Positions 1-64,000 of a stretch of 64,000 nt of DNA are shown here, in pieces. A program made the position numbers and the translations under genes. A model generated the notes under the pieces. The model was not told where the DNA came from, made no database searches, and was given only the letters and a program-made list of their open reading frames with translations. The DNA is from an uncultured Acidobacteriota bacterium (lineage in GTDB: Bacteria; Acidobacteriota; Thermoanaerobaculia; Gp7-AA8), in assembly GCA_963793695.1 (NCBI GenBank), contig CAWCBB010000016.1, forward strand, positions 132,550-196,549. The letters are read 5' to 3'. Each line of letters opens with the position of its first letter. The stretch's first letter is position 1.

Positions 1-182
1 CGCTCGATGCGCTCGATCGAGATCTCGACGTGGCCTCCCGCCGCGAGCGTCAGGCGGGCCACGTTGGCAGTCACCTCGTACGCGGCGAGCTTGAGCGTGC
101 GGCCGTTGACGAGGAGGGCGATCTCCGCCTGAGCGGAGGTCGCGGCGAGCGCGAGCGTGGCGGCGAGGAGGGCGCGTTTCAT
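1..182 (-). CDS. exported protein, N-terminal fragment (gene continues past window start)
   Basis: Minus-strand ATG at 182..180 reads MKRALLAATLALAATSAQA/EIALLVNGRTLKL..., a Sec-type signal peptide with an AxA site. The frame is open to position 1 with GC3-rich codons. Absent from the ORF track because it is truncated. Confidence 0.5.
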   Translation of the reverse strand, partial: MKRALLAATLALAATSAQAEIALLVNGRTLKLAAYEVTANVARLTLAAGGHVEISIERIE

Positions 183-267
183 CTTGATGTAGGACCGTTG
201 GGGAGGGCCGCAGGTTACGGAAGCTAACGGGACCTGCGGGGAGATTATGCCATTCCTGTCCTGTCCG

Positions 268-1222
268 CCGGAGGCGTTGACCGTTCTCCGTTGACCGTTG
301 ACCGTTCTCCGTTCTCCGGTCTCCGCTGAAAATGGGGTGAGGCTGCGCGAGGGCTGGAGGCGCGAAGCCGTTTTCGCGGAGGCGTTCTCCGTTCTTCGTT
401 GTCCGTTCTCCGCGGCAAATGGGGTGAGGCTGCGCGAGGGCTGGAGGCGCGAAGCGCCGCGATATTGGTAGCACCCGGCGTCAGCCGGGTGAACGTGTCG
501 CCTCAGGCGGATCCGAGCGCGCAGCGGCGGACACTGCCGCCGCTGACGCGGCTCATCTTGGTGCAGCTCTCTCACACCGGCCCGCCGGAGGCGTTCTCCG
601 TTCTCCGTTCTCCGTTCGCGCAAATGGGGTGAGGCTGCGCGAGGGCTGGAGGCGCGAAGCGCCGCGATATTGGTAGCACCCGGCGTCAGCCGGGTGAACG
701 TGTCGCCTCAGGCGGATCCGAGCCGCGCAGCGGCGGCACAATCTGCCGCCGCTGACGCGGCTCATCTTGGTGCAGCTCTCTCACACCGGCCCGCCGGAGG
801 CGTTCTCCGTTCTCCGTTCTCCGTTCTCCGCGGCAAATGGGGTGAGGCTGCGCGAGGGCTGGAGGCGCGAAGCGCCGCGATATTGGTAGCACCCGGCGTC
901 AGCCGGGTGAACGTGTCGCCTCAGGCGGATCCGAGCCGCGCAGCGGCGGCACAATCTGCCGCCGCTGACGCGGCTCATCTCGGTGCAGCTCTCTCACACC
1001 GGCCCGCCGGAGGCGTTCTCCGTTCTCCGTTCTCCGTTCTCCGCGGCAAATAGGGTGAGGATGCGCGAGGGCTGGAGGCGCGAAGCGCCGCCATATTGGT
1101 AGCACCCGGCGTCAGCCGGGTGAACGTGTCGCCTCAGGCGGATCCGAGCCGCGCAGCGGCGGCACAATCTGCCGCCGCTGACGCGGCTCGTTGTTCTCGG
1201 TGCGGCTCTCTCACACCGGCCT
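268..1222. repeat. tandem array of a ~208-216 bp unit (1 truncated + 4 full copies)
   Basis: Unit starts (CCGGAGGCGTTCTCC...) are at 268, 377, 585, 794 and 1007. Units 3 and 4 are almost identical. Each unit has a short (GTTCTCC)n block, GCAAATGGGGTGAGGCTGCGCGAGGGCTGGAGGCGCGAAGC, and the strong stem GCAGCGGCGGCA-caatc-TGCCGCCGCTG. Track ORFs here (e.g. 670..1053) only read the repeat. Confidence 0.9.
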
Positions 1223-1278
1223 GACGGCCGGTGCTACCAATGTGGTGCCGCTTCGCGGCGCACGCCGGATCGTGCCGC

Positions 1279-1467
1279 GGAGAACGAAGACCGAAGAACG
1301 AAGAACAGAGAACGAAGAACGGAGAACGAAGACCGAAGAACGAAGAACAGAGAACGAAGAACGGAGAACGGAGAACGAAGAACGGAGAACGGAGAACGAA
1401 GAACGAAGAACGGAGAACGGAGAACGAAGAACGGAGAACGGAGAACGAAGAACGGAGACCGAAGAAC
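1279..1467. repeat. 27-unit heptamer array (GGAGAAC/GAAGAAC/AGAGAAC/GAAGACC), right arm of the 268-1467 element
   Basis: Counted by eye as 27 consecutive 7-nt units (189 bp) with higher-order 42-bp and 21-bp periodicity. It is the reverse complement of the (GTTCTCC)n blocks in the tandem units and abuts the xerD stop codon. Confidence 0.9.
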
Positions 1468-1471
1468 GCCC

Positions 1472-2413
1472 CTACGCCCTGGGATGGAACTGGTCGTAGA
1501 TCTTCTGCAGGCGGGCGCGGGTGACGTGCGTGTAGATCTGTGTGGTCGAGATGTCGGAGTGGCCGAGCATCATCTGGACGCTCCGGAGGTCGGCCCCGTT
1601 CTCGAGCAGATGCGTCGCGAAGGAGTGGCGGAGGACGTGGGGCGAGATGTGGGAGGTGACCCCGGCCGCGCGCGCGTATTTTTCGATCTTGAGCCAGATC
1701 GACTGCCTCGAGAGCGGCCGGCCGCGGATGCTCAGAAAGAGCGCCGGGTCGCCGTAGCGGTCGAGCTCCCCCCGCCCCTTCTCCATCCATTCGAGGATGG
1801 CGTCGCGCGCGGCGTCGCCGAAGGGGACGATCCGCTCCTTCGAGCCCTTCCCGATCGTCCGGAGGAAGCCCGCGTCGAGCACCAGATCGTCGATCCGGAT
1901 CCGAATCAGCTCGCTCACGCGCAGGCCCGTCGCGTAGAGGATCTCGAGCATCGCCTTGTCGCGGAGCCCCAGCGGCGTCGACACGTCGGGAGCCCGGAGC
2001 AGCGCCTCCACCTCGGAGGGGAGGATCGACTTGGGCAGCGACCCCCACAGCTTCGGATTGTCGATGTTCTCGGTCGGATCCGCTTTCAGGTGGCGCTCGG
2101 CCGTCAGGAACCGGTAGAGCCCACGGATCGCGGCGAGAGCGCGCGCGACCGAGCGCGCGGAGATGCCGGCTCCGCGCAGCGCCTGGAAGTAGCGCACGAG
2201 GTTGACCCGCTCGACCTCCTCGAGCGCGAGCTTCTGCTCGCCGAGCCAGTGGCCGAAATGGCGCAGGTCGGCGGCGTACGCCTTGATCGAATTGCCCGCG
2301 AGCCCCTTCTCGACCGCGAGGTAGTCGAGATACATCGGGAGCCACGTGACGAAGAACGGCCCGGCCTCCTTTTTCTCAGGGTCGATCGTTCGCGGGTGGC
2401 GGAGGCGGGGCAT
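1472..2413 (-). CDS. xerD: site-specific tyrosine recombinase XerD/XerC family
   Basis: ORF 1472..2479. Product carries an N-terminal core-binding domain and catalytic-domain motifs (ATGLRVSEL, HVLRHSFATHLL, LGHSDISTTQIYTHV). Start moved to ATG 2413 (MPRLRHP...) because upstream codons lie in the GAGTCGG repeat. Confidence 0.9.
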   Translation of the reverse strand: MPRLRHPRTIDPEKKEAGPFFVTWLPMYLDYLAVEKGLAGNSIKAYAADLRHFGHWLGEQKLALEEVERVNLVRYFQALRGAGISARSVARALAAIRGLYRFLTAERHLKADPTENIDNPKLWGSLPKSILPSEVEALLRAPDVSTPLGLRDKAMLEILYATGLRVSELIRIRIDDLVLDAGFLRTIGKGSKERIVPFGDAARDAILEWMEKGRGELDRYGDPALFLSIRGRPLSRQSIWLKIEKYARAAGVTSHISPHVLRHSFATHLLENGADLRSVQMMLGHSDISTTQIYTHVTRARLQKIYDQFHPRA

Positions 2414-2425
2414 GGAACGATTGTA

Positions 2426-2680
2426 GTCGGGAGTCGGGAGTCGGGAGTCGGGAGTCGGGAGGTGGGAGGTGGGAGTCATTCAACATTCAACATTCAACAT
2501 TCAACATTCCGGAGCCGCGGGGAACGTGAATGTTGAATGGTGAATGTTGAATGTTGAATGTTGAATGTAAAGTGAATGTTGAATGTTGAATGGATTGAAT
2601 GATTGAAGTGATGTTGAATGTTGATATGAAAACCCCGCCAGCCGGTCGCGGGGCCCCCTGACCCCTGACTTCCGACTGCC
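2426..2680. repeat. nested inverted-microsatellite hairpin (outer GTCGGGA arms, inner TCAACAT/ATGTTGA arms)
   Basis: Outer left arm (GTCGGGA)n is 2426-2476 and its imperfect complement CCCCTGACCCCTGACTTCCGACTGCC is 2654-2680. Inner left arm (CATTCAA)n is 2477-2510. The loop is CGGAGCCGCGGGGAAC. Inner right arm (GAATGTT)n is 2526-2626 (about 14 units against about 5). Confidence 0.85.
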
Positions 2681-3624
2681 TAGTGGTGGTACGCCTTTTC
2701 CCCCGCCTTCAGCCGGATCGGGAGCCTGTTCTGCCGCGGCGGCAGGGGGCAGGTCGCGAACTCGGTGAAGGCGCACGGCGGGTTGTAAGCCTTGTTGAAG
2801 TCGAGGATCGTCTTGCCGTCGGGTCCGGGCGGCTGGGCGTAGAGGTAGCGTCCCGCGCCGTACGTCTCGCCCCCGCTCGTCTCGTCCGCGAAGATCACGA
2901 AGAGCTCGTCCGATCCCTCTTCGAGGATCGGGTCGAGCCGGTACTCCTTCCCGTCGATCTCGAAGACGAGCGCCCCCGGAGAGGGGAGCGGTTCGACGAT
3001 GCCGACGATGTTGAGGATCGGGATCTGCTTGGGCGGGGTGTACGGCTCGAGACGCGCCTCGACGCGCCACTTCGGGTCCGTCGGGAAGTACTCGAGGCCG
3101 CGGAACGAGGTGAGCGCGGGATGCTCGCGGTCCCTCACGCGCACGCCGACGCGGTCGCCCCGCTCGATGACGAAGAACTGTACGGGTCCGACTTCGGCGA
3201 TCGTCGGCGCCCCGGACGTATCGGGCTTCATCTCGATCGTGCCCACGGGATTTCCCTCGACGGTCACGAACGCGCCGGGGGCGGTCGTCAGCGTCACGCT
3301 TCTGCCGCTCCGCGTGAGGGTTCCGGCCGTCTCGGGGGCCTTTCCTTCCGGCAGCCGGATCTGGCTCGCCGTCCCCGATCCGACGCTGCTCTCCCCCTCG
3401 TCGAGCCAGAAGAGCCCGGTGAGCGTGAGCCATCCCGTGTCGCGGAGCAGTCCCTTCGCGCGGCCAGCCTGCCACTCGCGGATCTCTTCCTTGTAAGAAG
3501 GAGCTCCCGGTCCTTTCCGGGCCTCGGCCTCGGCGGCGGTCGGTCCGGGACCCGCCTCGTATCGGCAGGAGGGGAGAAGGACGGCGAGAGCGAGCATCAC
3601 GATCAGGTTCGATTTCATCTGCAT
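2680..3624 (-). CDS. DUF1684-like lipoprotein
   Basis: ORF 2680..3702. Start placed at ATG 3624 (MQMKSNLIVMLALAVLLPSC, lipobox; GGAAGGA just upstream). The C-terminal FNKAYNPPCAFTEFATCPLPP region matches my recollection of DUF1684. The family call is from memory only. Confidence 0.65.
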   Translation of the reverse strand: MQMKSNLIVMLALAVLLPSCRYEAGPGPTAAEAEARKGPGAPSYKEEIREWQAGRAKGLLRDTGWLTLTGLFWLDEGESSVGSGTASQIRLPEGKAPETAGTLTRSGRSVTLTTAPGAFVTVEGNPVGTIEMKPDTSGAPTIAEVGPVQFFVIERGDRVGVRVRDREHPALTSFRGLEYFPTDPKWRVEARLEPYTPPKQIPILNIVGIVEPLPSPGALVFEIDGKEYRLDPILEEGSDELFVIFADETSGGETYGAGRYLYAQPPGPDGKTILDFNKAYNPPCAFTEFATCPLPPRQNRLPIRLKAGEKAYHH

Positions 3625-3676
3625 CCTTCCGGTCTCAGCGCGGCCGTGATGATATCGCGTCCGCCGCGCCGGAGGT

Positions 3677-5155
3677 TTGGCGAGAGCAGCGCAGCGTGTC
3701 ATATTCGCGCGCGTGGAGCGCCCGGCGGCCCGTCACGAGAGCAGCGCCCGCGGCGAAGCGGCGTGGGTCGCTGCGCTGACCCTCTTCACGGCTGCGCTTC
3801 GGCTGTGGGGGAGGGCGGCGTCGCCGTGGGACTGGGACGAGATCCAGTTCATGCAGGCTCTCCACGAGGTCGACGTCGCGGAGCATCAGCCGCATCCGCC
3901 AGGGTTCCCGGTCTTCATCCTCGCAGGCCGGATTGCGCGGCTCGTATTCCGCTCCGACTTCACCGCGCTCCAGTCGGTCTCGATCGCGTCGTCGGTCGCG
4001 CTGATCCCGATCCTCTGGTGGTTTCTCCGTGAGATCGGCGCGCCGCGGCTCGAGCGGACGATCGCGCTGTCGCTGTTCGCCGCCTTTCCGACCGTCGTGC
4101 TCTACTCGGGGACGGCATTCAGCGACGTCTTCAGCCTGACGCTGGCGCTCCTCTCGTGCAGCCTTCTCCTGTCCGTCCAGAGGCGTCCGTCGAATCTCCT
4201 GATGGGCGCGATCGTGGGCGGGATCGCCGCGGGCGTGCGCGCGCAGAATCTTCTCTTCATCGCGCCGCCCGCCTTCCTCGCGGCTCGCCGGGCGTGGCGA
4301 GAGCGAAAGCTGGGGCAACTGGCCGCCGCCGCCCTGACGGGAGCGGCGACGATCGCGTCGGCGTACGGGGCGGTCGCGATCGCGTCGGGCGGGGTCGGGC
4401 GGTATCTCGAAGCCGTGCGCGCCCACGCTGACTACATCAGGACGAACGATACATGGAGGGCGCCGGCGCGCCCTCCCCTTGATCGGCTCGTCGACGATTT
4501 CTTCGTGAAGTCGCTCGGCGCAGGGGATCTCAATTACCTTCTCGCGCTGCTCGCGGGGATCGGTCTCGCCGCCGCGCTCTATCGCCGCCGGCGGCACGTC
4601 GTCCTTCCGCTCCTCATCTTCGGCCCCTTCGCCGCCCTCGCGCTCACGAGCCTCGACCACTGGAGCGCGCGCCGGTTCATGCTTCCCTGCATCCCGTTCG
4701 TCGCTCTCGCCGTGGCCGAGGCGCTCGCGGTTCTCACGGAGGCGGCGGGTCGCCGTAGGAAGCTCGCCGCGGCGGTCGTGACCTCACTGCTCTGCGCGCT
4801 CCTTCTCGCTCGAACGGGTCGAGGGCTCGCGGTCGTGCGCGCAGCGATCTCACCGCCGGTCGCCGCCATGCGCGACCTGCGTATCCGGATGGAAACCGGC
4901 GCCGTGCCACACGCGTACGTCGAGCGAACGCTCACGCCCTTCGCGGAGTACTACCTCCCCGAGGAGAACGTGACGATTCTTCCGCCCGGCGGGCTCCCGT
5001 ACAACCCGTCGCCCGGCGTTCTCGTAGCCGAACGAGGGCTCGACGGAGCGGGAGCGATGAGGTACAGGGTCAGGCGCGATCCGCTCGAAAGCATCCTGAG
5101 GCACCGCTATTTCGAGGTATCCGTCATTCCTGTCCGCTCTCTGTCTCCGAGGTGA
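3677..5155 (+). CDS. polytopic membrane protein, GT-C (ArnT/PMT-like) glycosyltransferase candidate
   Basis: Intact 492-aa ORF (TTG start, uncertain) with many hydrophobic segments. An early loop motif WDWDEIQF...HPPGFP resembles the acidic DE loop of GT-C enzymes. Confidence 0.5.
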   Translation: MARAAQRVIFARVERPAARHESSARGEAAWVAALTLFTAALRLWGRAASPWDWDEIQFMQALHEVDVAEHQPHPPGFPVFILAGRIARLVFRSDFTALQSVSIASSVALIPILWWFLREIGAPRLERTIALSLFAAFPTVVLYSGTAFSDVFSLTLALLSCSLLLSVQRRPSNLLMGAIVGGIAAGVRAQNLLFIAPPAFLAARRAWRERKLGQLAAAALTGAATIASAYGAVAIASGGVGRYLEAVRAHADYIRTNDTWRAPARPPLDRLVDDFFVKSLGAGDLNYLLALLAGIGLAAALYRRRRHVVLPLLIFGPFAALALTSLDHWSARRFMLPCIPFVALAVAEALAVLTEAAGRRRKLAAAVVTSLLCALLLARTGRGLAVVRAAISPPVAAMRDLRIRMETGAVPHAYVERTLTPFAEYYLPEENVTILPPGGLPYNPSPGVLVAERGLDGAGAMRYRVRRDPLESILRHRYFEVSVIPVRSLSPR

Positions 5156-5198
5156 ACCACTTTGCGCGGGGAGAACGGGCCACGTAGGATACATTGCG

Positions 5199-7572
5199 AT
5201 GCGGGCAGAGACATCGAATCGCGGCGGCCTCGCGCGCGCCGCGGGCCGTGAGCTTCTCGTCTTTCTCGTCTTTCTTCTGCTCGCGATCGCGATGACATGG
5301 CCGTTGGCGCGCCACCTCGATCGCGCGCTGCCCGATCCGGGAGACCCCTACCTCAATACCTGGCTCCTGGAGTGGGTCCAGCACGCGACCCTCCACGGCG
5401 AGTCGGTCTGGGACCCGCCCATTTTTCATCCCTCCCGGCTCGCGCTGACGTTCAGCGAAAACATGCTTCTCGTCGGCTGGATTTTCCTTCCGGCGCGCCT
5501 CCTCGGCGCCGGCCCCGTCACCGTCTACAACCTCGCTACGCTCCTCGGGTTCGCGCTGACCGGGTACGGCGGGTACGCGATGGTCCGCGCGGCTCTCGGA
5601 TCCCTCCTTCCCGCGGTCGCGGGCGGGATCTTCTTCGCGTTCGTTCCCTACCGGTTCGATCAACTGCCGCATCTGCAGCACATCTGGGCCGGGTTCCTCG
5701 CGCTGCTGTTCGCGGCCGCGATCCACTACGTCAGGAGGCCGGGCTGGCGAAGCGGGATCCTTCTCGGCGCGGCGTTCCTCGCGAACGCCCTCACGAACCT
5801 CCACTGGTTCGCGTTCGGCGCGGTCGCCCTGGCCCTCGCGCTCCTCGTCGGCGCGGCTGATCGAGCGCCGCTGGAAGGAGATCCGGTTCTGGGTTCCGGC
5901 GGGCGCATCCCTCGCCCTCGCGATGGTCCTCCTGTTCCCGATGCTCCACGCCTATTCGGAGGCGAAGAAGATTCACGACCTGCGGCGGAAGCCCGAAGAA
6001 GTCCGGTTCTTTTCGGCGACGCCGGAAGACTGGCTCGTCCCGCCGGGACGGACGAGCGCCTACGCGAGTATGCCGGGGCGGGAGTTCCGTCTCGCCGAGC
6101 GGACGCTGTTCCCCGGATTTCTCGTCGTGCTCCTCTCGATCGCAGGGGTGATCGCGATCCGGCGTGAGGATCTCCCCTCTCCGCCGGAAGGCGAGGGGAC
6201 CGGTGAGATGAAAGCGCTGCCGCCGGTCGCCCTCCGGGCGGTCGAGGTGCTGCTCGCGGCGATGTTCGTGACGATCGTCGCTCGTGCGGACGTCACTCCG
6301 ATGGGCGAGGCGAACCGGCTGCGGTTCGACTTCGAGCCGAGACTCACTCTCGCGGCCTTCGCGCTCCTCGGGTTTCGTCTCCTCGCGATCGGAGGATGGG
6401 CGCCGCTGCGATGGGCGCGGCGCCGCTTCTCCTCCGGCGTCTGGATCGGGATGGCCCTCATCCCCCTCGGGTTTCTCGGTTCGCTCGGCCTCAACTCGTG
6501 GTTCCACACGTTTCTATTCGACGTCTTCTCTCAATTCCGCGGCATTCGCGCCCCGGCGCGCTGGGCCGTCATCGCGTACGCCGGCCTCGCGATCACCGCG
6601 GCGCTCGCCCTCCAGGCGATGCGGCGCTGGCCGCGCCGCCAGGGCGCCGTCGCATCGATCGCCGTCATCGTGCTGCTGCTCGTCGAGCTCGATCCGGGAC
6701 ACCTCCGCTGGTATCTCGTGCAGCCGGAGAAGCCGGAGGTGTACGCCTGGCTGAAGACGGCTCCGTTCCGGGGAGCCGTGGTCGAGCTGCCGATGGAGAG
6801 GCCGGAATGGGAGATGGCTCATCTCTTCATGGCGACCGAGCACCACAGGCCGCTGGTCAACGGATTCTCCGGATACGATCCGCTCCCGCACCGGGAGATC
6901 GCGGCATGGAGTGCTTCCGACCCGATCGATCCCGCGCTCCTCGGACGGCTCGAGTCGATCGGGACCTCGCTGATCGTCGTCCACGCGGACCAGCTCGCGA
7001 TGAAGCCGGATGAGCCGATCCGGACGTGGCTTCGCGCGGGAATCCGCCAGGGGCGGATCACATTCGTGAAGCACTTCGACGCCGACATCCAGGGGAGCTG
7101 GGTGTTCGCGCTGACGCGCGCGGAGCCGCTGGCCGCGACCTGGCGGGATCCGGAGCTCGCCGATCCGTCGGGGAGGACGCCGCTCCAGAACCTCCGGGAC
7201 TTTCTCCGAGGCGAAGGGTTCGCCCTCACGCGCAGGCCGGCGGGCTACATCGGGCAGCTCGAACAGAACACGGGAACCGATGCGCTGCTCGTCTCCGGAT
7301 GGGCGGGCTCGCTCGCGGGGATCCGATCGGTCGAGCTTCTCTTCGACGGGGAGACGGTGCGCTACGAGGCGAATCTCGGAACGAGGCCCGACGTCGAACG
7401 AAAGATGCCCTGGTACGCAGGAGGGAAGGCGGTCCATTTCGAGCGCAGGTTCGAGCGGTGGCCGCGGGGCGTGCACCTCCATACGGACCTGATCGTCAGG
7501 ATCACGGATCGCGAAGGGCGCGTCCGCCATCTGGAGCAGCGGTGGCTCGATCGCGAGCGGCCCGATCGATGA
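5199..7572 (+). CDS. large polytopic membrane protein (putative GT-C-type glycosyltransferase), one frame break near 5850
   Basis: ORF 5199..6167 (N-terminal LPDPGDPYLNTWLLEW plus many TM segments) continues in ORF 5923..7572. Frame +1 already reads ARLIERRWKEIRFWVPAG from 5851. The soluble C-terminal domain is about 350 aa. Function is inferred from topology only. Confidence 0.5.
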
Positions 7573-8858
7573 CGCCGGCCGCGGGAGCGCAGCCGCGGAA
7601 GCGGGCGGCGGGACTGCTCGCCGCGGCGTTCGTCCTCCACATCCTTCCGTTCGCGGTCCGCCCCGCGCTCATCGGCGGCGACGAGCCGCATTACGCGCTG
7701 ATGGCTCACTCGATCGCGATCGACTTCGACGTCGCTTTGCGCGACGAGTACGAGGATGTCGCGCGCGGCTCGGCCGCGGCGGGAAGGAAGCGGAGGGGAG
7801 AGTCGCTCGAGCTCCATCTCCGTCGGGTCGGCCGGGCGGAGGTCTTCTCGCATCCACTGGGGCTGCCGGCCCTCCTCGCTCCGATCGCGGCCGTGCAGCA
7901 GAAGGTCGCTCCCGGGTCGGCTCCCGACATCCCGTTCGGGCTCACGGCGCTCCTCGTCACGTTCGCGGCGCTCGTCGCCGGCGCACGCCTCCTCGCGCGG
8001 GTGACGGGCAGCCGGCGGGAGGCGGGGCTGCTGCTGTTCGGGATCTACTTCGCTTCGCCGCTCTGGTTCTACAGCCGGACGATCTTCACCGAGCCGTTCA
8101 TCTGGGCGTTCGGGGTCCTCGCGGTCGCGTCGATCGCGGCGGGCGGCTTCGGAGTGGCGTCGCTCCTGCTGGGGTTCGCGCTCGCGATGAAGGAGACGGC
8201 GCTCCTCGTCGTGGCCCCGATCGTCGTCGCGTCCGCGGTTCGCTTCGGCTGGAGGAAGGCGGCGGTTCTTTCGGCCGGACCGCTCGCGTATGCGGCGGCG
8301 TTCGCGGTGAAAAACGTCCTCACCGTCGGGACGCCCTTCTCGACCTTTCAGCCGTTCCAGGCGGGGAACGTCGTTTCAGGCGCCGCCGGATTGATCGCCG
8401 ATCCGGCTCGCGGGCTCCTCTGGTTCGCGCCCCTGCTCCTTCTGGCGATCGCCGGATGGCTGGTCCCGCCTCGGGATCGCGCCGACCGCATCGCGGGATG
8501 GGCGAGCGCGGCGATCTTCGTCGCGTATTTCGTCGTGACCGCGGCGTGGGTCGACTGGCGCGGCGGATCGTCGTACGGTCCGCGCCTGCTCGTCCCCGCT
8601 CTTCCCGCGCTCGCGGTTCCGCTCCTGCGGCTTCGTCGGGTGACGACCGGCCGCGCGTGGAGCCTCGGGCTCGCCGCCTTCGCCCTCGCGGGTTTCGTCG
8701 TGAACTGGTGCGCCGCGCTCGACCCGTTCACCGCTTTTTGGGGGCCGCGGGTGTTCGATCTCGTCGGGAAGAATCTACCTGGAGCGGCAGCGGGCCTGGT
8801 GATCGGGATCGTGATTCTTCATACGATCGCCAGACGCGATCCACCCTTGCTGCCGTAG
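7569..8858 (+). CDS. polytopic membrane protein, GT-C/ArnT-like (GGDEPHY motif)
   Basis: Real start ATG 7569 overlaps the upstream stop (ATGA). Product reads MTPAAGAQPRKR...LIGGDEPHYALMAHSIAIDFD followed by about 10 TM segments. The stop TAG 8856-8858 lies inside the REP-like element. Confidence 0.55.
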   Translation: MTPAAGAQPRKRAAGLLAAAFVLHILPFAVRPALIGGDEPHYALMAHSIAIDFDVALRDEYEDVARGSAAAGRKRRGESLELHLRRVGRAEVFSHPLGLPALLAPIAAVQQKVAPGSAPDIPFGLTALLVTFAALVAGARLLARVTGSRREAGLLLFGIYFASPLWFYSRTIFTEPFIWAFGVLAVASIAAGGFGVASLLLGFALAMKETALLVVAPIVVASAVRFGWRKAAVLSAGPLAYAAAFAVKNVLTVGTPFSTFQPFQAGNVVSGAAGLIADPARGLLWFAPLLLLAIAGWLVPPRDRADRIAGWASAAIFVAYFVVTAAWVDWRGGSSYGPRLLVPALPALAVPLLRLRRVTTGRAWSLGLAAFALAGFVVNWCAALDPFTAFWGPRVFDLVGKNLPGAAAGLVIGIVILHTIARRDPPLLP

Positions 8859-8948
8859 GGGCGCCCCGCGGGCGCCCGGACTTTCGATCCGCGCGAATCG
8901 AAAGTCCGGAAGGTCCGGGGGGTCCGGGCGGCCGCAGGCCGCCCCTAC
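8855..8948. repeat. REP-like compound palindrome (GTAGGGGCGCCC ... GGGCGGCCGCAGGCCGCCCCTAC)
   Basis: Outer GTAGGGG/CCCCTAC ends enclose three internal hairpins (GGGCGCCC-cgc-GGGCGCCC, GGACTTTCGAT...ATCGAAAGTCC, GGGCGGCC-gca-GGCCGCCC). It sits between convergent genes and contains both of their stop codons. Confidence 0.85.
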
Positions 8949-9820
8949 TTCGCCACGGCCTGGTGCGCGACGATGTCCGCCATGTAGGAAGAGCGAACGA
9001 ACGGTCCCGCGAACACCGCGCGGAAGCCGAGGTCGAGGCCGGCGAGGCGGTACTCCTCGAAGACGTCCGGATGCACGTACTCCGCGACCTGCAGCTTCGT
9101 CCGGTTCGGCTGGAGGTACTGGCCGATCGTGAGGATCTCGACGCCGGCGCCCCGCAGGGCCTTCATCGAGTCGAGGACCTCGTCCTTCCGCTCGCCGAAT
9201 CCGACCATCATGCCGGACTTCGTGACGACGGCCGGCTCGGTCTTCCTGGCGTGCTCGAGGACCGCGATCGACCGCTCGAATCGCGCTCCGCGCCGCACGA
9301 GGTCGTGCAGCCGCGGGACCGTCTCGACGTTGTGGTTGAAGTAATCCGGCTTCTCGCGGACGACGGTCTCCACGTTCTCGAGCTTTCCGCGAAAGTCGGA
9401 CGTCAGCACTTCGACCGCGACGTCGGGGAGCGCGGCGCGCAGCTCGCGGATCGTCCGGGCGAACTGGACCGCGCCGCCGTCGGCCAGATCGTCGCGCGTC
9501 ACGCACGTCACCACCACGTGCCGCAGGCTCATCCTCCGCGCCGCCTCGGCGACGTTCCGCGGCTCCTCCGGGTCGGGAGGCGCGTAGGGCCGCCCGGTGG
9601 TCACGTTGCAGAAGCCGCACTTCCGCGTGCAGATGTCTCCCAGGATCATGAAGGTCGCCGTCCCGCGCGTGAAGCATTCGGTGCGGTTCGGGCACGCGAG
9701 CGACTCGCAGACGGAATGGAGCTCCTTCTCGCGCAGAAGCTTCTTGATCTCGTGCAGGCCCGCGAGGTTGATTTTCTTCTCGCGGATCCACTCGGGAAGG
9801 CGGGGGGAGGGGGTGGTCAT
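8945..9820 (-). CDS. lipA: lipoyl synthase
   Basis: ORF 8945..10030, trimmed to ATG 9820 (MTTPSPRLPEWIREKK). It carries the radical-SAM CxxxCxxC motif (CTRKCGFCNV) and the N-terminal cluster motif CESLACPNRTEC. Confidence 0.95.
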   Translation of the reverse strand: MTTPSPRLPEWIREKKINLAGLHEIKKLLREKELHSVCESLACPNRTECFTRGTATFMILGDICTRKCGFCNVTTGRPYAPPDPEEPRNVAEAARRMSLRHVVVTCVTRDDLADGGAVQFARTIRELRAALPDVAVEVLTSDFRGKLENVETVVREKPDYFNHNVETVPRLHDLVRRGARFERSIAVLEHARKTEPAVVTKSGMMVGFGERKDEVLDSMKALRGAGVEILTIGQYLQPNRTKLQVAEYVHPDVFEEYRLAGLDLGFRAVFAGPFVRSSYMADIVAHQAVAK

Positions 9821-9861
9821 GCGGAGCCGAATTCTATCGCGGAGAAGCGGGGTAACGGCTG

Positions 9862-9930
9862 CATTCAACATTCGCCATTCAACATTCGGGTTCTGCCCCG
9901 CGAGCAATGTTGAATGTTGAATGTTGAATG
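9862..9930. repeat. inverted-microsatellite hairpin, TCAACAT flavour
   Basis: CATTCAACATTCGCCATTCAACATTC - gggttctgccccgcgagc - AATGTTGAATGTTGAATGTTGAATG. Confidence 0.85.
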
Positions 9931-9956
9931 AAGAAAACGGGGGCCGAAGCCCCCGT
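9931..9956 (-). terminator. intrinsic terminator downstream of carD
   Basis: The minus strand reads ACGGGGGC-uucg-GCCCCCGU followed by UUUUCUU: an 8-bp GC stem, a UUCG tetraloop and a U-tract, 23 nt after the carD stop. Confidence 0.7.
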
Positions 9957-9978
9957 CGAAACCGAATGACTCTGCGGG

Positions 9979-10497
9979 TCAGTGTCCCGTGGCGACGGCG
10001 ATGATGCCGCCGAGGGACTTGTCGAGGCACTTCTCGATGAGCGCCTCCGCTTCCTTCTCTTCGATCCCCTTCACCACGGCGATCTCGGAAACGAGCAGAT
10101 GCTTGGCGCGCTCGTACATCTTCTTCTCGCGGAACGAGAGGCTCTTCCGCTTCGAGACCTGCGTGAGGTTCTTGAGCACGTCCGCGACGTCCTCGAGCTT
10201 GCCGCTCTTCATCTTCTCGAGGTTATCGCGGTAGCGGTCCTTCCAGTCGCGCGCGGCGTGGGAGGGACGCTCCTCGAGGAGGGAAAAGAGGCTTTTGATC
10301 TGGCTCTGCCGGTACAGAGGGCGGAGCCCGACCCGGTCGCTGTTGCCGACCGGAACCATGAGACGCGAGTTGTTCGAGAGGAGCCGCAGATGAAGAAAGA
10401 TATTGTCGACCCCGGCAATGTCGGAATCGCCAATCTGCTCAATGACGGTCACACCGTGATTCGGATAAACAACCTTTTCTCCGACTTTGAAAGACAC
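9979..10497 (-). CDS. carD: CarD/CdnL family transcriptional regulator
   Basis: Intact 172-aa ORF with GTG start and an AAGGAG SD 6 nt upstream. The N-terminus FKVGEKVVYPNHGVTVIEQI is the Tudor-like RNAP-interaction domain and the C-terminal half is helical. Confidence 0.9.
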   Translation of the reverse strand: MSFKVGEKVVYPNHGVTVIEQIGDSDIAGVDNIFLHLRLLSNNSRLMVPVGNSDRVGLRPLYRQSQIKSLFSLLEERPSHAARDWKDRYRDNLEKMKSGKLEDVADVLKNLTQVSKRKSLSFREKKMYERAKHLLVSEIAVVKGIEEKEAEALIEKCLDKSLGGIIAVATGH

Positions 10498-10599
10498 CAG
10501 TCGCTCCTTCTGTCAAAGATGAACCGATCCGTAAGAGACTGAGAGGATAAAGAGCGGATCGGAGGAGAGCCCTGCCGAGGCTATGCGCGGCAGGAGAGG

Positions 10600-10628
10600 A
10601 TTATCGCACAGAGACCCAGCCTTGTCAC
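10600..10628 (-). promoter_or_regulatory. sigma70-like promoter for carD
   Basis: The minus strand reads GTGACA - 17 nt - GATAAT (5/6 match each). The predicted leader of about 95 nt holds two hairpins (CCTGCCG...CGGCAGG and CCGATCCG...CGGATCGG). Confidence 0.45.
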
Positions 10629-10685
10629 GCCGAGGGATCACACCGGACGCTACTTTGCCGACCGCCGGAAGGCGGCCGGCGGGGC

Positions 10686-11610
10686 TCAGGGACGGAGCCG
10701 ATCGAGGAGTTTCTGGAGGCGTTCCAGCCCGTCCTTGCGGCTGGCCTCGTCGCCGAGCAGGCGCACCTGTATCTCTCTGAGCTCGAAGTAGATATCGTCG
10801 TCGTGGGCCGTCTGTGCCGCTGGCGGCGGGACGGCTGCGATCCGAGGCGCAGCCGCGCTTCCGACGCGCGATTCGAGCAGCGCCATGACTTCATCGGCGG
10901 CGTTGCGGAGCTTGCGGTAGTCGCGCTCGCCCACCGCGTCTTCCAAGACCCCGACCCTGCGCACGATCGTGGCGAACGGGCTGTCCGGATTGTCGACGAG
11001 CGTCGCTCGATAGACGGCGAGATCGACCGAGCCCTTCTCTCCCGGATCCGTGCTGACCCATAGCGGTCGCCGTCGCCTCCCGGGCGATCTGCGGCACCTC
11101 GATCATGCGTTCCTCGCCCGGCTCCAGCCACGTCTTCACGGCGATGGTCTCCGAGACGGCGCTCTCGCGCCCGATGGGGAGGTAAGTCAACTCGACCCGG
11201 TCGACGTAGACGTGGCGGTTGTTGAGCAGCAGCACGCGGCGCCCGGGCGTCTGGATGCGGAAGCGGTACGCGAGCTTTCCCTTCAGCTCGAACGAGTCGA
11301 GCTCCGGCTTCTCCTTGTTCGTCTTGACGGTGAACCGCTCTTCGTTCCGATCCGCCTCGGTGCGGGCGTAGGCCGCATACCGGTACTCGTAGTCCGAGAT
11401 CCTGCCGCGGAGCGTCTCCAAGTCCTCCGCGACGATCTTTTCCAGGACGTCGCGGGGGAGGTCCCGCCGCGCGACGTCGGCGATGCGGCGCATCACCTTC
11501 GCGTCCTCGTACACCTGGCGCGCGATCTCGCGATCTTCCGTCGAAGAGACCTGCGCCGCCGCCTGGAATGCGAAGAGGAGGGCGATTGCGCTCGAAAAAA
11601 AGTTCTTCAT
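10686..11610 (-). CDS. hypothetical exported protein, one frame break near 11055
   Basis: ORF 10891..11610 (MKNFFSSAIALLFAFQAAAQ signal peptide) continues in ORF 10686..10964. The start overlaps the deoB stop (ATGA). I recognise no family. Confidence 0.55.
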
Positions 11611-12808
11611 CGGGTTTCTCCTGAAGGGTTCGACGCGCGTGGATCGAAGATCGTATCGAGAGCGCTCCGGCCGGGAAGTCCGCGGCGCGAGGCGCCGAGG
11701 TGCTCGGCGACCGTGGCTCCCAGGTCCGCGAAGGTGGAGCGGATGCCGAGATCCCCGGCCTGACCTTCGGCCCGGCGGCGACCAGCGGCACGTACTCGCG
11801 CGTGTGGTCGGTCGAGACGTCGGTCGGGTCGCATCCGTGGTCCGCGGTGAGGAAAAGGATGTCGTCGGGGCGGAGAGCGGCCAGCAGCGCCGGGATCCGC
11901 GCGTCGAGCTCCTCGAGCGCGCGGGCGTAGCCGTGAACGTCGTTGCGATGGCCGTACTTCGAGTCGAAATCGACGAGGTTCGTGAAGATGAGCGAGGCGT
12001 CCGAGCCGGCCGCCAGCTCGGTCGTCTTCGCCATGCCGTCGGCGTTCGACTCGCTCCGGATCTCCTCGTCGATCCCGACGCGGTCGAAGATGTCGGCGAT
12101 CTTGCCGACGCCGACGACCTTCCCGCCCGCGCTCCTCACGCGATCGAGGACGGTCTCGCCGGTCGGAGTCACGGAGAAATCGCGACGGTTCGCCGTTCTG
12201 GTGAACCGTCCCTTGCCCGGCCCGACGAAAGGTCGCGCGATGACGCGGCCGATGTTGTGCTCTCCCCGCATCAGCTCGCGGGCGACGGCGCAGATCCGCC
12301 AGAGCTCCTCGATCGGGATCACGTTCTCGTGAGCGGCGACCTGGAAGACGGAATCGCCCGAGGTGTAGACGATCGGCTTTCCGGTGCGCATGTGCTCCTC
12401 GCCGAGCCGGTCGATGATCTCGGTGCCGGACGCGGGGCCGATCGCGAACACCTGGCGCCCGATCCGCCGCTCGTACTCGCGGATGACCTCCTCGGGGAAC
12501 CCGTCGGGATACGTCCGGAACGGTTCTTCGACGACGAGGCCCATCATCTCCCAGTGCCCGGTCGTGGTGTCTTTCCCGGCGGAGAGCTCGGCCATGCGTC
12601 CCCACGCGCCGCGGGGGGCGAGCTCGCTGCGCGGCGCGGCGAGCGTCCGGAGAAGGCCGAGCCGCTCGAGGTTCGGCAGGCGCGGGGAGGCGTCGCGAAG
12701 GATGTGGCCGAGCGTGTCGGAGCCGGCGTCGCCGTACGCCGGGGCGTCGGGGAGCTCTCCCACGCCGAGCGAGTCGCAGACGAGAATGATGGCGCGGGGG
12801 CGGTTCAT
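11607..12808 (-). CDS. deoB: phosphopentomutase, one frame break near 11765
   Basis: N-terminus MNRPRAIILVCDSLGVGELPDA...GKDTTTGHWEMMG and the motif TADHGCDPT fit DeoB. The C-terminus (GDLGIRSTFADLGATVAEHLG) lies in the frame of ORF 11607..12968. Confidence 0.9.
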
Positions 12809-14131
12809 GCGGGCTCCGGGGTGAGGATGTCGTGAACGAGGGGACGGCGCGGAGGCGGGGCGTCCGCGATCGCGAGCGCCTGGAGGAAGCGGCGGGACTG
12901 CTCGTCGCCGGAGATGGAGTCGCGCGACCAGGAGAGGACGGCGAGGACGTCGCCGCCGCGGACTTCATCGCCGACGGATGCGAGCAGCTCGATGCCGGCC
13001 GTGGGGTCGACCTCGTCGTCCTGACGCCGCCGGCCGGCGCCGAGCTCGAGCGCGATCATGCCGATGCGCCAGGTCTCCATCGAGTCGACCCAGCCGCCGC
13101 GCGGCGCGCGGACTTCGATCCGCCGTTTCGCGGTCCCCAGCTTCCCGGGCGCTTCGATGAAATCGGGGTTCCCTCCCTGCGCCTCGACCCACTGCTTTCC
13201 CTTTCGCGAGCGCGGCGCCGGAGGTGAGAGCGTCGTCGAGAGCTTTCCCGGCTGTGTCGCGGCCGAATCGTCCGCTGGCGAGCAGGATCCGCTCGGCCTG
13301 GGCGCGGGTGAGCGCGCGGACGTCGCCGGGCCCCTTCCCCGCGAGGACGGCGAACGCCTCGACGACCTCGTTCGCGTTCCCGATCGCCCGCCCCAGCGGC
13401 TGGTCCATGTCGGTGATCATCGCCTCGGCCCGCATGCCGCTTCCGGCGGCCGCGTCGAGCAGCGAGCGCGCGAGCTGGTGCGCGCTCTCGTAGCTCGGCA
13501 TGAACGCGCCGCTTCCCGTCTTCACGTCGAGGAGGAGGAAGCTCGATCCGAACGCGAGCTTCTTCGACATGATCGACGCCGTGATCAGAGGGAGGGACTC
13601 GACCGTCCCGGTGACGTCGCGCAGGGCGTACATCTTCCGGTCGGCGGGGGCGATCGCCTCGGTCGAGGTCGCGATCGCGCAGCCGGTGTGCTCGATGACC
13701 GAGATCAGCTCGCGCTTCGAGAGGCGCGCGTTGAATCCCGGGATCGTCTCGAGCTTGTCGAGGGTCCCCCCGGTGTGCCCCAGCCCCCGGCCGGAGAGCA
13801 TCCCGATTCGAACCCCGCAGGCCGCGACCCAGGGGGCGAGAACGAGCGAGATCTTGTCTCCGACTCCGCCCGTCGAGTGCTTGTCGGCGACGAAGCCGAG
13901 CTCGTCGCGCAGGTTCCACTGCTCCCCCGAGCCGACCACGGCGGCGGTCAGCGCGGCGGTCTCGCCGCGGGTCATCCCGCGGGTCGCCACGGCCATGAGG
14001 AACGCGCTCATCTGATAGTCGGCGATCTCCCCCGCGGTGAACCCGCGGACGATCCAGGCGATCTCGTCGGAGGACAGCTCCTCGCCGCGGCGCTTGTGGT
14101 TGAGGAGCTCGTAGGGGGAGAAGGACGGCAT
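12805..14131 (-). CDS. deoA: thymidine/pyrimidine-nucleoside phosphorylase, one frame break near 13200
   Basis: ORF 12965..14170 trimmed to ATG 14131. Motifs DKHSTGGVGDK and SGRGLGHTGGTLDKLE are present. The C-terminal domain continues in ORF 12805..13080. The stop overlaps the deoB start (ATGA). Confidence 0.9.
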
Positions 14132-14159
14132 CGGCGCTATTGTATGGTCCCGGGGGAAA

Positions 14160-14275
14160 GACAAATGCAAAATGCAGAATGCAAAATGAAAAATACGAAA
14201 AGGAAACCGGCCCGGGATTCACCGGCAGCTTCCTTCTTGGACTTTACATTTTGCATTTTGCATTTTGCATTTGTC
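14160..14275. repeat. inverted-microsatellite hairpin, AT-rich ATGCAAA flavour
   Basis: GACAAATGCAAAATGCAGAATGCAAAATGAAAAATAC ... TTACATTTTGCATTTTGCATTTTGCATTTGTC. It fills the divergent deoA/queC intergenic region and has a close relative at 53904-53995. Confidence 0.9.
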
Positions 14276-14282
14276 TTTTGAT

Positions 14283-14965
14283 ATGCCCCACCCACCAATA
14301 CACGCTGTAGTCCTCCTGAGCGGCGGCCTCGACTCCGCGACCGTGCTCGCGCTTGCGCGGCGCGAGGGGCGCGAGGTGTCGGCGCTGTCGTTCGACTACG
14401 GGCAGCGCCACCGGGTCGAGCTCGAGGCGGCGGCGCGGGTCGCTTCCTCCCTCGGCGCCGCGAGACACGTATCGTGCCGGTCGACCTGCGCGCCTTCGGC
14501 GGGAGCGCTCTCACGGACGACATCGATGTCCCGAAAGACGCGCTGGGGCGCGACGCGGTTCCGGTCACGTACGTTCCTGCGCGGAATACCGTCTTTCTTT
14601 CTCTGGCGCTCGCCTATGCCGAAGCGCGCGGCGCGAAGGAGATCTGGCTCGGGGTGAACGCGGTCGACTTCAGCGGGTACCCCGACTGCCGGCCGGAGTT
14701 TCTCGAGGCGTTCCGGCGGGTGATCCTCACCGGAACGCGGAGCGGCGTGGACCGCGGAGAGCCGCGCGTAGTGGCGCCGCTCCTCGAGATGTCGAAAGGG
14801 GAGATCATCCGTACCGGCACCGCCCTGGGGGTCGATTTTTCTCTGACGGTCTCCTGTTACGACCCCGACGGAAAGGGGTGGGCCTGCGGCCACTGCGACT
14901 CCTGCCTTCTGCGGAAGGAGGGATTCGCCGCCGCGGGCGTCGCCGACCCGACTCGCTACCGATGA
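14283..14965 (+). CDS. queC: 7-cyano-7-deazaguanine synthase, one frame break near 14470
   Basis: [20 protein letters not shown] (PP-loop SGGxDS) in ORF 14265..14657, then ORF 14474..14965 ([13 protein letters not shown]-terminal Zn motif CGHCDSC). Confidence 0.9.
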
Positions 14966-15597
14966 TTCGCATCACCGAGATCTTCCATTCGATTCAGGGA
15001 GAGTCCACGCACGCGGGGCGCCCCTGCATCTTCATCCGCCTCACGGGCTGCAATCTCCGCTGCAGCTGGTGCGATTCCGCGTACACGTTCACCGGCGGCG
15101 AGCCGATGTCGATCGAGTCGATTCTCGAGACGATCGCGACGTGGGATTGCCGTCTCGTCGAGGTGACGGGCGGAGAGCCGCTCGCGCAGAAGGAGTCGCT
15201 CGAGTTGATCCGCCGGCTCGCCGACGCCGGCTACGAGGTCCTGATCGAGACGTCCGGATCGATCGACATCGAGCCGGTCGACCCGAGGGCGAAGATCATC
15301 CTCGACGTGAAGTGCCCCGGCTCGGGGGAGGAGCGGAAGAACTTCTGGCCCAACCTCGCGAAACTCCGCGCGCACGACGAGGTCAAATTCGTGCTCGCCG
15401 ACCGTGCCGATTACGACTACGCCCTCGGCGTGATCCGGGAGCACGGCCTCGAGGGGCGGGCGCTGCTTTTCTCCCCCGTGTGGGGATCGCTCGATCTGAA
15501 GGACCTCGCAGCCTGGATGCTCGAGGACAGGATCGAGGCGCGGCTCCAGATCCAGCTGCACAAGCTGATCTGGGGAGCGGACGCGCGCGGAGTCTAG
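14962..15597 (+). CDS. queE: 7-carboxy-7-deazaguanine synthase (radical SAM)
   Basis: ATG 14962 overlaps the queC stop (ATGA). [39 protein letters not shown] carries the QueE CxxxCxxC signature. The gene is intact. The stop TAG 15595-15597 lies in the first GTCTAGGG unit. Confidence 0.9.
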
Positions 15598-16112
15598 GGG
15601 TCTGGGAGTCTAGGGGTCTAGGAGTCTAGGGGTCTGGGAGTCTAGGGGTCTAGGAGTCTAGGGGTCTGGGAGTCGGTCTTGGAGTCGAGTCTGAGGGTCA
15701 GGGTTGGAGTCGTGAAATGACTCCGAACACGACACCCGGGCCGACGCCAGACTCCGACGTTTAGACCCAATGGCCTTAACTTAAGCGATGGTTTCGACGA
15801 CGATGTCATCCCGAGCGTAGCGAGGGATCTGGGCGGGGGCTGCGAAAGAACGCGGCGCCGGTGCAGGGCAGGAGGATCGGCATTCGCTTCGTGATCGCAG
15901 GCGAATCTCGACCCTGCCGCCGTGCTTCGGTGCCGCGTCACGCGTAACCCACCCGCCCAGATCCCTCGCTACACTCGGGATGACAGCTTCGCGGGCAACT
16001 CGCTTAAGTTAAGGCCATTGCGTTTAGACCGACGCTTAGACTCTCAGACGCTTAGACCGACTCCAAGACTCCAAGACTCCAAGACTCCTAGACCCTTAGA
16101 CCCGTTACGCGG
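15592..16112. repeat. inverted-microsatellite hairpin, 8-mer GTCTAGGG/CCTAGAC flavour, carrying a nested MITE
   Basis: Left arm (GTCTRGGR)n runs about 15592-15700. Right arm (TTAGACC/CAAGACTC)n runs 16021-16112. The 253-bp MITE 15768-16020 sits between the arms. Confidence 0.85.
15768..16020. mobile_element. non-autonomous MITE, 253 bp, copy 1
   Basis: 18-bp TIRs CAATGGCCTTAACTTAAG / CTTAAGTTAAGGCCATTG. Flanking 10-bp direct repeat CGTTTAGACC (15758-15767 and 16021-16030). It contains 33-bp inner inverted repeats GTCATCCCGAGCGTAGCGAGGGATCTGGGCGGG (15805-15837 and 15952-15984) and has no ORF. Confidence 0.8.
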
Positions 16113-16143
16113 CCGCCGCCGTTTCCTGTAATCTCTCGCTCCG

Positions 16144-16560
16144 ATGAAGCCCGCGCCCGCCCCCACCCTCGATCACATCGGCATCGCCGTCCGCTCGCTC
16201 GACGCCGCGAGGATCTACCGCGATCTCGGACTCGAGATCGATCACGTGGAGACGGTGGAGTCGCAGGGGGTGAGGACGGCGTTTCTTCCGGTCGGGGACT
16301 CGCGCCTCGAGCTGCTGGAGCCGACCGGTCCGGACTCGCCCGTGGCGAAGCACATCGAGAAGCGGGGGGAGGGGATCCATCACCTCTGCTTCCGGGTCGC
16401 CGACATCGACGCGGAGCTCGAAAAGCTGAAGGCGAAGGGGTATCGCCTCGTGAACGAGTCGCCCGTTCCGGGCGCACACGGTTGCCGCGTCGCGTTTCTC
16501 CACCCGAGCGCGGGCAACGGGGTTCTCATCGAGTTGAGCCAGCCGGAAGGAAAGCGATGA
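16144..16560 (+). CDS. mce: methylmalonyl-CoA epimerase (VOC/glyoxalase family)
   Basis: Intact 138-aa ORF. LDHIGIAV...LELLEP...GEGIHHLCFRV...GVLIEL matches the epimerase pattern. Confidence 0.8.
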   Translation: MKPAPAPTLDHIGIAVRSLDAARIYRDLGLEIDHVETVESQGVRTAFLPVGDSRLELLEPTGPDSPVAKHIEKRGEGIHHLCFRVADIDAELEKLKAKGYRLVNESPVPGAHGCRVAFLHPSAGNGVLIELSQPEGKR

Positions 16561-16913
16561 GCGTTTCGCGCAGTGACGAGACTCTCGAGGGGTTCGAGCG
16601 GGGGGCGATCGTCATCGTCAACCTCGTGAACCCGAAAGAGAAATTCTGGGGAGTCCTCCGCTCGCTCAGCCCGGTCGGCATGACGATCCGCGGCATCAAC
16701 CTCGACTCGTTCGAGGACTGGATCCGGCAGCTCGCGCGCGGCGAGGAGGAGGACCAGACGCTCGATCTCGCGACGATGTTCGTCCCGCTCTTCCGGCTCG
16801 AGCGGCTGTTCCTGGACGAGGCGGTGGGCTCCGTGAAATCGTATTCGGAGGTCTTTCGCGACGTGGTCGGTCAGACCCCGCAGCGATTCCTCGAACTGGA
16901 GGGAGAATCTTGA
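16557..16913 (+). CDS. hypothetical protein
   Basis: ATG 16557 overlaps the mce stop (ATGA). 118 aa (MSVSRSDETLEGFERGAIVIVNL...) with GC3 coding bias. I recognise no motif. Confidence 0.5.
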   Translation: MSVSRSDETLEGFERGAIVIVNLVNPKEKFWGVLRSLSPVGMTIRGINLDSFEDWIRQLARGEEEDQTLDLATMFVPLFRLERLFLDEAVGSVKSYSEVFRDVVGQTPQRFLELEGES

Positions 16914-17464
16914 AACGACTCCTCATTGCCGCGGCCGCGCTCGCGCTGGCGGCGTCGTGCCGCGAAGAAAAGCTCGAGCCGATGGCCCCGCAGCAAGCCG
17001 CCGAAGTGCAGGCGCAGGCGTACAACTTTCACGTCTACCCCGGCGCGGGCTTTCTCGAGCAGCAGACCGACGTGCTGCGGCGCTCGCACTTCGTGCTCCA
17101 TCCGGACGCGGCCGACGCTCCTCCGATGGCGATGTACGAGGCGGACGCGCCGATCGACGAGGTCGCGAAGTTCTACGCCGACAAGTACGGCTACCCCGGC
17201 CTGGCCGAGAACGCGGGGCCGGAGGGGGGAGAAAAGCCCCTCGCCTACTTCACCTCGGGCGATCTGTCCGAGTCGCTCGCGATCAAGCCGATCACCGAGC
17301 AGCTGGGGCTGAAACTGAAGTTCGAAGGGCTCTCGGGCCCCTGGCGCGGAGCGCACGTCTCGCCGAAGCCGAACATGCCGCGCGTCACGCTCCAGCGGCC
17401 GTACTTCGATTTCGTCAACGACCGCGTGGTCGACAAGACGCTCATATTGATGGTGAAGGAGTAG
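16910..17464 (+). CDS. lipoprotein, unknown function
   Basis: The TTG start overlaps the upstream stop. MKRLLIAAAALALAASC has a lipobox. The stop TAG 17462-17464 lies inside the GTAGGGG of the next REP-like element. Confidence 0.65.
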   Translation: MKRLLIAAAALALAASCREEKLEPMAPQQAAEVQAQAYNFHVYPGAGFLEQQTDVLRRSHFVLHPDAADAPPMAMYEADAPIDEVAKFYADKYGYPGLAENAGPEGGEKPLAYFTSGDLSESLAIKPITEQLGLKLKFEGLSGPWRGAHVSPKPNMPRVTLQRPYFDFVNDRVVDKTLILMVKE

Positions 17465-17536
17465 GGGCGGCCTGCGGCCGCCCGGGACCTCGATCCTGCA
17501 AGCCCGGAAATCCGGGCGCCCGCAGGGCGCCCCTAC
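17461..17536. repeat. REP-like compound palindrome
   Basis: GTAGGGGCGGCC-tgc-GGCCGCCC ... CCCGGaaatCCGGG ... GGGCGCCC-gca-GGGCGCCCCTAC. Confidence 0.85.
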
Positions 17537-17542
17537 CAAGAC

Positions 17543-19183
17543 ATGCCCCCCGACTCCATCGACGACCTCCGCGCCCGCCTTCGGGAGCTCGGCTATCTCA
17601 CGCACGGCGTCGAGCGGTGGTTCGCGCTCGACCCCTGGAGCTCGCGAACCTTCTGGCAGGAGCTTCTCCTCGTTGCGGCGAAGGCGGGCGCGGTCGTGGC
17701 ACCCTTCGCGGCGCTGCCGATGGTCGCGGCGATGATCGTGAGGAACCGCCCGGTGCCGGCCGCCGCGGGCGCGCTCCTCGCGGCCGGGTACCTCCTCTTC
17801 ACGTTCCTTCTCATCGTCTCGCTGGTGACGATGACGGCGCTCGCGCTCAAAGCGCGCGCCGCGACCGCGATCGGCCATCCCATCCTGCTGACCGGAATCG
17901 CCCTCGGGCTCTCGGTCATCCTCTCCCTCTGGATCGCGATCTGGTGGAGCGGGTTCGCCGAGCCTCCCGGCGCCCTCGAGGGCGTCATCGTCGCTTTGCT
18001 CGTCCTGCTTCTCGTCGCGGCGGGCGCCGTCGTTTTCTCGGCGGCGATCCTCTCGTTCTCGGTGCGCGAGGCGCGACAGATCCCGGCCGTGGCGCGATCG
18101 TCGAAATCCCTCCCGATCCTTCTCGCCGGCCTCGCGATGATCCTGCTGACGGTCGGCGCCACGAGGATCGGGACTCCGCAGCCGCGCCGGGAGCGGCCGC
18201 AGCAGATCGTCACGGAACCGACGGCGAGCCGGGTGGCGCTGCTGGCCGTCGACGGCCTCACGCGCCAGCTCTATCTCGCGCGGCCCGAGCTGCGCGCCTC
18301 CTTTCGTTCCGACGCGGCGGCGCGCTTTCCTCCTTCTTCCTCCGCGGCCGAGCGCTGGGCCTCGGCCGGGACGGGCACCGCGCGCGAGCTCCACCAGGTC
18401 CGATCGGTCGAGAGCCTCCGGCTCCCGATCGGGAACCGCGCGCTGCAGCAGGTCTCCCGTTTCGATCCGCTCGCCACGGGGATCGCTCGGCGCCTGGGGC
18501 TCGTGCGGCGACAGCCGCTGCCGAGCGCGATCCGCGAGCGCGATTACGCATGGGAGATCCTCGCGTCCCGGGGGATCCCGGCCGTCGCGATCAACTGGTG
18601 GGTCTCGACGTCCTCCGAGGCGGGAGCCCTCCGAGCCGTCTCGCAGGAGTCGATCTTCAGCGGCGCCGCGGCGGACGATCCCGCGCTCCGCGCGGTCGCC
18701 ATCGACGAGCGCGCCCTCGACTCGCTCGCTTCGGAGATCGAGGGCCGGTCCGTGCGACTCGCGACGGCGTATCTCCCGGCGCTCGACATCCTGATGAACC
18801 GGCTGAACGTCGGGCAGGAACGAAAGCTCGCGCTCTCGGTCCAGGTTCTCGACCGGATCGCGGCCGCCGTGGCGGATCTCGAGAGGCGCGGGTTCGAGGT
18901 GATCCTCATCGGCTCGCCGGCCGAGCAAGGAGAGAGCGCGGGCGTGATCGCGGCGACGTTCCCGCTCGAACGCCGCGACGCGGCGGCCGCCGACCTCGCG
19001 CCGACGCTGCTCGATCTCTTCGGATTCCCGGCCTCGCGCGAGATGCCGGGAAGGAGCCTGCTCGAGCGATCGGCTCAGGCGAGGATCGACTCGTTCGGGA
19101 GCCGCACCTCTCCGCCGGCGGGGCAGCGCCCGGACGAGGCCGAGTACCACGAGGCGCTCCGGTCGCTGGGGTACGTGAGGTAG
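17543..19183 (+). CDS. membrane-anchored protein with C-terminal alkaline-phosphatase-superfamily-like domain
   Basis: Intact 546-aa ORF. The N-terminal ~200 aa have 5-6 TM segments. The C-terminal part has VALLAVDGLT and DLAPTLLDLFGFP...MPGRSLL, reminiscent of the sulfatase/phosphodiesterase fold. This is a weak call. Confidence 0.45.
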   Translation: MPPDSIDDLRARLRELGYLTHGVERWFALDPWSSRTFWQELLLVAAKAGAVVAPFAALPMVAAMIVRNRPVPAAAGALLAAGYLLFTFLLIVSLVTMTALALKARAATAIGHPILLTGIALGLSVILSLWIAIWWSGFAEPPGALEGVIVALLVLLLVAAGAVVFSAAILSFSVREARQIPAVARSSKSLPILLAGLAMILLTVGATRIGTPQPRRERPQQIVTEPTASRVALLAVDGLTRQLYLARPELRASFRSDAAARFPPSSSAAERWASAGTGTARELHQVRSVESLRLPIGNRALQQVSRFDPLATGIARRLGLVRRQPLPSAIRERDYAWEILASRGIPAVAINWWVSTSSEAGALRAVSQESIFSGAAADDPALRAVAIDERALDSLASEIEGRSVRLATAYLPALDILMNRLNVGQERKLALSVQVLDRIAAAVADLERRGFEVILIGSPAEQGESAGVIAATFPLERRDAAAADLAPTLLDLFGFPASREMPGRSLLERSAQARIDSFGSRTSPPAGQRPDEAEYHEALRSLGYVR

Positions 19184-19321
19184 GAAGGGCAGGGCGGGCG
19201 GTCCTGGCGTTCGGGACGGGTGATTCCAGGTCCCAAGCACCACCTTCGCTATCGCGTGACTCGCGTTCCACCCTCTGAAATTTAGCTTTGCAGCGCACGT
19301 TCTACCCGGACGAGCCCGTCC

Positions 19322-20206
19322 ATGCAGACCGCCCCTTCCCCGGAAGGTCCCGCAACCCTCATCGCACGCGCCCCCGCCGACGCGCCCCCGCCGGAGCGGA
19401 GAAGGCCCTGGCGCATCATCGCCGGGAGCTTCGTCGCGGTCGGACTCCTCCTGCTCAAGCTGAAAGGGGCGCTCTTCTTCGCGGGAGCGAAAGCCAGGCC
19501 GTTTTTCGCGAACCCGTTCGAGGGGTTCGGCCTCGCGCAGTTCGCCGTCACGGCGGGGACGATGGTGCTGAGCCTCGCCGCCTACGCGATGCAGATGGGC
19601 GTGCCGTTCGCCGTCGGTTTCCTCGCGATCCTCGTGATCCACGAGGTCGGCCACGCGCTCACGATCCGCGCGAAGGGTCTCCGCGCGGGAGCGATGGTGT
19701 TCATTCCGTTCATCGGCGGGGCGGTCACGCTTCGCCGCCAGCCGCGATCGGCGTTCGTCGACGCGCAGATCGGCCTCGGCGGACCGATCGCGGGGACGTT
19801 CGCATCGGGGATCTCGCTGATCGTCTATCACGCCACGAGCGAGCCGCTCTGGCTGGCGCTCGCGTTCGGCGGATTCCTGTTGAACCTCTTCAATCTGACT
19901 CCCGTCGGCCCGCTCGACGGCGGGCGCATCGCAGGAGCGATCACCAAGTGGATGTGGACCCTCGGCGCGGTGATCCTCCTGGCGCTCCTCATCCGGTGGA
20001 GAAACCCGCTCCTGCTCCCGATCCTCCTCCTCGGCGTCTGGCAGATCTGGCATTCGATCGTCGAGGAGAAGCGCCGCAGGTTCTACAACGTCACCTTCGG
20101 GCAGCGAGCCACCATCGCCGTGGCCTATTTCTCGCTCGTCTTCATCCTCGGCTACCAGTCGATCGCCACGTACCGCGAGCTGATGGCGCTGCGGGCCCTC
20201 CAGTAG
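19322..20206 (+). CDS. site-2 protease family (M50) membrane metalloprotease
   Basis: Intact 294-aa ORF with HEVGH zinc motif and NLTPVGPLDGG motif, and multiple TM segments. Confidence 0.85.
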   Translation: MQTAPSPEGPATLIARAPADAPPPERRRPWRIIAGSFVAVGLLLLKLKGALFFAGAKARPFFANPFEGFGLAQFAVTAGTMVLSLAAYAMQMGVPFAVGFLAILVIHEVGHALTIRAKGLRAGAMVFIPFIGGAVTLRRQPRSAFVDAQIGLGGPIAGTFASGISLIVYHATSEPLWLALAFGGFLLNLFNLTPVGPLDGGRIAGAITKWMWTLGAVILLALLIRWRNPLLLPILLLGVWQIWHSIVEEKRRRFYNVTFGQRATIAVAYFSLVFILGYQSIATYRELMALRALQ

Positions 20207-20220
20207 GGCGGCCTAAAGGC

Positions 20221-20350
20221 GTTCTCCGTTCTCCGTTCTTCGTTCTCCGCGGCGAGGGCTCCGGCCGGACCGAACGGCTCGCGGGACCCACATCAGAATC
20301 GCCGCCCGGACGGGGTGCCGCGAAGAACGGAGAACGAAGAACGGAGAACG
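20221..20350. repeat. inverted-microsatellite hairpin, GTTCTCC flavour
   Basis: GTTCTCCGTTCTCCGTTCTTCGTTCTCC-GCGGC...core...GCCGCG-AAGAACGGAGAACGAAGAACGGAGAACG. It is preceded by GTAGGGCGGCC, which holds the M50 protease stop. Confidence 0.85.
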
Positions 20351-20430
20351 TTTCTGGAAAAAGGGGATTGTTTGGCGGTAGTTCTCCCGTTTGGTAGGCT
20401 TGCCGGCCTCGCCGGCCGCAAGGATTTCCT

Positions 20431-23159
<2,729 letters not shown>

Positions 23160-23162
<3 letters not shown>

Positions 23163-23288
23163 GGGGAGGGGTTAGGGACTAGGGGCTGGGGGCTAGTTCT
23201 TCCTTCATCGCTCGCTGCTCTCGGAATCCGGCATCAGCCGGATGACGACCCGTGACGGCCAGCCCCTGACCTCCAGCCCCCAACCCCT
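23160..23288. repeat. inverted-microsatellite hairpin, GGGGCTA flavour
   Basis: TAGGGGGAGGGGTTAGGGACTAGGGGCTGGGGGCTAG ... CCAGCCCCTGACCTCCAGCCCCCAACCCC. The secA stop TAG 23160-23162 is its first triplet. Confidence 0.8.
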
Positions 23289-23312
23289 TTCAGTTAGAAT
23301 CCAACCGGCCTG

Positions 23313-23993
23313 ATGGACAAGGACCTCTTCAGGAAGTTCGACCTCTTCTCGGAACTCGACGGCCGGGAGCTCGAGCTCATCGCGGCGGTCGCGAAGCCGC
23401 GCAAGTACGACAAGGAGGAGGTCGTCTTTCACGCCGACGAGCGGGGGGACGTCTTCTGCCTCATCGTTTCGGGCCGCGTGAAAGTGACGATGATCTCTCC
23501 GGAGGGGAAGGAGATCATCCTTTCGATGCTCGGGCCGGGCGACTTCTTCGGAGAGATGTCGCTTCTCGACGACCTGCCACGGTCGGCGACCGTGATCGCG
23601 ATGGAGCCGCTCGAGGTCCTCACGATCTGGGGACGGGATCTCCTTCAGATCATGCGGGACGACTTCACGATCACGCGGAAGATCATCGCGGAGCTCTCCA
23701 AGCGCCTGCGGCGCGCCTCCCGCCGGATCGAGTCTCTGGTCAGCATGGATGTCTACGGGCGGCTCGCGCGGTTCCTCCTCGAGCTGGCGCGCGACCAGGG
23801 GACCACGCTCGACAACGGTCTCGTCGCGGTCACCCGCCCCACGCACCAGGCGATCGCGAACACGATCGGCACCTCGCGCGAGACCGTTTCCCGGCTGCTC
23901 CACGACCTGATCGAGCAGGAGCTCGTCCTCTCGAAAGGGAAGATCCTCTACCTCCGGAAGTCGACCCTCGACCAGTTCACGGAGCTCAACTGA
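23313..23993 (+). CDS. Crp/Fnr family transcriptional regulator
   Basis: Intact 226-aa ORF with a cNMP-binding domain (GDFFGEMSLLD...RSATV) and a C-terminal HTH (IANTIGTSRETVSRLL). Confidence 0.9.
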   Translation: MDKDLFRKFDLFSELDGRELELIAAVAKPRKYDKEEVVFHADERGDVFCLIVSGRVKVTMISPEGKEIILSMLGPGDFFGEMSLLDDLPRSATVIAMEPLEVLTIWGRDLLQIMRDDFTITRKIIAELSKRLRRASRRIESLVSMDVYGRLARFLLELARDQGTTLDNGLVAVTRPTHQAIANTIGTSRETVSRLLHDLIEQELVLSKGKILYLRKSTLDQFTELN

Positions 23994-23998
23994 TCGCG

Positions 23999-24619
23999 AT
24001 GAGCGACGCGTCCGCGCGCCGGGGTCCGAGACGGGTCTGGACGGTTCCGAACATCCTGAGCCTCCTCCGGCTGGGGGTGATCCCGCTGTTCGTCTGGCTC
24101 TCGATCGAAGGGCATTTCGCCGCGGCGTTCTTTCTGTTCGTCGGCGCGGCGCTCACGGACGCGCTGGACGGCTGGGTCGCCCGCCGCTTCGACCAGAGAT
24201 CGCGCCTCGGCGCGTACCTCGATCCCGCAGCCGACAAGACGATGATGGTGACGACGTACATCGTCTACACGATCCCCTCGATCGCCCAGTATCGCCTCCC
24301 CGCCTGGCTGACCTTCACCGTCTTCATCCGCGATGTGACGATCGTCGTTTTCGCCTATCTCCTCTACACCCGCATCCGCGTGAAGCGGTTCCCTCCCTCG
24401 GTCCCGGGAAAGATCTCCACGATCGTGCAGGTCGTGGCGCTCGCCGCGACCATCGGCGCGAACATGTTCCTCGCTCCGATCGCCGCGCCACTCCTCTGGA
24501 CCGCGCATCGCGCCGCCTTGCTGATGACGCTCTACTCCGGGTTCGACTACATCCGGAAGTGGGACCGAGAGCTGGACGCAAGCGTCCCGGCCGACGCGCC
24601 TAGACGCCTAGACGCCTAG
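23999..24619 (+). CDS. CDP-alcohol phosphatidyltransferase family protein (PgsA-like)
   Basis: Intact 206-aa ORF with motif DALDGWVARR...G...DPAADK (DGx2ARx8Gx3Dx3D) and about 5 TM segments. The last 7 codons and the stop read into the TAGACGCC array. Confidence 0.8.
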   Translation: MSDASARRGPRRVWTVPNILSLLRLGVIPLFVWLSIEGHFAAAFFLFVGAALTDALDGWVARRFDQRSRLGAYLDPAADKTMMVTTYIVYTIPSIAQYRLPAWLTFTVFIRDVTIVVFAYLLYTRIRVKRFPPSVPGKISTIVQVVALAATIGANMFLAPIAAPLLWTAHRAALLMTLYSGFDYIRKWDRELDASVPADAPRRLDA

Positions 24620-24663
24620 ACTCCTAGACGCCCAGACGCCTAGACGCCTAGACCCCTAGACGC
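24598..24663. repeat. solo 8-mer array (GACGCCTA)n, about 8 units
   Basis: GACGCCTAGACGCCTAGACTCCTAGACGCCCAGACGCCTAGACGCCTAGACCCCTAGACGC. I found no inverted partner nearby. Confidence 0.85.
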
Positions 24664-24669
24664 TACAAT
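24641..24669 (+). promoter_or_regulatory. candidate promoter for tRNA-Lys
   Basis: TAGACG (24641-24646, 4/6 to TTGACA, supplied by a repeat unit) - 17 nt - TACAAT (24664-24669). It lies about 55 nt upstream of the tRNA. Confidence 0.3.
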
Positions 24670-24724
24670 CCGCCGCCGCTGGATGGAAATAGCTTTCCAC
24701 CCGGCGAGGTTAGTCAGGTTCCCT

Positions 24725-24800
24725 GCCTCCATAGCTCAATTGGTAGAGCAGCAGACTCTTAATCTGTTGGTTCTAGGTTCGAGTCCTAGTGGGGGCACCA
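24725..24800 (+). tRNA. tRNA-Lys (anticodon CTT)
   Basis: Hand-folded cloverleaf: acceptor GCCTCCA/TGGGGGC, D stem GCTC/GAGC, anticodon loop CTCTTAA, T arm CTAGG-TTCGAGT-CCTAG, encoded CCA. Confidence 0.9.
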
Positions 24801-24898
24801 ACAATCTGATACGAGACCCGAGGGACTGAGGGCTGAGCGCGGCGCTCCTCGGTCCCTCGTCATTTCGGGGCGAGTCCGGTATTCTCGAGATCCCCTGT

Positions 24899-24987
<89 letters not shown>

Positions 24988-25019
24988 GCTCCCAGAACAG
25001 CCAGGAAGAGTGACAGCCG

Positions 25020-26447
25020 ATGTTGATCGATCTCAGTGACGTTTCCCCCATTCGCAAGCAGATCGAAGTCGAGATCCCCGCCGAGCCGTCGCGTCCGCCT
25101 TCCAGAAGGTGACGGGAGAGTTCGCCCGCCATGCGAAGGTGCCCGGCTTCCGCCCCGGCAAGACGCCGAAGGAAGTCATCCGGACCCGGTTCAAGAAGGA
25201 CATCGAGACCGAGGTGATGGACCGGCTGCTGCCGGAGTTCTTCTCGGAGGCGATCTCCGGGAAGGAATTCGAGCCCGTGGGGAACCCGGGGCTCAAGAGC
25301 GTCGACACGCTCGAGGAAGGGAAGCCCGTCCGCTTCGTGGCCGAGTTCGAAATCAAGCCCCCGATCGTCCTGCGCGAGTATCGCGGGATCGAGGTCACTC
25401 AGGAGCCGACGGAAGTGACCGAGGCGGAAGTCGACGAGATCGTCGAGAGGTACCGCGATCGCGCGAGCTCGTTCATCCCCGCCGGCGACCGCGGCGCGGA
25501 AGAGGGCGACTATCTGGTCATCGACATCACGAGCAGCGGCGAGGGGGTCGAGACCCGCACCTCGGAAGGCTACCTGATGCAGATGGGGGAGGCCGCGCCC
25601 CTTCCCGAGCTCAACGACGCGCTCCGCGGGAAGAAGATCGGCGACTCGGCCTCTTTCGAGAAAGCGTATGGAGAGGATGCTCCGAACGACCAGGTCCGGA
25701 ACAAGACGGTGCGCTACGACGTCGTGATCAAGGACCTGAAGATGCGCGAGAAGCCGCCGGTGGACGACGAGCTCGCGAAGACGGCGAACCTCGGCGAGAC
25801 CGTCGGCCGAGATGCGCGACCGGATCCGAGGCGACATCCGGAAGCACAAGGAGCACGAGGCGCAGCAGTCGAAGCGCCAGCAGGTCGGCAAGGAGCTGGT
25901 CGCCCGCCACGAGCTCGAAGTGCCGTACGCGCTCCTCTCGGAGGAGATGACGCGCTCGATGCGCAACTACGCGCGCTTTCTCGCCTCGCAGGGCGTCGAC
26001 ATCGAGAAGGCCGACCTCGACTGGGAGGAGATCGGAAAGAACCTCGAGCCGGATGCCCGCGACCGCGTCAGGCGCTCGCTGATCCTCGAGGCGATCGCTC
26101 GGAAGGAAGGGATCGAGATCTCCGAGGTCGAGGTGGACGCCGAGATCCGGAAGGCCGCGGCGGGCTCGGACCAGGAGTTCGCCGAGGTGCGGCAGCGGCT
26201 GCGCTCGGACGGCGGGTACGAAGCGCTGCGCGCGTCGATCGCGCAGGAGAAGGCGCTCGAAATGGTGGTCGAGGCGGCGGACGTCGTCGAGAAGTGCGGA
26301 GTTCTCCGTTCTCCGTCGCGGCAAGATTCAGGGCCGGCGTTCCGAAGGTCGCAGGCCGTCCTCGCTGCCGCGGCGAACGGAGAACGGCGAACGGCGAACG
26401 GCGAACGGAGAACGGAGATCGTCTCCCTCCGCAGCGGTATACGATAG
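25020..26447 (+). CDS. tig: trigger factor, 2 frame breaks (near 25086 and 25805) and a 3' read-through into a repeat
   Basis: MLIDLSDVSPIRKQIEVEIPAE, then AVASAFQKVTGEFARHAKVPGFRPGKTPKEVI (ORF 25109..), then ORF 25812..26447. After ...EAADVVEK the frame runs about 50 codons through the GTTCTCC hairpin before TAG 26445. Confidence 0.85.
26301..26418. repeat. inverted-microsatellite hairpin, GTTCTCC flavour
   Basis: GTTCTCCGTTCTCCGT-CGCGGCAA...core...GCCGCGGC-GAACGGAGAACGGCGAACGGCGAACGGCGAACGGAGAACGGAGA (2 units against about 6). Confidence 0.85.
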
Positions 26448-26477
26448 GGTTACGCGGAACACGAAAAGGAGTCCCCG

Positions 26478-27065
26478 ATGGTGCTGATCCCGATGGTCGT
26501 CGAGCAGACGTCGCGCGGCGAACGCGCGTACGACATCTACTCGCGCCTCCTCAAAGACAACGTCATCTTCCTCGGCCAGCCGATCGACGACAACGTCGCG
26601 AACCTCATCATCGCGCAGATGCTGTTTCTCGAGGCGGAGAATCCGGAGAAGGACATCTGGATCTACATCAACTCGCCGGGCGGATCGATCACCGGCGGCC
26701 TGGCGATCTACGACGCGATGCAGTACGTGAAGCCCGACGTCGCGACGATCTGCATGGGGCAGGCGGCGTCGATGGGGGCGGTCCTGCTCGCCGCGGGAAA
26801 GAAAGGGAAGCGCTACGCGCTCCCGAACTCGCGCGTGCTCATCCACCAGCCATGGCTGCAGGGGCTCGGCGGCCAGGCCACCGACATCGACATCCACGCG
26901 AAGGACATCATGCGGATGCGGGAGCGGCTCAACCAGATTCTCTCCGACCACACGGGTCAGCCGATGGAGAAGATCGAGCGCGATACGGACCGCGACTACA
27001 TCCTCTCGGCTCCCGACGCGGTCACGTACGGCATCGTCGATCAGGTGATCTCGAAGCGGGCGTAA
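26478..27065 (+). CDS. clpP: ATP-dependent Clp protease proteolytic subunit
   Basis: Intact 195-aa ORF with an AAGGAG SD. Catalytic context GQAASMG (Ser), IHQP (His) and DTDRD (Asp). Confidence 0.95.
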
Positions 27066-27090
27066 CAGAGCGGCGGTCCGGGCGGACCGG

Positions 27091-27203
27091 AGGTCATCCC
27101 TCGCCGCGCTTCCAAGGACGACCACCGGCGCGGAGGTGGCCGAGGTCCCGCATTTTGAGCTCCTTCGCTTCACGCCCGCCCCCCTCTCGCTGAGGATGAC
27201 CCA
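27091..27203. repeat. GTCATCC-type palindromic element (degenerate)
   Basis: GGTCATCCCTCGCCGCG ... CTCGCTGAGGATGACCC. A further half-site GGGCTCGGGATGACG lies at about 27250. It is related to the inner arms of the MITE. Confidence 0.6.
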
Positions 27204-27398
27204 CAGGGTCCGTCGTCGCTTCATCGGCGTCCGCGCCGTTGGTGGGCTCGGGATGACGCGTCGTTCGGGCTCGCCGCGACGGCATCTCGGCACGCCGCGC
27301 GCGCTGAAACATTCCGTCGGTCCTCAGGGCATTCGCGGGGTTCCGCCAGCGGAATGGCCCCGCGAGGGAGCCTGTTTCGATCAGCACCGGAGGCGTCC

Positions 27399-27427
27399 TT
27401 GACACTGTTCATACGCGGCCGGACAAT
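27399..27427 (+). promoter_or_regulatory. candidate sigma70-like promoter for clpX
   Basis: TTGACA (27399-27404) - 17 nt - GACAAT (27422-27427), 30 nt upstream of the clpX ATG. Confidence 0.4.
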
Positions 27428-27457
27428 GACCGAAAGCGAAAAAGGGAACCCGTATCG

Positions 27458-28709
<1,252 letters not shown>

Positions 28710-28781
28710 CGCCGCCCTCCTGCTCCATCCGACGCGATCCGACCGCTCCCCGCGGGGAGCTTTGGATGTTCGCAATCCCTT

Positions 28782-31188
<2,407 letters not shown>

Positions 31189-31190
<2 letters not shown>

Positions 31191-31307
31191 CGCGTCTGGG
31201 GGTCTGGGCGTCTAGGGGTCTAGGCGTCAGTCACGAAACCGCGAGCCCCAGGGCTTGCGAGATCAGAAATGACGCCTAGACGCCTGGACTCCTAGACTCC
31301 AAGACCC
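31189..31307. repeat. inverted-microsatellite hairpin, 8-mer GTCTGGG/CCTAGAC flavour
   Basis: GACGCGTCTGGGGGTCTGGGCGTCTAGGGGTCTAGGCGTC ... TGACGCCTAGACGCCTGGACTCCTAGACTCCAAGACCC. Confidence 0.85.
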
Positions 31308-31319
31308 TCGAGTTGACAA

Positions 31320-32006
31320 GTGTGGGAGAATGGGCCCGTCGCCCCCAGAGCGGCCCCCCGTAGCTCCCCGTTTCATCTCACAACCAATCCACACAACGAG
31401 ATCATTGGAACCCTGCAGGATTTGGAGATTCGTTCCGTAGCGTTCGCGAGGGCGGCTCATCGGCTGGAGGATCTGCCGCGGGACCGCAGGCCGCAGATCG
31501 CCATGGTCGGCAGGTCGAATGTAGGCAAATCGACCCTGATCAACGCGATCCTCGGAAGGAAGGGCCTCGCGCGCGTCTCGCAGACGCCCGGAAAGACACA
31601 GGCGATCCAGTTCTATCTCGTCAACGAATCGTTCTATTTGGTGGACCTCCCCGGTTACGGCTACGCGAAGGTCTCCCGGAGCGTCTCCCGAGCGTGGGGT
31701 GATCTGGTGGGCGGGTATCTCGAGCAGAGCGAGCACTTGAGGCTCCTGTTCCTCCTGCTGGACGCCCGGCGGGTGCCTTCGGACCAGGACCTGGAGGTCC
31801 GCGACTGGATGGAAGAGCGGGGGAGCGAGTGGCAGGCGGTCCTGACCAAGACCGACAAGCTCTCGGGGAATGAGCTGACGGCGGCCCGCAGGACGATCGG
31901 CGAGGTCACCGGGTTGTCGCGGGACGCGCTGATCGGATTCTCGAAAGTGAACCGGAAGGGCGTAGCGGAGATGTGGAGCGTGATCGACGAGGTGTTGCGA
32001 CGTTGA
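31320..32006 (+). CDS. engB: ribosome biogenesis GTP-binding protein YsxC/EngB (start uncertain)
   Basis: G1 motif GRSNVGKSTLIN, DLPGYGY, and TKTDK. The true start may be TTG 31422. The stop TGA 32004-32006 lies in the first GTTGATC repeat unit. Confidence 0.85.
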   Translation: MWENGPVAPRAAPRSSPFHLTTNPHNEIIGTLQDLEIRSVAFARAAHRLEDLPRDRRPQIAMVGRSNVGKSTLINAILGRKGLARVSQTPGKTQAIQFYLVNESFYLVDLPGYGYAKVSRSVSRAWGDLVGGYLEQSEHLRLLFLLLDARRVPSDQDLEVRDWMEERGSEWQAVLTKTDKLSGNELTAARRTIGEVTGLSRDALIGFSKVNRKGVAEMWSVIDEVLRR

Positions 32007-32053
32007 TCGTTGATCGTTGCGGGGTTTCCGATCAACGACCAACGATGAACGAC
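32001..32053. repeat. inverted-microsatellite hairpin, GTTGATC flavour
   Basis: CGTTGATCGTTGATCGTTG-cggggtttcc-GATCAACGACCAACGATGAACGACC. Confidence 0.85.
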
Positions 32054-32085
32054 CACGAAAGCGAGTGACCGCTCGGTGAGCGGTT

Positions 32086-33625
32086 ATGAAGAACATGGAA
32101 GAGCGCATGGACAAAGACGTCGAAACGATCGAGGACGACGCGCCGGCCGCCACGGCCAGGAGCGAGCGGGACAAGCCGGAGAAGCCGGCGCGCGCGAAGA
32201 AGGAAAAGGCGGCCGCCGCCGAGAAAGCGGCGACGAAAGCCGCCGCCGACGCTCCCGAGAAGGAGCCCGAGGAGGCGGCGGAGAACGGCGGGAAGGCCGA
32301 GCTCCCGCAGCAGGCGGCGAAGGCCGCCGAGAAGGGCGCGCGCCGTTCCGGAAGGGGAGCAGCCCTCGTCGGACACGCTCGACATCCGCGGGCTCAAGGA
32401 GATGAGGCTTCCCGATCTGATGAAGATCGCGAAGGACTTCGGAGTCGAGAACGCCCCCGGGATGCGCAAACAGGATCTGATCTTCGCGATCCTGCAGGCG
32501 CAGACCGAGAAGAGCGGCTTCATCTTCTCCGAGGGAGTTCTCGAATGTCTCCCCGACGGGTTCGGGTTCCTCCGAGCGCCGGAGTACAACTACCTTCCGG
32601 GGCCGGACGACATCTACGTCTCCCCCTCGCAGATCCGCCGTTTCGATCTGCGCACCGGCGACACGGTGTCCGGCCAGGTGCGCCCTCCGAAGGAAGGGGA
32701 GCGCTACTTCGCTCTGATCAAGGTCGAAGCCGTCAACTTCGAGCATCCCGACGTCGCGCGCGAGAAGACGCTCTTCGACAATCTCACGCCTCTCTATCCG
32801 GAGGAGCGGATCAAGCTCGAGGTGCCGACCAACATGTCGTCGCGCGTCCTCGACCTGGTCTCTCCGATCGGGAAAGGGCAGCGCGCGCTGATCGTCGCCC
32901 CGCCGCGCACCGGCAAGACGATGATCCTGCAGGCGATCGCGAACTCGGTCACCACGAACCATCCCGAGATCGTGCTCATCGTCCTGCTGATCGACGAGCG
33001 GCCCGAGGAAGTCACGGACATGCAGCGGTCGGTCAAGGGGGAGGTCATCAGCTCGACCTTCGACGAGCCGGCCTCGCGCCACGTGCAGGTCGCCGAGATG
33101 GTGATCGAGAAAGCCAAGCGGCTCGTCGAGCACAAGCGCGACGTCGTGATCCTCCTCGACTCGATCACCCGGCTCGCCCGCGCCTACAACACGGTCGTTC
33201 CTCCCTCGGGGAAGGTCCTCTCCGGCGGCGTCGACTCGAACGCGCTCCAGCGGCCGAAACGCTTTTTCGGCGCGGCGCGGAACATCGAGGAAGGAGGCTC
33301 GCTCACCATCGTCGCGACCGCCCTCATCGACACCGGCTCCCGCATGGACGACGTCATCTTCGAGGAGTTCAAGGGGACGGGCAACATGGAAGTCCATCTC
33401 GACCGCAAGCTCGTCGAGAAGCGCGTCTTCCCGGCCATCGACATCAACAAGTCGGGGACGCGGAAAGAGGAGCTCCTCCTCGACAAGAGCGAGCTCAATC
33501 GGATCTGGGTCCTCCGGAAGGTGTTCAGCCCCCTCTCGACCGTCGAGTCGATGGAGCTCCTCATCGAGAAGCTCGAGAAGACGAAGACGAACTCCGAGTT
33601 CCTCAACGCCATGTCGTCGATGTAA
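32086..33625 (+). CDS. rho: transcription termination factor Rho with K/E/A-rich N-terminal extension, one frame break near 32338
   Basis: ORF 32402..33625 covers the RNA-binding domain (GFGFLR), Walker A PPRTGKT and the remaining Rho core. Frame +2 already reads [21 protein letters not shown] from 32342. Upstream, ORF 32086.. gives about 85 aa of low-complexity K/E/A sequence. Confidence 0.9.
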
Positions 33626-33684
33626 TCGGGGTCCTCCTCATGAGCGCCGCAGGCGCGGCATCGTATGGCCCCGGGCGCCAGCCG

Positions 33685-33936
33685 CAATGGCGTTAACTTA
33701 AGCAATGGTTCGGGCGACGATGTCATCCCGAGCGTAGCGAGGGATCTGGGCGGGTGTGGTGCGCGTGACGCCGCACCGAAGCAGGGCACAGGCTCGAAAT
33801 TCGCTGGCGACCACGAAGCGAATGCCGATCCTGCTGCCCTGCTCGGGCGCCGCGTTCTTTCGCAGCCCCCGCCCAGATCCCTCGCTACGCTCGGGATGAC
33901 AGCTCCGGGGCATCTCGCCTTAAGTTAACGCCATTG
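33685..33936. mobile_element. non-autonomous MITE, 252 bp, copy 2
   Basis: TIRs CAATGGCGTTAACTTAAG / CTTAAGTTAACGCCATTG. Flanking direct repeat GGGCGCCAGCC (33673-33683 and 33937-33947). Same inner 33-bp inverted repeats as copy 1 (33722-33754 and 33868-33900), but the core between them is the reverse complement of copy 1. Confidence 0.8.
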
Positions 33937-34151
33937 GGGCGCCAGCCCGGGGTTCGTCGTTTCAGGAGAATCCAGAGCCGCGTGCGGCGACGATCTTGCA
34001 CGGTCGCGACCGGTATCCCGCGCGCACCCGGGCGGGCGCGCGCGCCTGAAACGACACGGCGCGGCGCTTCGTACAAGAACTCATGCGGAGGAGTCAGTCG
34101 TTTACGGCCGGAGTAAGCTCCGGCGCCCGCCTGTTCTGACTCGCGATCATC

Positions 34152-36614
34152 ATGGCCGGCCGAAAAGCAAAAGCGAAGCGCAGCCGCATCCGCGATTTCT
34201 TCTGGCGCCACTCGTTCGGGCTCGCCCTCGTCATCATGGCCCTCTTCGTGGGCCTGCTGGCGTACGTGGGGCACTCCTGGATCGTCATCACCCGCCAGTT
34301 CGACTCCGCCCGCCGGTGGGACCTGCCGAGCCGGATCTACTCCGACGCCACGCCGATCCTCCCCGGGCTCGCGTATCCCCGCTCCCTTCTCGAGCCGAAG
34401 CTCAACCACCTCGGTTATTTCGAGGTCGAGCGGGCCCCGCGCAATCCGGGCGAGTACCGCTACGTGGACGGCGACCTCGAGATCCATCTGCAGAACTTCC
34501 GCTACCCCGACATGGATTACCGCGGCATTCCGGTGCGCGTCGACATGTCGGATGGGGTGGTCCGATCGGTCACGCGCCTGGGCGACGAGATGGACCTGCG
34601 CGGGGTCCGGATCGAGCCGGAGCTCGTGACGTCGGTCTTCAACGACGTCATGGAGGACCGGGTGCCGGTCGCGCTCGCCGACGTTCCGCAGGACCTGATC
34701 GACGCGATCCTCGCCGTCGAGGACCGGGCCTTCTATCAGCACGAAGGGATCTCGGTCCGCGGCATCCTCCGGGCGTTCGTGACGAACGTGCGGCGGGGCG
34801 GCCGCGTGGCCGGCGGGTCCACGCTGACCCAGCAGCTGGTCAAGAACCTCTTTCTGACGCACGAGCGGACCTACACGCGAAAGATCAAAGAAGCGCTGAT
34901 GGCGATCATCCTGGAGATGCGCTACTCGAAGGACGAGATCCTCGAGGCGTATCTCAACGAGATCTACCTCGGACAGAACGGCGCGGTCCAGATCGTGGGC
35001 GTCGAGCAGGCGGCCCAGTCCTACTTCGGCAAGCACGTCAAGCGGCTGACGCTGCCCGAGGCGGCGACGATCGCCGGGATCATCCGGTCGCCGAACGTCT
35101 ATTCGCCGCTGCGGAACCCCGAGCGCGCGAAGGAACGGCGGAACCTCGCTCTGGCCCAGATGCTCGGCCAGGAGCGGATCACGCAGGGCGAGCACGATGC
35201 CGCTCTGAAGGCGCCGATGAAGACGGCGCGCTTCCCGCGCTCGAGCAACAGCGCTCCCTATTTCGTCGACTTCGTGATGCGCCAGCTCCGCGAGACCTAT
35301 CCGGAGACGCAGCTCGAGACCGAGGGACTGCGGGTCTTCACCACGCTCGACACGATGATGCAGCGGGCGGCGGACCGCTCGCTCGAGGAGGGCGTCGAAG
35401 CGCTCCGGAAGGGCTACCGCACGATCCGTACCGCCGACCAGCCGCTGCAGGGAGTCGTGATCACGATCCAGCCGGGCACGGGCTACGTCCGGGCGCTCAT
35501 CGGCGGCCGCGACTATCGGAAGAGCCAGTTCAACCGGGCGCTCCAGGCGAAACGCCAGCCGGGCTCCCTCTTCAAGCCCTTCGTCTACGTCGCCGCGATG
35601 GACCCCCGGAGGGGAGAGGCGGCGCTGACGGCCGCGAGCGTGCTCGACGACAGCCCGATCAGCGTCGGCTCGTGGACGCCGCAGAACTACGACGGCGAGT
35701 TCCACGGGAGGACGACGGTACGCGAGGCGCTGGTGCATTCCTACAACATCCCGGCCGTGCGCGCGGCGCTCGACGCGGGGGTGAGCCACGTCATCGAGCT
35801 CGCCTCCGAGGTCGGCGTGCGGAGCTCCCTCAAGCCGTATCCGTCGATCGCTCTCGGTTCGTTCGAGGTGACGCCGCTGGAGATCGCGTACGCCTATTCG
35901 GTCTTCGCGAACGAAGGGGTGAAGGCGACCCCGGTGAGCATCCTCTCGGTGGTGACGCGCGAGGGGAAGGTCCTCGAGAGCCGCGACGTGAAGATGGCGC
36001 GCGTCGCGCCGGCGAGCGCGAGCTACATCATGAACGACATCCTCCAGGACGTGGTGCGCCGCGGGACGGCGGCGCGCATACGGAGCTCGGGGATCACCCG
36101 GGAGTTCGCCGGCAAGACGGGGACGACGAACGAATACCGCGACTCCTGGTTCATCGGCTACACGCCCCGGATCCTGACCGTCGTCTGGATCGGCTTCGAC
36201 GACAACCGGACGACGCGGCTGAGCGGCTCGAACGGCGCGCTCCCGATCTGGATCGACTACATGAAGCGCGTGACCCCGATGATTCCCGACGCGCAGTTCA
36301 AGCGGCCGAACGACGTGACGAGCGCGGAGATCGACCCGCTGAGCGGGCTGCTCGCGACGCCCGCGTGCCCCGAGATCCGGAGCGAGCTCTTCGTCGCGGG
36401 AACGGAGCCCACGGAGACCTGTTACCTCCACACGTCGTACCGCGACCGCTATTTCCCGTTCCCCTCGGACTTCCCCGGCGTTCCGCGGGAGGTGGCGAGC
36501 GAGCAGGGGCGGCGCGGAGAGCCGGAAGGAGCGGCCGAATCGGCGCCGCCCGGGCGGGACGATCGAAAGAAGAAGAAGACGGCGTTCGAGCGCTGGCTCG
36601 ACAAGGTGTTCTGA
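34152..36614 (+). CDS. mrcA: penicillin-binding protein 1A (bifunctional transglycosylase/transpeptidase)
   Basis: Intact 820-aa ORF. GT51 motifs EDRAFYQHEGI, GGSTLTQQLVKN and RKIKEA. Transpeptidase motifs SLFKP (SxxK) and KTGTT. Confidence 0.95.
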   Translation: MAGRKAKAKRSRIRDFFWRHSFGLALVIMALFVGLLAYVGHSWIVITRQFDSARRWDLPSRIYSDATPILPGLAYPRSLLEPKLNHLGYFEVERAPRNPGEYRYVDGDLEIHLQNFRYPDMDYRGIPVRVDMSDGVVRSVTRLGDEMDLRGVRIEPELVTSVFNDVMEDRVPVALADVPQDLIDAILAVEDRAFYQHEGISVRGILRAFVTNVRRGGRVAGGSTLTQQLVKNLFLTHERTYTRKIKEALMAIILEMRYSKDEILEAYLNEIYLGQNGAVQIVGVEQAAQSYFGKHVKRLTLPEAATIAGIIRSPNVYSPLRNPERAKERRNLALAQMLGQERITQGEHDAALKAPMKTARFPRSSNSAPYFVDFVMRQLRETYPETQLETEGLRVFTTLDTMMQRAADRSLEEGVEALRKGYRTIRTADQPLQGVVITIQPGTGYVRALIGGRDYRKSQFNRALQAKRQPGSLFKPFVYVAAMDPRRGEAALTAASVLDDSPISVGSWTPQNYDGEFHGRTTVREALVHSYNIPAVRAALDAGVSHVIELASEVGVRSSLKPYPSIALGSFEVTPLEIAYAYSVFANEGVKATPVSILSVVTREGKVLESRDVKMARVAPASASYIMNDILQDVVRRGTAARIRSSGITREFAGKTGTTNEYRDSWFIGYTPRILTVVWIGFDDNRTTRLSGSNGALPIWIDYMKRVTPMIPDAQFKRPNDVTSAEIDPLSGLLATPACPEIRSELFVAGTEPTETCYLHTSYRDRYFPFPSDFPGVPREVASEQGRRGEPEGAAESAPPGRDDRKKKKTAFERWLDKVF

Positions 36615-36676
36615 GAGGGGGCGGTGGTATTCTTCGGCTCCCGGTCTGATCTGCCCCAGGTGACGGAGTCTGCAAG

Positions 36677-37435
36677 GTGAAGGAGTCGTTCCAGAAGTCG
36701 ATGTCGTACGTCGGCGGGCTGACGCAGCTCGCGGGGGAGACGATCCGTCTCACGTTCCGGCGACCGTTCGAGGGGCGCGCGTTCGCGACGCAGCTCGACG
36801 TGATCGGGGTCCAGTCGATGTCGATCGTCATCATCACGGCCGGGTTCATCGGGATGGTGCTCGCCCTGCAGACGGCCTACGCGCTGCAGGATTTCGGAGG
36901 GAAGATCTTCATCGGGAAGGTCGTCTCGCTCTCGCTCATCCGCGAGCTCGCGCCGGTGCTCATGGCGCTGATGGTGGGAGGGCGCGTCGGCGCCGGGATG
37001 ACGGCGGAGATCGGCACGATGAAGGTGACCGAGCAGATCGACGCGCTGCGCGCCCTCGCGACGAACCCGGTGCGCAAGCTGATCGTGCCGAAGGTCCTGG
37101 CGACGACGCTCATGCTGCCGGCGCTGACCGTCATCGCCATTCTGGTCGGGACGGCGGGAGGCATGCTGATCGCCGTCACCTCGCTCAACCTGAGCGCGAA
37201 CTTCTATCTTCGGAGCGTCATCACGACGATCCGTTACAACGACCTCGCTTCCGGGATCGGGAAGACGTTCTTCTTCGGCTTCGTCATCGCTCTCATCGCC
37301 TGCTACAACGGCCTGAGGACGACGGGAGGAGCGGACGGCGTCGGCCGCGCCACGACGGCGACGGTCGTTTCGGCGGCGATCTCGGTGCTCATCATGGACT
37401 TTTTTCTCACCAAGCTCTTCCTTCTGATGACATGA
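36677..37435 (+). CDS. mlaE: MlaE-family ABC transporter permease
   Basis: Intact 252-aa ORF with a GTG start. Typical MlaE features (LIRELAPVLMALMV, EIGTMKVTEQIDAL). Confidence 0.85.
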   Translation: MKESFQKSMSYVGGLTQLAGETIRLTFRRPFEGRAFATQLDVIGVQSMSIVIITAGFIGMVLALQTAYALQDFGGKIFIGKVVSLSLIRELAPVLMALMVGGRVGAGMTAEIGTMKVTEQIDALRALATNPVRKLIVPKVLATTLMLPALTVIAILVGTAGGMLIAVTSLNLSANFYLRSVITTIRYNDLASGIGKTFFFGFVIALIACYNGLRTTGGADGVGRATTATVVSAAISVLIMDFFLTKLFLLMT

Positions 37436-38274
37436 CGGAGCCCTTGGTCTCACCGGAATTCAGCGAAGGGTTCGCCGACAGGCGCACCCAGGCGCGCGAC
37501 GTCTACATCGAGTTCCGGGACGTCCACAAGGCCTACGGAAACAAGCGCGTCCTCCGGGGCGCGTCCCTGCAGATCTTCCGCGGCGAGGTCCTCGTCATCC
37601 TCGGAGGCTCCGGCTCGGGCAAGTCGGTCACCCTCCGGCACATCCTCGGACTCGAGCGCCCCGATGCCGGCCGCGTCATCGTCGAAGGGCAGGACATCAC
37701 CGACTTTTCCGAGGAGGACCTCTACGAGGTTCGGATGAAGTTCGGGATGCTCTTTCAGAGCGGCGCGCTCTTCGACTCGATCGACGTCGCGGGGAACATC
37801 GCCTACCCGGTCATCGAGCACACCCAGACCCGCGGCGGGGAGCTCGACCAGATGGTGCAGCGGGCCCTCGACGTGGTCGACCTCCCGCACGCCGGGAAGC
37901 TCATGCCGGTGGACCTGTCCGGCGGCATGCGGAAGCGCGTCGGGCTCGCGCGTGCGATCATTCTCGGGCCGCAGGTCATTCTCTACGACGAGCCCACGAC
38001 CGGACTCGATCCGGTCACCGCGCACAGGATCAACGAATTGATCGTCAATCTGCAGGCGAAGCTGAAGGTCACGTCCGTCGTCGTCACGCACGACATCCAG
38101 GCGGCGTTCCACGTCGGCGACCGGATCGCGTTTCTCGAAGAGGGCGTGTTCGAGTGGATCGGAACGATGGAGGAAGCTCGACGGGCGGACCATGAGGGCC
38201 TGCGAGAATTCCTCACGACGTCCAATGTGGCGGCGGCTCAGCCCATCGGTATGAGCGAGCGGAAGAACGACTGA
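37432..38274 (+). CDS. mlaF: MlaF-family ABC transporter ATP-binding protein
   Basis: ATGA overlap with mlaE. Walker A GGSGSGKS, signature LSGGMRKRV, Walker B ILYDEPT. Confidence 0.9.
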   Translation: MTEPLVSPEFSEGFADRRTQARDVYIEFRDVHKAYGNKRVLRGASLQIFRGEVLVILGGSGSGKSVTLRHILGLERPDAGRVIVEGQDITDFSEEDLYEVRMKFGMLFQSGALFDSIDVAGNIAYPVIEHTQTRGGELDQMVQRALDVVDLPHAGKLMPVDLSGGMRKRVGLARAIILGPQVILYDEPTTGLDPVTAHRINELIVNLQAKLKVTSVVVTHDIQAAFHVGDRIAFLEEGVFEWIGTMEEARRADHEGLREFLTTSNVAAAQPIGMSERKND

Positions 38275-39668
38275 TGAACCAAGACACCAAACGAACGATC
38301 CGGATCGGCGCCCTGGTCACGGCCTCCGCGCTGATCCTCATGGTCTTCCTCTTTCTCGTCGGCACGGAACAGAGGATCTTCTCGAGCAAGAACCGCTATC
38401 GGGCGCAGTTCCGGAGCGCCTCGGGTCTCGCCGCCGGCAATCCCGTCCAGCTCTCGGGCGTCACCGTCGGCACCGTGGAGGGCATCTATCTCCCGCGGGA
38501 CCCGAAGAACGAGAAAGTCCAGGTCCGCATCTCCGTCGAGAAGATATACAGCGAGCGCATCCGGCTCGACTCGCGCGCCCGCGTCAAGAAGCTCGGCCTC
38601 ATCGCCTCCGACGCCTACATCGACATCACCCCCGGCTCGCCCGAGCAGCCGCTCCTTCCTCCGGGATCGCTCATCCCTACGATGGAAGGCGCCGACGTCG
38701 ACGCCCTGATCGCGTCGGGAGAGGACCTGGTCGACAACTTCGTTCAGATCTCGCATTCGCTCAAGAACGTGCTCAACAGGATCGATCATGGCGAGGGCCT
38801 CCTCGGCGAGCTGACCGTCGACCCCGAAGGGGGGCAGAAGCTGACCGACAGCCTCCGGGCTACGTTGAACCGGACGAACGCCCTTCTCAACCAGGCCCAG
38901 AGCGGCCGCGGCGTGGTCGGGCGCCTCCTTTACGACGACGCGTACGCCTCGGAGCTGACGACCTCGCTCAGCTCGAGCGCCCGCTCGCTCCAGGCGATCC
39001 TCGGCGACGTCCAGCAGAGCTTCGAGAGCGGAGAGGGCGCCCTGCCGGCGCTGATCTCCGACCCGCAGGGACGCGCACGCGTCAACGAGCTCGTCGAGAA
39101 CCTGAGGCTCGCCTCCGAGAACATCGCGGCGTTCTCGGCCGGCCTCCGCGAAGGCGAAGGGATCGTCCCGCGCCTGATCAACGACCGCGAGTACGGCGAC
39201 ACCGTCCTGCAGGAGTTCCACGGCCTCGTCACCCGCCTCAATGCGATCGCGCAGAAGATCGACGAGGGTGAGGGGAGCGCCGGCAAGCTGATCTCCGATC
39301 CCTCCCTCTACGAATCCGTGAACGACATCCTCATCGGGATCAACGAGTCCCGCCTGCTCCGCTTCCTGATCCGGAACCGGCAGGCGGCCGGGATCGAGAA
39401 GCGCTACGAGACGGTGACGGGCTCGGGCGAGAGCAGCGGAAAAACTCCCGCGGCCGAGTTGCCGCCGGCGAAGACTGCTGCCGGAAGCGGCGCCTCCACC
39501 TCCGCCCGTCGACGAGCAACCGCCGGCCGTGGAAAGCCAGCCGGCGCCGCCCGCGCCGGAGGAAACGCCGCCGCCGGCGACATCGACAGCGCCTCCCTCC
39601 GAGCCGGAGCCGCCGCCCGCCTAGGAGGCGAGCGGGGTGCGGGCGCCGCGCTCGGGCCGGCATGGTAG
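38274..39668 (+). CDS. mlaD: MlaD/MCE-domain protein with long helical C-terminus
   Basis: TGATG overlap with mlaF. An N-terminal TM segment precedes the MCE domain (GNPVQLSGVTVGTVEGI). From about 39480 another frame reads a Pro-rich tail PEAAPPPPPVDEQPP...EPEPPPA ending at TAG 39622-39624, so the true 3' end may be 39624 after a frame break. Confidence 0.8.
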   Translation: MNQDTKRTIRIGALVTASALILMVFLFLVGTEQRIFSSKNRYRAQFRSASGLAAGNPVQLSGVTVGTVEGIYLPRDPKNEKVQVRISVEKIYSERIRLDSRARVKKLGLIASDAYIDITPGSPEQPLLPPGSLIPTMEGADVDALIASGEDLVDNFVQISHSLKNVLNRIDHGEGLLGELTVDPEGGQKLTDSLRATLNRTNALLNQAQSGRGVVGRLLYDDAYASELTTSLSSSARSLQAILGDVQQSFESGEGALPALISDPQGRARVNELVENLRLASENIAAFSAGLREGEGIVPRLINDREYGDTVLQEFHGLVTRLNAIAQKIDEGEGSAGKLISDPSLYESVNDILIGINESRLLRFLIRNRQAAGIEKRYETVTGSGESSGKTPAAELPPAKTAAGSGASTSARRRATAGRGKPAGAARAGGNAAAGDIDSASLRAGAAARLGGERGAGAALGPAW

Positions 39669-39746
39669 GATTCGACCGCCTTTAAGCCCATGCGCATGCT
39701 CCGGTTCCGGGGGCCTGCCGCATCAATATTCTTCCAGGAGCCGCAA

Positions 39747-41084
39747 TTGAACATCGCTGTCATCGGGACCGGCTACGTCGGGCTCGTCACGGGCGCCGGA
39801 CTGGCCGACTTCGGCAACGAGGTGATCTGCGTCGACGTCGACGAGAAGAAGATCGCCGCGCTCGAGCAGGGCGAGATCCCGATCTACGAACCGGGCCTCG
39901 ACGCGATCGTCGTCGCAGCAACGTGCAGGAGGGCCGCCTTCGGTTCACGACGGACCTCGTCGAGCGCGGTCGAAGGCGCGCGCGCGATCTTCATCGCGGT
40001 CGGCACGCCGCCGAAGCCGGACGGGTCGGCCGACCTCCGATACGTCGCCGAGGTCGCGCGCTCGATCGCGCAGCACATGAACGGCCCCAAGCTCGTCATC
40101 ACGAAGTCGACGGTGCCGATCGGCACCGGCCGCCTGATCGAGAAGATCATCGCGCGAGGCCGGCAAAGGCGATCTGGTGTCGGTCGTCTCCAATCCCGAG
40201 TTTCTCCGCGAGGGCTCGGCGATCGAGGACTTCATGAAGCCCGACCGGGTCGTCATCGGCGCGTCCGACGACGAGGCGGTCGCGCTGATGAAGGAGATCT
40301 ACGCGCCGCTCCACAGCCTCGACGATCCCGTTCGTCGTCACGAACGTCGAGTCGTCGGAGCTGATCAAGTACGCGTCGAACGGTTTTCTCGCCACGAAGA
40401 TCTCCTTCATCAACGAGATCGCGGAGCTCTGCGAGATCCTCGGCGCGAACGTGCAGGACGTGGCTCTCGGCATGGGGCTCGACCATCGCATCGGACCGAA
40501 GTTCCTCCAGGCGGGCCCCGGCTTCGGCGGGTCCTGCTTCCCGAAGGACACCTCGGCGATGGCCGACATCGCGAAGAAAGCCGGATATCGTTTCGACATC
40601 ATCGAGTCGGTCATGGCGGTCAACGACCGGGTCAAGCTGCGGATGGTCGACAAGGTCGCCGACCGCGGTCGGGGGCGATTTGAACGGCAGGAGCATCGCG
40701 ATCCTCGGCCTCGCGTTCAAGCCGGAGACCGACGACATGCGCGACTCGCCCGCGATCCCGCTGATCCAGGGCCTCCAGGAGCGGGGCGCCGCGATCCGCG
40801 CCTACGACCCGCAGGCGATGGAGAACGCGCGCGCGATGTTCGAGAACGTCGACCTTCTGCGGCGATGCCTACGAGACGGCGGAAGGGTGCGAGGCGCTCG
40901 TCATCGTCGACCGAGTGGAACGAGTTCCGCGCGTTGAACCTCGGGCAGGATCCGGAAGGCGCTCCGCCAGCCGCTGATCGTCGATCTGCGCAACCTGTAC
41001 GATCCCTCGCGCATGCGCGAGGCGGGCTTCCGGTACGTCTCTGTCGGGCGCGGTACGCGAAAAAACCTGGATGGCGGAGGTCTG

Positions 41085-41085
<1 letters not shown>
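39747..41085 (+). CDS. ugd: UDP-glucose 6-dehydrogenase, many frame breaks as given
   Basis: TTG 39747 follows an [26 protein letters not shown] (Rossmann), [14 protein letters not shown], and [12 protein letters not shown] (catalytic Cys). Fragments lie in ORFs 39690.., 39923.., 40177.., 40451.. and 40680... The end is inferred at the TGATG overlap 41083-41087, after an A6 run at 41060. Confidence 0.85.
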
Positions 41086-42056
<971 letters not shown>

Positions 42057-42069
42057 AAGGGGGCTGATC

Positions 42070-42596
42070 ATGTTCGCATCGCGCAAGAGAAGCGGCTCGG
42101 CGCCGCAGCTCCGCTGGTTCCATCCCGAGCCGACCGAGCGCTACCACGAGCTGCAGGGCCCCGAGGGAAAACTCGCGTCGGTGCGTTGGGCGAAGGAGCG
42201 GGGACGCTCGCGACGGCGCAGTGGGGGAGCGAGGCCTGGACGTTCAAGAGGTTCGGGTTCCTCCACCCGAAGGTCACGATCCGCCAGCCGCACTCGGAGT
42301 CGAACATCGGCAGGTTCGATCCCGACGCTTCGGGGGGCGGAGTGCTCCGCCTCGCCGCGGGGCTCGAGTACCGGCTCGTGGCGAACTTCTGGCGCGGCGA
42401 ATGGCGCTGGACCGATCCCGCCGGCAACGACCTCGTGGAATTCAAGCGCGACTTCTCCGTGGCGGAAAAGAACGAAGGGCACATCACCTGGCTCGCCGAC
42501 GGGGTCGACGCGGAGCGCTATCACCTCGTGACGCTCCTCGGCTGGTACATCGTGATCATGCTCGCCGAGGACGCGAGCCACCCGGTCGGGATCTGA
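42070..42596 (+). CDS. hypothetical protein, one frame break near 42195
   Basis: ORF 42070.. (MFASRKRSGSAPQLRWFHPEPTERYHELQGPEGKLASVRWAKE) joins ORF 42186..42596. AAGGGGG SD and a C-terminal hydrophobic segment. I recognise no family. Confidence 0.5.
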
Positions 42597-42624
42597 TCGC
42601 CTGGGAACGCAGGATCGAGATTTC

Positions 42625-42648
42625 CGGGCGGCCGCAGGCCGCCCCTAC
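42625..42648. repeat. REP-like half element (CCGGGCGGCC-gca-GGCCGCCCCTAC)
   Basis: Same terminal hairpin as at 8925-8948. The purA stop (CTA 42645-42647) lies in CCCCTAC. Confidence 0.8.
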
Positions 42649-43926
42649 TGGCCCGCGAGCACTCCGGCCCGGATGATCGTCTCTTCGCGGCGCGGGCCCG
42701 TGGAGACGACCGAAATCGGGCACTCGAGCTGGTCCTCGACGAAGCGGACGTAGTCCTTCGCTTCCTGGGGGAGGTCCTCGAACTCGCTCGTCCCGACGGT
42801 CGATTTGCGCCATCCCTTCATCGTCCGGAACCTCGGGCGGGCTTCGCCGCGCTCGACGGCGCGCTTCGGGTAGTGGAGCGCTTCACCCTTCGGCGTGTCG
42901 TACGCGACGCAGACCGGGATCTCGTCGAGATCGTCGAAGACGTCGAGCTTCGTGAGGGCGATCTCGTCCAGGCCGTTCAGCATCGTGGCGGTGCGGAGGA
43001 CGACCAGGTCGAGCCACCCGGTCCGGCGCGGGCGTCCGGTGGTCGTGCCGTACTCGTTGCCGCGCTCGCGGAGGTGGTCTCCCGTGGCGTTCGTGAGCTC
43101 GGTCGGGAAGGGGCCCGCGCCCACCCGCGTGGTGTAGGCCTTCGCGACTCCCATGACCCTGTGGATGTGCTTCGGCGCGACGCCGAGGCCCGTGGCGATT
43201 CCCCCCGCCGTCGAGCTCGAAGAGGTGACGAAGGGATAGGTTCCGTGGTCGATGTCGAGAAGGGTTCCCTGCGCTCCCTCGAACATGACGCGGCGGCCGT
43301 TCCGGATCGCGTCGTTGAGGACGAGCGTCGTGTCGACGATGCGGTCGGCGAGGATCTCGCCGTAGTGGAGCGCGTGGCGCACGAGCGCTTCCGGCTCGAA
43401 GGTCGGCTTGCCGTACACGGTCGAGAGGAGCGCGTTCTTTTCCCGGCAGGCGAGCTCGAGCTTCTCACGGAGGATCTTCTCGTCGAGAAGGTCCCGGGTG
43501 AGGATGCCGAACCGGGAGATCTTCATCTCGTAGGCCGGGCCGATGCCACGCCCCGTGGTGCCGATCTTCGCCTCGCCGGCGAGCTCCTCCCGCCCCTGAT
43601 CGAGGGCCGCATGGAGCGGGAGAATGCAGTGCGCGGAGTCGCTGATCGAGCAGGTTGTCGTCGATCGTGACGCCGGACGCGCGCAGCGCATCCATCTCCC
43701 TGAGGAGCGCCTCCGGGTCGATCACCATGCCGTTCCCGAGGATGCAGAGCTTTCCTTCGTGAAGGATCCCGGAGGGGATCAGGTGGAGGGAGTAGTGCTT
43801 GTCCGCGAACTTGACCGTGTGGCCGGCGTTGTGGCCTCCCTGGTAGCGGGCGACCACGTCGAACTGGTCGCAGAGGAGGTCGACGATTTTGCCTTTGCCT
43901 TCGTCGCCCCACTGGGCTCCGATCAC
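42645..43926 (-). CDS. purA: adenylosuccinate synthetase, one frame break near 43650 (start uncertain)
   Basis: [15 protein letters not shown]-loop and GHNAGHT in ORF 43465..43926. The rest ([24 protein letters not shown]) is in ORF 42645..43691. An upstream ATG at about 43953 is in another frame, so the N-terminus is unresolved. Confidence 0.9.
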
Positions 43927-44027
43927 GGCGAGATTGGTCTTTTTCGGTTTCAGCCATCGGCAGGGGGAGCGTATAACGGCTCGCGTCGCCCGGCAAATCG
44001 GGACGCGAGAACCGATATGATCTCGGT

Positions 44028-45534
44028 ATGGAACGGATCGACATCGACGGGGCGGGCCTGACGCTCGCGAAGCTGGAACGGATCGCGCGGGGGGAGGCGG
44101 AGGCGGTGCTGGAGGCCGCGGCGGCCGGAAGAATGCGGCGCTCGCGGGAGATCGTGGAGCGCTACGTCGCCGAGGGGAAGACCGTATACGGCGTGACGAC
44201 CGGGTTCGGCGTCTTCGCGGATGTCGCGATCTCCCCCGAGAAGAGCGTGGAGCTGCAGCGGAACCTGATCCTGTCGCACTGCGCCGGGGTGGGAGAGCCG
44301 CTCGACGCGCGCGTGGTCCGGGCGATGATGGCGCTGCGCGCGAACGCGCTGGCGCTCGGGTTCTCGGGGATCCGCGTCGAGCTCGTCGAGCTCCTTCTCC
44401 GGATGCTGAACGAAGACCTGGTGCCGGTCATCCCCTCCCAGGGGTCGGTCGGCGCCTCCGGCGATCTCGCGCCTCTGGCTCACCTGGCGGCTGCGATGAT
44501 GGGGGTGGGAGAGGTCCGGCTGCGCGGGGACCGAATGGACGCGGCCGGGGGGCTGCGGGCGATCGGCGCCGCCCCGGTGACGTTCGCGGCGAAGGAAGGG
44601 CTCGCGATGATCAACGGGACGCAGGCGATCTCGGCGATCGGCGGGCTGGCGATCGCCCGCGCCCGGCGCCTGCTCGCGCTCGCCGACATCTTCGCGGCGA
44701 TGACGCTCGATGCGCTCCAGGGAACGGACGTCGCCTTCGACGCGAGGATTCACGAGGCGCGGCCGCACGAAGGGCAGAAGCTCGTCGCCGCGCGCATGCG
44801 CGCTCTGCTCGCCGGGAGCCCGCTCCGGGAATCGCACCGCGGCTGCGGGAAGGTCCAGGACGCCTACTCGCTCCGCTGCATTCCGCAGGTTCACGGGTCC
44901 ACTCGCGACGCGCGTGGAGTTCGCCGCCGCCAAATTCGAGATCGAGATCAACTCGGCGACCGACAACCCGCTCGTCTTTCCGAACGGCGACGTCCTGTCG
45001 GGCGGCAATTTCCACGGGGCTCCGGTCGCGATGGCGGCGGACGTCGCGGCGCTCGCGCTGACGGACCTCGCGTCGATCTCCGAGAGGAGGATCGAGAGAC
45101 TCGTGAACTCGAACCTCTCCGGCCTGCCGCCGTTCCTCGTCGCGGACGGAGGGCTTCACAGCGGCTTCATGATCGCGCAGGTCACCGCCGCGGCCCTCGT
45201 GAGCGAGTCGAAGGTGCTGGCCCATCCCGCCTCCGTCGACTCGATCCCCACGTCCGCGAACAAGGAGGACCACGTCTCGATGGGGCCGATCGCGGCGCGG
45301 AAGCTCGAGCGCATCGTCGACAACCTCGAGAACGTTCTCGCGATCGAAGCGATCTGTGCGGCGCAGGCCCTCGAGTTCCGCCGCCCTCTCCGCTCCTCCG
45401 AGCCCATCGAACGGGCTCACCGGACGATCCGCGGGAGCGTCGCGCCCTGGAACGCCGATCGCTATCTCCACGCGGACCTCGTCGCGATGCGCGGCATCCT
45501 CGGCGAGGTCCTCCGCGCCGTCGAGACCCCGTAG
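44028..45534 (+). CDS. hutH: histidine ammonia-lyase, one frame break near 44900
   Basis: MIO-forming motif [12 protein letters not shown] in ORF 44028... The C-terminal half ([21 protein letters not shown]) is in ORF 44710..45534. The stop TAG 45532-45534 lies in GTAGGGG. Confidence 0.9.
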
Positions 45535-45555
45535 GGGCGGCCTGCGGCCGCCCGG
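45531..45555. repeat. REP-like half element (GTAGGGGCGGCC-tgc-GGCCGCCCGG)
   Basis: Identical to the left end of the element at 17461. Confidence 0.8.
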
Positions 45556-45566
45556 ACCCTCGGCGT

Positions 45567-46761
45567 TCAGATCGCGCCGAACTCCTGCGCGACGGCGCGG
45601 ATCGCGTCCACGGCCCGGTCGAGATGTTCGCGCGTGTGCGCCGCGCTGATCTGGCAGCGCAGGCGCGCCTGCCCCTGCGGCACGACGGGAAAGCCGAAGC
45701 CCGAGACGTAGACGCCGCGCTCGAGGAGCTTCGCCGACATCGCGATCGCCTTCGCCGTGTCGCCGATGATGATCGGGACGATCGGGTGGATCCCCTCGCG
45801 GACGTTGAGGCCGAGCTGCCGTCAGACCTTCTGGCGGAAGTACATCGTGTTCTCGCGCAGGCGCCGGACGAACGAGCGGTCTTTCTCGAGAAGGTCGAAC
45901 GCCGCGAGCGACCCCATGACCACCGCGGGCGGGAGCGTGTTCGAGAAGAGGTAGGGGCGCGACTTCTGCCGGAGGTACTCGACGAGGATGCGCGGGGCCG
46001 GTGGTGAATCCGCCGTGCGAGCCGCCGAGGGCCTTGCCGAGCGTGGAGGTGTAGGCGTCGATCGGCCGAAGACGCCGAGCTCCTCCGGCGGTGCCGCGGC
46101 CGGTCTCGCCGAGAACGCCCGTGCCGTGCGACTCGTCGACGACGAGGAACGCGCCGTACTCGCTCGCGATCTCGACCAGCTCGGGAAGGGGCGCGAGCGA
46201 GCCTTCCATCGAGAAGACGCCGTCGGTCATGATCAGCTTGTTGCCGCGACGTCGCGTGTTCTCCTCGAGCAGCCTGCCGCAGGTCCGCCGCGTCGCGGTT
46301 GCTGGTAGCGCAGCTTGCGCGCACTTCGCGAGGCGGATGCCGTCGATGATCGAGGCGTGATTCAGCTCGTCGGAGAAGATCGCGTCCTCTTCGCTGCATG
46401 ACCGCCTGGAAGAGTCCCTCGTTCGCGTTCCAGCAGGAGCCGTAGAGGATCGTGTCCTCGGTGCCGAAGAACGACGGCGATGCGTCGCTTCGAGCTGCTT
46501 GTGGATGTCCTGGGTGCCGCAGATGAAGCGGACGGAGGCGAGGCCGTAGCCGTAGTCGCGCTCGGCCTTTTCGGCCGCCTCGACGACGGCCGGGTGATTG
46601 GCGAGGCCGAGGTAGTTGTTCGAGGTGAGCATGACCACCTCGCCGTGGCCTTTGACGTCGACGACGGCGTCCTGCGGCCCCTGGAGCTGCAGCTCGCGCT
46701 TGAGCGTCCCGGCCTGCTTCATCTGATCGAGCTCGGACTGGAGGGTGGAGAGGAGGGGCAT
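45567..46761 (-). CDS. kbl: 2-amino-3-ketobutyrate CoA ligase (glycine C-acetyltransferase), multiple frame breaks
   Basis: N-terminus ...LTSNNYLGLANHP...GLASVRFICGTQDIHKQLE matches Kbl closely. Later pieces (DELNHASIIDGIRL, DGVFSMEG, DESHGTG, TLGKALGG) are scattered over three frames. The tail ...SAAHTREHLDRAVDAIRAVAQEFGAI ends at 45567. Confidence 0.85.
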
Positions 46762-46777
46762 GGTGGGGTTTCCTTCG

Positions 46778-47269
46778 GATTGGAGATTGCAGATTGCGGA
46801 TTGCAGATTGGGCGAGCGCAGCAGCCGGATTCTATGTCATCCCTCGCTGTGCTTCTAATGAACCGGCCGCCCGCGGGTGGAGTGGAATGAAGGGATGTTA
46901 GTCGCCCCTCGGGGCTCGACCCTGTTTCTCTGGGGGGTTCACCCCCGTATTCTCTGCGCCGCTTCGCGGCGTCGCTCCCGCGAAGCGGCGGGAGACATAG
47001 CGGGGGCGAGCGAAGCGAGCCCCGTAGGCGGCGGATACGAATCCCGAGCCCCGAAGGGGCGACAGACCCAAATCTCATCGCCCCTTCGGGGCTCGACCCT
47101 GTTTCTCCGCCACGGTTCCCGGGGGTTCGCTTCGCTCACCCCCGGCTATTCTCTGGCGCCGCTTCGCGGCGTCGCATTCCTTAGAAGGGTGATCGAGGGA
47201 TTCGAGGGTGAGGCGACGCGCACTGCACGGTCAGCGCACCGCACCTGAGCAATCTGCAATCTGCAATGC
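46778..47269. repeat. composite repeat region bounded by GATTGCA/TGCAATC heptamer arms
   Basis: Left arm GGATTGGAGATTGCAGATTGCGGATTGCAGATTGGG and right arm GAGCAATCTGCAATCTGCAATGC. Inside are a GTCATCCCTCGC-type inverted pair (46846 / about 47190), two direct copies of TCGCCCCTCGGGGCTCGACCCTGTTTCTC...GCCGCTTCGCGGCGTCGC (46902 and 47078), and several hairpins. Confidence 0.8.
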
Positions 47270-47284
47270 TGTCGCGCGGGCGGT

Positions 47285-49789
47285 TCACTCCACCCGGAAC
47301 GACGCGACTTCCGATTCGAACTCCTGGCTGCTGCCCGAGAGGGCGCGCATCGAGGACTCGAAGTCGCGGGAGAGCACCTCATTCCGTTGCGAGATCATCA
47401 GCATGGTCTGGGACGCCTCGGCGATTTTCGCCATGTCGCTGAGCTGCGCTTCGAGGAGATCGCGGATCCGGCGGACGTCGGCGGCGATCTGCTCCATCGC
47501 GACCGTGATTCCACGCCCGGCCGTGCGACTGTTCGTCCGTGGAGTTCCTGACCTGCAGCGCGATCTCCCGGACCCGCTCGGACTCCTCGGCCAGCAGCTT
47601 CGTCCCCCGCGCCTGCTCCTGGGTCGCGCGGTTGATCTCCGCGACGTGGTCGGACATTCGCGAGGTGACCTCGTGGAGGTGCCGCGTCGCGGACGCCTGC
47701 TCCTCGAGCGCGGCGGAGATCCGGTTCGCCATCTCGTAGGAGTCGTTCGCGCGCGCCAGGATCTTCTCGAGCGAGCTCGAGGCGTTCTGCGCGAGCTGGA
47801 CGTTGTCCTCCACCTGCGCGACGCCTTCCTTCATCGATCGCACCGCCGCGCGCGAGCCGCTCTGCACGGCTTTGATGATCGCGCCGATCTCCTTGGTCGA
47901 GCCGCGCGTCCGGTCCGCGAGCTCCCGGATCTCTCCGGCGACGACGCTGAAGCCGGCTCCGTGCTCTCCGGCCTGCGCCGCGATGATCGCCGCGTTCAGC
48001 GACAGCAGGTTCGTCCGTTCCGTGATGTCCTCGATCACGTTGACGATCTGGCTGATCTGGCCGACGCGGCTCTGAAGCTCGTCGAGGACCTCGGCCGTCT
48101 TCCGCGTCGAGTCCTGCGTTTTCCGGATCCCGTCGACCGTCGCGGTGACGGCCGTGCCTCCGGTCTCGGCATTCTCGCGGACCTGCCGGGAGATCTCGGC
48201 GGTCGCCTGTGCGCGCTTTCTCAGTTCCTCGATCGTGCTGTCCATCTCGGTGACGAAGGAGACGACTTCTTCCGCGATGTCGATGAGGAAGCTCGTCCTC
48301 CCGGACATCTCGCGGGCCGAGGCATCCATCTGGGTCGTCGAAGAGGAGGTCTTCTCGACGGACTGGAACAGGTAGTCCATGCTGCGGGCGACTTCTTCGG
48401 ACGAGGCCTGCATCTCGAGCGAGCGGCTCGAAGCGTCCTCGGTCCGGTTCGCGACTCCCTCGGCGGCTTTGAGAACTTCCTCGGCTCCCTCGCGCGCGCT
48501 CCCCAGCGAGATCGAGGAGTTCTCGGTGAGCTCCGCCTGCTCCTGCGAGCGGCGAAGGAGCTCGCTCGAGCCGCCCGTGATGCCCCGGACGCCGTCCGTC
48601 ATCGTCCTTCCGCCCGACCCGACCCGGGCGATGAGGCGCTGCAGGTTCGCCCGGGTCGAGGCGAATCGCTCGCCCAGGAGCCCGAGCTCGTCGTCGGAGA
48701 AGACGGAAGGAGACACGCGGAAATCCCCGCGCGCCATCGCCTCGGCCGCCGCCGAGAGCCTGTCGAGCGGACGGCGGATGTCCTGGGAGAGAAAATAGAT
48801 GGCGAGAGCGAAGATCACGAGGGTGGCCACCGTGATGACGAGCGCGTAGAGGCCGATCTCGAAGGGGAGCGAACGGTACTGCTCCCAGGGCACGGACACC
48901 GCGATGACCGACCCGTCGGGGAGAGCCTCGAACCGCAGCGCGTGACGGGAGTCGAGGGGGACGCTGTTGCCGCTCCTCCGTTTGAGGATCCAGTCGATCT
49001 CCCGCGCCGAGAGCCCTTCGGCCACCCCGGCCCCGGCCGACTTCGCGGTCCCGTCGGAGTGATGTGGTAGATCTCGAACTCGCCTTCGACGTAACTGCCG
49101 AGCTCGCGCAGCTGGTCATCGGAGGCCCCGCCGGTGCGGGCGAGCGCGAGGACCCCGTTGAAGGTCTCCTCCGCACCCGCCAGCGCGAGCTCCTCGACCG
49201 CCCTGGAAACTTTCGAGGAGACCAGGAGGACCAGCGCCACCGCGGACACGAGGAAAAAGCCGATGAAGACGACGCCGATCTTCCGGCCGATCGGCATGCG
49301 GCGGCCGACCCATCGCGTCTCTCCGGTCGTGGCGACCTTCTCGAGCAGCCGTTTCCCGGCGGCGTAGCTCCAGCAGATCGACGGGACGGCCGACCCGAGC
49401 GCGGCCACGAGGAAGTACGCGAACCCGAGGGGCGAACGGTGAAAAAGGAGTGCGCCTCCGACCGTGATGAGCGCGACTCCCGCGCTCCATCCCGCGAGGC
49501 TTCCGTCGACCGTGCGACGGAGGCACAGCGAGATCGCCTCGGAGCCCGTGTCGCCTCCCTCGATGCGCGCGAGCGACGCGCGCAGGGACGAGAAGAAGAT
49601 CAGCTCACCGATCGCGCCGACGGCCACGAAGAACCCCACGATCGAGAGCCATTCCGCGGCCGTTCGGGAATGGAGGACCTGGGAGAGGAAAATGAGGCAG
49701 ACGGGAAGGGTGATGAGGGGAGGAGGTACGATCAGCCAGAGAAGGTATCGTCTCGAGAAATTCAATCGACTCTCCGACCTTCCGCACAC
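47285..49789 (-). CDS. methyl-accepting chemotaxis protein with multi-TM N-terminal module, 2 frame breaks (near 49055 and 47520)
   Basis: ORF 48815..49789 has 5 TM segments. ORF 47379..49025 has a sensor region, a TM segment, a HAMP domain ([19 protein letters not shown]) and the signalling hairpin [42 protein letters not shown] 47285..47497 is the C-terminus. The GTG start is uncertain. Confidence 0.85.
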
Positions 49790-49798
49790 GGAAGCCGG

Positions 49799-51302
49799 CT
49801 ATCGAACGGTAGCAAGCGACGCCTCTTCCTTCTCCGATGTGACGGGGTACCGGCCACTGAAGCAGGCAGTACAGTACTCGTTTCGATTATCAGTGGCCCC
49901 TCCGACCGCGTCAAGCATTCCCTCTTCGGAGAGATAGCCGAGCGAGTCGGCGCCGATGAACTCGCGGATCTCTTCGATCGAGTGCGTCGCCCGCGATCAG
50001 CTCCCGCCGCTTCGGCGTGTCGATCCCGTAGTAGCAGGGGCCCGTGGTCGGCGGCGAGGAGATGCGCATGTGCACTTCGGCCGCGCCCGGCGGCCTTGAG
50101 CATCCGGACGATCTTGCGTCGAGGTGGTCCCGCGGACGATCGAGTCGTCGACGAGGATGAGCCGCTTGCCGGCGACGATCTCCCGGACGGGTTGAGCTTC
50201 ACTTTGACGCCGAAGTGGCGGATCGACTGCTTCGGCTCGATGAACGTGCGGCCGACGTAGTGGTTGCGCACGAGGCCGTACTCGAACGGGATGCCGGAGT
50301 CGCTGCGCGTACCCGAGCGCCGCGAAGACGCCGGAATCGGGAACGGGGACGACGAGTCGGCGTCGACCGGATGCTCGTCGCGCCAGCTTCGCGCCGAACC
50401 GCTTGCGCACCTCGGCCGACGTTCTGGCCGAAGACGACCGAGTCGGGCCGCGCGAAATAGACGTGCTCGAAGACGCAGCGCGCCTCGCGTTCCGTGGAGG
50501 GCTCGCGGAGAACGCGGACGGAGTTCGTCAGGCCGCGACCGTCCTCGATGACGAGAACCTCGCCCGGCTCGATCTCGCGGATCGTCTCCGCCTCGATCAG
50601 GTCGAACGCGCAGGTCTCGGAGGAGACGCACGAGGACGGCGTCGAGCCTGCCGAGGACGAGCGGGCGGAAGCCGTACGGGTCGCGGGCGGCGAAGATCTT
50701 GCCCGGCGCGAGAAAGACGATCGAGTAGGCGCCGCGGACGCGCGAGAGGGCGTCGAGCAGCGCGAGCTCCACGTTCGGCGCCTTCGATCGCGCGACCAGG
50801 TGCACGATGCACCTCGGTGTCGCTCATCGTGTTGAAGATCGCGCCTTCCAGCTCGAGCTCGCGGCGCAGCTCGTCGCCGTTGACGAGGTTTCCGTTGTGC
50901 GCGACCGCGATCGGCCCCTTGTGCGTCGAGGCGACGATCGGCTGCGCGTTGCAGAGGAGCGATCCGCCGGCGGTCGAGTAGCGGACGTGCCCGATCGCCG
51001 TGTCCCCGGGGAGCCGCGCCAGGCGCTCCTGCGTGAAGATGTCGGCGACGTAGCCCATCTCTTTCTCGACGTGGATCTGCGGCGCGCCCGGCCGCGATGA
51101 ATCGCTCGCCCGTCCCGTCGGTACCGCCCGCCCGTCCGATGTTCGCTTCCGAATGGCGGGGATCCGTCGAGATCGAGGCGATGCCCGCGCTCTCCTGCCC
51201 GCGATGCTGCAGCGCGTAGAGGCCGAGATAGACGAGGTTCGCCGCATCCTCGTGATCGAGAATGCCGAAGACGCCGCACTCTTCGTGAAATTTATCGAAC
51301 AT
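49799..51302 (-). CDS. purF: amidophosphoribosyltransferase, many frame breaks as given
   Basis: [14 protein letters not shown] (N-terminal Cys nucleophile context), [20 protein letters not shown] (PRPP motif), and C-terminal [11 protein letters not shown]...ATVR ending at TAG (CTA 49799-49801). Fragments lie in ORFs 50199.., 50597.., 49762.. and 49997... Confidence 0.85.
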
Positions 51303-51312
51303 CGAAGAAGCC

Positions 51313-51564
<252 letters not shown>

Positions 51565-51570
51565 GATCCC

Positions 51571-53865
51571 CTAATGCGGTATCAGCTCCGCGACCTCGCC
51601 CGTTCCCTCGATGATCTGGTCGAGGGTATCGCCGGCGAGGAGCTTGGGGAACGCCTCGCGCCAGATCCTGCCGAGCTCCCGGGTCGTGGAGCGGAGCAGG
51701 ATCGTTCCTTTGCGCGCGACGAGGAAGGCGGCATCGACCGTGGTTCCCACTCGGAACGCGGAGACTCCGGCGAGCTCGGCCGCGGCGAGGATGGAGCTGA
51801 CCTGTTCTTCGGGGGCCGCCACGACCGCCCGCCCCTGGCTCTCGCCGAAGAGGAGCGCGACCGGGTCGATCTCGTCCGCGTGCGCGCCGAGGTCGATCTC
51901 GACGCCGACCCCGTCCATGGCCGATTCGGCGAGCGCGACGGCGAGCCCGCCGTTCGAGAGGTCGTGCGCCATCGAGATCCGCTCGTCCTTCCAGAGCTCG
52001 AGCAGCAGCTCGATGAGGGCGCGCTCGCGCTTCGCAGGTCGACGCGCGGCGGGAGCGGCGAGCGCGTCGGGATGGAACATCTGCTGATACTCGGAGCCGC
52101 CGAGCTCGTCGCGCGTCTCGCCGAGGAGGACGATCGCCTCGACCGGACGCTCGAAGCGGCAGTCCGAGGACGCGCTCCGCGTCCTCGACGATCCCGACCA
52201 TGCCGATCGTCGGCGTCGGGTTCACGGGACGCCCCTCGGTCTCGTTGTAGAACGAGACGTTGCCCGAAACGACCGGCGTGTCGAGCGCGCGGCACGCGTC
52301 GCTGATCCCGCGGATCGCCTCGGCGAACTGCCACATGATCTCGGGCCGCTCGGGGGAGCCGAAGTTGAGGCAATCGGTGATCGCCGCGGGGCGCCGCGCC
52401 GGTGCACGCGACGTTGCGCGCCGCCTCGGCGACCGCCTGCTTGCCTCCCTCGTACGGATCGAGCGCAGCAGTAGACGGGGTTCACGTCGGACGTGATCGC
52501 GAGCGCGCGGCCGCGTGCCCTTGACGCGGACGACCGCGGCGTCGCTCCGTTCCGGCTTCGCGATCGTGTTCGTCCGGACGCGTCGTGTCGTACTGCTCCC
52601 AGATCCAGTGCTTTCGAGCAGAGATTCGGCGAGGCGAGGAGGCGGAAGAGGCGGCCGGTGAGATCGCCGTCGCGCTCGGCGGGCGCGCTCGAGGCGCTCG
52701 CGCGATGAGCCGGCGTGACGCCGGCTCGGCGATCGGCCGCTCGTATACCGGCGCCTCGGTCGAGATCGGGTCGACGGGGATCGCGGCGGCGAGCTCGCCG
52801 TGCCAGAAGAGCCGCACGAGGCCGTCGTCGGTCACTTCGCCGATCACCGCGGCGTCGAGATCCCACTTTCGAAAGATGTCGAGGACCTCCTGCTCGCGCC
52901 CCTTCTTCGCGACGATCAGCATCCGCTCCTGCGATTCCGAGAGCATGATCTCGTAGGGCGTCATGCCGCTCTCGCGCATCGGGACCCGGTCGAGATCGAG
53001 GCGGATGCCCGGTCCCGCCGCGGCCGGCCATCTCGAACGAGGAGGAGGTGAGCCCCGCCGCGCCCATGTCCTGGATGCCGACGATCGCGTCGGTCTCCAT
53101 CAGCTCGAGGCACGCCTCGAGGAGCAGCTTCTCGGTGAACGGGTCGCCGACCTGCACGGTCGGGCGCTTCTGTTCCGACTCCTCGTCGAACTCGGCGGAC
53201 GCCATCGTCGCGCCGTGGATGCCGTCGCGCCCCGTCTTCGAGCCGACGTAGATCACCGGATTGCCGACGCCGGTCGCTTCTCCCTTGAAGATCATCCCCT
53301 CGCGCGCGATCCCGAGAGCGAAGACGTTGACGAGGATGTTGCCGTCGTACGACGCATGGAACGAGGTCTCGCCGCCGATCGTCGGGACGCCGATGCAGTT
53401 GCCGTAGCCGGAGATCCCGCGGACGACGCCGTCGACGAGGTACTTCATGCGCGGCGCGTCGAGCGATCCGAACCGGAGCGAGTCGAGAGACGCGATCGGG
53501 CGCGCGCCCATGGTGAAGATGTCGCGGAGGATCCCGCCGACGCCGGTCGCCGCCCCCTGGTAGGGCTCGATGAACGACGGGTGGTTGTGCGACTCCATCT
53601 TGAATGCGGCGAGCCAGCCGTCGCCGATGTAGATCACGCCGGCGTTCTCGCCCGGCCCCTGCACGACGCGCGGCCCGGAGGTGGGGAACTTCCGCAGGTG
53701 AACGCGGCTCGATTTGTACGAGCAGTGCTCGGACCACATGACCGAGAAGATGCCGAGCTCGAGGTAGTTCGGCTCGCGCCCGAGGATCTGCCGGATCCGG
53801 TCGAACTCGTCGGGCGAAAGGCCGTGCGAGGCGACGAGGGCGGGGGTGATCTGAGGGTCCTGCAT
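51571..53865 (-). CDS. purL: phosphoribosylformylglycinamidine synthase subunit PurL, multiple frame breaks
   Basis: The N-terminal ~285 aa are intact in ORF 52222..53865 ([22 protein letters not shown]). Further pieces lie in ORFs 52482..52979, 51317..52336 and 51571..52080 ([11 protein letters not shown]). Confidence 0.9.
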
Positions 53866-53903
53866 GGCGCGATCGTATCAGTTGATAACGCCGCCTGCGG
53901 CGG

Positions 53904-53995
53904 CAAATGCAGAATGCAAAATGCAAAATGAAAAATACAAAAAGAGAACCCCGGTTTGCCCTTTTTTGACTTTACATTCTGCATTCTGCATTTCT
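53904..53995. repeat. inverted-microsatellite hairpin, ATGCAAA flavour (sister of 14160-14275)
   Basis: CAAATGCAGAATGCAAAATGCAAAATGAAAAATAC ... TTACATTCTGCATTCTGCATTTC. It shares the asymmetric core ends ATGAAAAATACRAAAAG and GACTTTACATT with the 14160 copy. Confidence 0.9.
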
Positions 53996-54005
53996 CTTTT
54001 GAATC

Positions 54006-54743
54006 TCACTCAGCCAACTCCTCCCCCCTCTGTTCCTGGCTCGTTCCCACCAGCAGGTCGGCGATCCGCGTTCTCGCGTCGCGCATCAGCTCGTCCTTCT
54101 GGCGGATCGAGAGGTCCGCGGTCTCGATGGGGTCGCCGATGCGGACGAGCACTTTCCCGGGACGCAGGGAGCTGCGCGTGGCCGGGAGCACGTCCCAGGT
54201 CCCCGCGATCGCGGCCGGGACGATCGGAAGGTCGGACTTGAGCGCGAGCAGGAACGCCCCTCGCTTGAAGGGGCGCATCTGCGGCTCGCGCGAGCGTCCC
54301 TCCTCCGGGAAGATCATGATCGAGTTCCCCTTGGCGATGCGCGTGGTCGCCAGGTCGAACGACGCGACGTTGCGGCTTCGCTTCTTCCGGTCGATCGGGA
54401 TGAAGCCGCTCGCGCGGAGGCCCCAGCCGAAGACCGGGATCTGGAAGAGGCTTCGCTTCGCGAAGAAGCGGAGCGGTTGGGGGATCGCGACGAAGAGGAC
54501 GGGGATGTCGAGAATGCTCGCGTGGTTCGCGACGAGAACGTAGCGGCGGGAGGGGTCGAGCTTCGCGGCGCCCTCGACGATGACCTCGACCCCCGCGGCG
54601 GCGAGGACCGTTCGCGCCCAGATCCGGATGAGCCAGTCGATCAGGCGCGAGCTCGAGCGGAACAGTCCGATCAGTGCGACCAGTAGCGCCGCCACCGCCG
54701 AGACCGGCACTGCGACCAGGATGAGAAAAGCCGTTCGCAACAT
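54006..54743 (-). CDS. plsC: 1-acyl-sn-glycerol-3-phosphate acyltransferase
   Basis: Intact 245-aa ORF with an N-terminal TM segment, NHASILD (HxxxxD), FPEEGRS, and IVPAAI. Confidence 0.85.
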   Translation of the reverse strand: MLRTAFLILVAVPVSAVAALLVALIGLFRSSSRLIDWLIRIWARTVLAAAGVEVIVEGAAKLDPSRRYVLVANHASILDIPVLFVAIPQPLRFFAKRSLFQIPVFGWGLRASGFIPIDRKKRSRNVASFDLATTRIAKGNSIMIFPEEGRSREPQMRPFKRGAFLLALKSDLPIVPAAIAGTWDVLPATRSSLRPGKVLVRIGDPIETADLSIRQKDELMRDARTRIADLLVGTSQEQRGEELAE

Positions 54744-54763
54744 CGGAGGCGGAATTGTAGACC

Positions 54764-54838
54764 GTAGGGGCGCGCTGCGCGCGCCCGGAATCTGATCGCG
54801 GCGAAACGGGAATCCGGGCGCCCGCAGGGCGCCCCTAC
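54764..54838. repeat. REP-like compound palindrome
   Basis: GTAGGGGCGCGC-tgc-GCGCGCCC ... GGGCGCCC-gca-GGGCGCCCCTAC, in the divergent plsC/korA region. Confidence 0.85.
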
Positions 54839-54857
54839 GTTACAATCCCCCCTTCAC

Positions 54858-54886
54858 AGACGTAAGAACGCGAGACGTAAGAACGC
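54858..54886 (+). promoter_or_regulatory. tandem 14-bp direct repeat upstream of korA
   Basis: AGACGTAAGAACGC at 54858-54871 and again at 54873-54886, 1 nt apart, 35 nt upstream of the korA GTG. TACAAT lies at 54841-54846. Confidence 0.35.
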
Positions 54887-54920
54887 CCGTTTCGCGGGCG
54901 CACCCCGGGAGGAGCGAGAG

Positions 54921-56768
54921 GTGTCCGATCAGCCGTCCGCCGCCGTCCTAGAGCGGCCCGAAGTCCCGCCCCGCGAGCCGAAGGTCAACGATCTGACGAT
55001 CCACGTCGCGACCGTCAACGGATCGGGATCGCAGTCCTCGAACAGCGTGCTGATGCGCTCCATCTTTCAGATGGGGATCCCCGTCAGCGGGAAGAACATG
55101 TTTCCCTCGAATATCGCGGGGCTCCCGACGTGGTTCACGATCCGGGCGAACCGCGACGGCTGGATCGCGCGGAAGCGCGAGGTCGACATCCTGGTCGCCA
55201 TGAACCCGGCGACGGCTCGCGACGACGTCGAGGCGCTCGAGGCCGGGATCGATCTGCGTCTACGACGCGCCGCTCAAGTGCGAGACGTTCCGCGCGGACC
55301 TCGGCTTCTACCCCGTTCCGTTCGCGAAGCTCGCCGCGGAAGTCACCGACGACTCGCGCCTCAAGAAGCTCCTCGCGAACATGATCTACGTCGGGATCGT
55401 CGCGGACCTGATCGGGATCGAGCGGGAAGAGATCGTCGCCGCGGTCGGGAAGCAGTTCAAGGGAAAGCAGAAAGCGATCGACCTCAACGTCAGGGCGGTC
55501 GACAAGGGGCTCGAGTACGCGAAGGCGAACTTCGCAGCGCCAGTCGCGCTGGCGCGTCGAGCGGATGGACGCCACGCGCGGCAAGATCATCATCGACGGG
55601 AACGCCGCCGCCGCGATCGGCGCCATGTTCGGCGGCGTCACCGTCGTGACGTGGTATCCGATCACCCCGTCGTCTTCGCTCTGCGAGAGCCTGATCGACT
55701 ACATGAAGCGGTTCCGCGGTCCGCGACGGCAAGGCGACGTTCGCCATCGTGCAGGCCGAGGACGAGCTCGCCGCCGTCGGGATGGTCCTCGGCGCCGGAT
55801 GGGCGGGAGCGCGCTCCATGACGGCGACCTCCGGCCCCGGCATCTCGCTGATGGCGGAGTTCGCGGGGCTCGGCTACTTCGCCGAGATCCCGGGCGTGAT
55901 CTGGGACATCCAGCGGGTGGGCCCCTCGACCGGGCTTCCCACGCGCACCGCCCAGGGAGACGTCCTCTCGGTCGCTCTGCTCTCGCACGGCGACACGCAG
56001 CACATCGCGCTGATCCCGGGCTCGGTCGAGGAGTGCTTCGAGTTCGCGATCGACGCTCTCGATCTCGCCGAGGCTGTTCCAGACGCCCATCTTCGTCCTC
56101 TCGGATCTCGACCTCGGCATGAACAACTGGATGTCCGATCCGTTCCGCTATCCGGACCGACCGATCCGCCGCGGCAAGGTGCTGACGAAGGAGCGAGCTC
56201 GAGGAGCTCGGCGGGAAGTGGGGGCGCTACGACGACGTCGACGGCGACGGGATTCCGTGGCGCACGCTTCCGGGGACCGAACATCCGATGGCGTCGTACT
56301 TCACGCGCGGCTCGGGGCACGACGCGCAGGCGCGCTACTCCGAGCGCCCTGAAGACTACAAGGCGACGGTCGACCGCCTCCGGAAGAAGTACGAGACCGC
56401 GCGCGACCAGGTGCCGCCGCCGGTCGTCGACAGGCGCGACGGGGCGAGGATCGCGTTCATCGCCTACGGCACGACGGATTTCTCGGTCGAGGAGTCGCGC
56501 CACCAGCTCCGGAGCGAGCGGGGGATCGAGACGAGCTACATGCGGCTGCGCGCGCTGCCGCTGCACGCGACGAGCTCGCGCGTTCGTCGCGGCGCACGAG
56601 CGCGTCTACGTCGTCGAGCAGAATCGCGACGGCCAGATGGCCGACCTGATCCGGCTCGAAGTCGGCGAGGAACAGGGGCGGATCCGGAAGATCCTCCACT
56701 ACGACGGTCTGCCCTGTCACGCGCGGTACGTGACGGATGCGGTGATCGAGATGGAAGGTGATCGTTGA
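54921..56768 (+). CDS. korA: 2-oxoacid:ferredoxin oxidoreductase alpha subunit (fused gamma-alpha type), multiple frame breaks
   Basis: GTG start after GGGAGGAG. N-terminal gamma-like VATVNGSGSQSSN, then GNAAAAIGAMFGG...TWYPITPSS and SGPGISLM. Fragments lie in ORFs 54921.., 55381.., 55565.., 55749.. and 56288... The stop TGA 56766-56768 lies inside a GTTGATC unit. Confidence 0.8.
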
Positions 56769-56937
56769 TCGTTGATCGTTGGCAGGATGTCATCCCGAGC
56801 GTAGCGAGGGATCTGGCCGGGTGGGCGGTGCGAAACTGCGATTCGTGCACCGCACCCCCACCCGGATTCCTCGCTACGCTCGGAATGACACGTCCGACGG
56901 GCGCCTTCGATCAACGGTCAACGGTCAACGATCAACG
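56759..56937. repeat. inverted-microsatellite hairpin (GTTGATC flavour) carrying a nested GTCATCC palindrome, between korA and korB
   Basis: Arms TGATCGTTGATCGTTGATCGTTGG and CGATCAACGGTCAACGGTCAACGATCAACG. The nested 101-bp element at 56789-56889 reads GTCATCCCGAGCGTAGCGAGGGATCTGG...CCGGATTCCTCGCTACGCTCGGAATGAC. Confidence 0.85.
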
Positions 56938-56949
56938 TGGAGGTAAAAG

Positions 56950-58012
56950 ATGGCAGACAGCGTTCTGAAGACCAGCATCCGAAGCGCCGAAGGAAAACCG
57001 CCTCGGCCTCAAGCCGCTCGATTACCAGGGCGGGAAGTCGACGCTCTGCGCGGGCTGCGGCCACGACGCGATCAGCAATCAGATCGTCCGCGCCTTCTTC
57101 GAGATGAGCGTCCGGCCGGAGCAGCGTCGCGAAGTTCTCCGGGATCGGCTGCTCGTCGAAGACGCCCGCCTACTTTCTCAACCGCGCGCACGGCTTCAAC
57201 TCGGTTCACGGCCGCATGCCGGCGGTCGCCACGGGCGCGGCGCTCGCGAATCACCACCTGATCGGCATCGGCGTCTCCGGAGACGGGGATACGGCCTCGA
57301 TCGGCCTCGGCCAGTTCATGCACATGGTCCGGCGGAACATCCCGACGATCTACATCATCGAGAACAACGGCGTGTACGGCCTGACGAAGGGGCAGTTCTC
57401 CGCGACCGCCGACGAGGGGTCGAAGCTCAAGACGGGCGTCGTCAACGACCTTCCTCCGATGGACCTCTGCGCGCTCGCCGTGCAGCTCGGATGCGGCTTC
57501 GTCGCGCGCGGCTTCGCGGGCGATCCGAAGCAGATGGTGAACGATCCTCAAGACCGCCCTCGCGCATGACGGGCTCTGCGGTGATCGACGTCATCTCGCC
57601 CTGCGTCACCTTCAACAACCACGAAGGGTCGACCAAGGGCTACCAGTACTCGAAGGAGCACCAGGAGATCCTCCAGCAGATCGGTTTCGTTCCGGCGTAC
57701 GAGCAGATCGAAGTCGAGTACGCGCCGGGCGAAGTGCAAGGAAGTCGCGCATGCACGACGGCTCGAAGGTCCTGCTCAGAAAGCTCGAAGAGGACTACGA
57801 CCCGACGCGACCCGATGCAGGCGCTCGCCGCGCCTCCACGCGGCGGAGGAGGCGAAGCAGATCCTCACGGGCATCGTCCACCTCCGGCCGGAGAAGCAGA
57901 GCTTCATCAAACTCCTGAACCTCGTCGACGACGCCTCTGGTCCACCTCGGCGAAGCGGACGCGCGCCCGGGCCGCGGAAGCGCTGGAGACGATCATGCAG
58001 GAGCTGATGTAG
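56950..58012 (+). CDS. korB: 2-oxoacid:ferredoxin oxidoreductase beta subunit, multiple frame breaks
   Basis: ATG after a GGAGG SD. Cys cluster/TPP region CAGCGHD, GIGCSS, and GDGDTASIG...IIENNGVYGLTKGQ (ORF 57216..57569). Pieces lie in at least 4 frames' worth of ORFs up to TAG 58010-58012. Confidence 0.8.
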
Positions 58013-58024
58013 GAGGCGAGCGCC

Positions 58025-59163
58025 ATGCCGAAAGAGTATCGAGGCGACGACGAGTCCGAGGCGCCCGACGCCAAGGGGGCGGTCGAGTCCGACATCGAGA
58101 GGATCGAGGTCATCCAGGGAGACGAGGTCCTCGGCTACCCGGGCGCCGGACGCGAGGAGCATTCCGGAGAAGACGCCACGTCGAATGAGTCGGGTCTCGC
58201 GGACAACGAGAACGTCTCCGAAAAACAACGCACGCGGATGATCGATGTCGCCGACGTCCTCGGCCGCGTGCATTCGTTCGGCCGCCCGCCCGAGCGGGTC
58301 GTCTCTCTCGTCCCGTCGCTGACGGAAACGCTCTTCGATCTCGGCGCGGGAAACTCCGTCGCCGCCGTCACGGAGTTCTGCATCTTCCCGGAAGGGAAGC
58401 TCTCCGCTTCTTCCGCGGATCGGCGGGACGAAAACCCCCCGCGTCGACGCGATCCGCGCCCTCGCTCCCGACCTCGTCTACGTGAACGTCGAAGAGAACC
58501 TCGCGCGGGACGCGGAGCGCGATCGCGAGGTTCGCGCCCGTCTTCCCGACGGAGCCGAAAACCGTAGCCGGCGTTCTCCATCTCCTGACGGATCTCGGCA
58601 GGATCCACCGCCGCGACGACGACGCCGCGAACTGGAAGGAGCGGATCTCGCGCGAGATCGCGCGCGCCGGAGAGTCGAGGCCGTTCTCCTTCGCCTGCGC
58701 GATCTGGAAGGGCCCCTGGATGTGGTGCGGGGGCGACACCTACGTGTCGGACCTCATCACCACCGCGGGAGGAACCAACGTGCTGGGAGGGGAGGCGCGC
58801 TATCCGAAGGCGTCGCTCGAGGACGTCGTCGCCCGCGCGCCCGACGTGATCTTCCTCCCGGACGAGCCGTACGCGTTCTCGGAGAAGGATGCCGCCGATG
58901 CGAGGTCGAGGTTCGACGGCCGCGTGATCGGTCCGTTCCCGGGCCACCTCTTCACGTGGCACGGGACGCGGACGGCGAAAGGGTTGGCGTTCCTGCGGGA
59001 GGTGTTCGAGCACGTGATCCGGCACGTCGCTTTTATGCCCGTGCGAGGCATCTGCCCGCTCGGCCCCGGAACGCGACGTCCGCGTTTGCGAGAGACCGTT
59101 CGCGCCGGGGAGAGGGGTATGAGATTGCGCGGATTCGTATACCCCTCTCCCCGGCGAGGATGA
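58025..59163 (+). CDS. BtuF/TroA-like (cobalamin/metal-binding fold) protein with acidic N-terminal extension, several frame breaks, 3' end uncertain
   Basis: An AGGAGG SD lies 8 nt before ATG 58025. About 70 acidic residues come first, then RVVSLVPSLTETLFDLG...AVTEFC, PDLVYVN, and WMWCGGDTYVSDLI...PDVIFLPDEPY (ORFs 58025.., 58482.., 58720..). There is no signal peptide. The tail after LREVFE may be read-through. Confidence 0.55.
59105..59154. repeat. perfect 16-bp GC-rich hairpin
   Basis: CCGGGGAGAGGGGTAT - 18 nt loop - ATACCCCTCTCCCCGG, followed by a GAGGATGATCCTGAGG / GCTCATCCCGGGGAGAGGGG segment. Confidence 0.8.
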
Positions 59164-59275
59164 TCCTGAGGAGAGATGATGCTCATCCCGGGGAGAGGGG
59201 ACGGGGTGAGGGCCGGGATACCTCTCTGCCGAATGGAGCCGATTTGCCGATTCGTGCTTCTTCGGGGATCATCCA

Positions 59276-59317
59276 GACGACGAACGACGATCAACGATCG
59301 AACGATCAACGATCAAC
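59276..59317. repeat. solo heptamer array (GATCAAC/GAACGAC)n
   Basis: GACGACGAACGACGATCAACGATCGAACGATCAACGATCAAC, immediately upstream of the oxidase ATG. I found no inverted partner. Confidence 0.8.
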
Positions 59318-59324
59318 TACACGA

Positions 59325-60727
59325 ATGAACTACGGCAAAGTCACTCCCGAGATCATCGAAGAGCTGAGGCGCGCGGTCGGCGAGGACGCGGTCGTCACCG
59401 ACGCGGACGAGCTGCGGCCGTTCGCCTCCGATTACACCGAGGACCTCGTCTTCCTGCCGGAGGTCGCGGTCCTGCCGCGCACCACCGAGCAGGTCCAGGC
59501 GATGGTCCGCATCGCGCACCGCCACTCGATCCCGCTCACTCCGCGCGCCGGCGGCACCGGACTGTCCGGCGGGCGCTCTGCCGATCCTCGGCGGGATCCT
59601 CTTCTCCTGCCACCGGATGAACCGGATCCTCGAGATCGACCGCGGAGAACCTCGTCGGCGTCGTCGAGCCGGGGGTCATCACGCAGGTTTCCAGGAGGAA
59701 GTCGAGAAGGTCGGCCTCTTCTATCCGCCGGACCCGGCCTCGCGCGGCTCGTGCACGCTCGGCGGGAACGTCGCCGAGAACGCCGGCGGCCCGCGCGCCG
59801 TCAAGTACGGCGTCACGAAGGACTACGTCCTGGGAATCGAGGCGGTGCTTCCCGACGGGACGCTCATCAACGCGGCGGGAAGCTGTACAAGGACGTCACG
59901 GGCTACAACCTGCACGCAGCTTCTCGTCGGCTCGGAGGGGACGCTCGCGATCCTCACGAAGCTCTACATGAAGCTGATCCCCTGGCCGCCGCATCGGAAA
60001 GTGCTCCTCGCGCCGTTCGACTCGCTCGAGGCGGCGGCGCGCGCCGTGGTGAACGTCTTCACGCAAGGGCGTGCAGCCGAGCGCGTGCGAGCTGATGGAG
60101 AAAGACGCGGTCGACTGCGCGGTGCGGCAGCTCGGCAAGAACTGGCCGCACGCGGACGCCGCGGCGCACGTGCTCCTCGAGACGGACGGCCACTCGGCCG
60201 AGCGCGTCGACGAGGAGGCGATGCTGATCGGCGAGGCGTGCGTCGAGGCGGGCGCGGAGGACGTGCTGATCGCGGAGGACGGCCCGAGGATGCAGGAGCT
60301 CTGGGCGTTGCGGCGCTCGATCGGCGAGGCGGTCAAGTCGATCAACATCTACAAGGAAGAGGACACGGTCGTCCCGCGCAACCGCATCCCGGAGCTCATC
60401 GCGCGGCGTCAAGGAGATCGCCGCGGCGCTACGGCCTCATGACGATCTGCTACGGCCACGCCGGCGACGGCAACATCCACTGCAACATCATCAAGACCGT
60501 CGACGACGAGACGTGGGGGAGCGTCCTCCCCGTCGCCGATCCGCGAGATCTTCGAGCACACCGCGAAGCTCGGCGGGCAGGTCTCGGGCGAGCACGGGAT
60601 CGGGTACGTCCAGCGCGAGTATCTGCCGATCACGCAGGGCGCCGCGGAGATCGCGCTCATGAGGCAGATCAAGGACGTCTTCGATCCGAAGGGGATCCTC
60701 AACCCGATGAAGATCTTTCCGGACTAG
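59325..60727 (+). CDS. FAD-linked oxidase (GlcD / D-lactate dehydrogenase family), multiple frame breaks
   Basis: FAD-binding PCMH region (VAVLPRTTEQVQAMVRIAHRHSIPLTPRAGGTGLSGG), GGNVAENAGG, GSEGTLAI, and C-terminal GEHGIGYVQREYL...DPKGILNPMKIFPD ending at TAG 60725-60727. Fragments lie in ORFs 59617.., 60071.. and others. Confidence 0.8.
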
Positions 60728-60730
60728 TGG

Positions 60731-60868
60731 AGCGTCTAGGATGTCTAAGCGTCTCAGGAGTCTAGGAGTCGGTCGGGAGTCGAGGCGTCCAGAGTCTTCT
60801 CGACCGACTCTTGCCCGGAGACGCCCTGACCAGACTCCTACACTCCGAGACCCCTAGACTCCCAGACT
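60731..60868. repeat. inverted-microsatellite hairpin, 8-mer GTCTAGG/CCTAGAC flavour, between convergent genes
   Basis: AGCGTCTAGGATGTCTAAGCGTCTCAGGAGTCTAGGAGTCGGTCGGGAGTCGAGGCGTC ... GACGCCCTGACCAGACTCCTACACTCCGAGACCCCTAGACTCCCAGACTC. Confidence 0.8.
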
Positions 60869-61717
60869 CACATTTCCTTCCGGTACTTCGGATCGAGCGC
60901 GTCGATCAGGCCGTCGCCGAGGAAGTTGAGGCCCATGACGGCGAGCATGATGGCGATGCCCGGGATAGATCGCGAGATGGTTCGCGAGGCCGAGGTACTG
61001 GCGCCCGGTCGGTGAGCATCGCGCCCCATGACGGCGTCGGCGGCTGCACGCCGAGGCCGAGGAACGAGAGCGCCGCTTCGGCGAGGATCGCGCCGGCGAG
61101 GCCGAGCGTCGCCATGACGATGACCGGGCTGAGGACGTTCGGCAGCAGATGCCGGAAGATGATCCGCGGGCGAGCGCGCGCCGAGCGCCTCGCGCGGCGA
61201 TGACGAACTCCATCTGCCGCACCTTCAGGATCTGACCCCGCACGAGGCGCGCGTAGCCGACCCAGCCGATGACCGAGAGCGCGAGGATCACGTTGTTGAG
61301 GCTCGGCCCGAGGACCGCGACGAGCGCGATCGCGAGGAGGATGCCGGGAAACGCGAGGAGCATGTCGGAGAGCCGCATGATGAGCGTGTCGACCGTCGCC
61401 GCCGAAGTAGCCGGCGACCGCGCCGAGGAAGACGCCGACGGTCGAGGCGAGGAGGACGACGCTGAAGCCGACGCGCAGCGAGACGCGCGCGCCGTAGACG
61501 ACGCGCGAGAGGACGTCGCGCCCGAGATCGTCGAGCCCGAGCAGGATGCTCGCGCGACGGCCCCTCGAGCCGGCGCGACGTCTCCTGCCAGTCGGGTCGT
61601 GCGGCGCGATGAGACGGCGCGGCGAGCGCGACGACGACGAGGGCGATCGTGATCAGCGCGCCGGACGGTCAGCGCGAAGTTCCCGAGGAACGTCTTCCGG
61701 AACGTTGTCTTTGCCAT
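60868..61717 (-). CDS. ABC transporter permease, DppC/OppC family, multiple frame breaks
   Basis: MAKTTFRKTFLGNF at the N-terminus. Core pieces IMRLSDMLLAFPGILLAIALVAVLG and ATLGLAGAILAEAALSFLGLG (ORF 60906..61115). The tail ...LNFLGDGLIDALDPKYRKEM ends at TGA (TCA 60868-60870). Confidence 0.8.
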
Positions 61718-61726
61718 GCCCTCTGC

Positions 61727-62652
61727 CTAGTCGTACGAGATCCGCGGATCGACGAACGCGTAGAGGATGTCGGTGAACAGGTTGATCAGGATGTACGTGA
61801 GCGCGATGACGAGGATCGACGCCTGCACCTGCGGGTAGTCGCGCGCGTTGATCGACTGGATCAGCAGGCGGCCGAGGCCCGGCCAGGAGAAGATCTGCTC
61901 GGTGATGATCGCGCCGGTCAGCAGGGAGCCGAACTGCAGGCCGACGATCGTGATCACGGGGATGAGCGCGTTGCGGAGGCCGTGGACGAAGATCGCCTTC
62001 TGCCTCCCGACGCCTTTCGCGAGCGCCGTCGTCACGTAGAGCTGGTCCAGCTCGTCGGCGAGGCTCACCCGGATCATGCGCGTGAGGATCGCCGCGAGCG
62101 CGAGGCCCATCGTGAGCGAGGGGAGGACCATCGAGCGGAGGCCGGCGTCGCGCCCCGACACGGGAAACCATCCGAGGTGGATGGCGAACGCGATGATCAG
62201 CAGCGGCCCGAACCAGAAGCTCGGCATCGAGACGCCGGCGAGCGCGAAGAAGCGCGCGACGTTGTCGATCCAGGAGTTCCGGTAGATGGCCGAGACGATC
62301 CCGAGCGGGAACGCGACGAGGAGCGCGACGAGCATGCCGCCGAACGCGAGCTGGAGCGTCGCGGGATAGCGCTGCGAAGATCTGCTGCGGCGACGGGCTG
62401 CTGCGTGCGGAACGAGACGCCCAGATCGCCGCGCGCGATCCCGGCGAGGTAGTCGACGTACTGCTCCCAGAGCGGCTTGTCGAGGCCGAGCTGATGGCGC
62501 ACCCGCTCGACGTCGGCGGCCCGCGCGTTCTCCCCGGCGATCTGCACCGCCGGATCGCCCGGGATCATGTGGATCAGCGCGAAGATCAGCGTCATGATCC
62601 CGAAGGTGATCGGGATGACCTGGAGGAGCCGGCGGATGATGTAGGCCGTCAC
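61727..62652 (-). CDS. ABC transporter permease, DppB/OppB family, one frame break near 62385
   Basis: MTAYIIRRLLQVIPITFGIMTLIFALIHMIPGDP (ORF 62197..62652), then ORF 61727..62671 (TTALAKGVGRQKAIFVHGLRNALIPVIT, C-terminal DPRISYD). Confidence 0.85.
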
Positions 62653-62687
62653 GAGTCGGGCAGGACTGCAAATTGTCGGCCGGGGGC

Positions 62688-62790
62688 CGTTCTCCGGTCT
62701 CCGGTCTCCGTTGGAATGACGCCTATTTCGGGCGCGGGCGCGGGCGCGGGCGACGGAGACCGGGAGACCGGAGACCGGAGAACGGAGAAC
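62688..62790. repeat. inverted-microsatellite hairpin, GTTCTCC/GGTCTCC flavour
   Basis: CGTTCTCCGGTCTCCGGTCTCCGTT ... (GGGCGC)3 core ... ACGGAGACCGGGAGACCGGAGACCGGAGAACGGAGAACG. Confidence 0.85.
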
Positions 62791-62794
62791 GCCT

Positions 62795-63166
62795 CTACTC
62801 CCCGTAATAGTTGCATCGCGACGTGCAGGTCTCTTCGATCGTGACGCGATGCAGGATCGGGAGGGAGGGGGCGAGCTGGCGCCAGATCCAGACGGCGAGG
62901 TTCTCGGACGTGGGGTTCTCGAGGCCGGGAACGTCGTTGAGGACGTAATGGTCGAGCCGATCGACGAGGGGCCGCGCGATCGCCTTGAGCTCGCCGAAGT
63001 CGATGAGCCACCCCGTGGCCGGGTCGATCGTTCCCCGGACGGCGATCTCGCCGTGGAAGGAGTGGCCGTGCATCCGGAGGCACTTGTGCCCTTCGGGGAG
63101 GTTCGGTAGATAATGAGCCGCCTCGAAGTTGAAGGTCTTTACCAGCTCGACGACGGGGCGGTCCAT
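62795..63166 (-). CDS. queD: 6-carboxy-5,6,7,8-tetrahydropterin synthase
   Basis: ORF 62795..63610 trimmed to ATG 63166. MDRPVVELVKTFNFEAAHYLPNLPEGHKCLRMHGHSF has the QueD/PTPS His/Cys motif. 123 aa. Confidence 0.9.
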   Translation of the reverse strand: MDRPVVELVKTFNFEAAHYLPNLPEGHKCLRMHGHSFHGEIAVRGTIDPATGWLIDFGELKAIARPLVDRLDHYVLNDVPGLENPTSENLAVWIWRQLAPSLPILHRVTIEETCTSRCNYYGE

Positions 63167-63230
63167 GGGGCGCAGTTTCCCCAATTCGCTTCCCCTGTGC
63201 AAGGGCACTCGTTTTGCTGAGGTCGGAATC

Positions 63231-63662
63231 GTGACATCGACGCGCGAAGAACGTCCACCCGAGTCGCTCGGGACGCTGGTCCGCGGGCTGCTCGAGGACA
63301 TCTCGACGCTGTTCCGGAGCGAGATCGCCCTCGCGAAGATCGAGATCCGGCAGGCGATCGCCGGGCTCGGCGGGGTCGCGGCGCTCTTCGCCGGGGCGGT
63401 GCTTTTCGTGCTCCTGGGCCTGGCCTTCCTTTTCGTGACGCTGGTCCTGTTGCTCGCGCTGGTGATGCCCGCCTGGGGCGCGACGCTTCTCGTCGCCCTC
63501 GTGCTGTTCGCTCTCGCCGCGGGCGCTGCGCTCCTGGGCCGGAGCCGTCTGAGGAAGACGGAGATCGCGCCGATGGAAGCGATCCGCGGGATGAAAGAGG
63601 ACGTGGGCATGATCCGCTCGGAGCTGAAGCGCGCGCGGGGGAGGGACGAGGATGAGCCGTGA
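63231..63662 (+). CDS. small membrane protein, phage-holin-like (Holin-X/DUF1469-type) family
   Basis: GTG 63231 after GAGG. LVRGLLEDISTLFRSEIALAKIEIRQ is followed by two TM helices, a pattern I associate with this family. No phage genes are nearby. Confidence 0.55.
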   Translation: MTSTREERPPESLGTLVRGLLEDISTLFRSEIALAKIEIRQAIAGLGGVAALFAGAVLFVLLGLAFLFVTLVLLLALVMPAWGATLLVALVLFALAAGAALLGRSRLRKTEIAPMEAIRGMKEDVGMIRSELKRARGRDEDEP

Positions 63663-63954
63663 GCACACCAGGCAGCACATCGAGGTCGCGATCGACCGCG
63701 CGCGGGAGCGGGTGAGCGAGCGGATCGACGAGCTCGACGGGCGGCTGCGCGATCAGCTGAATTTCCGGGAGATGGCCGCCGAGCACGCGCCGCAGCTTCT
63801 CGCCGCCGGCGCCGCCTTCGGTTTCCTCGTCGGCCTCGGCATTCCGCGCGTTCTCCTCCGGAGCGTGCAGCTCGGCGTTCCCGTTTGGCTCGCCCTCACG
63901 ATCGTGAAGCGCCGCCGGGACGCAGCCGCTCACGATCCCGCCGTGATGATGTAG
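63652..63954 (+). CDS. small membrane protein (DUF3618-like)
   Basis: 100-aa ORF overlapping the previous gene by 11 nt. It has an N-terminal helical region plus 1-2 TM segments. The family call is tentative. Confidence 0.45.
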   Translation: MSREHTRQHIEVAIDRARERVSERIDELDGRLRDQLNFREMAAEHAPQLLAAGAAFGFLVGLGIPRVLLRSVQLGVPVWLALTIVKRRRDAAAHDPAVMM

Positions 63955-64000
63955 CGCGTTCCCGGCAGCGCCCGCACTTCCCCCGCGAGCTCGAGCGCGA

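Follow-up and report, generated by a model that had tools for sequence, protein, structure and literature searches.

Why do gaps between genes in a soil Acidobacteriota genome contain pairs of tandem arrays, each pair built from one very short unit and facing in opposite directions? We address this in a stretch of 64,000 nucleotides (hereafter the window) from an uncultured Thermoanaerobaculia whose assembly carries indel errors. We give about an even chance to the explanation that these are REPIN-like families of small foldbacks, in which microsatellite arms of 7-9-nt units replace the unique 20-40-nt palindrome, and the foldbacks probably function as RNA hairpins at 3' ends or between cistrons.

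Foldbacks along the window

Tandem Repeats Finder and our own detector recovered 23 arrays of period 7 and three of period 8 from the window, for which 50 third-order Markov simulations gave a mean of 0.02 at either period; none lies within the window's confirmed coding regions. The arrays form 18 intergenic loci (A to R), 16 being inverted pairs of one unit and two being solo. The original prediction, made from the letters alone, placed the arrays correctly and was also right that their arms are reverse complements: the inverted-repeat finder gives 75-97% complementarity, for example 97% for 2477-2509 against 2528-2560 (locus B), 89% for 51311-51366 against 51504-51559 (locus M) and 88% for 14157-14205 against 14230-14278 (locus D). 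Its statement that almost every gap is filled was too strong, as 18 of the 46 stretches that lack coding signal contain arrays, or about half of the real gaps above 100 bp in length. All loci were delimited with Tandem Repeats Finder, joined by the inverted-repeat finder for the right arm of A, the nested foldback of B, and D, E, F, J, M and O.

Locus A opens with a degenerate outer left array of CGTTGAC/CGTTCTC units (275-325; periods 7 and 14, and reading of the sequence), followed by a 213-bp macro-repeat present 4.0 times (377-1221; 96% matches, units 92-99% alike by blastn). Each macro-repeat unit comprises (CGTTCTC)x4, the junction CGCGGCA and half a core with a GTAG-tagged REP-like hairpin, in which Rfam places an Acido-Lenti-1 match (1076-1122); an inner 53-nt inverted repeat pairs 1070-1122 with 1214-1266. 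The right arm (1281-1468) has 26.9 copies of AGAACGR, among which a higher-order period of 21 nt is also found, and comes to within 3 nt of the stop of a xerC/D-like gene (1472-2413, minus strand). At locus B an outer left arm of 7.6 AGTCGGG units (2425-2477) and a weak, CCCCTGA-type outer right arm (2655-2680), adjoining the stop of a DUF1684 gene (2680-3624, minus strand), enclose a nested foldback (2477-2624) of 4.7 CATTCAA units, a 17-nt core and 14.4 TGAATGT units. All eight flavours of unit originally distinguished are present, although that right arm of the GTCGGGA flavour is weak, its unit differing at two of seven positions. Locus C is a second CATTCAA foldback (9862-9930; arms 9862-9888 and 9906-9930), and directly beside it, as predicted, is a canonical intrinsic terminator of carD (identified by Pfam) on the minus strand (9936-9957; nine pairs, seven of them GC, then TTCTTCATTC).

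Locus D (14157-14278), an AAATGCA foldback, lies between the divergent starts of trpD-like and queC/E genes (neighbours by Pfam). Locus E (15589-16103) is built on the 8-mer GTCTAGGG, with arms at 15589-15693 and 16024-16103; the upstream gene ends at a TAG stop within the first unit, and the core harbours a nested MITE (15768-16020) with terminal inverted repeats of the form TGTCATCCCGAGCGTAGCGAGGGATCTGGGCGGG, a second copy of which, 91% identical, is found at 33685-33936. GTTCTCC foldbacks occupy locus F, between an M50 peptidase gene and secA (20220-20350; junction CCGCGGCG...TGCCGCG), and locus I, between tig and clpP (26301-26418; 2.3 against 6.4 units, junction CGTCGCGGCA...TGCCGCGG). 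Locus G, between secA and crp, is a GGGGCTA foldback (23160-23288), and locus H, between pgsA and tRNA-Lys, is a solo 8-mer array (CGCCTAGA x8.4; 24597-24663).

The 8-mer GTCTRGGG foldback of locus J (31192-31305) begins 1 nt past the lon stop in the lon|engB gap, and the GTTGATC foldback of locus K (32001-32055), between engB and rho, includes the engB stop in its left arm. Locus L (46778-47267) has GATTGCA arms (46778-46810 and 47249-47267) around 438 bp of nested repeats, including another Rfam match to Acido-Lenti-1 (47119-47171). Locus M (51311-51565) lies between purL and purF and is a GTTCTCC foldback of 7.6 against 8.3 units; its core holds a canonical terminator-like hairpin with a T-run on the minus strand (51400-51429; 11 pairs, eight of them GC, then GTGTTTTCAG). 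There follow an AAATGCA foldback (locus N, 53905-53992), a GTTGATC foldback whose core holds a short MITE copy at 56786-56890 (locus O, 56759-56937), a solo GATCAAC-type array (locus P, 59276-59317) and an 8-mer foldback between the convergent genes of an FAD oxidase (plus strand) and an ABC permease (minus strand; locus Q, 60731-60869). Locus R, a GGTCTCC/GTTCTCC foldback whose core contains (CGGGCG)x4 (62687-62791), ends 3 nt from the stop of a PTPS gene (62795-63610, minus strand).

The arm nearer the upstream gene usually adjoins its stop codon (median about 3 nt, from ORF ends and Pfam), and some 40 nt separate the other arm from the start that follows. The predicted variety of settings holds, with positions after stops, between divergent starts and inside operons (tig-clpP, purL-purF), and convergent genes are a further setting. 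RNA folding of the loci gives -26 to -357 kcal/mol, in agreement with the expectation of long imperfect hairpins with microsatellite stems. Folding does not consistently favour the strand that is sense for the neighbouring genes (four loci agree, five disagree), and there is no sign of selection at the RNA rather than the DNA level. The foldbacks are not canonical U-tract terminators, in line with the original view that they are not simply terminators, and canonical terminators are not clearly commoner than in shuffled sequence.

Slots between conserved flanks

The site occupied by a foldback can be described as a slot that begins just past a stop codon and extends to the following gene's conserved leader or promoter. 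When the window is compared with L216/L217 (91-92% nucleotide identity), L218/L219 and more distant relatives, conserved flanks surround a variable insert at lon|engB, engB|rho, tig|clpP, pgsA|tRNA and secA|crp. In some cases the insert is again a foldback, with the flavour kept or exchanged; in others a GTAG-tagged REP doublet or a simple GC hairpin takes its place, and every slot variant folded among these syntenic relatives forms a strong hairpin. In sister genomes the REP doublets occupy exactly the slots that are filled by foldbacks in the window.

L218 keeps a remnant of the right arm of locus G, and it has in complete form the foldback of which only the right arm survives in the window, as solo array H. 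At engB|rho the orthologous foldbacks of the window and L216 have kept the flavour of their arms around wholly different cores, the arms carrying two compensatory unit changes (GTCGATC/GATCGAC and GTTGATT/AATCAAC), and the trpD|queC gap of L203, at about 80% protein identity, has the AAATGCA flavour of locus D. L216 and L217 are 99.1% identical, yet the edge of their lon|engB insert differs, a difference seen in only 14 nt at a contig end; L218 and L219 are 99.97% identical and differ in a 101-bp duplication of a REP doublet. Compared as sequence, the insert turns over while the flanks stay, even between strains that are about 99% identical.

Descent, role and alternative readings

Within each of the five multi-copy flavours, which account for 14 paired loci, the left arm is always the same one (P = 2^-9, were polarity random), and polarity is also constant across genomes for the AAATGCA, GTCTAG and GCTGAAT flavours. 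Since inverting a locus leaves its polarity unchanged, this constancy points to descent from whole foldbacks. The inner junction CGCGGCA...TGCCGCG, originally described as common to GTTCTCC loci, is present at three of the five (1044, 20250 and 26317) and absent at 51313 and 62688, while both AAATGCA loci, N and D, have the inner-stem motifs AAATGAAAAATAC...GACTTTACATT (core comparison z=3.5). The cores are otherwise unrelated, as had been noted for the GTTCTCC loci, with no measurable excess likeness within flavours over that between flavours (p=0.30), so the case for common descent is carried by polarity, by junction motifs and by a single orthologous pair. The earlier observation that arms agree in flavour and differ in copy number, as slippage would produce, is reinforced by higher-order periods of 14, 16 and 21 nt and by variant units spread in one arm only.

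Under the REPIN-like explanation each flavour would be a lineage of copies from a whole foldback, as polarity and junction motifs suggest. Comparison shows what follows once a copy sits in an intergenic slot: replication slippage and unequal exchange make each arm grow, contract and become uniform independently of the other, the loop turns over rapidly through indels and secondary MITE or REP insertion, and some copies drop one arm to become solo arrays. A transcript of either strand folds into a very stable hairpin, whose most likely role would be that of a terminator or attenuator without a U-tract, a barrier to 3'-exonucleases or an intercistronic RNase III site; locus D, between divergent starts, cannot have a role at 3' ends. 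Candidates for the copying machinery are a single-strand transposase of the RAYT/TIRYT type and recombination between arrays. Counting against the explanation, Pfam found no transposase or RAYT genes in the window and no target-site duplications were seen at the foldbacks; enrichment of GTAG/CTAC tags outside the arms is only weak, with 7 of 108 ends carrying one and 1 of 108 when the control orientation is scored.

An unlikely alternative is a purely local origin without copying between loci: polymerase slippage would have lengthened, on the spot, the stem base of what had been a usual terminator or stem-loop, and template switching from one side of the hairpin to the other (quasi-palindrome correction) would have made it symmetrical. 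This would account for the unequal and only weakly correlated arm copy numbers (rho=0.22) and the higher-order periods, for the different flavours at orthologous gaps in different lineages, for the canonical terminator wrapped by locus M and for the two compensatory unit changes in the engB|rho arms. It does not account for one heptamer at five loci and four other units at two to three loci each within 64 kb, a recurrence far beyond chance because heptamers fall into roughly a thousand rotation/strand classes, nor for the constant polarity, the junction motifs in common and the recurrence of flavours at non-orthologous sites of other genomes.

More doubtful still is the view that the arrays are binding sites of sequence-specific factors. 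These could be a nucleoid protein or DNA-binding regulator dedicated to each flavour, or proteins that bind single strands, for instance cold-shock proteins covering about 7 nt each; the hairpin would be incidental or a switch. The AAATGCA unit conserved at trpD|queC between the window and L203, the promoter-side position of AT-rich flavours (locus D) and a -35-like TAGACG that falls in the final unit of array H and precedes a conserved TACAAT by 17 nt are consistent with it, as are the binding of one heptamer by each CspB protein (cited in PMC4679880) and the protein partners proposed for Nostoc heptamers (bioRxiv 10.1101/2022.06.06.494920). However, a 64-kb stretch with at least eight flavours would demand many dedicated factors, and the slots of close relatives accept unrelated flavours or REP doublets, which argues that structure matters and sequence does not. 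G-quadruplex or i-motif elements, as proposed for the Xanthomonas GGGAATC and Nostoc GGGGAYT repeats, are highly improbable here: three flavours have runs of at least three G (GGGGCTA, AGTCGGG and GTCTAGGG) and similar units form G-quadruplexes in vitro (PMC4692102), but GTTCTCC, CATTCAA, AAATGCA, GTTGATC and GATTGCA lack G-runs while agreeing in architecture and position, which refutes this as a general explanation. An artefact of noisy long-read assembly, a possibility raised with the original prediction, is next to inconceivable and the arrays are real, because although essential genes in the window have frameshift errors (secA is broken across four ORFs), independent short-read contigs of relatives (L216 and L217 at engB|rho, L120, L121 and L146 at tig|clpP, and L218) carry the same foldback structures at orthologous sites, unique flanking genes anchor every locus and MAGs of many phyla have the same architecture.

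Comparison with known systems

The architecture, which the original prediction did not recognise as a named family, has precedent in Xanthomonas, where 70-75 convergent inverted pairs of GGGAATC arrays per genome lie in intergenic regions near the upstream ORF (Rehm et al. 2015, PMC4692102). There too, two opposite-strand arrays of one heptamer lie close together and are able to form stem-loops, about 90% are intergenic and closer to the upstream ORF, and arrays differ in length from one related genome to the next but usually remain paired or solo. The Xanthomonas repeats are of one G-rich flavour, read as a G-quadruplex element, at about one array per 27 kb, whereas the window has at least eight flavours, most unable to form G-quadruplexes, with periods of 7, 8 and 9, nesting, about one locus per 3.5 kb and interchangeability with REP doublets.

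REP, REPIN and BIME elements (PMC3116915, PMC3733652) are likewise dispersed intergenic palindromes, mostly downstream of genes, which form inverted doublets around a spacer and long hairpins and occur as several families per genome that differ between strains. Their initial dismissal was too quick, as the REP doublets in sister slots make the functional and positional kinship with REPINs close. Formal membership nevertheless fails; the arms here are tandem 7-9-nt units, the GTAG/CGTC tag is mostly absent and no RAYT is seen in the window. MITEs are also small, non-coding and intergenic with inverted ends, but the foldbacks have neither target-site duplications nor conserved internal sequence among copies, and the true MITE of the window (15768-16020 and 33685-33936) provides the contrast. 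The Foldback (FB) and Galileo transposons of Drosophila (PMC4079207, PMC3573991) have long inverted arms of short tandem repeats, unequal in length, around a variable or absent middle; being eukaryotic, kilobase-scale and equipped with known transposases and target-site duplications, they offer a structural analogy only.

Heptamer tandem repeats between genes are a known, unexplained excess across prokaryotes (SPADE survey, bioRxiv 10.1101/309039; Mrazek 2007, as cited in PMC4679880), and (GTTCTCC)3 arrays occur in many phyla, some as inverted pairs. Heptamer SSRs, cyanobacterial STRR and the TAACTGA repeats of Beggiatoaceae (PMC4679880) resemble the arrays described here in being head-to-tail, strongly intergenic, phylogenetically scattered and without assigned function. 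They have been described chiefly as solo direct arrays that often precede start codons, whereas those of the window are mostly inverted pairs adjoining stops, and such foldbacks may help to explain the abundance of 7-base tandem repeats between bacterial genes.

Arrays, arms and cores

Tandem Repeats Finder and an independent detector together recovered 23 period-7 and three period-8 arrays in the window, against a mean of 0.02 arrays for either period in 50 third-order Markov simulations. The arrays qualify as long simple sequence repeats (LSSRs), with three or more head-to-tail copies of a 5-11-nt unit and an incidence far beyond chance, and they lie where the original prediction had located them. 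They form 18 intergenic loci (A at 275-1468 to R at 62687-62791), comprising 15 simple inverted pairs, one nested double pair (2425-2680) and two solo arrays (24597-24663, locus H; 59276-59317). At 16 of the 18 loci, arrays of the same unit lie close together on opposite strands, as in the pairs described from Xanthomonas. We call such loci foldbacks, in which two opposite-facing arms of one 7-9-nt unit (the flavour) surround a core. An inverted-repeat finder showed the arms to be 75-97% reverse-complementary, as proposed. All eight predicted flavours exist, although the GTCGGGA pair has a weak right arm, and the junction CGCGGCA...TGCCGCG thought to be common to GTTCTCC loci occurs at three of these loci but is missing from the other two. 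The statement that almost every intergenic gap contains an array was too strong, as arrays occupy 18 of the 46 stretches without coding signal. Confirmed (Pfam-based) coding sequences are free of period-7 and period-8 arrays, all of which fall within, or at the margins of, the stretches that have no coding signal. The window has a G+C content of 67%, and Crp, EngB and other proteins assign it to uncultured Thermoanaerobaculia (Acidobacteriota). Its genes are all ordinary housekeeping genes according to Pfam. CRISPR can be ruled out because the units are contiguous and lack spacers.

The assembly contains indel errors: frameshifts break essential genes, with secA (20431-23162) spread over four ORFs and with purL (51571-53865), queC/E (14353-15597) and an FAD-linked oxidase gene (58482-60765) split or fused. 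Such breaks suggest indels from noisy long reads more than pseudogenes. Since the frameshifts make gene calling by GC frame and codon usage unreliable, genes were assigned by Pfam scans and synteny instead. The arrays are real despite these errors because short-read contigs of relatives have the same architecture at orthologous sites, which answers the concern that they might be assembly artefacts. Short-read contigs of close relatives (L199, L200 and L217) end within long 8/9-mer arrays; such repeats therefore break up metagenome assemblies, and their numbers in MAGs are probably underestimated.

Among 54 strict pairs from the window and comparison sequences, the median arm has ~4.3 units (~30 bp), the median core is 44 nt, and the period is 7 in 52. 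Arm copy numbers are unequal, as predicted (4 vs 27, 5 vs 14 and 2.3 vs 6.4 units), and weakly correlated between the arms of a pair (rho=0.22). Higher-order periods of 14, 16 and 21 nt occur within arms, and variant units have spread in a single arm only, AAGAACG dominating 1281-1468 where the left arms read GAGAACG. One-arm variants, higher-order periods and unequal arms are what one would expect if each arm undergoes slippage and internal unequal exchange. Larger segments are also repeated, with a 213-bp unit present four times in tandem at 377-1221 and a ~235-bp duplication in L203, a contig from another genome.

Some cores are loops of 9-17 nt and others host further repeats. The latter include a genuine MITE (15768-16020 and 56786-56890, identified by blastn between copies and by inverted ends), a GTAG-tagged REP-like hairpin matching the Rfam family Acido-Lenti-1 and, in locus M, a canonical terminator (51400-51429). 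The core of locus R consists mostly of a perfect (CGGGCG)x4 hexamer array at 62729-62752. Matches at the Rfam gathering score in the window are limited to two tRNAs and two Acido-Lenti-1 hits, and the arms themselves match no Rfam family, the Acido-Lenti-1 hits being in cores (1076-1122 on the minus strand and 47119-47171 on the plus strand). The first of these is the GTAG-tagged hairpin (GTAGCACCCGGCGTCAGCCGGGTG), which is repeated in every unit of the 213-bp macro-repeat, with similar hairpins at 474-490, 679-695 and 892-908. Acido-Lenti-1 may be a family of dispersed REP-type repeats instead of a small RNA gene. In the clpP-clpX gap of a relative (L201, 4980-5310) there is a three-layer nest, in which outer arms of GTGCTGA/ATTCAGC enclose repeated foldbacks of GAACGCA/GTTCTGC. 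Two motifs are found in this nest more than once, GAATTTA and TTTGACTTT, the latter being present also in the AAATGCA element of the window at 53904-53995.

RNA folding gives a very stable hairpin for every locus on either strand (-26 to -357 kcal/mol). G·U asymmetry was used to look for strand-specific selection at the RNA level: of 17 loci folded on both strands, four favoured the sense strand of the flanking genes and five the antisense strand.

Position relative to genes

Where neighbouring genes run in the same direction, the proximal arm typically touches or runs into the stop codon of the upstream gene (median distance ~3 nt, and no more than ~5 nt at loci A, B, E, G, H, J, K, M, O and R), and the far arm is ~40 nt from the next start, distances being taken from ORF ends, sequence reading and Pfam identities. 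Gene contexts are as varied as originally described: besides the loci near stops, locus Q lies between convergent genes, both of whose stops fall in its arms, locus D between divergent starts, and loci I and M inside tig-clpP and purL-purF, respectively. The original view that the elements are not simply terminators also holds, as the foldbacks themselves have no T-runs and do not qualify as intrinsic terminators. The only canonical terminators at array loci are the one in the core of locus M and one at 9936-9957, which adjoins locus C as previously noted. Canonical U-tract terminators in general were not clearly enriched over shuffled sequence (14, 17 and 14 against 11.0, 10.6 and 8.1 expected). 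The most economical function predicted for the foldbacks is that of a 3'-end or intercistronic RNA hairpin, which would serve as a terminator without a U-tract, an exonuclease barrier or an RNase III site.

Two loci touch on neighbouring genes in other ways. The tig frame meets no stop ahead of the foldback and traverses locus I (26290-26447) to a TAG at 26445-26447, gaining ~50 extra residues; where the window has CGTCGAG, the related contig L218 has TAG. The added stretch is either the product of a sequencing error or a genuine hairpin-encoded C-terminal extension. In practice, arrays break short-read assemblies and can inflate ORF calls, as this apparent read-through of tig illustrates. Upstream of tRNA-Lys, a promoter-like site (24641-24669) has a -35-like TAGACG in the final unit of the solo array H, followed after 17 nt by a TACAAT conserved in both L218 and L201. 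Any array of this 8-mer would supply a -35-like hexamer every 8 nt.

Turnover of hairpins in orthologous slots

Comparison with related contigs allowed slots to be followed, each running from just after a stop codon to the conserved leader of the downstream gene. L218 and L219 have 20 kb of perfect synteny with 21-42 kb of the window (83-91% nucleotide identity; EngB 86% identical), and L216 and L217 are 91-92% identical to the window at the nucleotide level. In five slots the flanks align and the insert differs. The lon|engB slot contains an 8-mer foldback in the window, the right arm of the same 8-mer in L217, a GC hairpin with a CGACCCT array in L216 and a GTAG-tagged REP doublet (GTAGGGACCG...CGGTCCCTAC) in L218. 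Between tig and clpP there is a GTTCTCC foldback in the window, a REP doublet of the family seen in its lon|engB slot in L218, four other heptamer foldbacks in L121, L120, L146 and L206, a MITE in L126, and plain hairpins in L119 and L201. The engB|rho slot has a GTTGATC foldback in the window and also in L216/L217, where the core is unrelated and the units show two compensatory changes, and a 9-mer foldback in L218. Solo array H, in the pgsA|tRNA slot, is the right arm of an 8-mer foldback that is complete in L218. The secA|crp slot holds GGGGCTA in the window, a remnant of the GGGGCTA right arm in L218 and a 9-mer array in L199/L200. The variable lon|engB slot has a sharp edge formed by GAGTTGACAAGTRTGGGAGAATGGGCC (31306-31345), directly 3' of the slot and kept in the window, L216 and L218; this sequence probably serves as promoter or leader of engB.

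Every slot variant that was folded forms a strong hairpin, and the REP family of L218 was not found in the window. Array hairpins fill gene-end slots held in sister genomes by REP doublets or plain hairpins, and we interpret these slots as demanding, or at least tolerating, a strong hairpin of any origin. Judged from the sequences, turnover of the inserts is recent. L218 and L219, from different samples, are 99.97% identical, yet one has a 101-bp tandem duplication of the GTAG-REP doublet where tig ends (L218 4984-5083 vs L219 4883-5083). L216 and L217, which are 99.1% identical, diverge at one edge of the insert between lon and engB (14 nt only, at a contig end).

The polarity of a foldback (unit left, complement right) is unaltered by inversion of the locus and so records descent. 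In all 14 paired loci of the five multi-copy flavours, polarity is constant within flavour (P = 2^-9 if random). It is also kept across genomes for AAATGCA/GAATGCA (window, L203 and L126), the GTCTAG 8/9-mers (window, L199, L200 and L218) and GCTGAAT (L201, L206 and L207). The two AAATGCA loci have inner-stem motifs in common (z=3.5); core homology within flavours is otherwise no greater than between them (p=0.30). We interpret same-flavour foldbacks as sharing common descent, with loops that would evolve faster than arms and arms remodelled by slippage.

Possible mobility, distribution and kinship with known repeats

The foldbacks come close to REP/REPIN elements, with which they have in common the inverted doublet that forms a long hairpin and a dispersed intergenic location downstream of genes. 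They differ in that their arms are tandem 7-9-mers, whereas a REP is a single imperfect palindrome of 20-40 nt with a GTAG or CGTC tag. Such tags, sought as a sign of RAYT mobilisation, are weakly enriched at arm ends (7 of 108). Pfam searches found no RAYT (IS200/IS605-like Y1 transposase) or other transposase gene within the 64-kb window; RAYT-like TIRYT transposases have been reported in Acidobacteria (PMC3733652).

MITEs resemble the foldbacks in small size and terminal inverted repeats. Their internal sequence is conserved among copies, however, unlike the foldback cores (p=0.30), and inspection of all loci revealed no consistent direct repeat at the flanks that would represent a target-site duplication. 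The window has a MITE family of its own (15768-16020, 33685-33936 and 56786-56890) with inverted ends of 34-40 nt (TGTCATCCCGAGCGTAGCGAGGGATCTGGGCGGG), also found in L126 and L218 (clpP-clpX gap). Two of the three window copies lie within foldback cores and the third (33685-33936) interrupts a REP-like hairpin, flanked on both sides by GGGCGCCAGCC in what looks like a target duplication. Loci A and B, the largest two, lie on either side of a xerC/D-like recombinase gene (1472-2413), but as they differ in flavour and the protein has an ordinary two-domain tyrosine-recombinase architecture, a role for it as mobiliser is without support. Phages are no obvious vector, with eight (GTTCTCC)3 matches among 2.9 million viral contigs.

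A scan of the genome collection found (GTTCTCC)3 in more than 118 contig stretches at the least, the hosts among the matches listed including Gemmatimonadales, Planctomycetota, Bacteroidales, Kiritimatiellaeota, Verrucomicrobiota, Treponema and Acidobacteriota, among others. Inverted pairs, of both polarities, occur in ~26 of the 118 stretches listed, and several of these genomes have other flavours nearby. Array density is lineage-specific, at 4.8 arrays per 10 kb in the window compared with 0-1.5 at most ClpP-anchored loci of other genomes.

On sequence grounds, we regard the loci as REPIN-like, with stems made of microsatellites, and as occupants of the REP/REPIN niche. It is a broader and, in our estimation, unlikely proposition that microsatellite-stem foldbacks constitute a distinct multi-phylum class of REPIN-like hairpins, whose slippage-retuned stems would act as evolvable terminators or insulators and would explain much of the intergenic heptamer excess. 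In a more extreme variant, a hairpin or cruciform would be cleaved and reiterative, templated synthesis of repeats would add the arms symmetrically on its two sides, which would result in constant polarity and unrelated cores.

A heptamer excess has been reported, with no function assigned, in the SPADE survey (bioRxiv 10.1101/309039) and in Mrazek 2007 as that study is cited in PMC4679880. Contrary to what had been supposed, the architecture has a described precedent, since Rehm et al. 2015 (PMC4692102) report 70-75 convergent inverted pairs of GGGAATC arrays per genome for two Xanthomonas genomes; in the literature searched, neither multi-flavour foldbacks nor an equivalence between foldbacks and REP doublets was described. 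The unit of the Xanthomonas pairs, GGGNATC, is rich in G and can form a G-quadruplex, whereas five of the eight flavours in the window lack G-runs, which rules out G-quadruplexes as a general explanation. Our window is a real, striking and unusually dense example of a barely characterised repeat class, from a genome that has many flavours and in which heptamer arrays are visibly hairpin stems. The link to slots turns a statistical heptamer excess into a testable hypothesis, that of structure-selected, fast-evolving hairpins with slippage-tunable stem length, and its main value lies in connecting heptamer arrays, hairpin slots and REPINs by comparison.

Follow-up and report, generated by a model that had tools for sequence, protein, structure and literature searches.

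A REPIN-like palindromic module in opposite orientations within two co-oriented copies of a probable IS4-type MITE from a Thermoanaerobaculia genome

The window analysed here is the whole 64,000-nucleotide stretch of DNA from an uncultured bacterium of the class Thermoanaerobaculia (Acidobacteriota); its PBP1A and QueE are matched at 100% on a 604-kb contig, and the named relatives are MAGs of the same class. It contains two copies of a composite repeat, copy 1 at 15768-16020 (253 bp) and copy 2 at 33685-33936 (252 bp), each laid out as an 18-bp outer repeat, a 19-nt linker, a 33-bp arm, a core, a second 33-bp arm, an 18-nt linker and the second outer repeat. In relatives, the gene neighbourhood of one locus comprises Lon, EngB, Rho, PBP1A and MlaEFD, and that of the other comprises thymidine phosphorylase, QueC, QueE and a glyoxalase-family epimerase. 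The features of the two copies, and of a shorter repeat with the same type of arm elsewhere in the window, are as follows.

15758-15767, no strand: left target-site duplication of copy 1, CGTTTAGACC, an identical 10-mer abutting each end of the element.
15768-15785, plus strand: left outer terminal inverted repeat of copy 1, CAATGGCCTTAACTTAAG, a perfect 18-bp match to 16003-16020 that fits the IS4-family end signature.
15786-15804, plus strand: left linker of copy 1, CGATGGTTTCGACGACGAT, a marker of shell polarity.
15805-15837, plus strand: left inner arm of copy 1, 33 bp, extending 1 nt outward as T...A.
15838-15951, plus strand: core of copy 1, a 114-bp quasi-palindromic spacer taken as the reference orientation and alignable with standalone modules on contigs L136 and L027.
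15952-15984, minus strand: right inner arm of copy 1, with 1 mismatch against the left arm.
15985-16002, plus strand: right linker of copy 1, AGCTTCGCGGGCAACTCG.
16003-16020, minus strand: right outer terminal inverted repeat of copy 1, pairing with the left repeat.
16021-16030, no strand: right target-site duplication of copy 1, CGTTTAGACC.
33673-33683, no strand: left target-site duplication of copy 2, GGGCGCCAGCC, with one extra G next to it at 33684.
33685-33702, plus strand: left outer terminal inverted repeat of copy 2, CAATGGCGTTAACTTAAG, perfect against 33919-33936, its C/G change from copy 1 being compensated at the other end.
33703-33721, plus strand: left linker of copy 2, CAATGGTTCGGGCGACGAT.
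33722-33754, plus strand: left inner arm of copy 2.
33755-33867, minus strand: core of copy 2, 113 bp, inverted relative to copy 1 with the shell as reference (inverted repeat pairs I1 and I2).
33868-33900, minus strand: right inner arm of copy 2, 33/33 against the left arm.
33901-33918, plus strand: right linker of copy 2, AGCTCCGGGGCATCTCGC.
33919-33936, minus strand: right outer terminal inverted repeat of copy 2, pairing with the left repeat.
33937-33947, no strand: right target-site duplication of copy 2, GGGCGCCAGCC.
56788-56890, no strand: standalone short module of about 100 bp, with arms of the same family around another short centre and without a shell (families D11 and D17).

All four arm sites of the two copies carry the 33-mer GTCATCCCGAGCGTAGCGAGGGATCTGGGCGGG, and a fifth, related site at 56789 shares 32 of its 33 positions, while the shuffled window yielded no arm match. 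Within the left arm of copy 1 lies GCGTAGC, with GA/GA and TCCC/GGGA on either side.

The outer shell of the composite is a MITE and a bona fide transposon. Its terminal inverted repeats are perfect over 18 bp in both copies (CAATGGCSTTAACTTAAG; consensus CAATGGC(C/G)TTAACTTAAG), its target duplications are perfect over 10 bp in copy 1 and 11 bp in copy 2, and a pattern search of genome contigs recovered the same outer repeats in other Thermoanaerobaculia MAGs (L015 and L001) with duplications of 9 and 11 bp. Within the IS4 family, the IS4 subgroup has the end signature -AATR--------WTW---- and direct repeats of 10-13 bp, and the IS231 subgroup has CAT-------AA--TAA--- and direct repeats of 10-12 bp (PMC2266710, Table 1); the outer repeat agrees with the former at 7/7 positions and with the latter at 7/8. 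End signature and duplication length together suggest that an IS4-type DDE transposase encoded elsewhere would mobilise the shell in trans, and a profile scan of the 61 ORFs in the 64-kb window found no transposase. IS4-derived MITEs and cassettes, such as the IS231-derived MIC231, resemble the shell in repeats that start CAAT... and match these signatures, in duplications of about one helical turn (10-13 bp in the IS4 family, 9-11 bp here), and in being short multicopy elements that encode no protein and whose sites are unoccupied in relatives. They differ in that the IS231 subgroup comes nearly entirely from the Bacillus cereus group whereas the host here is acidobacterial, and in that the element described here carries a second, nested palindromic repeat. 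The first-pass annotation had called the elements a MITE, and the terminal repeats, the target duplications and the empty sites in relatives bear this out.

Each element folds as one long hairpin, at -105 and -110 kcal/mol (z = -14 and -15.6). Coding capacity is represented by an 87-aa ORF over copy 2 (33665-33928), for which a search of 5.8 billion proteins returned no homologue, and a coding role for copy 2 was rejected on this ground. Rfam at gathering thresholds gave nothing over the element, and a known RNA family was likewise rejected, since at relaxed thresholds the hits were confined to generic plant miRNA models of long hairpins, with scores well short of the cutoffs. Viral contigs contained no arm and matched the outer repeat by chance only, and a plasmid collection held no match.

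Just downstream of rho, copy 2 interrupts a CCCCGGG...CCCGGGG hairpin at its loop, with a T-rich tail after the hairpin. This site is empty in L148, from a strain of the same species (Logan run SRR30681639) and the only contig of that species to span the locus; its PBP1A is identical at 816/820 aa (99.5%) and 2426/2463 nt and its rho 3' end at 199/201 nt. In the related species L136 and L137 (PBP1A 87-88% identical) the site is likewise unoccupied and the hairpin uninterrupted, and the 11-mer GGGCGCCAGCC occurs once at the empty site in all three. Copy 2 is thus an insertion polymorphism within the species, and the three empty sites indicate that the composite moved recently. PBP1A does not depend on copy 2, since L148, which lacks it, retains the gene order rho-PBP1A as well as the conserved stretch immediately before PBP1A. 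That stretch and the PBP1A leader, both conserved in relatives, are downstream of the insertion point. At the copy 1 locus, the contigs of the two closest relatives (L139 and L140) end in flanking tandem arrays, and in L141 the spacer is spanned, carries no MITE and is unalignable; the locus yielded no clean empty site.

Relative to their co-oriented shells, the cores of copies 1 and 2 lie in opposite orientations. Core 1 matches the reverse complement of core 2 at 99/114 positions and core 2 read forward at 79/118, the latter being the level of the core's own self-complementarity (about 78/118); the core is a quasi-palindrome whose polarity is set by about 40 asymmetric columns. An apparent flip arising from self-complementarity is thereby ruled out. 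The linkers set the polarity of the shell: paired in the same direction, the left linkers match at 15/19 and the right linkers at 15/19, as against 10/20 for the copy 1 left linker with the reverse complement of the copy 2 right linker and 11/19 for the other opposite pairing. The summed linker score is 20 in the same direction, a value reached by 0 of 20000 shuffles, and 0 in the opposite direction, reached by 932 of 20000 (4.7%). Over their whole length the two elements agree at 208/258 positions read forward and at 219/255 in reverse; turning round the core of copy 2 alone brings the agreement to 228/254, and the co-oriented linkers rule out the insertion of whole elements in opposite directions. 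The coordinates and sequences reported in the first-pass annotation agree with the window, and its central observations hold under computation: a 114-bp core inverted between the copies, judged by eye at about 85% identity; outer parts aligning in the same orientation; a genuine flip as opposed to self-complementarity; and 33-bp inverted repeats bounding the flipped part (32/33 in copy 1, 33/33 in copy 2). The outcome that it named as refuting, linkers also better matched in reverse, is excluded. With identical arms, an inverted core is indistinguishable from an inverted arm-core-arm unit of about 180 bp.

What is flipped is a palindromic, REPIN-like module, a repeat in its own right that is nested in the shell. 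The module measures about 182 bp and consists of two 33/34-bp inverted arms, (T)GTCATCCCGAGCGTAGCGAGGGATCTGGGCGGG, around a quasi-palindromic spacer of 113/114 bp. A standalone module with a homologous core and without a shell lies at L136:13410-13591, and metagenome contig L027 ends in another, which has no outer repeat on the right and whose left flank is cut off by the contig end; L027 was the single real locus among at least 120 listed in a scan of metagenome contigs with an 18-mer. The four long-core modules, from three genomes, can be aligned throughout in one common core orientation. No target duplication accompanies the standalone modules, in which the palindrome is just one T...A pair longer. 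Modules with the same arms and a short centre (about 100 bp) occur at L001:3348-3447 and L031:1701-1799 as well as at 56788-56890, the last of these between inverted GATCGTT and CAACGGT tandem arrays. The 64-kb window holds three paired modules together with degenerate ends near 27200. In other Thermoanaerobaculia MAGs (L001, L015 and L013), the same place at the centre of the shell is occupied by different modules, of the GTCATCC type. The terminal motif GTCATCCCGAGCG...CGAGGGATC, of the form GTCATCCCGAGCG[variable]CGAGGGAYC, is found singly or as inverted pairs in MAGs of Acidobacteriota, Bacteroidota and Alpha-, Beta- and Gammaproteobacteria. It corresponds to no Rfam family, and a search by sequence found no paper with the arm motif in the literature collection covered; the motif is also absent from the supplements of PMC3733652.

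The likeness to REPINs and REP head-to-head dimers (Bertels & Rainey 2011, PMC3116915; Di Nocera et al. 2013, PMC3733652) extends to two short conserved inverted units around a conserved spacer of 20-100+ bp, a long hairpin fold, the lack of a target duplication, occurrence singly or as dimers, and an intergenic position. It also extends to nesting inside a longer repeated palindrome, as described for REP dimers of Anabaena variabilis and Halothiobacillus neapolitanus (PMC3733652). The module here differs in its 5' tag, which is GTCA and not GTAG or CGTC, in an arm palindrome that is weak in nearest-neighbour energy, and in an outer palindrome that is a bona fide transposon with target duplications; the passages of the two papers drawn on here make no mention of a flipped spacer. 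No RAYT/TIRYT (Y1 transposase) gene is present in the window or between modules in L001 or L010, where the search for a transposase between neighbouring modules met only ordinary genes.

The folds of the module's top and bottom strands are about 2-3 kcal/mol apart out of about 140, and hairpin strand asymmetry (G.T versus C.A pairs) was set aside as uninformative on account of this small difference; covariation amounts to one compensatory pair among four sequences, which are too few for power. The arm's own hairpin, ATCCC-GA-GC-GTA-GC-GA-GGGAT, is its minimum-energy fold, at -3.5 kcal/mol and a z of about 0, no better than shuffles. The GCGTAGC in each arm may form a d(GCGNAGC)-type GNA-loop mini-hairpin with tandem G.A pairs, an idea that the nearest-neighbour model does not bear out.

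Between copies 1 and 2, the shell is identical at 64/74 positions and the core at 99/114 (Fisher p = 1.0), a divergence of about 13% in each, which is suggestive of shell and core having diverged together as one unit. The two cores of the window are 87% identical to one another and 82-85% identical to modules of other genomes; since they are about as far apart as they are from the modules of other genomes, the two copies belong to old sublineages of a still mobile family. The arms are far more alike, at 65/66 (p = 0.006 versus the core), and in all four long-core modules, which come from three genomes, the left arm does not vary over its outer ~28 nt. This conservation suggests that a protein recognises the arms, and such a protein could conceivably catalyse inversion as well.

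On the two composite copies compared, the explanation that we favour, with a probability of roughly 0.6, is that a composite IS4-type MITE had its internal REPIN-like module inverted once or rarely, the perfect 33-34-bp arms having recombined or served for template switching, and that the inverted state became fixed in one sublineage; this was the second, passive option of the first-pass annotation. The substrate would be a non-coding, hairpin-forming composite of roughly 253 bp, a MITE shell around a palindromic module, in which the spacer or the whole module would be inverted through a rare exchange between the arms that needs no dedicated enzyme, either by intramolecular homologous recombination or by replication template switching across a hairpin or cruciform. 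RecA-dependent exchange has a minimal length that arms of 33-34 bp just exceed, and in Escherichia coli inverted repeats lying close together also invert without RecA, by template switching. As the copies are old paralogues, one rare flip on either lineage is enough, and orientation is most likely a fixed difference between two old composite sublineages. A related composite, whose arms share only ~12+8 nt, has the same orientation in 3/3 copies (L001, L009 and L015; a small sample), and we count this in support of a flip mediated by the arms. Parallels are the hairpin-associated small inversions of plastid non-coding DNA and the RecA-independent inversion or template switching between close inverted repeats in E. 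coli, in which perfect hairpin-stem repeats likewise allow an enzyme-free flip and the outcome is likewise a fixed difference between lineages; here, unlike there, the substrate is a mobile repeat and the flip is seen between paralogous copies.

Passive inversion has to be weighed against readings in which no module was ever turned in place. The module might instead have been acquired or replaced independently in the two shells, whether it inserted site-specifically by itself into the middle of the shell palindrome or was templated by another module in ectopic gene conversion, and since one arm is the reverse complement of the other a donor could pair either way and install the core in either orientation without inversion. 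Such a history fits the status of the module as a separate repeat that occurs alone, the central GTCATCC-type modules in the shells of L001, L015 and L013, which point to repeated exchange or acquisition, the arms homogenised across module types in this genome (32/33 in the short module at 56789), and the nested REP dimers described in other bacteria (PMC3733652). We nevertheless consider it unlikely because both junctions are base-identical in the two copies (GACGAT|GTCATCC and GGATGAC|AGCT), so that the same two bonds would have been needed twice, because no empty shell without a module occurs in the sequences examined, and because shell and core are equally diverged (13%), as expected of joint divergence. 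An assembly artefact, with the palindrome mis-assembled or mis-polished or a mixed population collapsed, has very little to commend it: several essential genes of the window (SecA, Lon, the Rho N-terminus) appear to be split across frames, suggesting indel errors, but such errors do not produce inversions, the flip is base-exact at both arm boundaries, the flipped core differs at 15 scattered positions and so was not copied from the other core, and the same internal sequence recurs in standalone modules of independent assemblies.

The other class of alternative is programmed or recurrent inversion, in which a site-specific recombinase encoded elsewhere, or HUH/Y1 flip/flop acting on the arms, would keep orientation varying in the population and possibly modulate neighbouring genes. 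Its appeal lies in the perfect 33-bp inverted repeats around a segment seen both ways round, in the presumed d(GCGNAGC)-type mini-hairpin with tandem G.A in the arm GCGTAGC, and in a constraint on the arms that far exceeds that on the core, with an invariant outer ~28 nt in the left arm and a terminal motif shared with other phyla, suggesting protein recognition. Acidobacteria encode Y1 transposases linked to terminal inverted repeats (PMC3733652), which also speaks for such an enzyme. Even so, we regard programmed or recurrent flipping as improbable, and the element is very probably not a programmed on/off switch, for which no support was found. The likeness to invertase-driven phase switches (fimS, hin) drawn in the first-pass annotation gained no support: the search for a serine or tyrosine invertase, run on the 64-kb window, found only housekeeping XerD at 1475-2479 on the minus strand, 13 kb from copy 1, which is the sole recombinase in a Pfam scan of the 61 ORFs and is called by the NCBIfam equivalog TIGR02225 (366.5 bits against a cutoff of 329.6), with no serine invertase, Y1 transposase or DDE transposase among those ORFs. 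Beyond the 64-kb window the genome may still encode an invertase or HUH enzyme; around both loci in relatives, the syntenic genes include no recombinase. No sigma-70-like promoter occurs in either element on either strand, a search that covered the sigma-70 consensus only, from which acidobacterial promoters may differ. The two orientations, moreover, are found in separate, 13%-diverged copies and not at one locus, the module is found alone elsewhere, and copy 2, placed in the rho terminator hairpin and 5' of the conserved PBP1A leader, is dispensable in the same-species strain L148. The core is quasi-palindromic, so that a flip would barely alter the hairpin, which folds almost equally on both strands, and the arm hairpin is, at -3.5 kcal/mol, no better than in shuffles.

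Invertons, whether fimS with FimB/FimE, hin or promoters of the PhaseFinder type, share with the composite a short segment between inverted repeats that is found in both orientations, but no invertase lies nearby here, no sigma-70-like promoter or coding end lies inside the segment, and the orientations occur in paralogous copies of a quasi-palindromic, multi-copy mobile repeat. The flip/flop of the parvovirus (AAV) terminal palindrome also has the inner part of an imperfect palindrome in two configurations relative to an outer stem, but there it results from rolling-hairpin replication with an HUH Rep nickase at a genome end, and the analogy is no more than that. A specific form of enzymatic flipping, to which we give marginally less weight again than to recurrent inversion at large, would have the arms, with their GTCA tag and GCGNAGC mini-hairpin, serve as the substrate of a strand-specific enzyme, for example of the TIRYT-type HUH/Y1 kind, so that the core would flip recurrently at single loci by hairpin transfer or site-specific exchange. 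If true, the core and arms would form an invertible repeat, dispersed in many copies and lacking an invertase next to it, its polarity visible only through the asymmetric MITE shell.

The two copies are a case of selfish DNA in layers, in which a REPIN-like palindrome is enclosed by the shell of a MITE, probably of IS4 type, that moved recently. The asymmetric shell supplies a polarity reference that is usually missing for palindromic repeats, so that the rate at which the module is flipped or exchanged becomes countable in a complete genome or read set. Frequent flipping, if shown, would have consequences for the way in which hairpin repeats are thought of as being processed, and for whether mobile palindromes turn up as false switches in searches for invertible segments. 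Detectors of the PhaseFinder type will flag nested MITEs for their perfect inverted repeats, and differences in orientation between paralogues should not be taken for phase variation.

Intergenic DNA in the window is rich in tandem arrays of 7-8-bp units, paired in inverted orientation about a short centre, as in (CATTCAA)n/(TGAATGT)n, (AAATGCA)n/(TTTGCAT)n, (GGAGTCTA)n/(GACTCCAA)n and (CGTTCTC)n/(GAGAACG)n. Such pairs lie, among other places, at window positions 2477-2624, 14163-14272, 15589-16093, 20220-20350, 26371-26415, 51311-51565 and 56757-56942. The right arm of one pair contains MITE copy 1, while the short REPIN-like module at window 56788 forms the centre of another, and the same tandem arrays are present in relatives (the tail of L140, a contig from a close relative, and near position 1738 of L137, from a related species). 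Heptamer arrays also flank the gene for a tyrosine recombinase of the XerD type, which presumably serves as the housekeeping resolvase of chromosome dimers. The window also holds a tandem repeat of a 213-bp unit, one copy of which matches Acido-Lenti-1 RNA.

Window features (positions, strand where assigned, description)
377-1221, 213-bp unit in four tandem copies, two of them identical
1076-1122, minus, Acido-Lenti-1 RNA match within one 213-bp unit
1475-2479, minus, XerD-type tyrosine recombinase gene
20398-23159, SecA, domains spread over three ORFs
27186-27257, between clpP and clpX, two degenerate motifs resembling right ends of the module family
28710-31187, Lon, lid domain in its own separate frame
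32086-33625, Rho, N-terminal extension and core in different frames
33673-33947, MITE copy 2 with its near-palindromic target duplication
47119-47171, second Acido-Lenti-1 match
56788-56890, locus of the GTCATCCCGAGCG...CGAGGGAYC motif

Several essential genes, namely those for SecA, Lon and Rho, are apparently broken over different reading frames, a pattern that suggests indel errors in the assembly; real frameshifts are the less likely explanation.

In relatives, the rho-PBP1A spacer carries a further repeat, whose units contain GATGTCGCGCCTACGGCGCTC, at positions 290-430 of L148 (a strain of the same species), 6060-6330 of L136 (a related species), and 1-190 and 1-30 of two more contigs of relatives, L138 and L149, respectively. 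Since this repeat is missing from the window, the intergenic region turns over fast, even inside the species. For the shell, the outer layer of the MITE, two out of four target duplications are GC-rich near-palindromes within hairpins, GGGCGCCAGCC and GGCTGGCAGCC, found in the window and in the element's flanks in L001, a Thermoanaerobaculia MAG with the same outer repeats; both resemble GGG(N)5CCC, reportedly the target preference of IS231A (Hallet et al. 1994, as cited in PMC2266710). Where the insertion is in a terminator loop, the terminator stem stays around the element.

Copies of the motif GTCATCCCGAGCG[variable, often GCGNAGC]CGAGGGAYC, either single or in ~100-bp inverted pairs, turn up repeatedly in MAGs from Acidobacteriota, Bacteroidota and Alpha-, Beta- and Gammaproteobacteria (L004, L006, L007, L008, L010, L012, L014 and other contigs, besides the window). 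The degenerate motifs between clpP and clpX, CTCGCTGAGGATGAC and GGGCTCGGGATGAC, have no recognisable left partners at that site. The GTCATCCCGAGCG...CGAGGGAYC motif matches no Rfam family, is absent from the papers in the literature searched, and may represent an undescribed class of REP-like repeat spread over several phyla.
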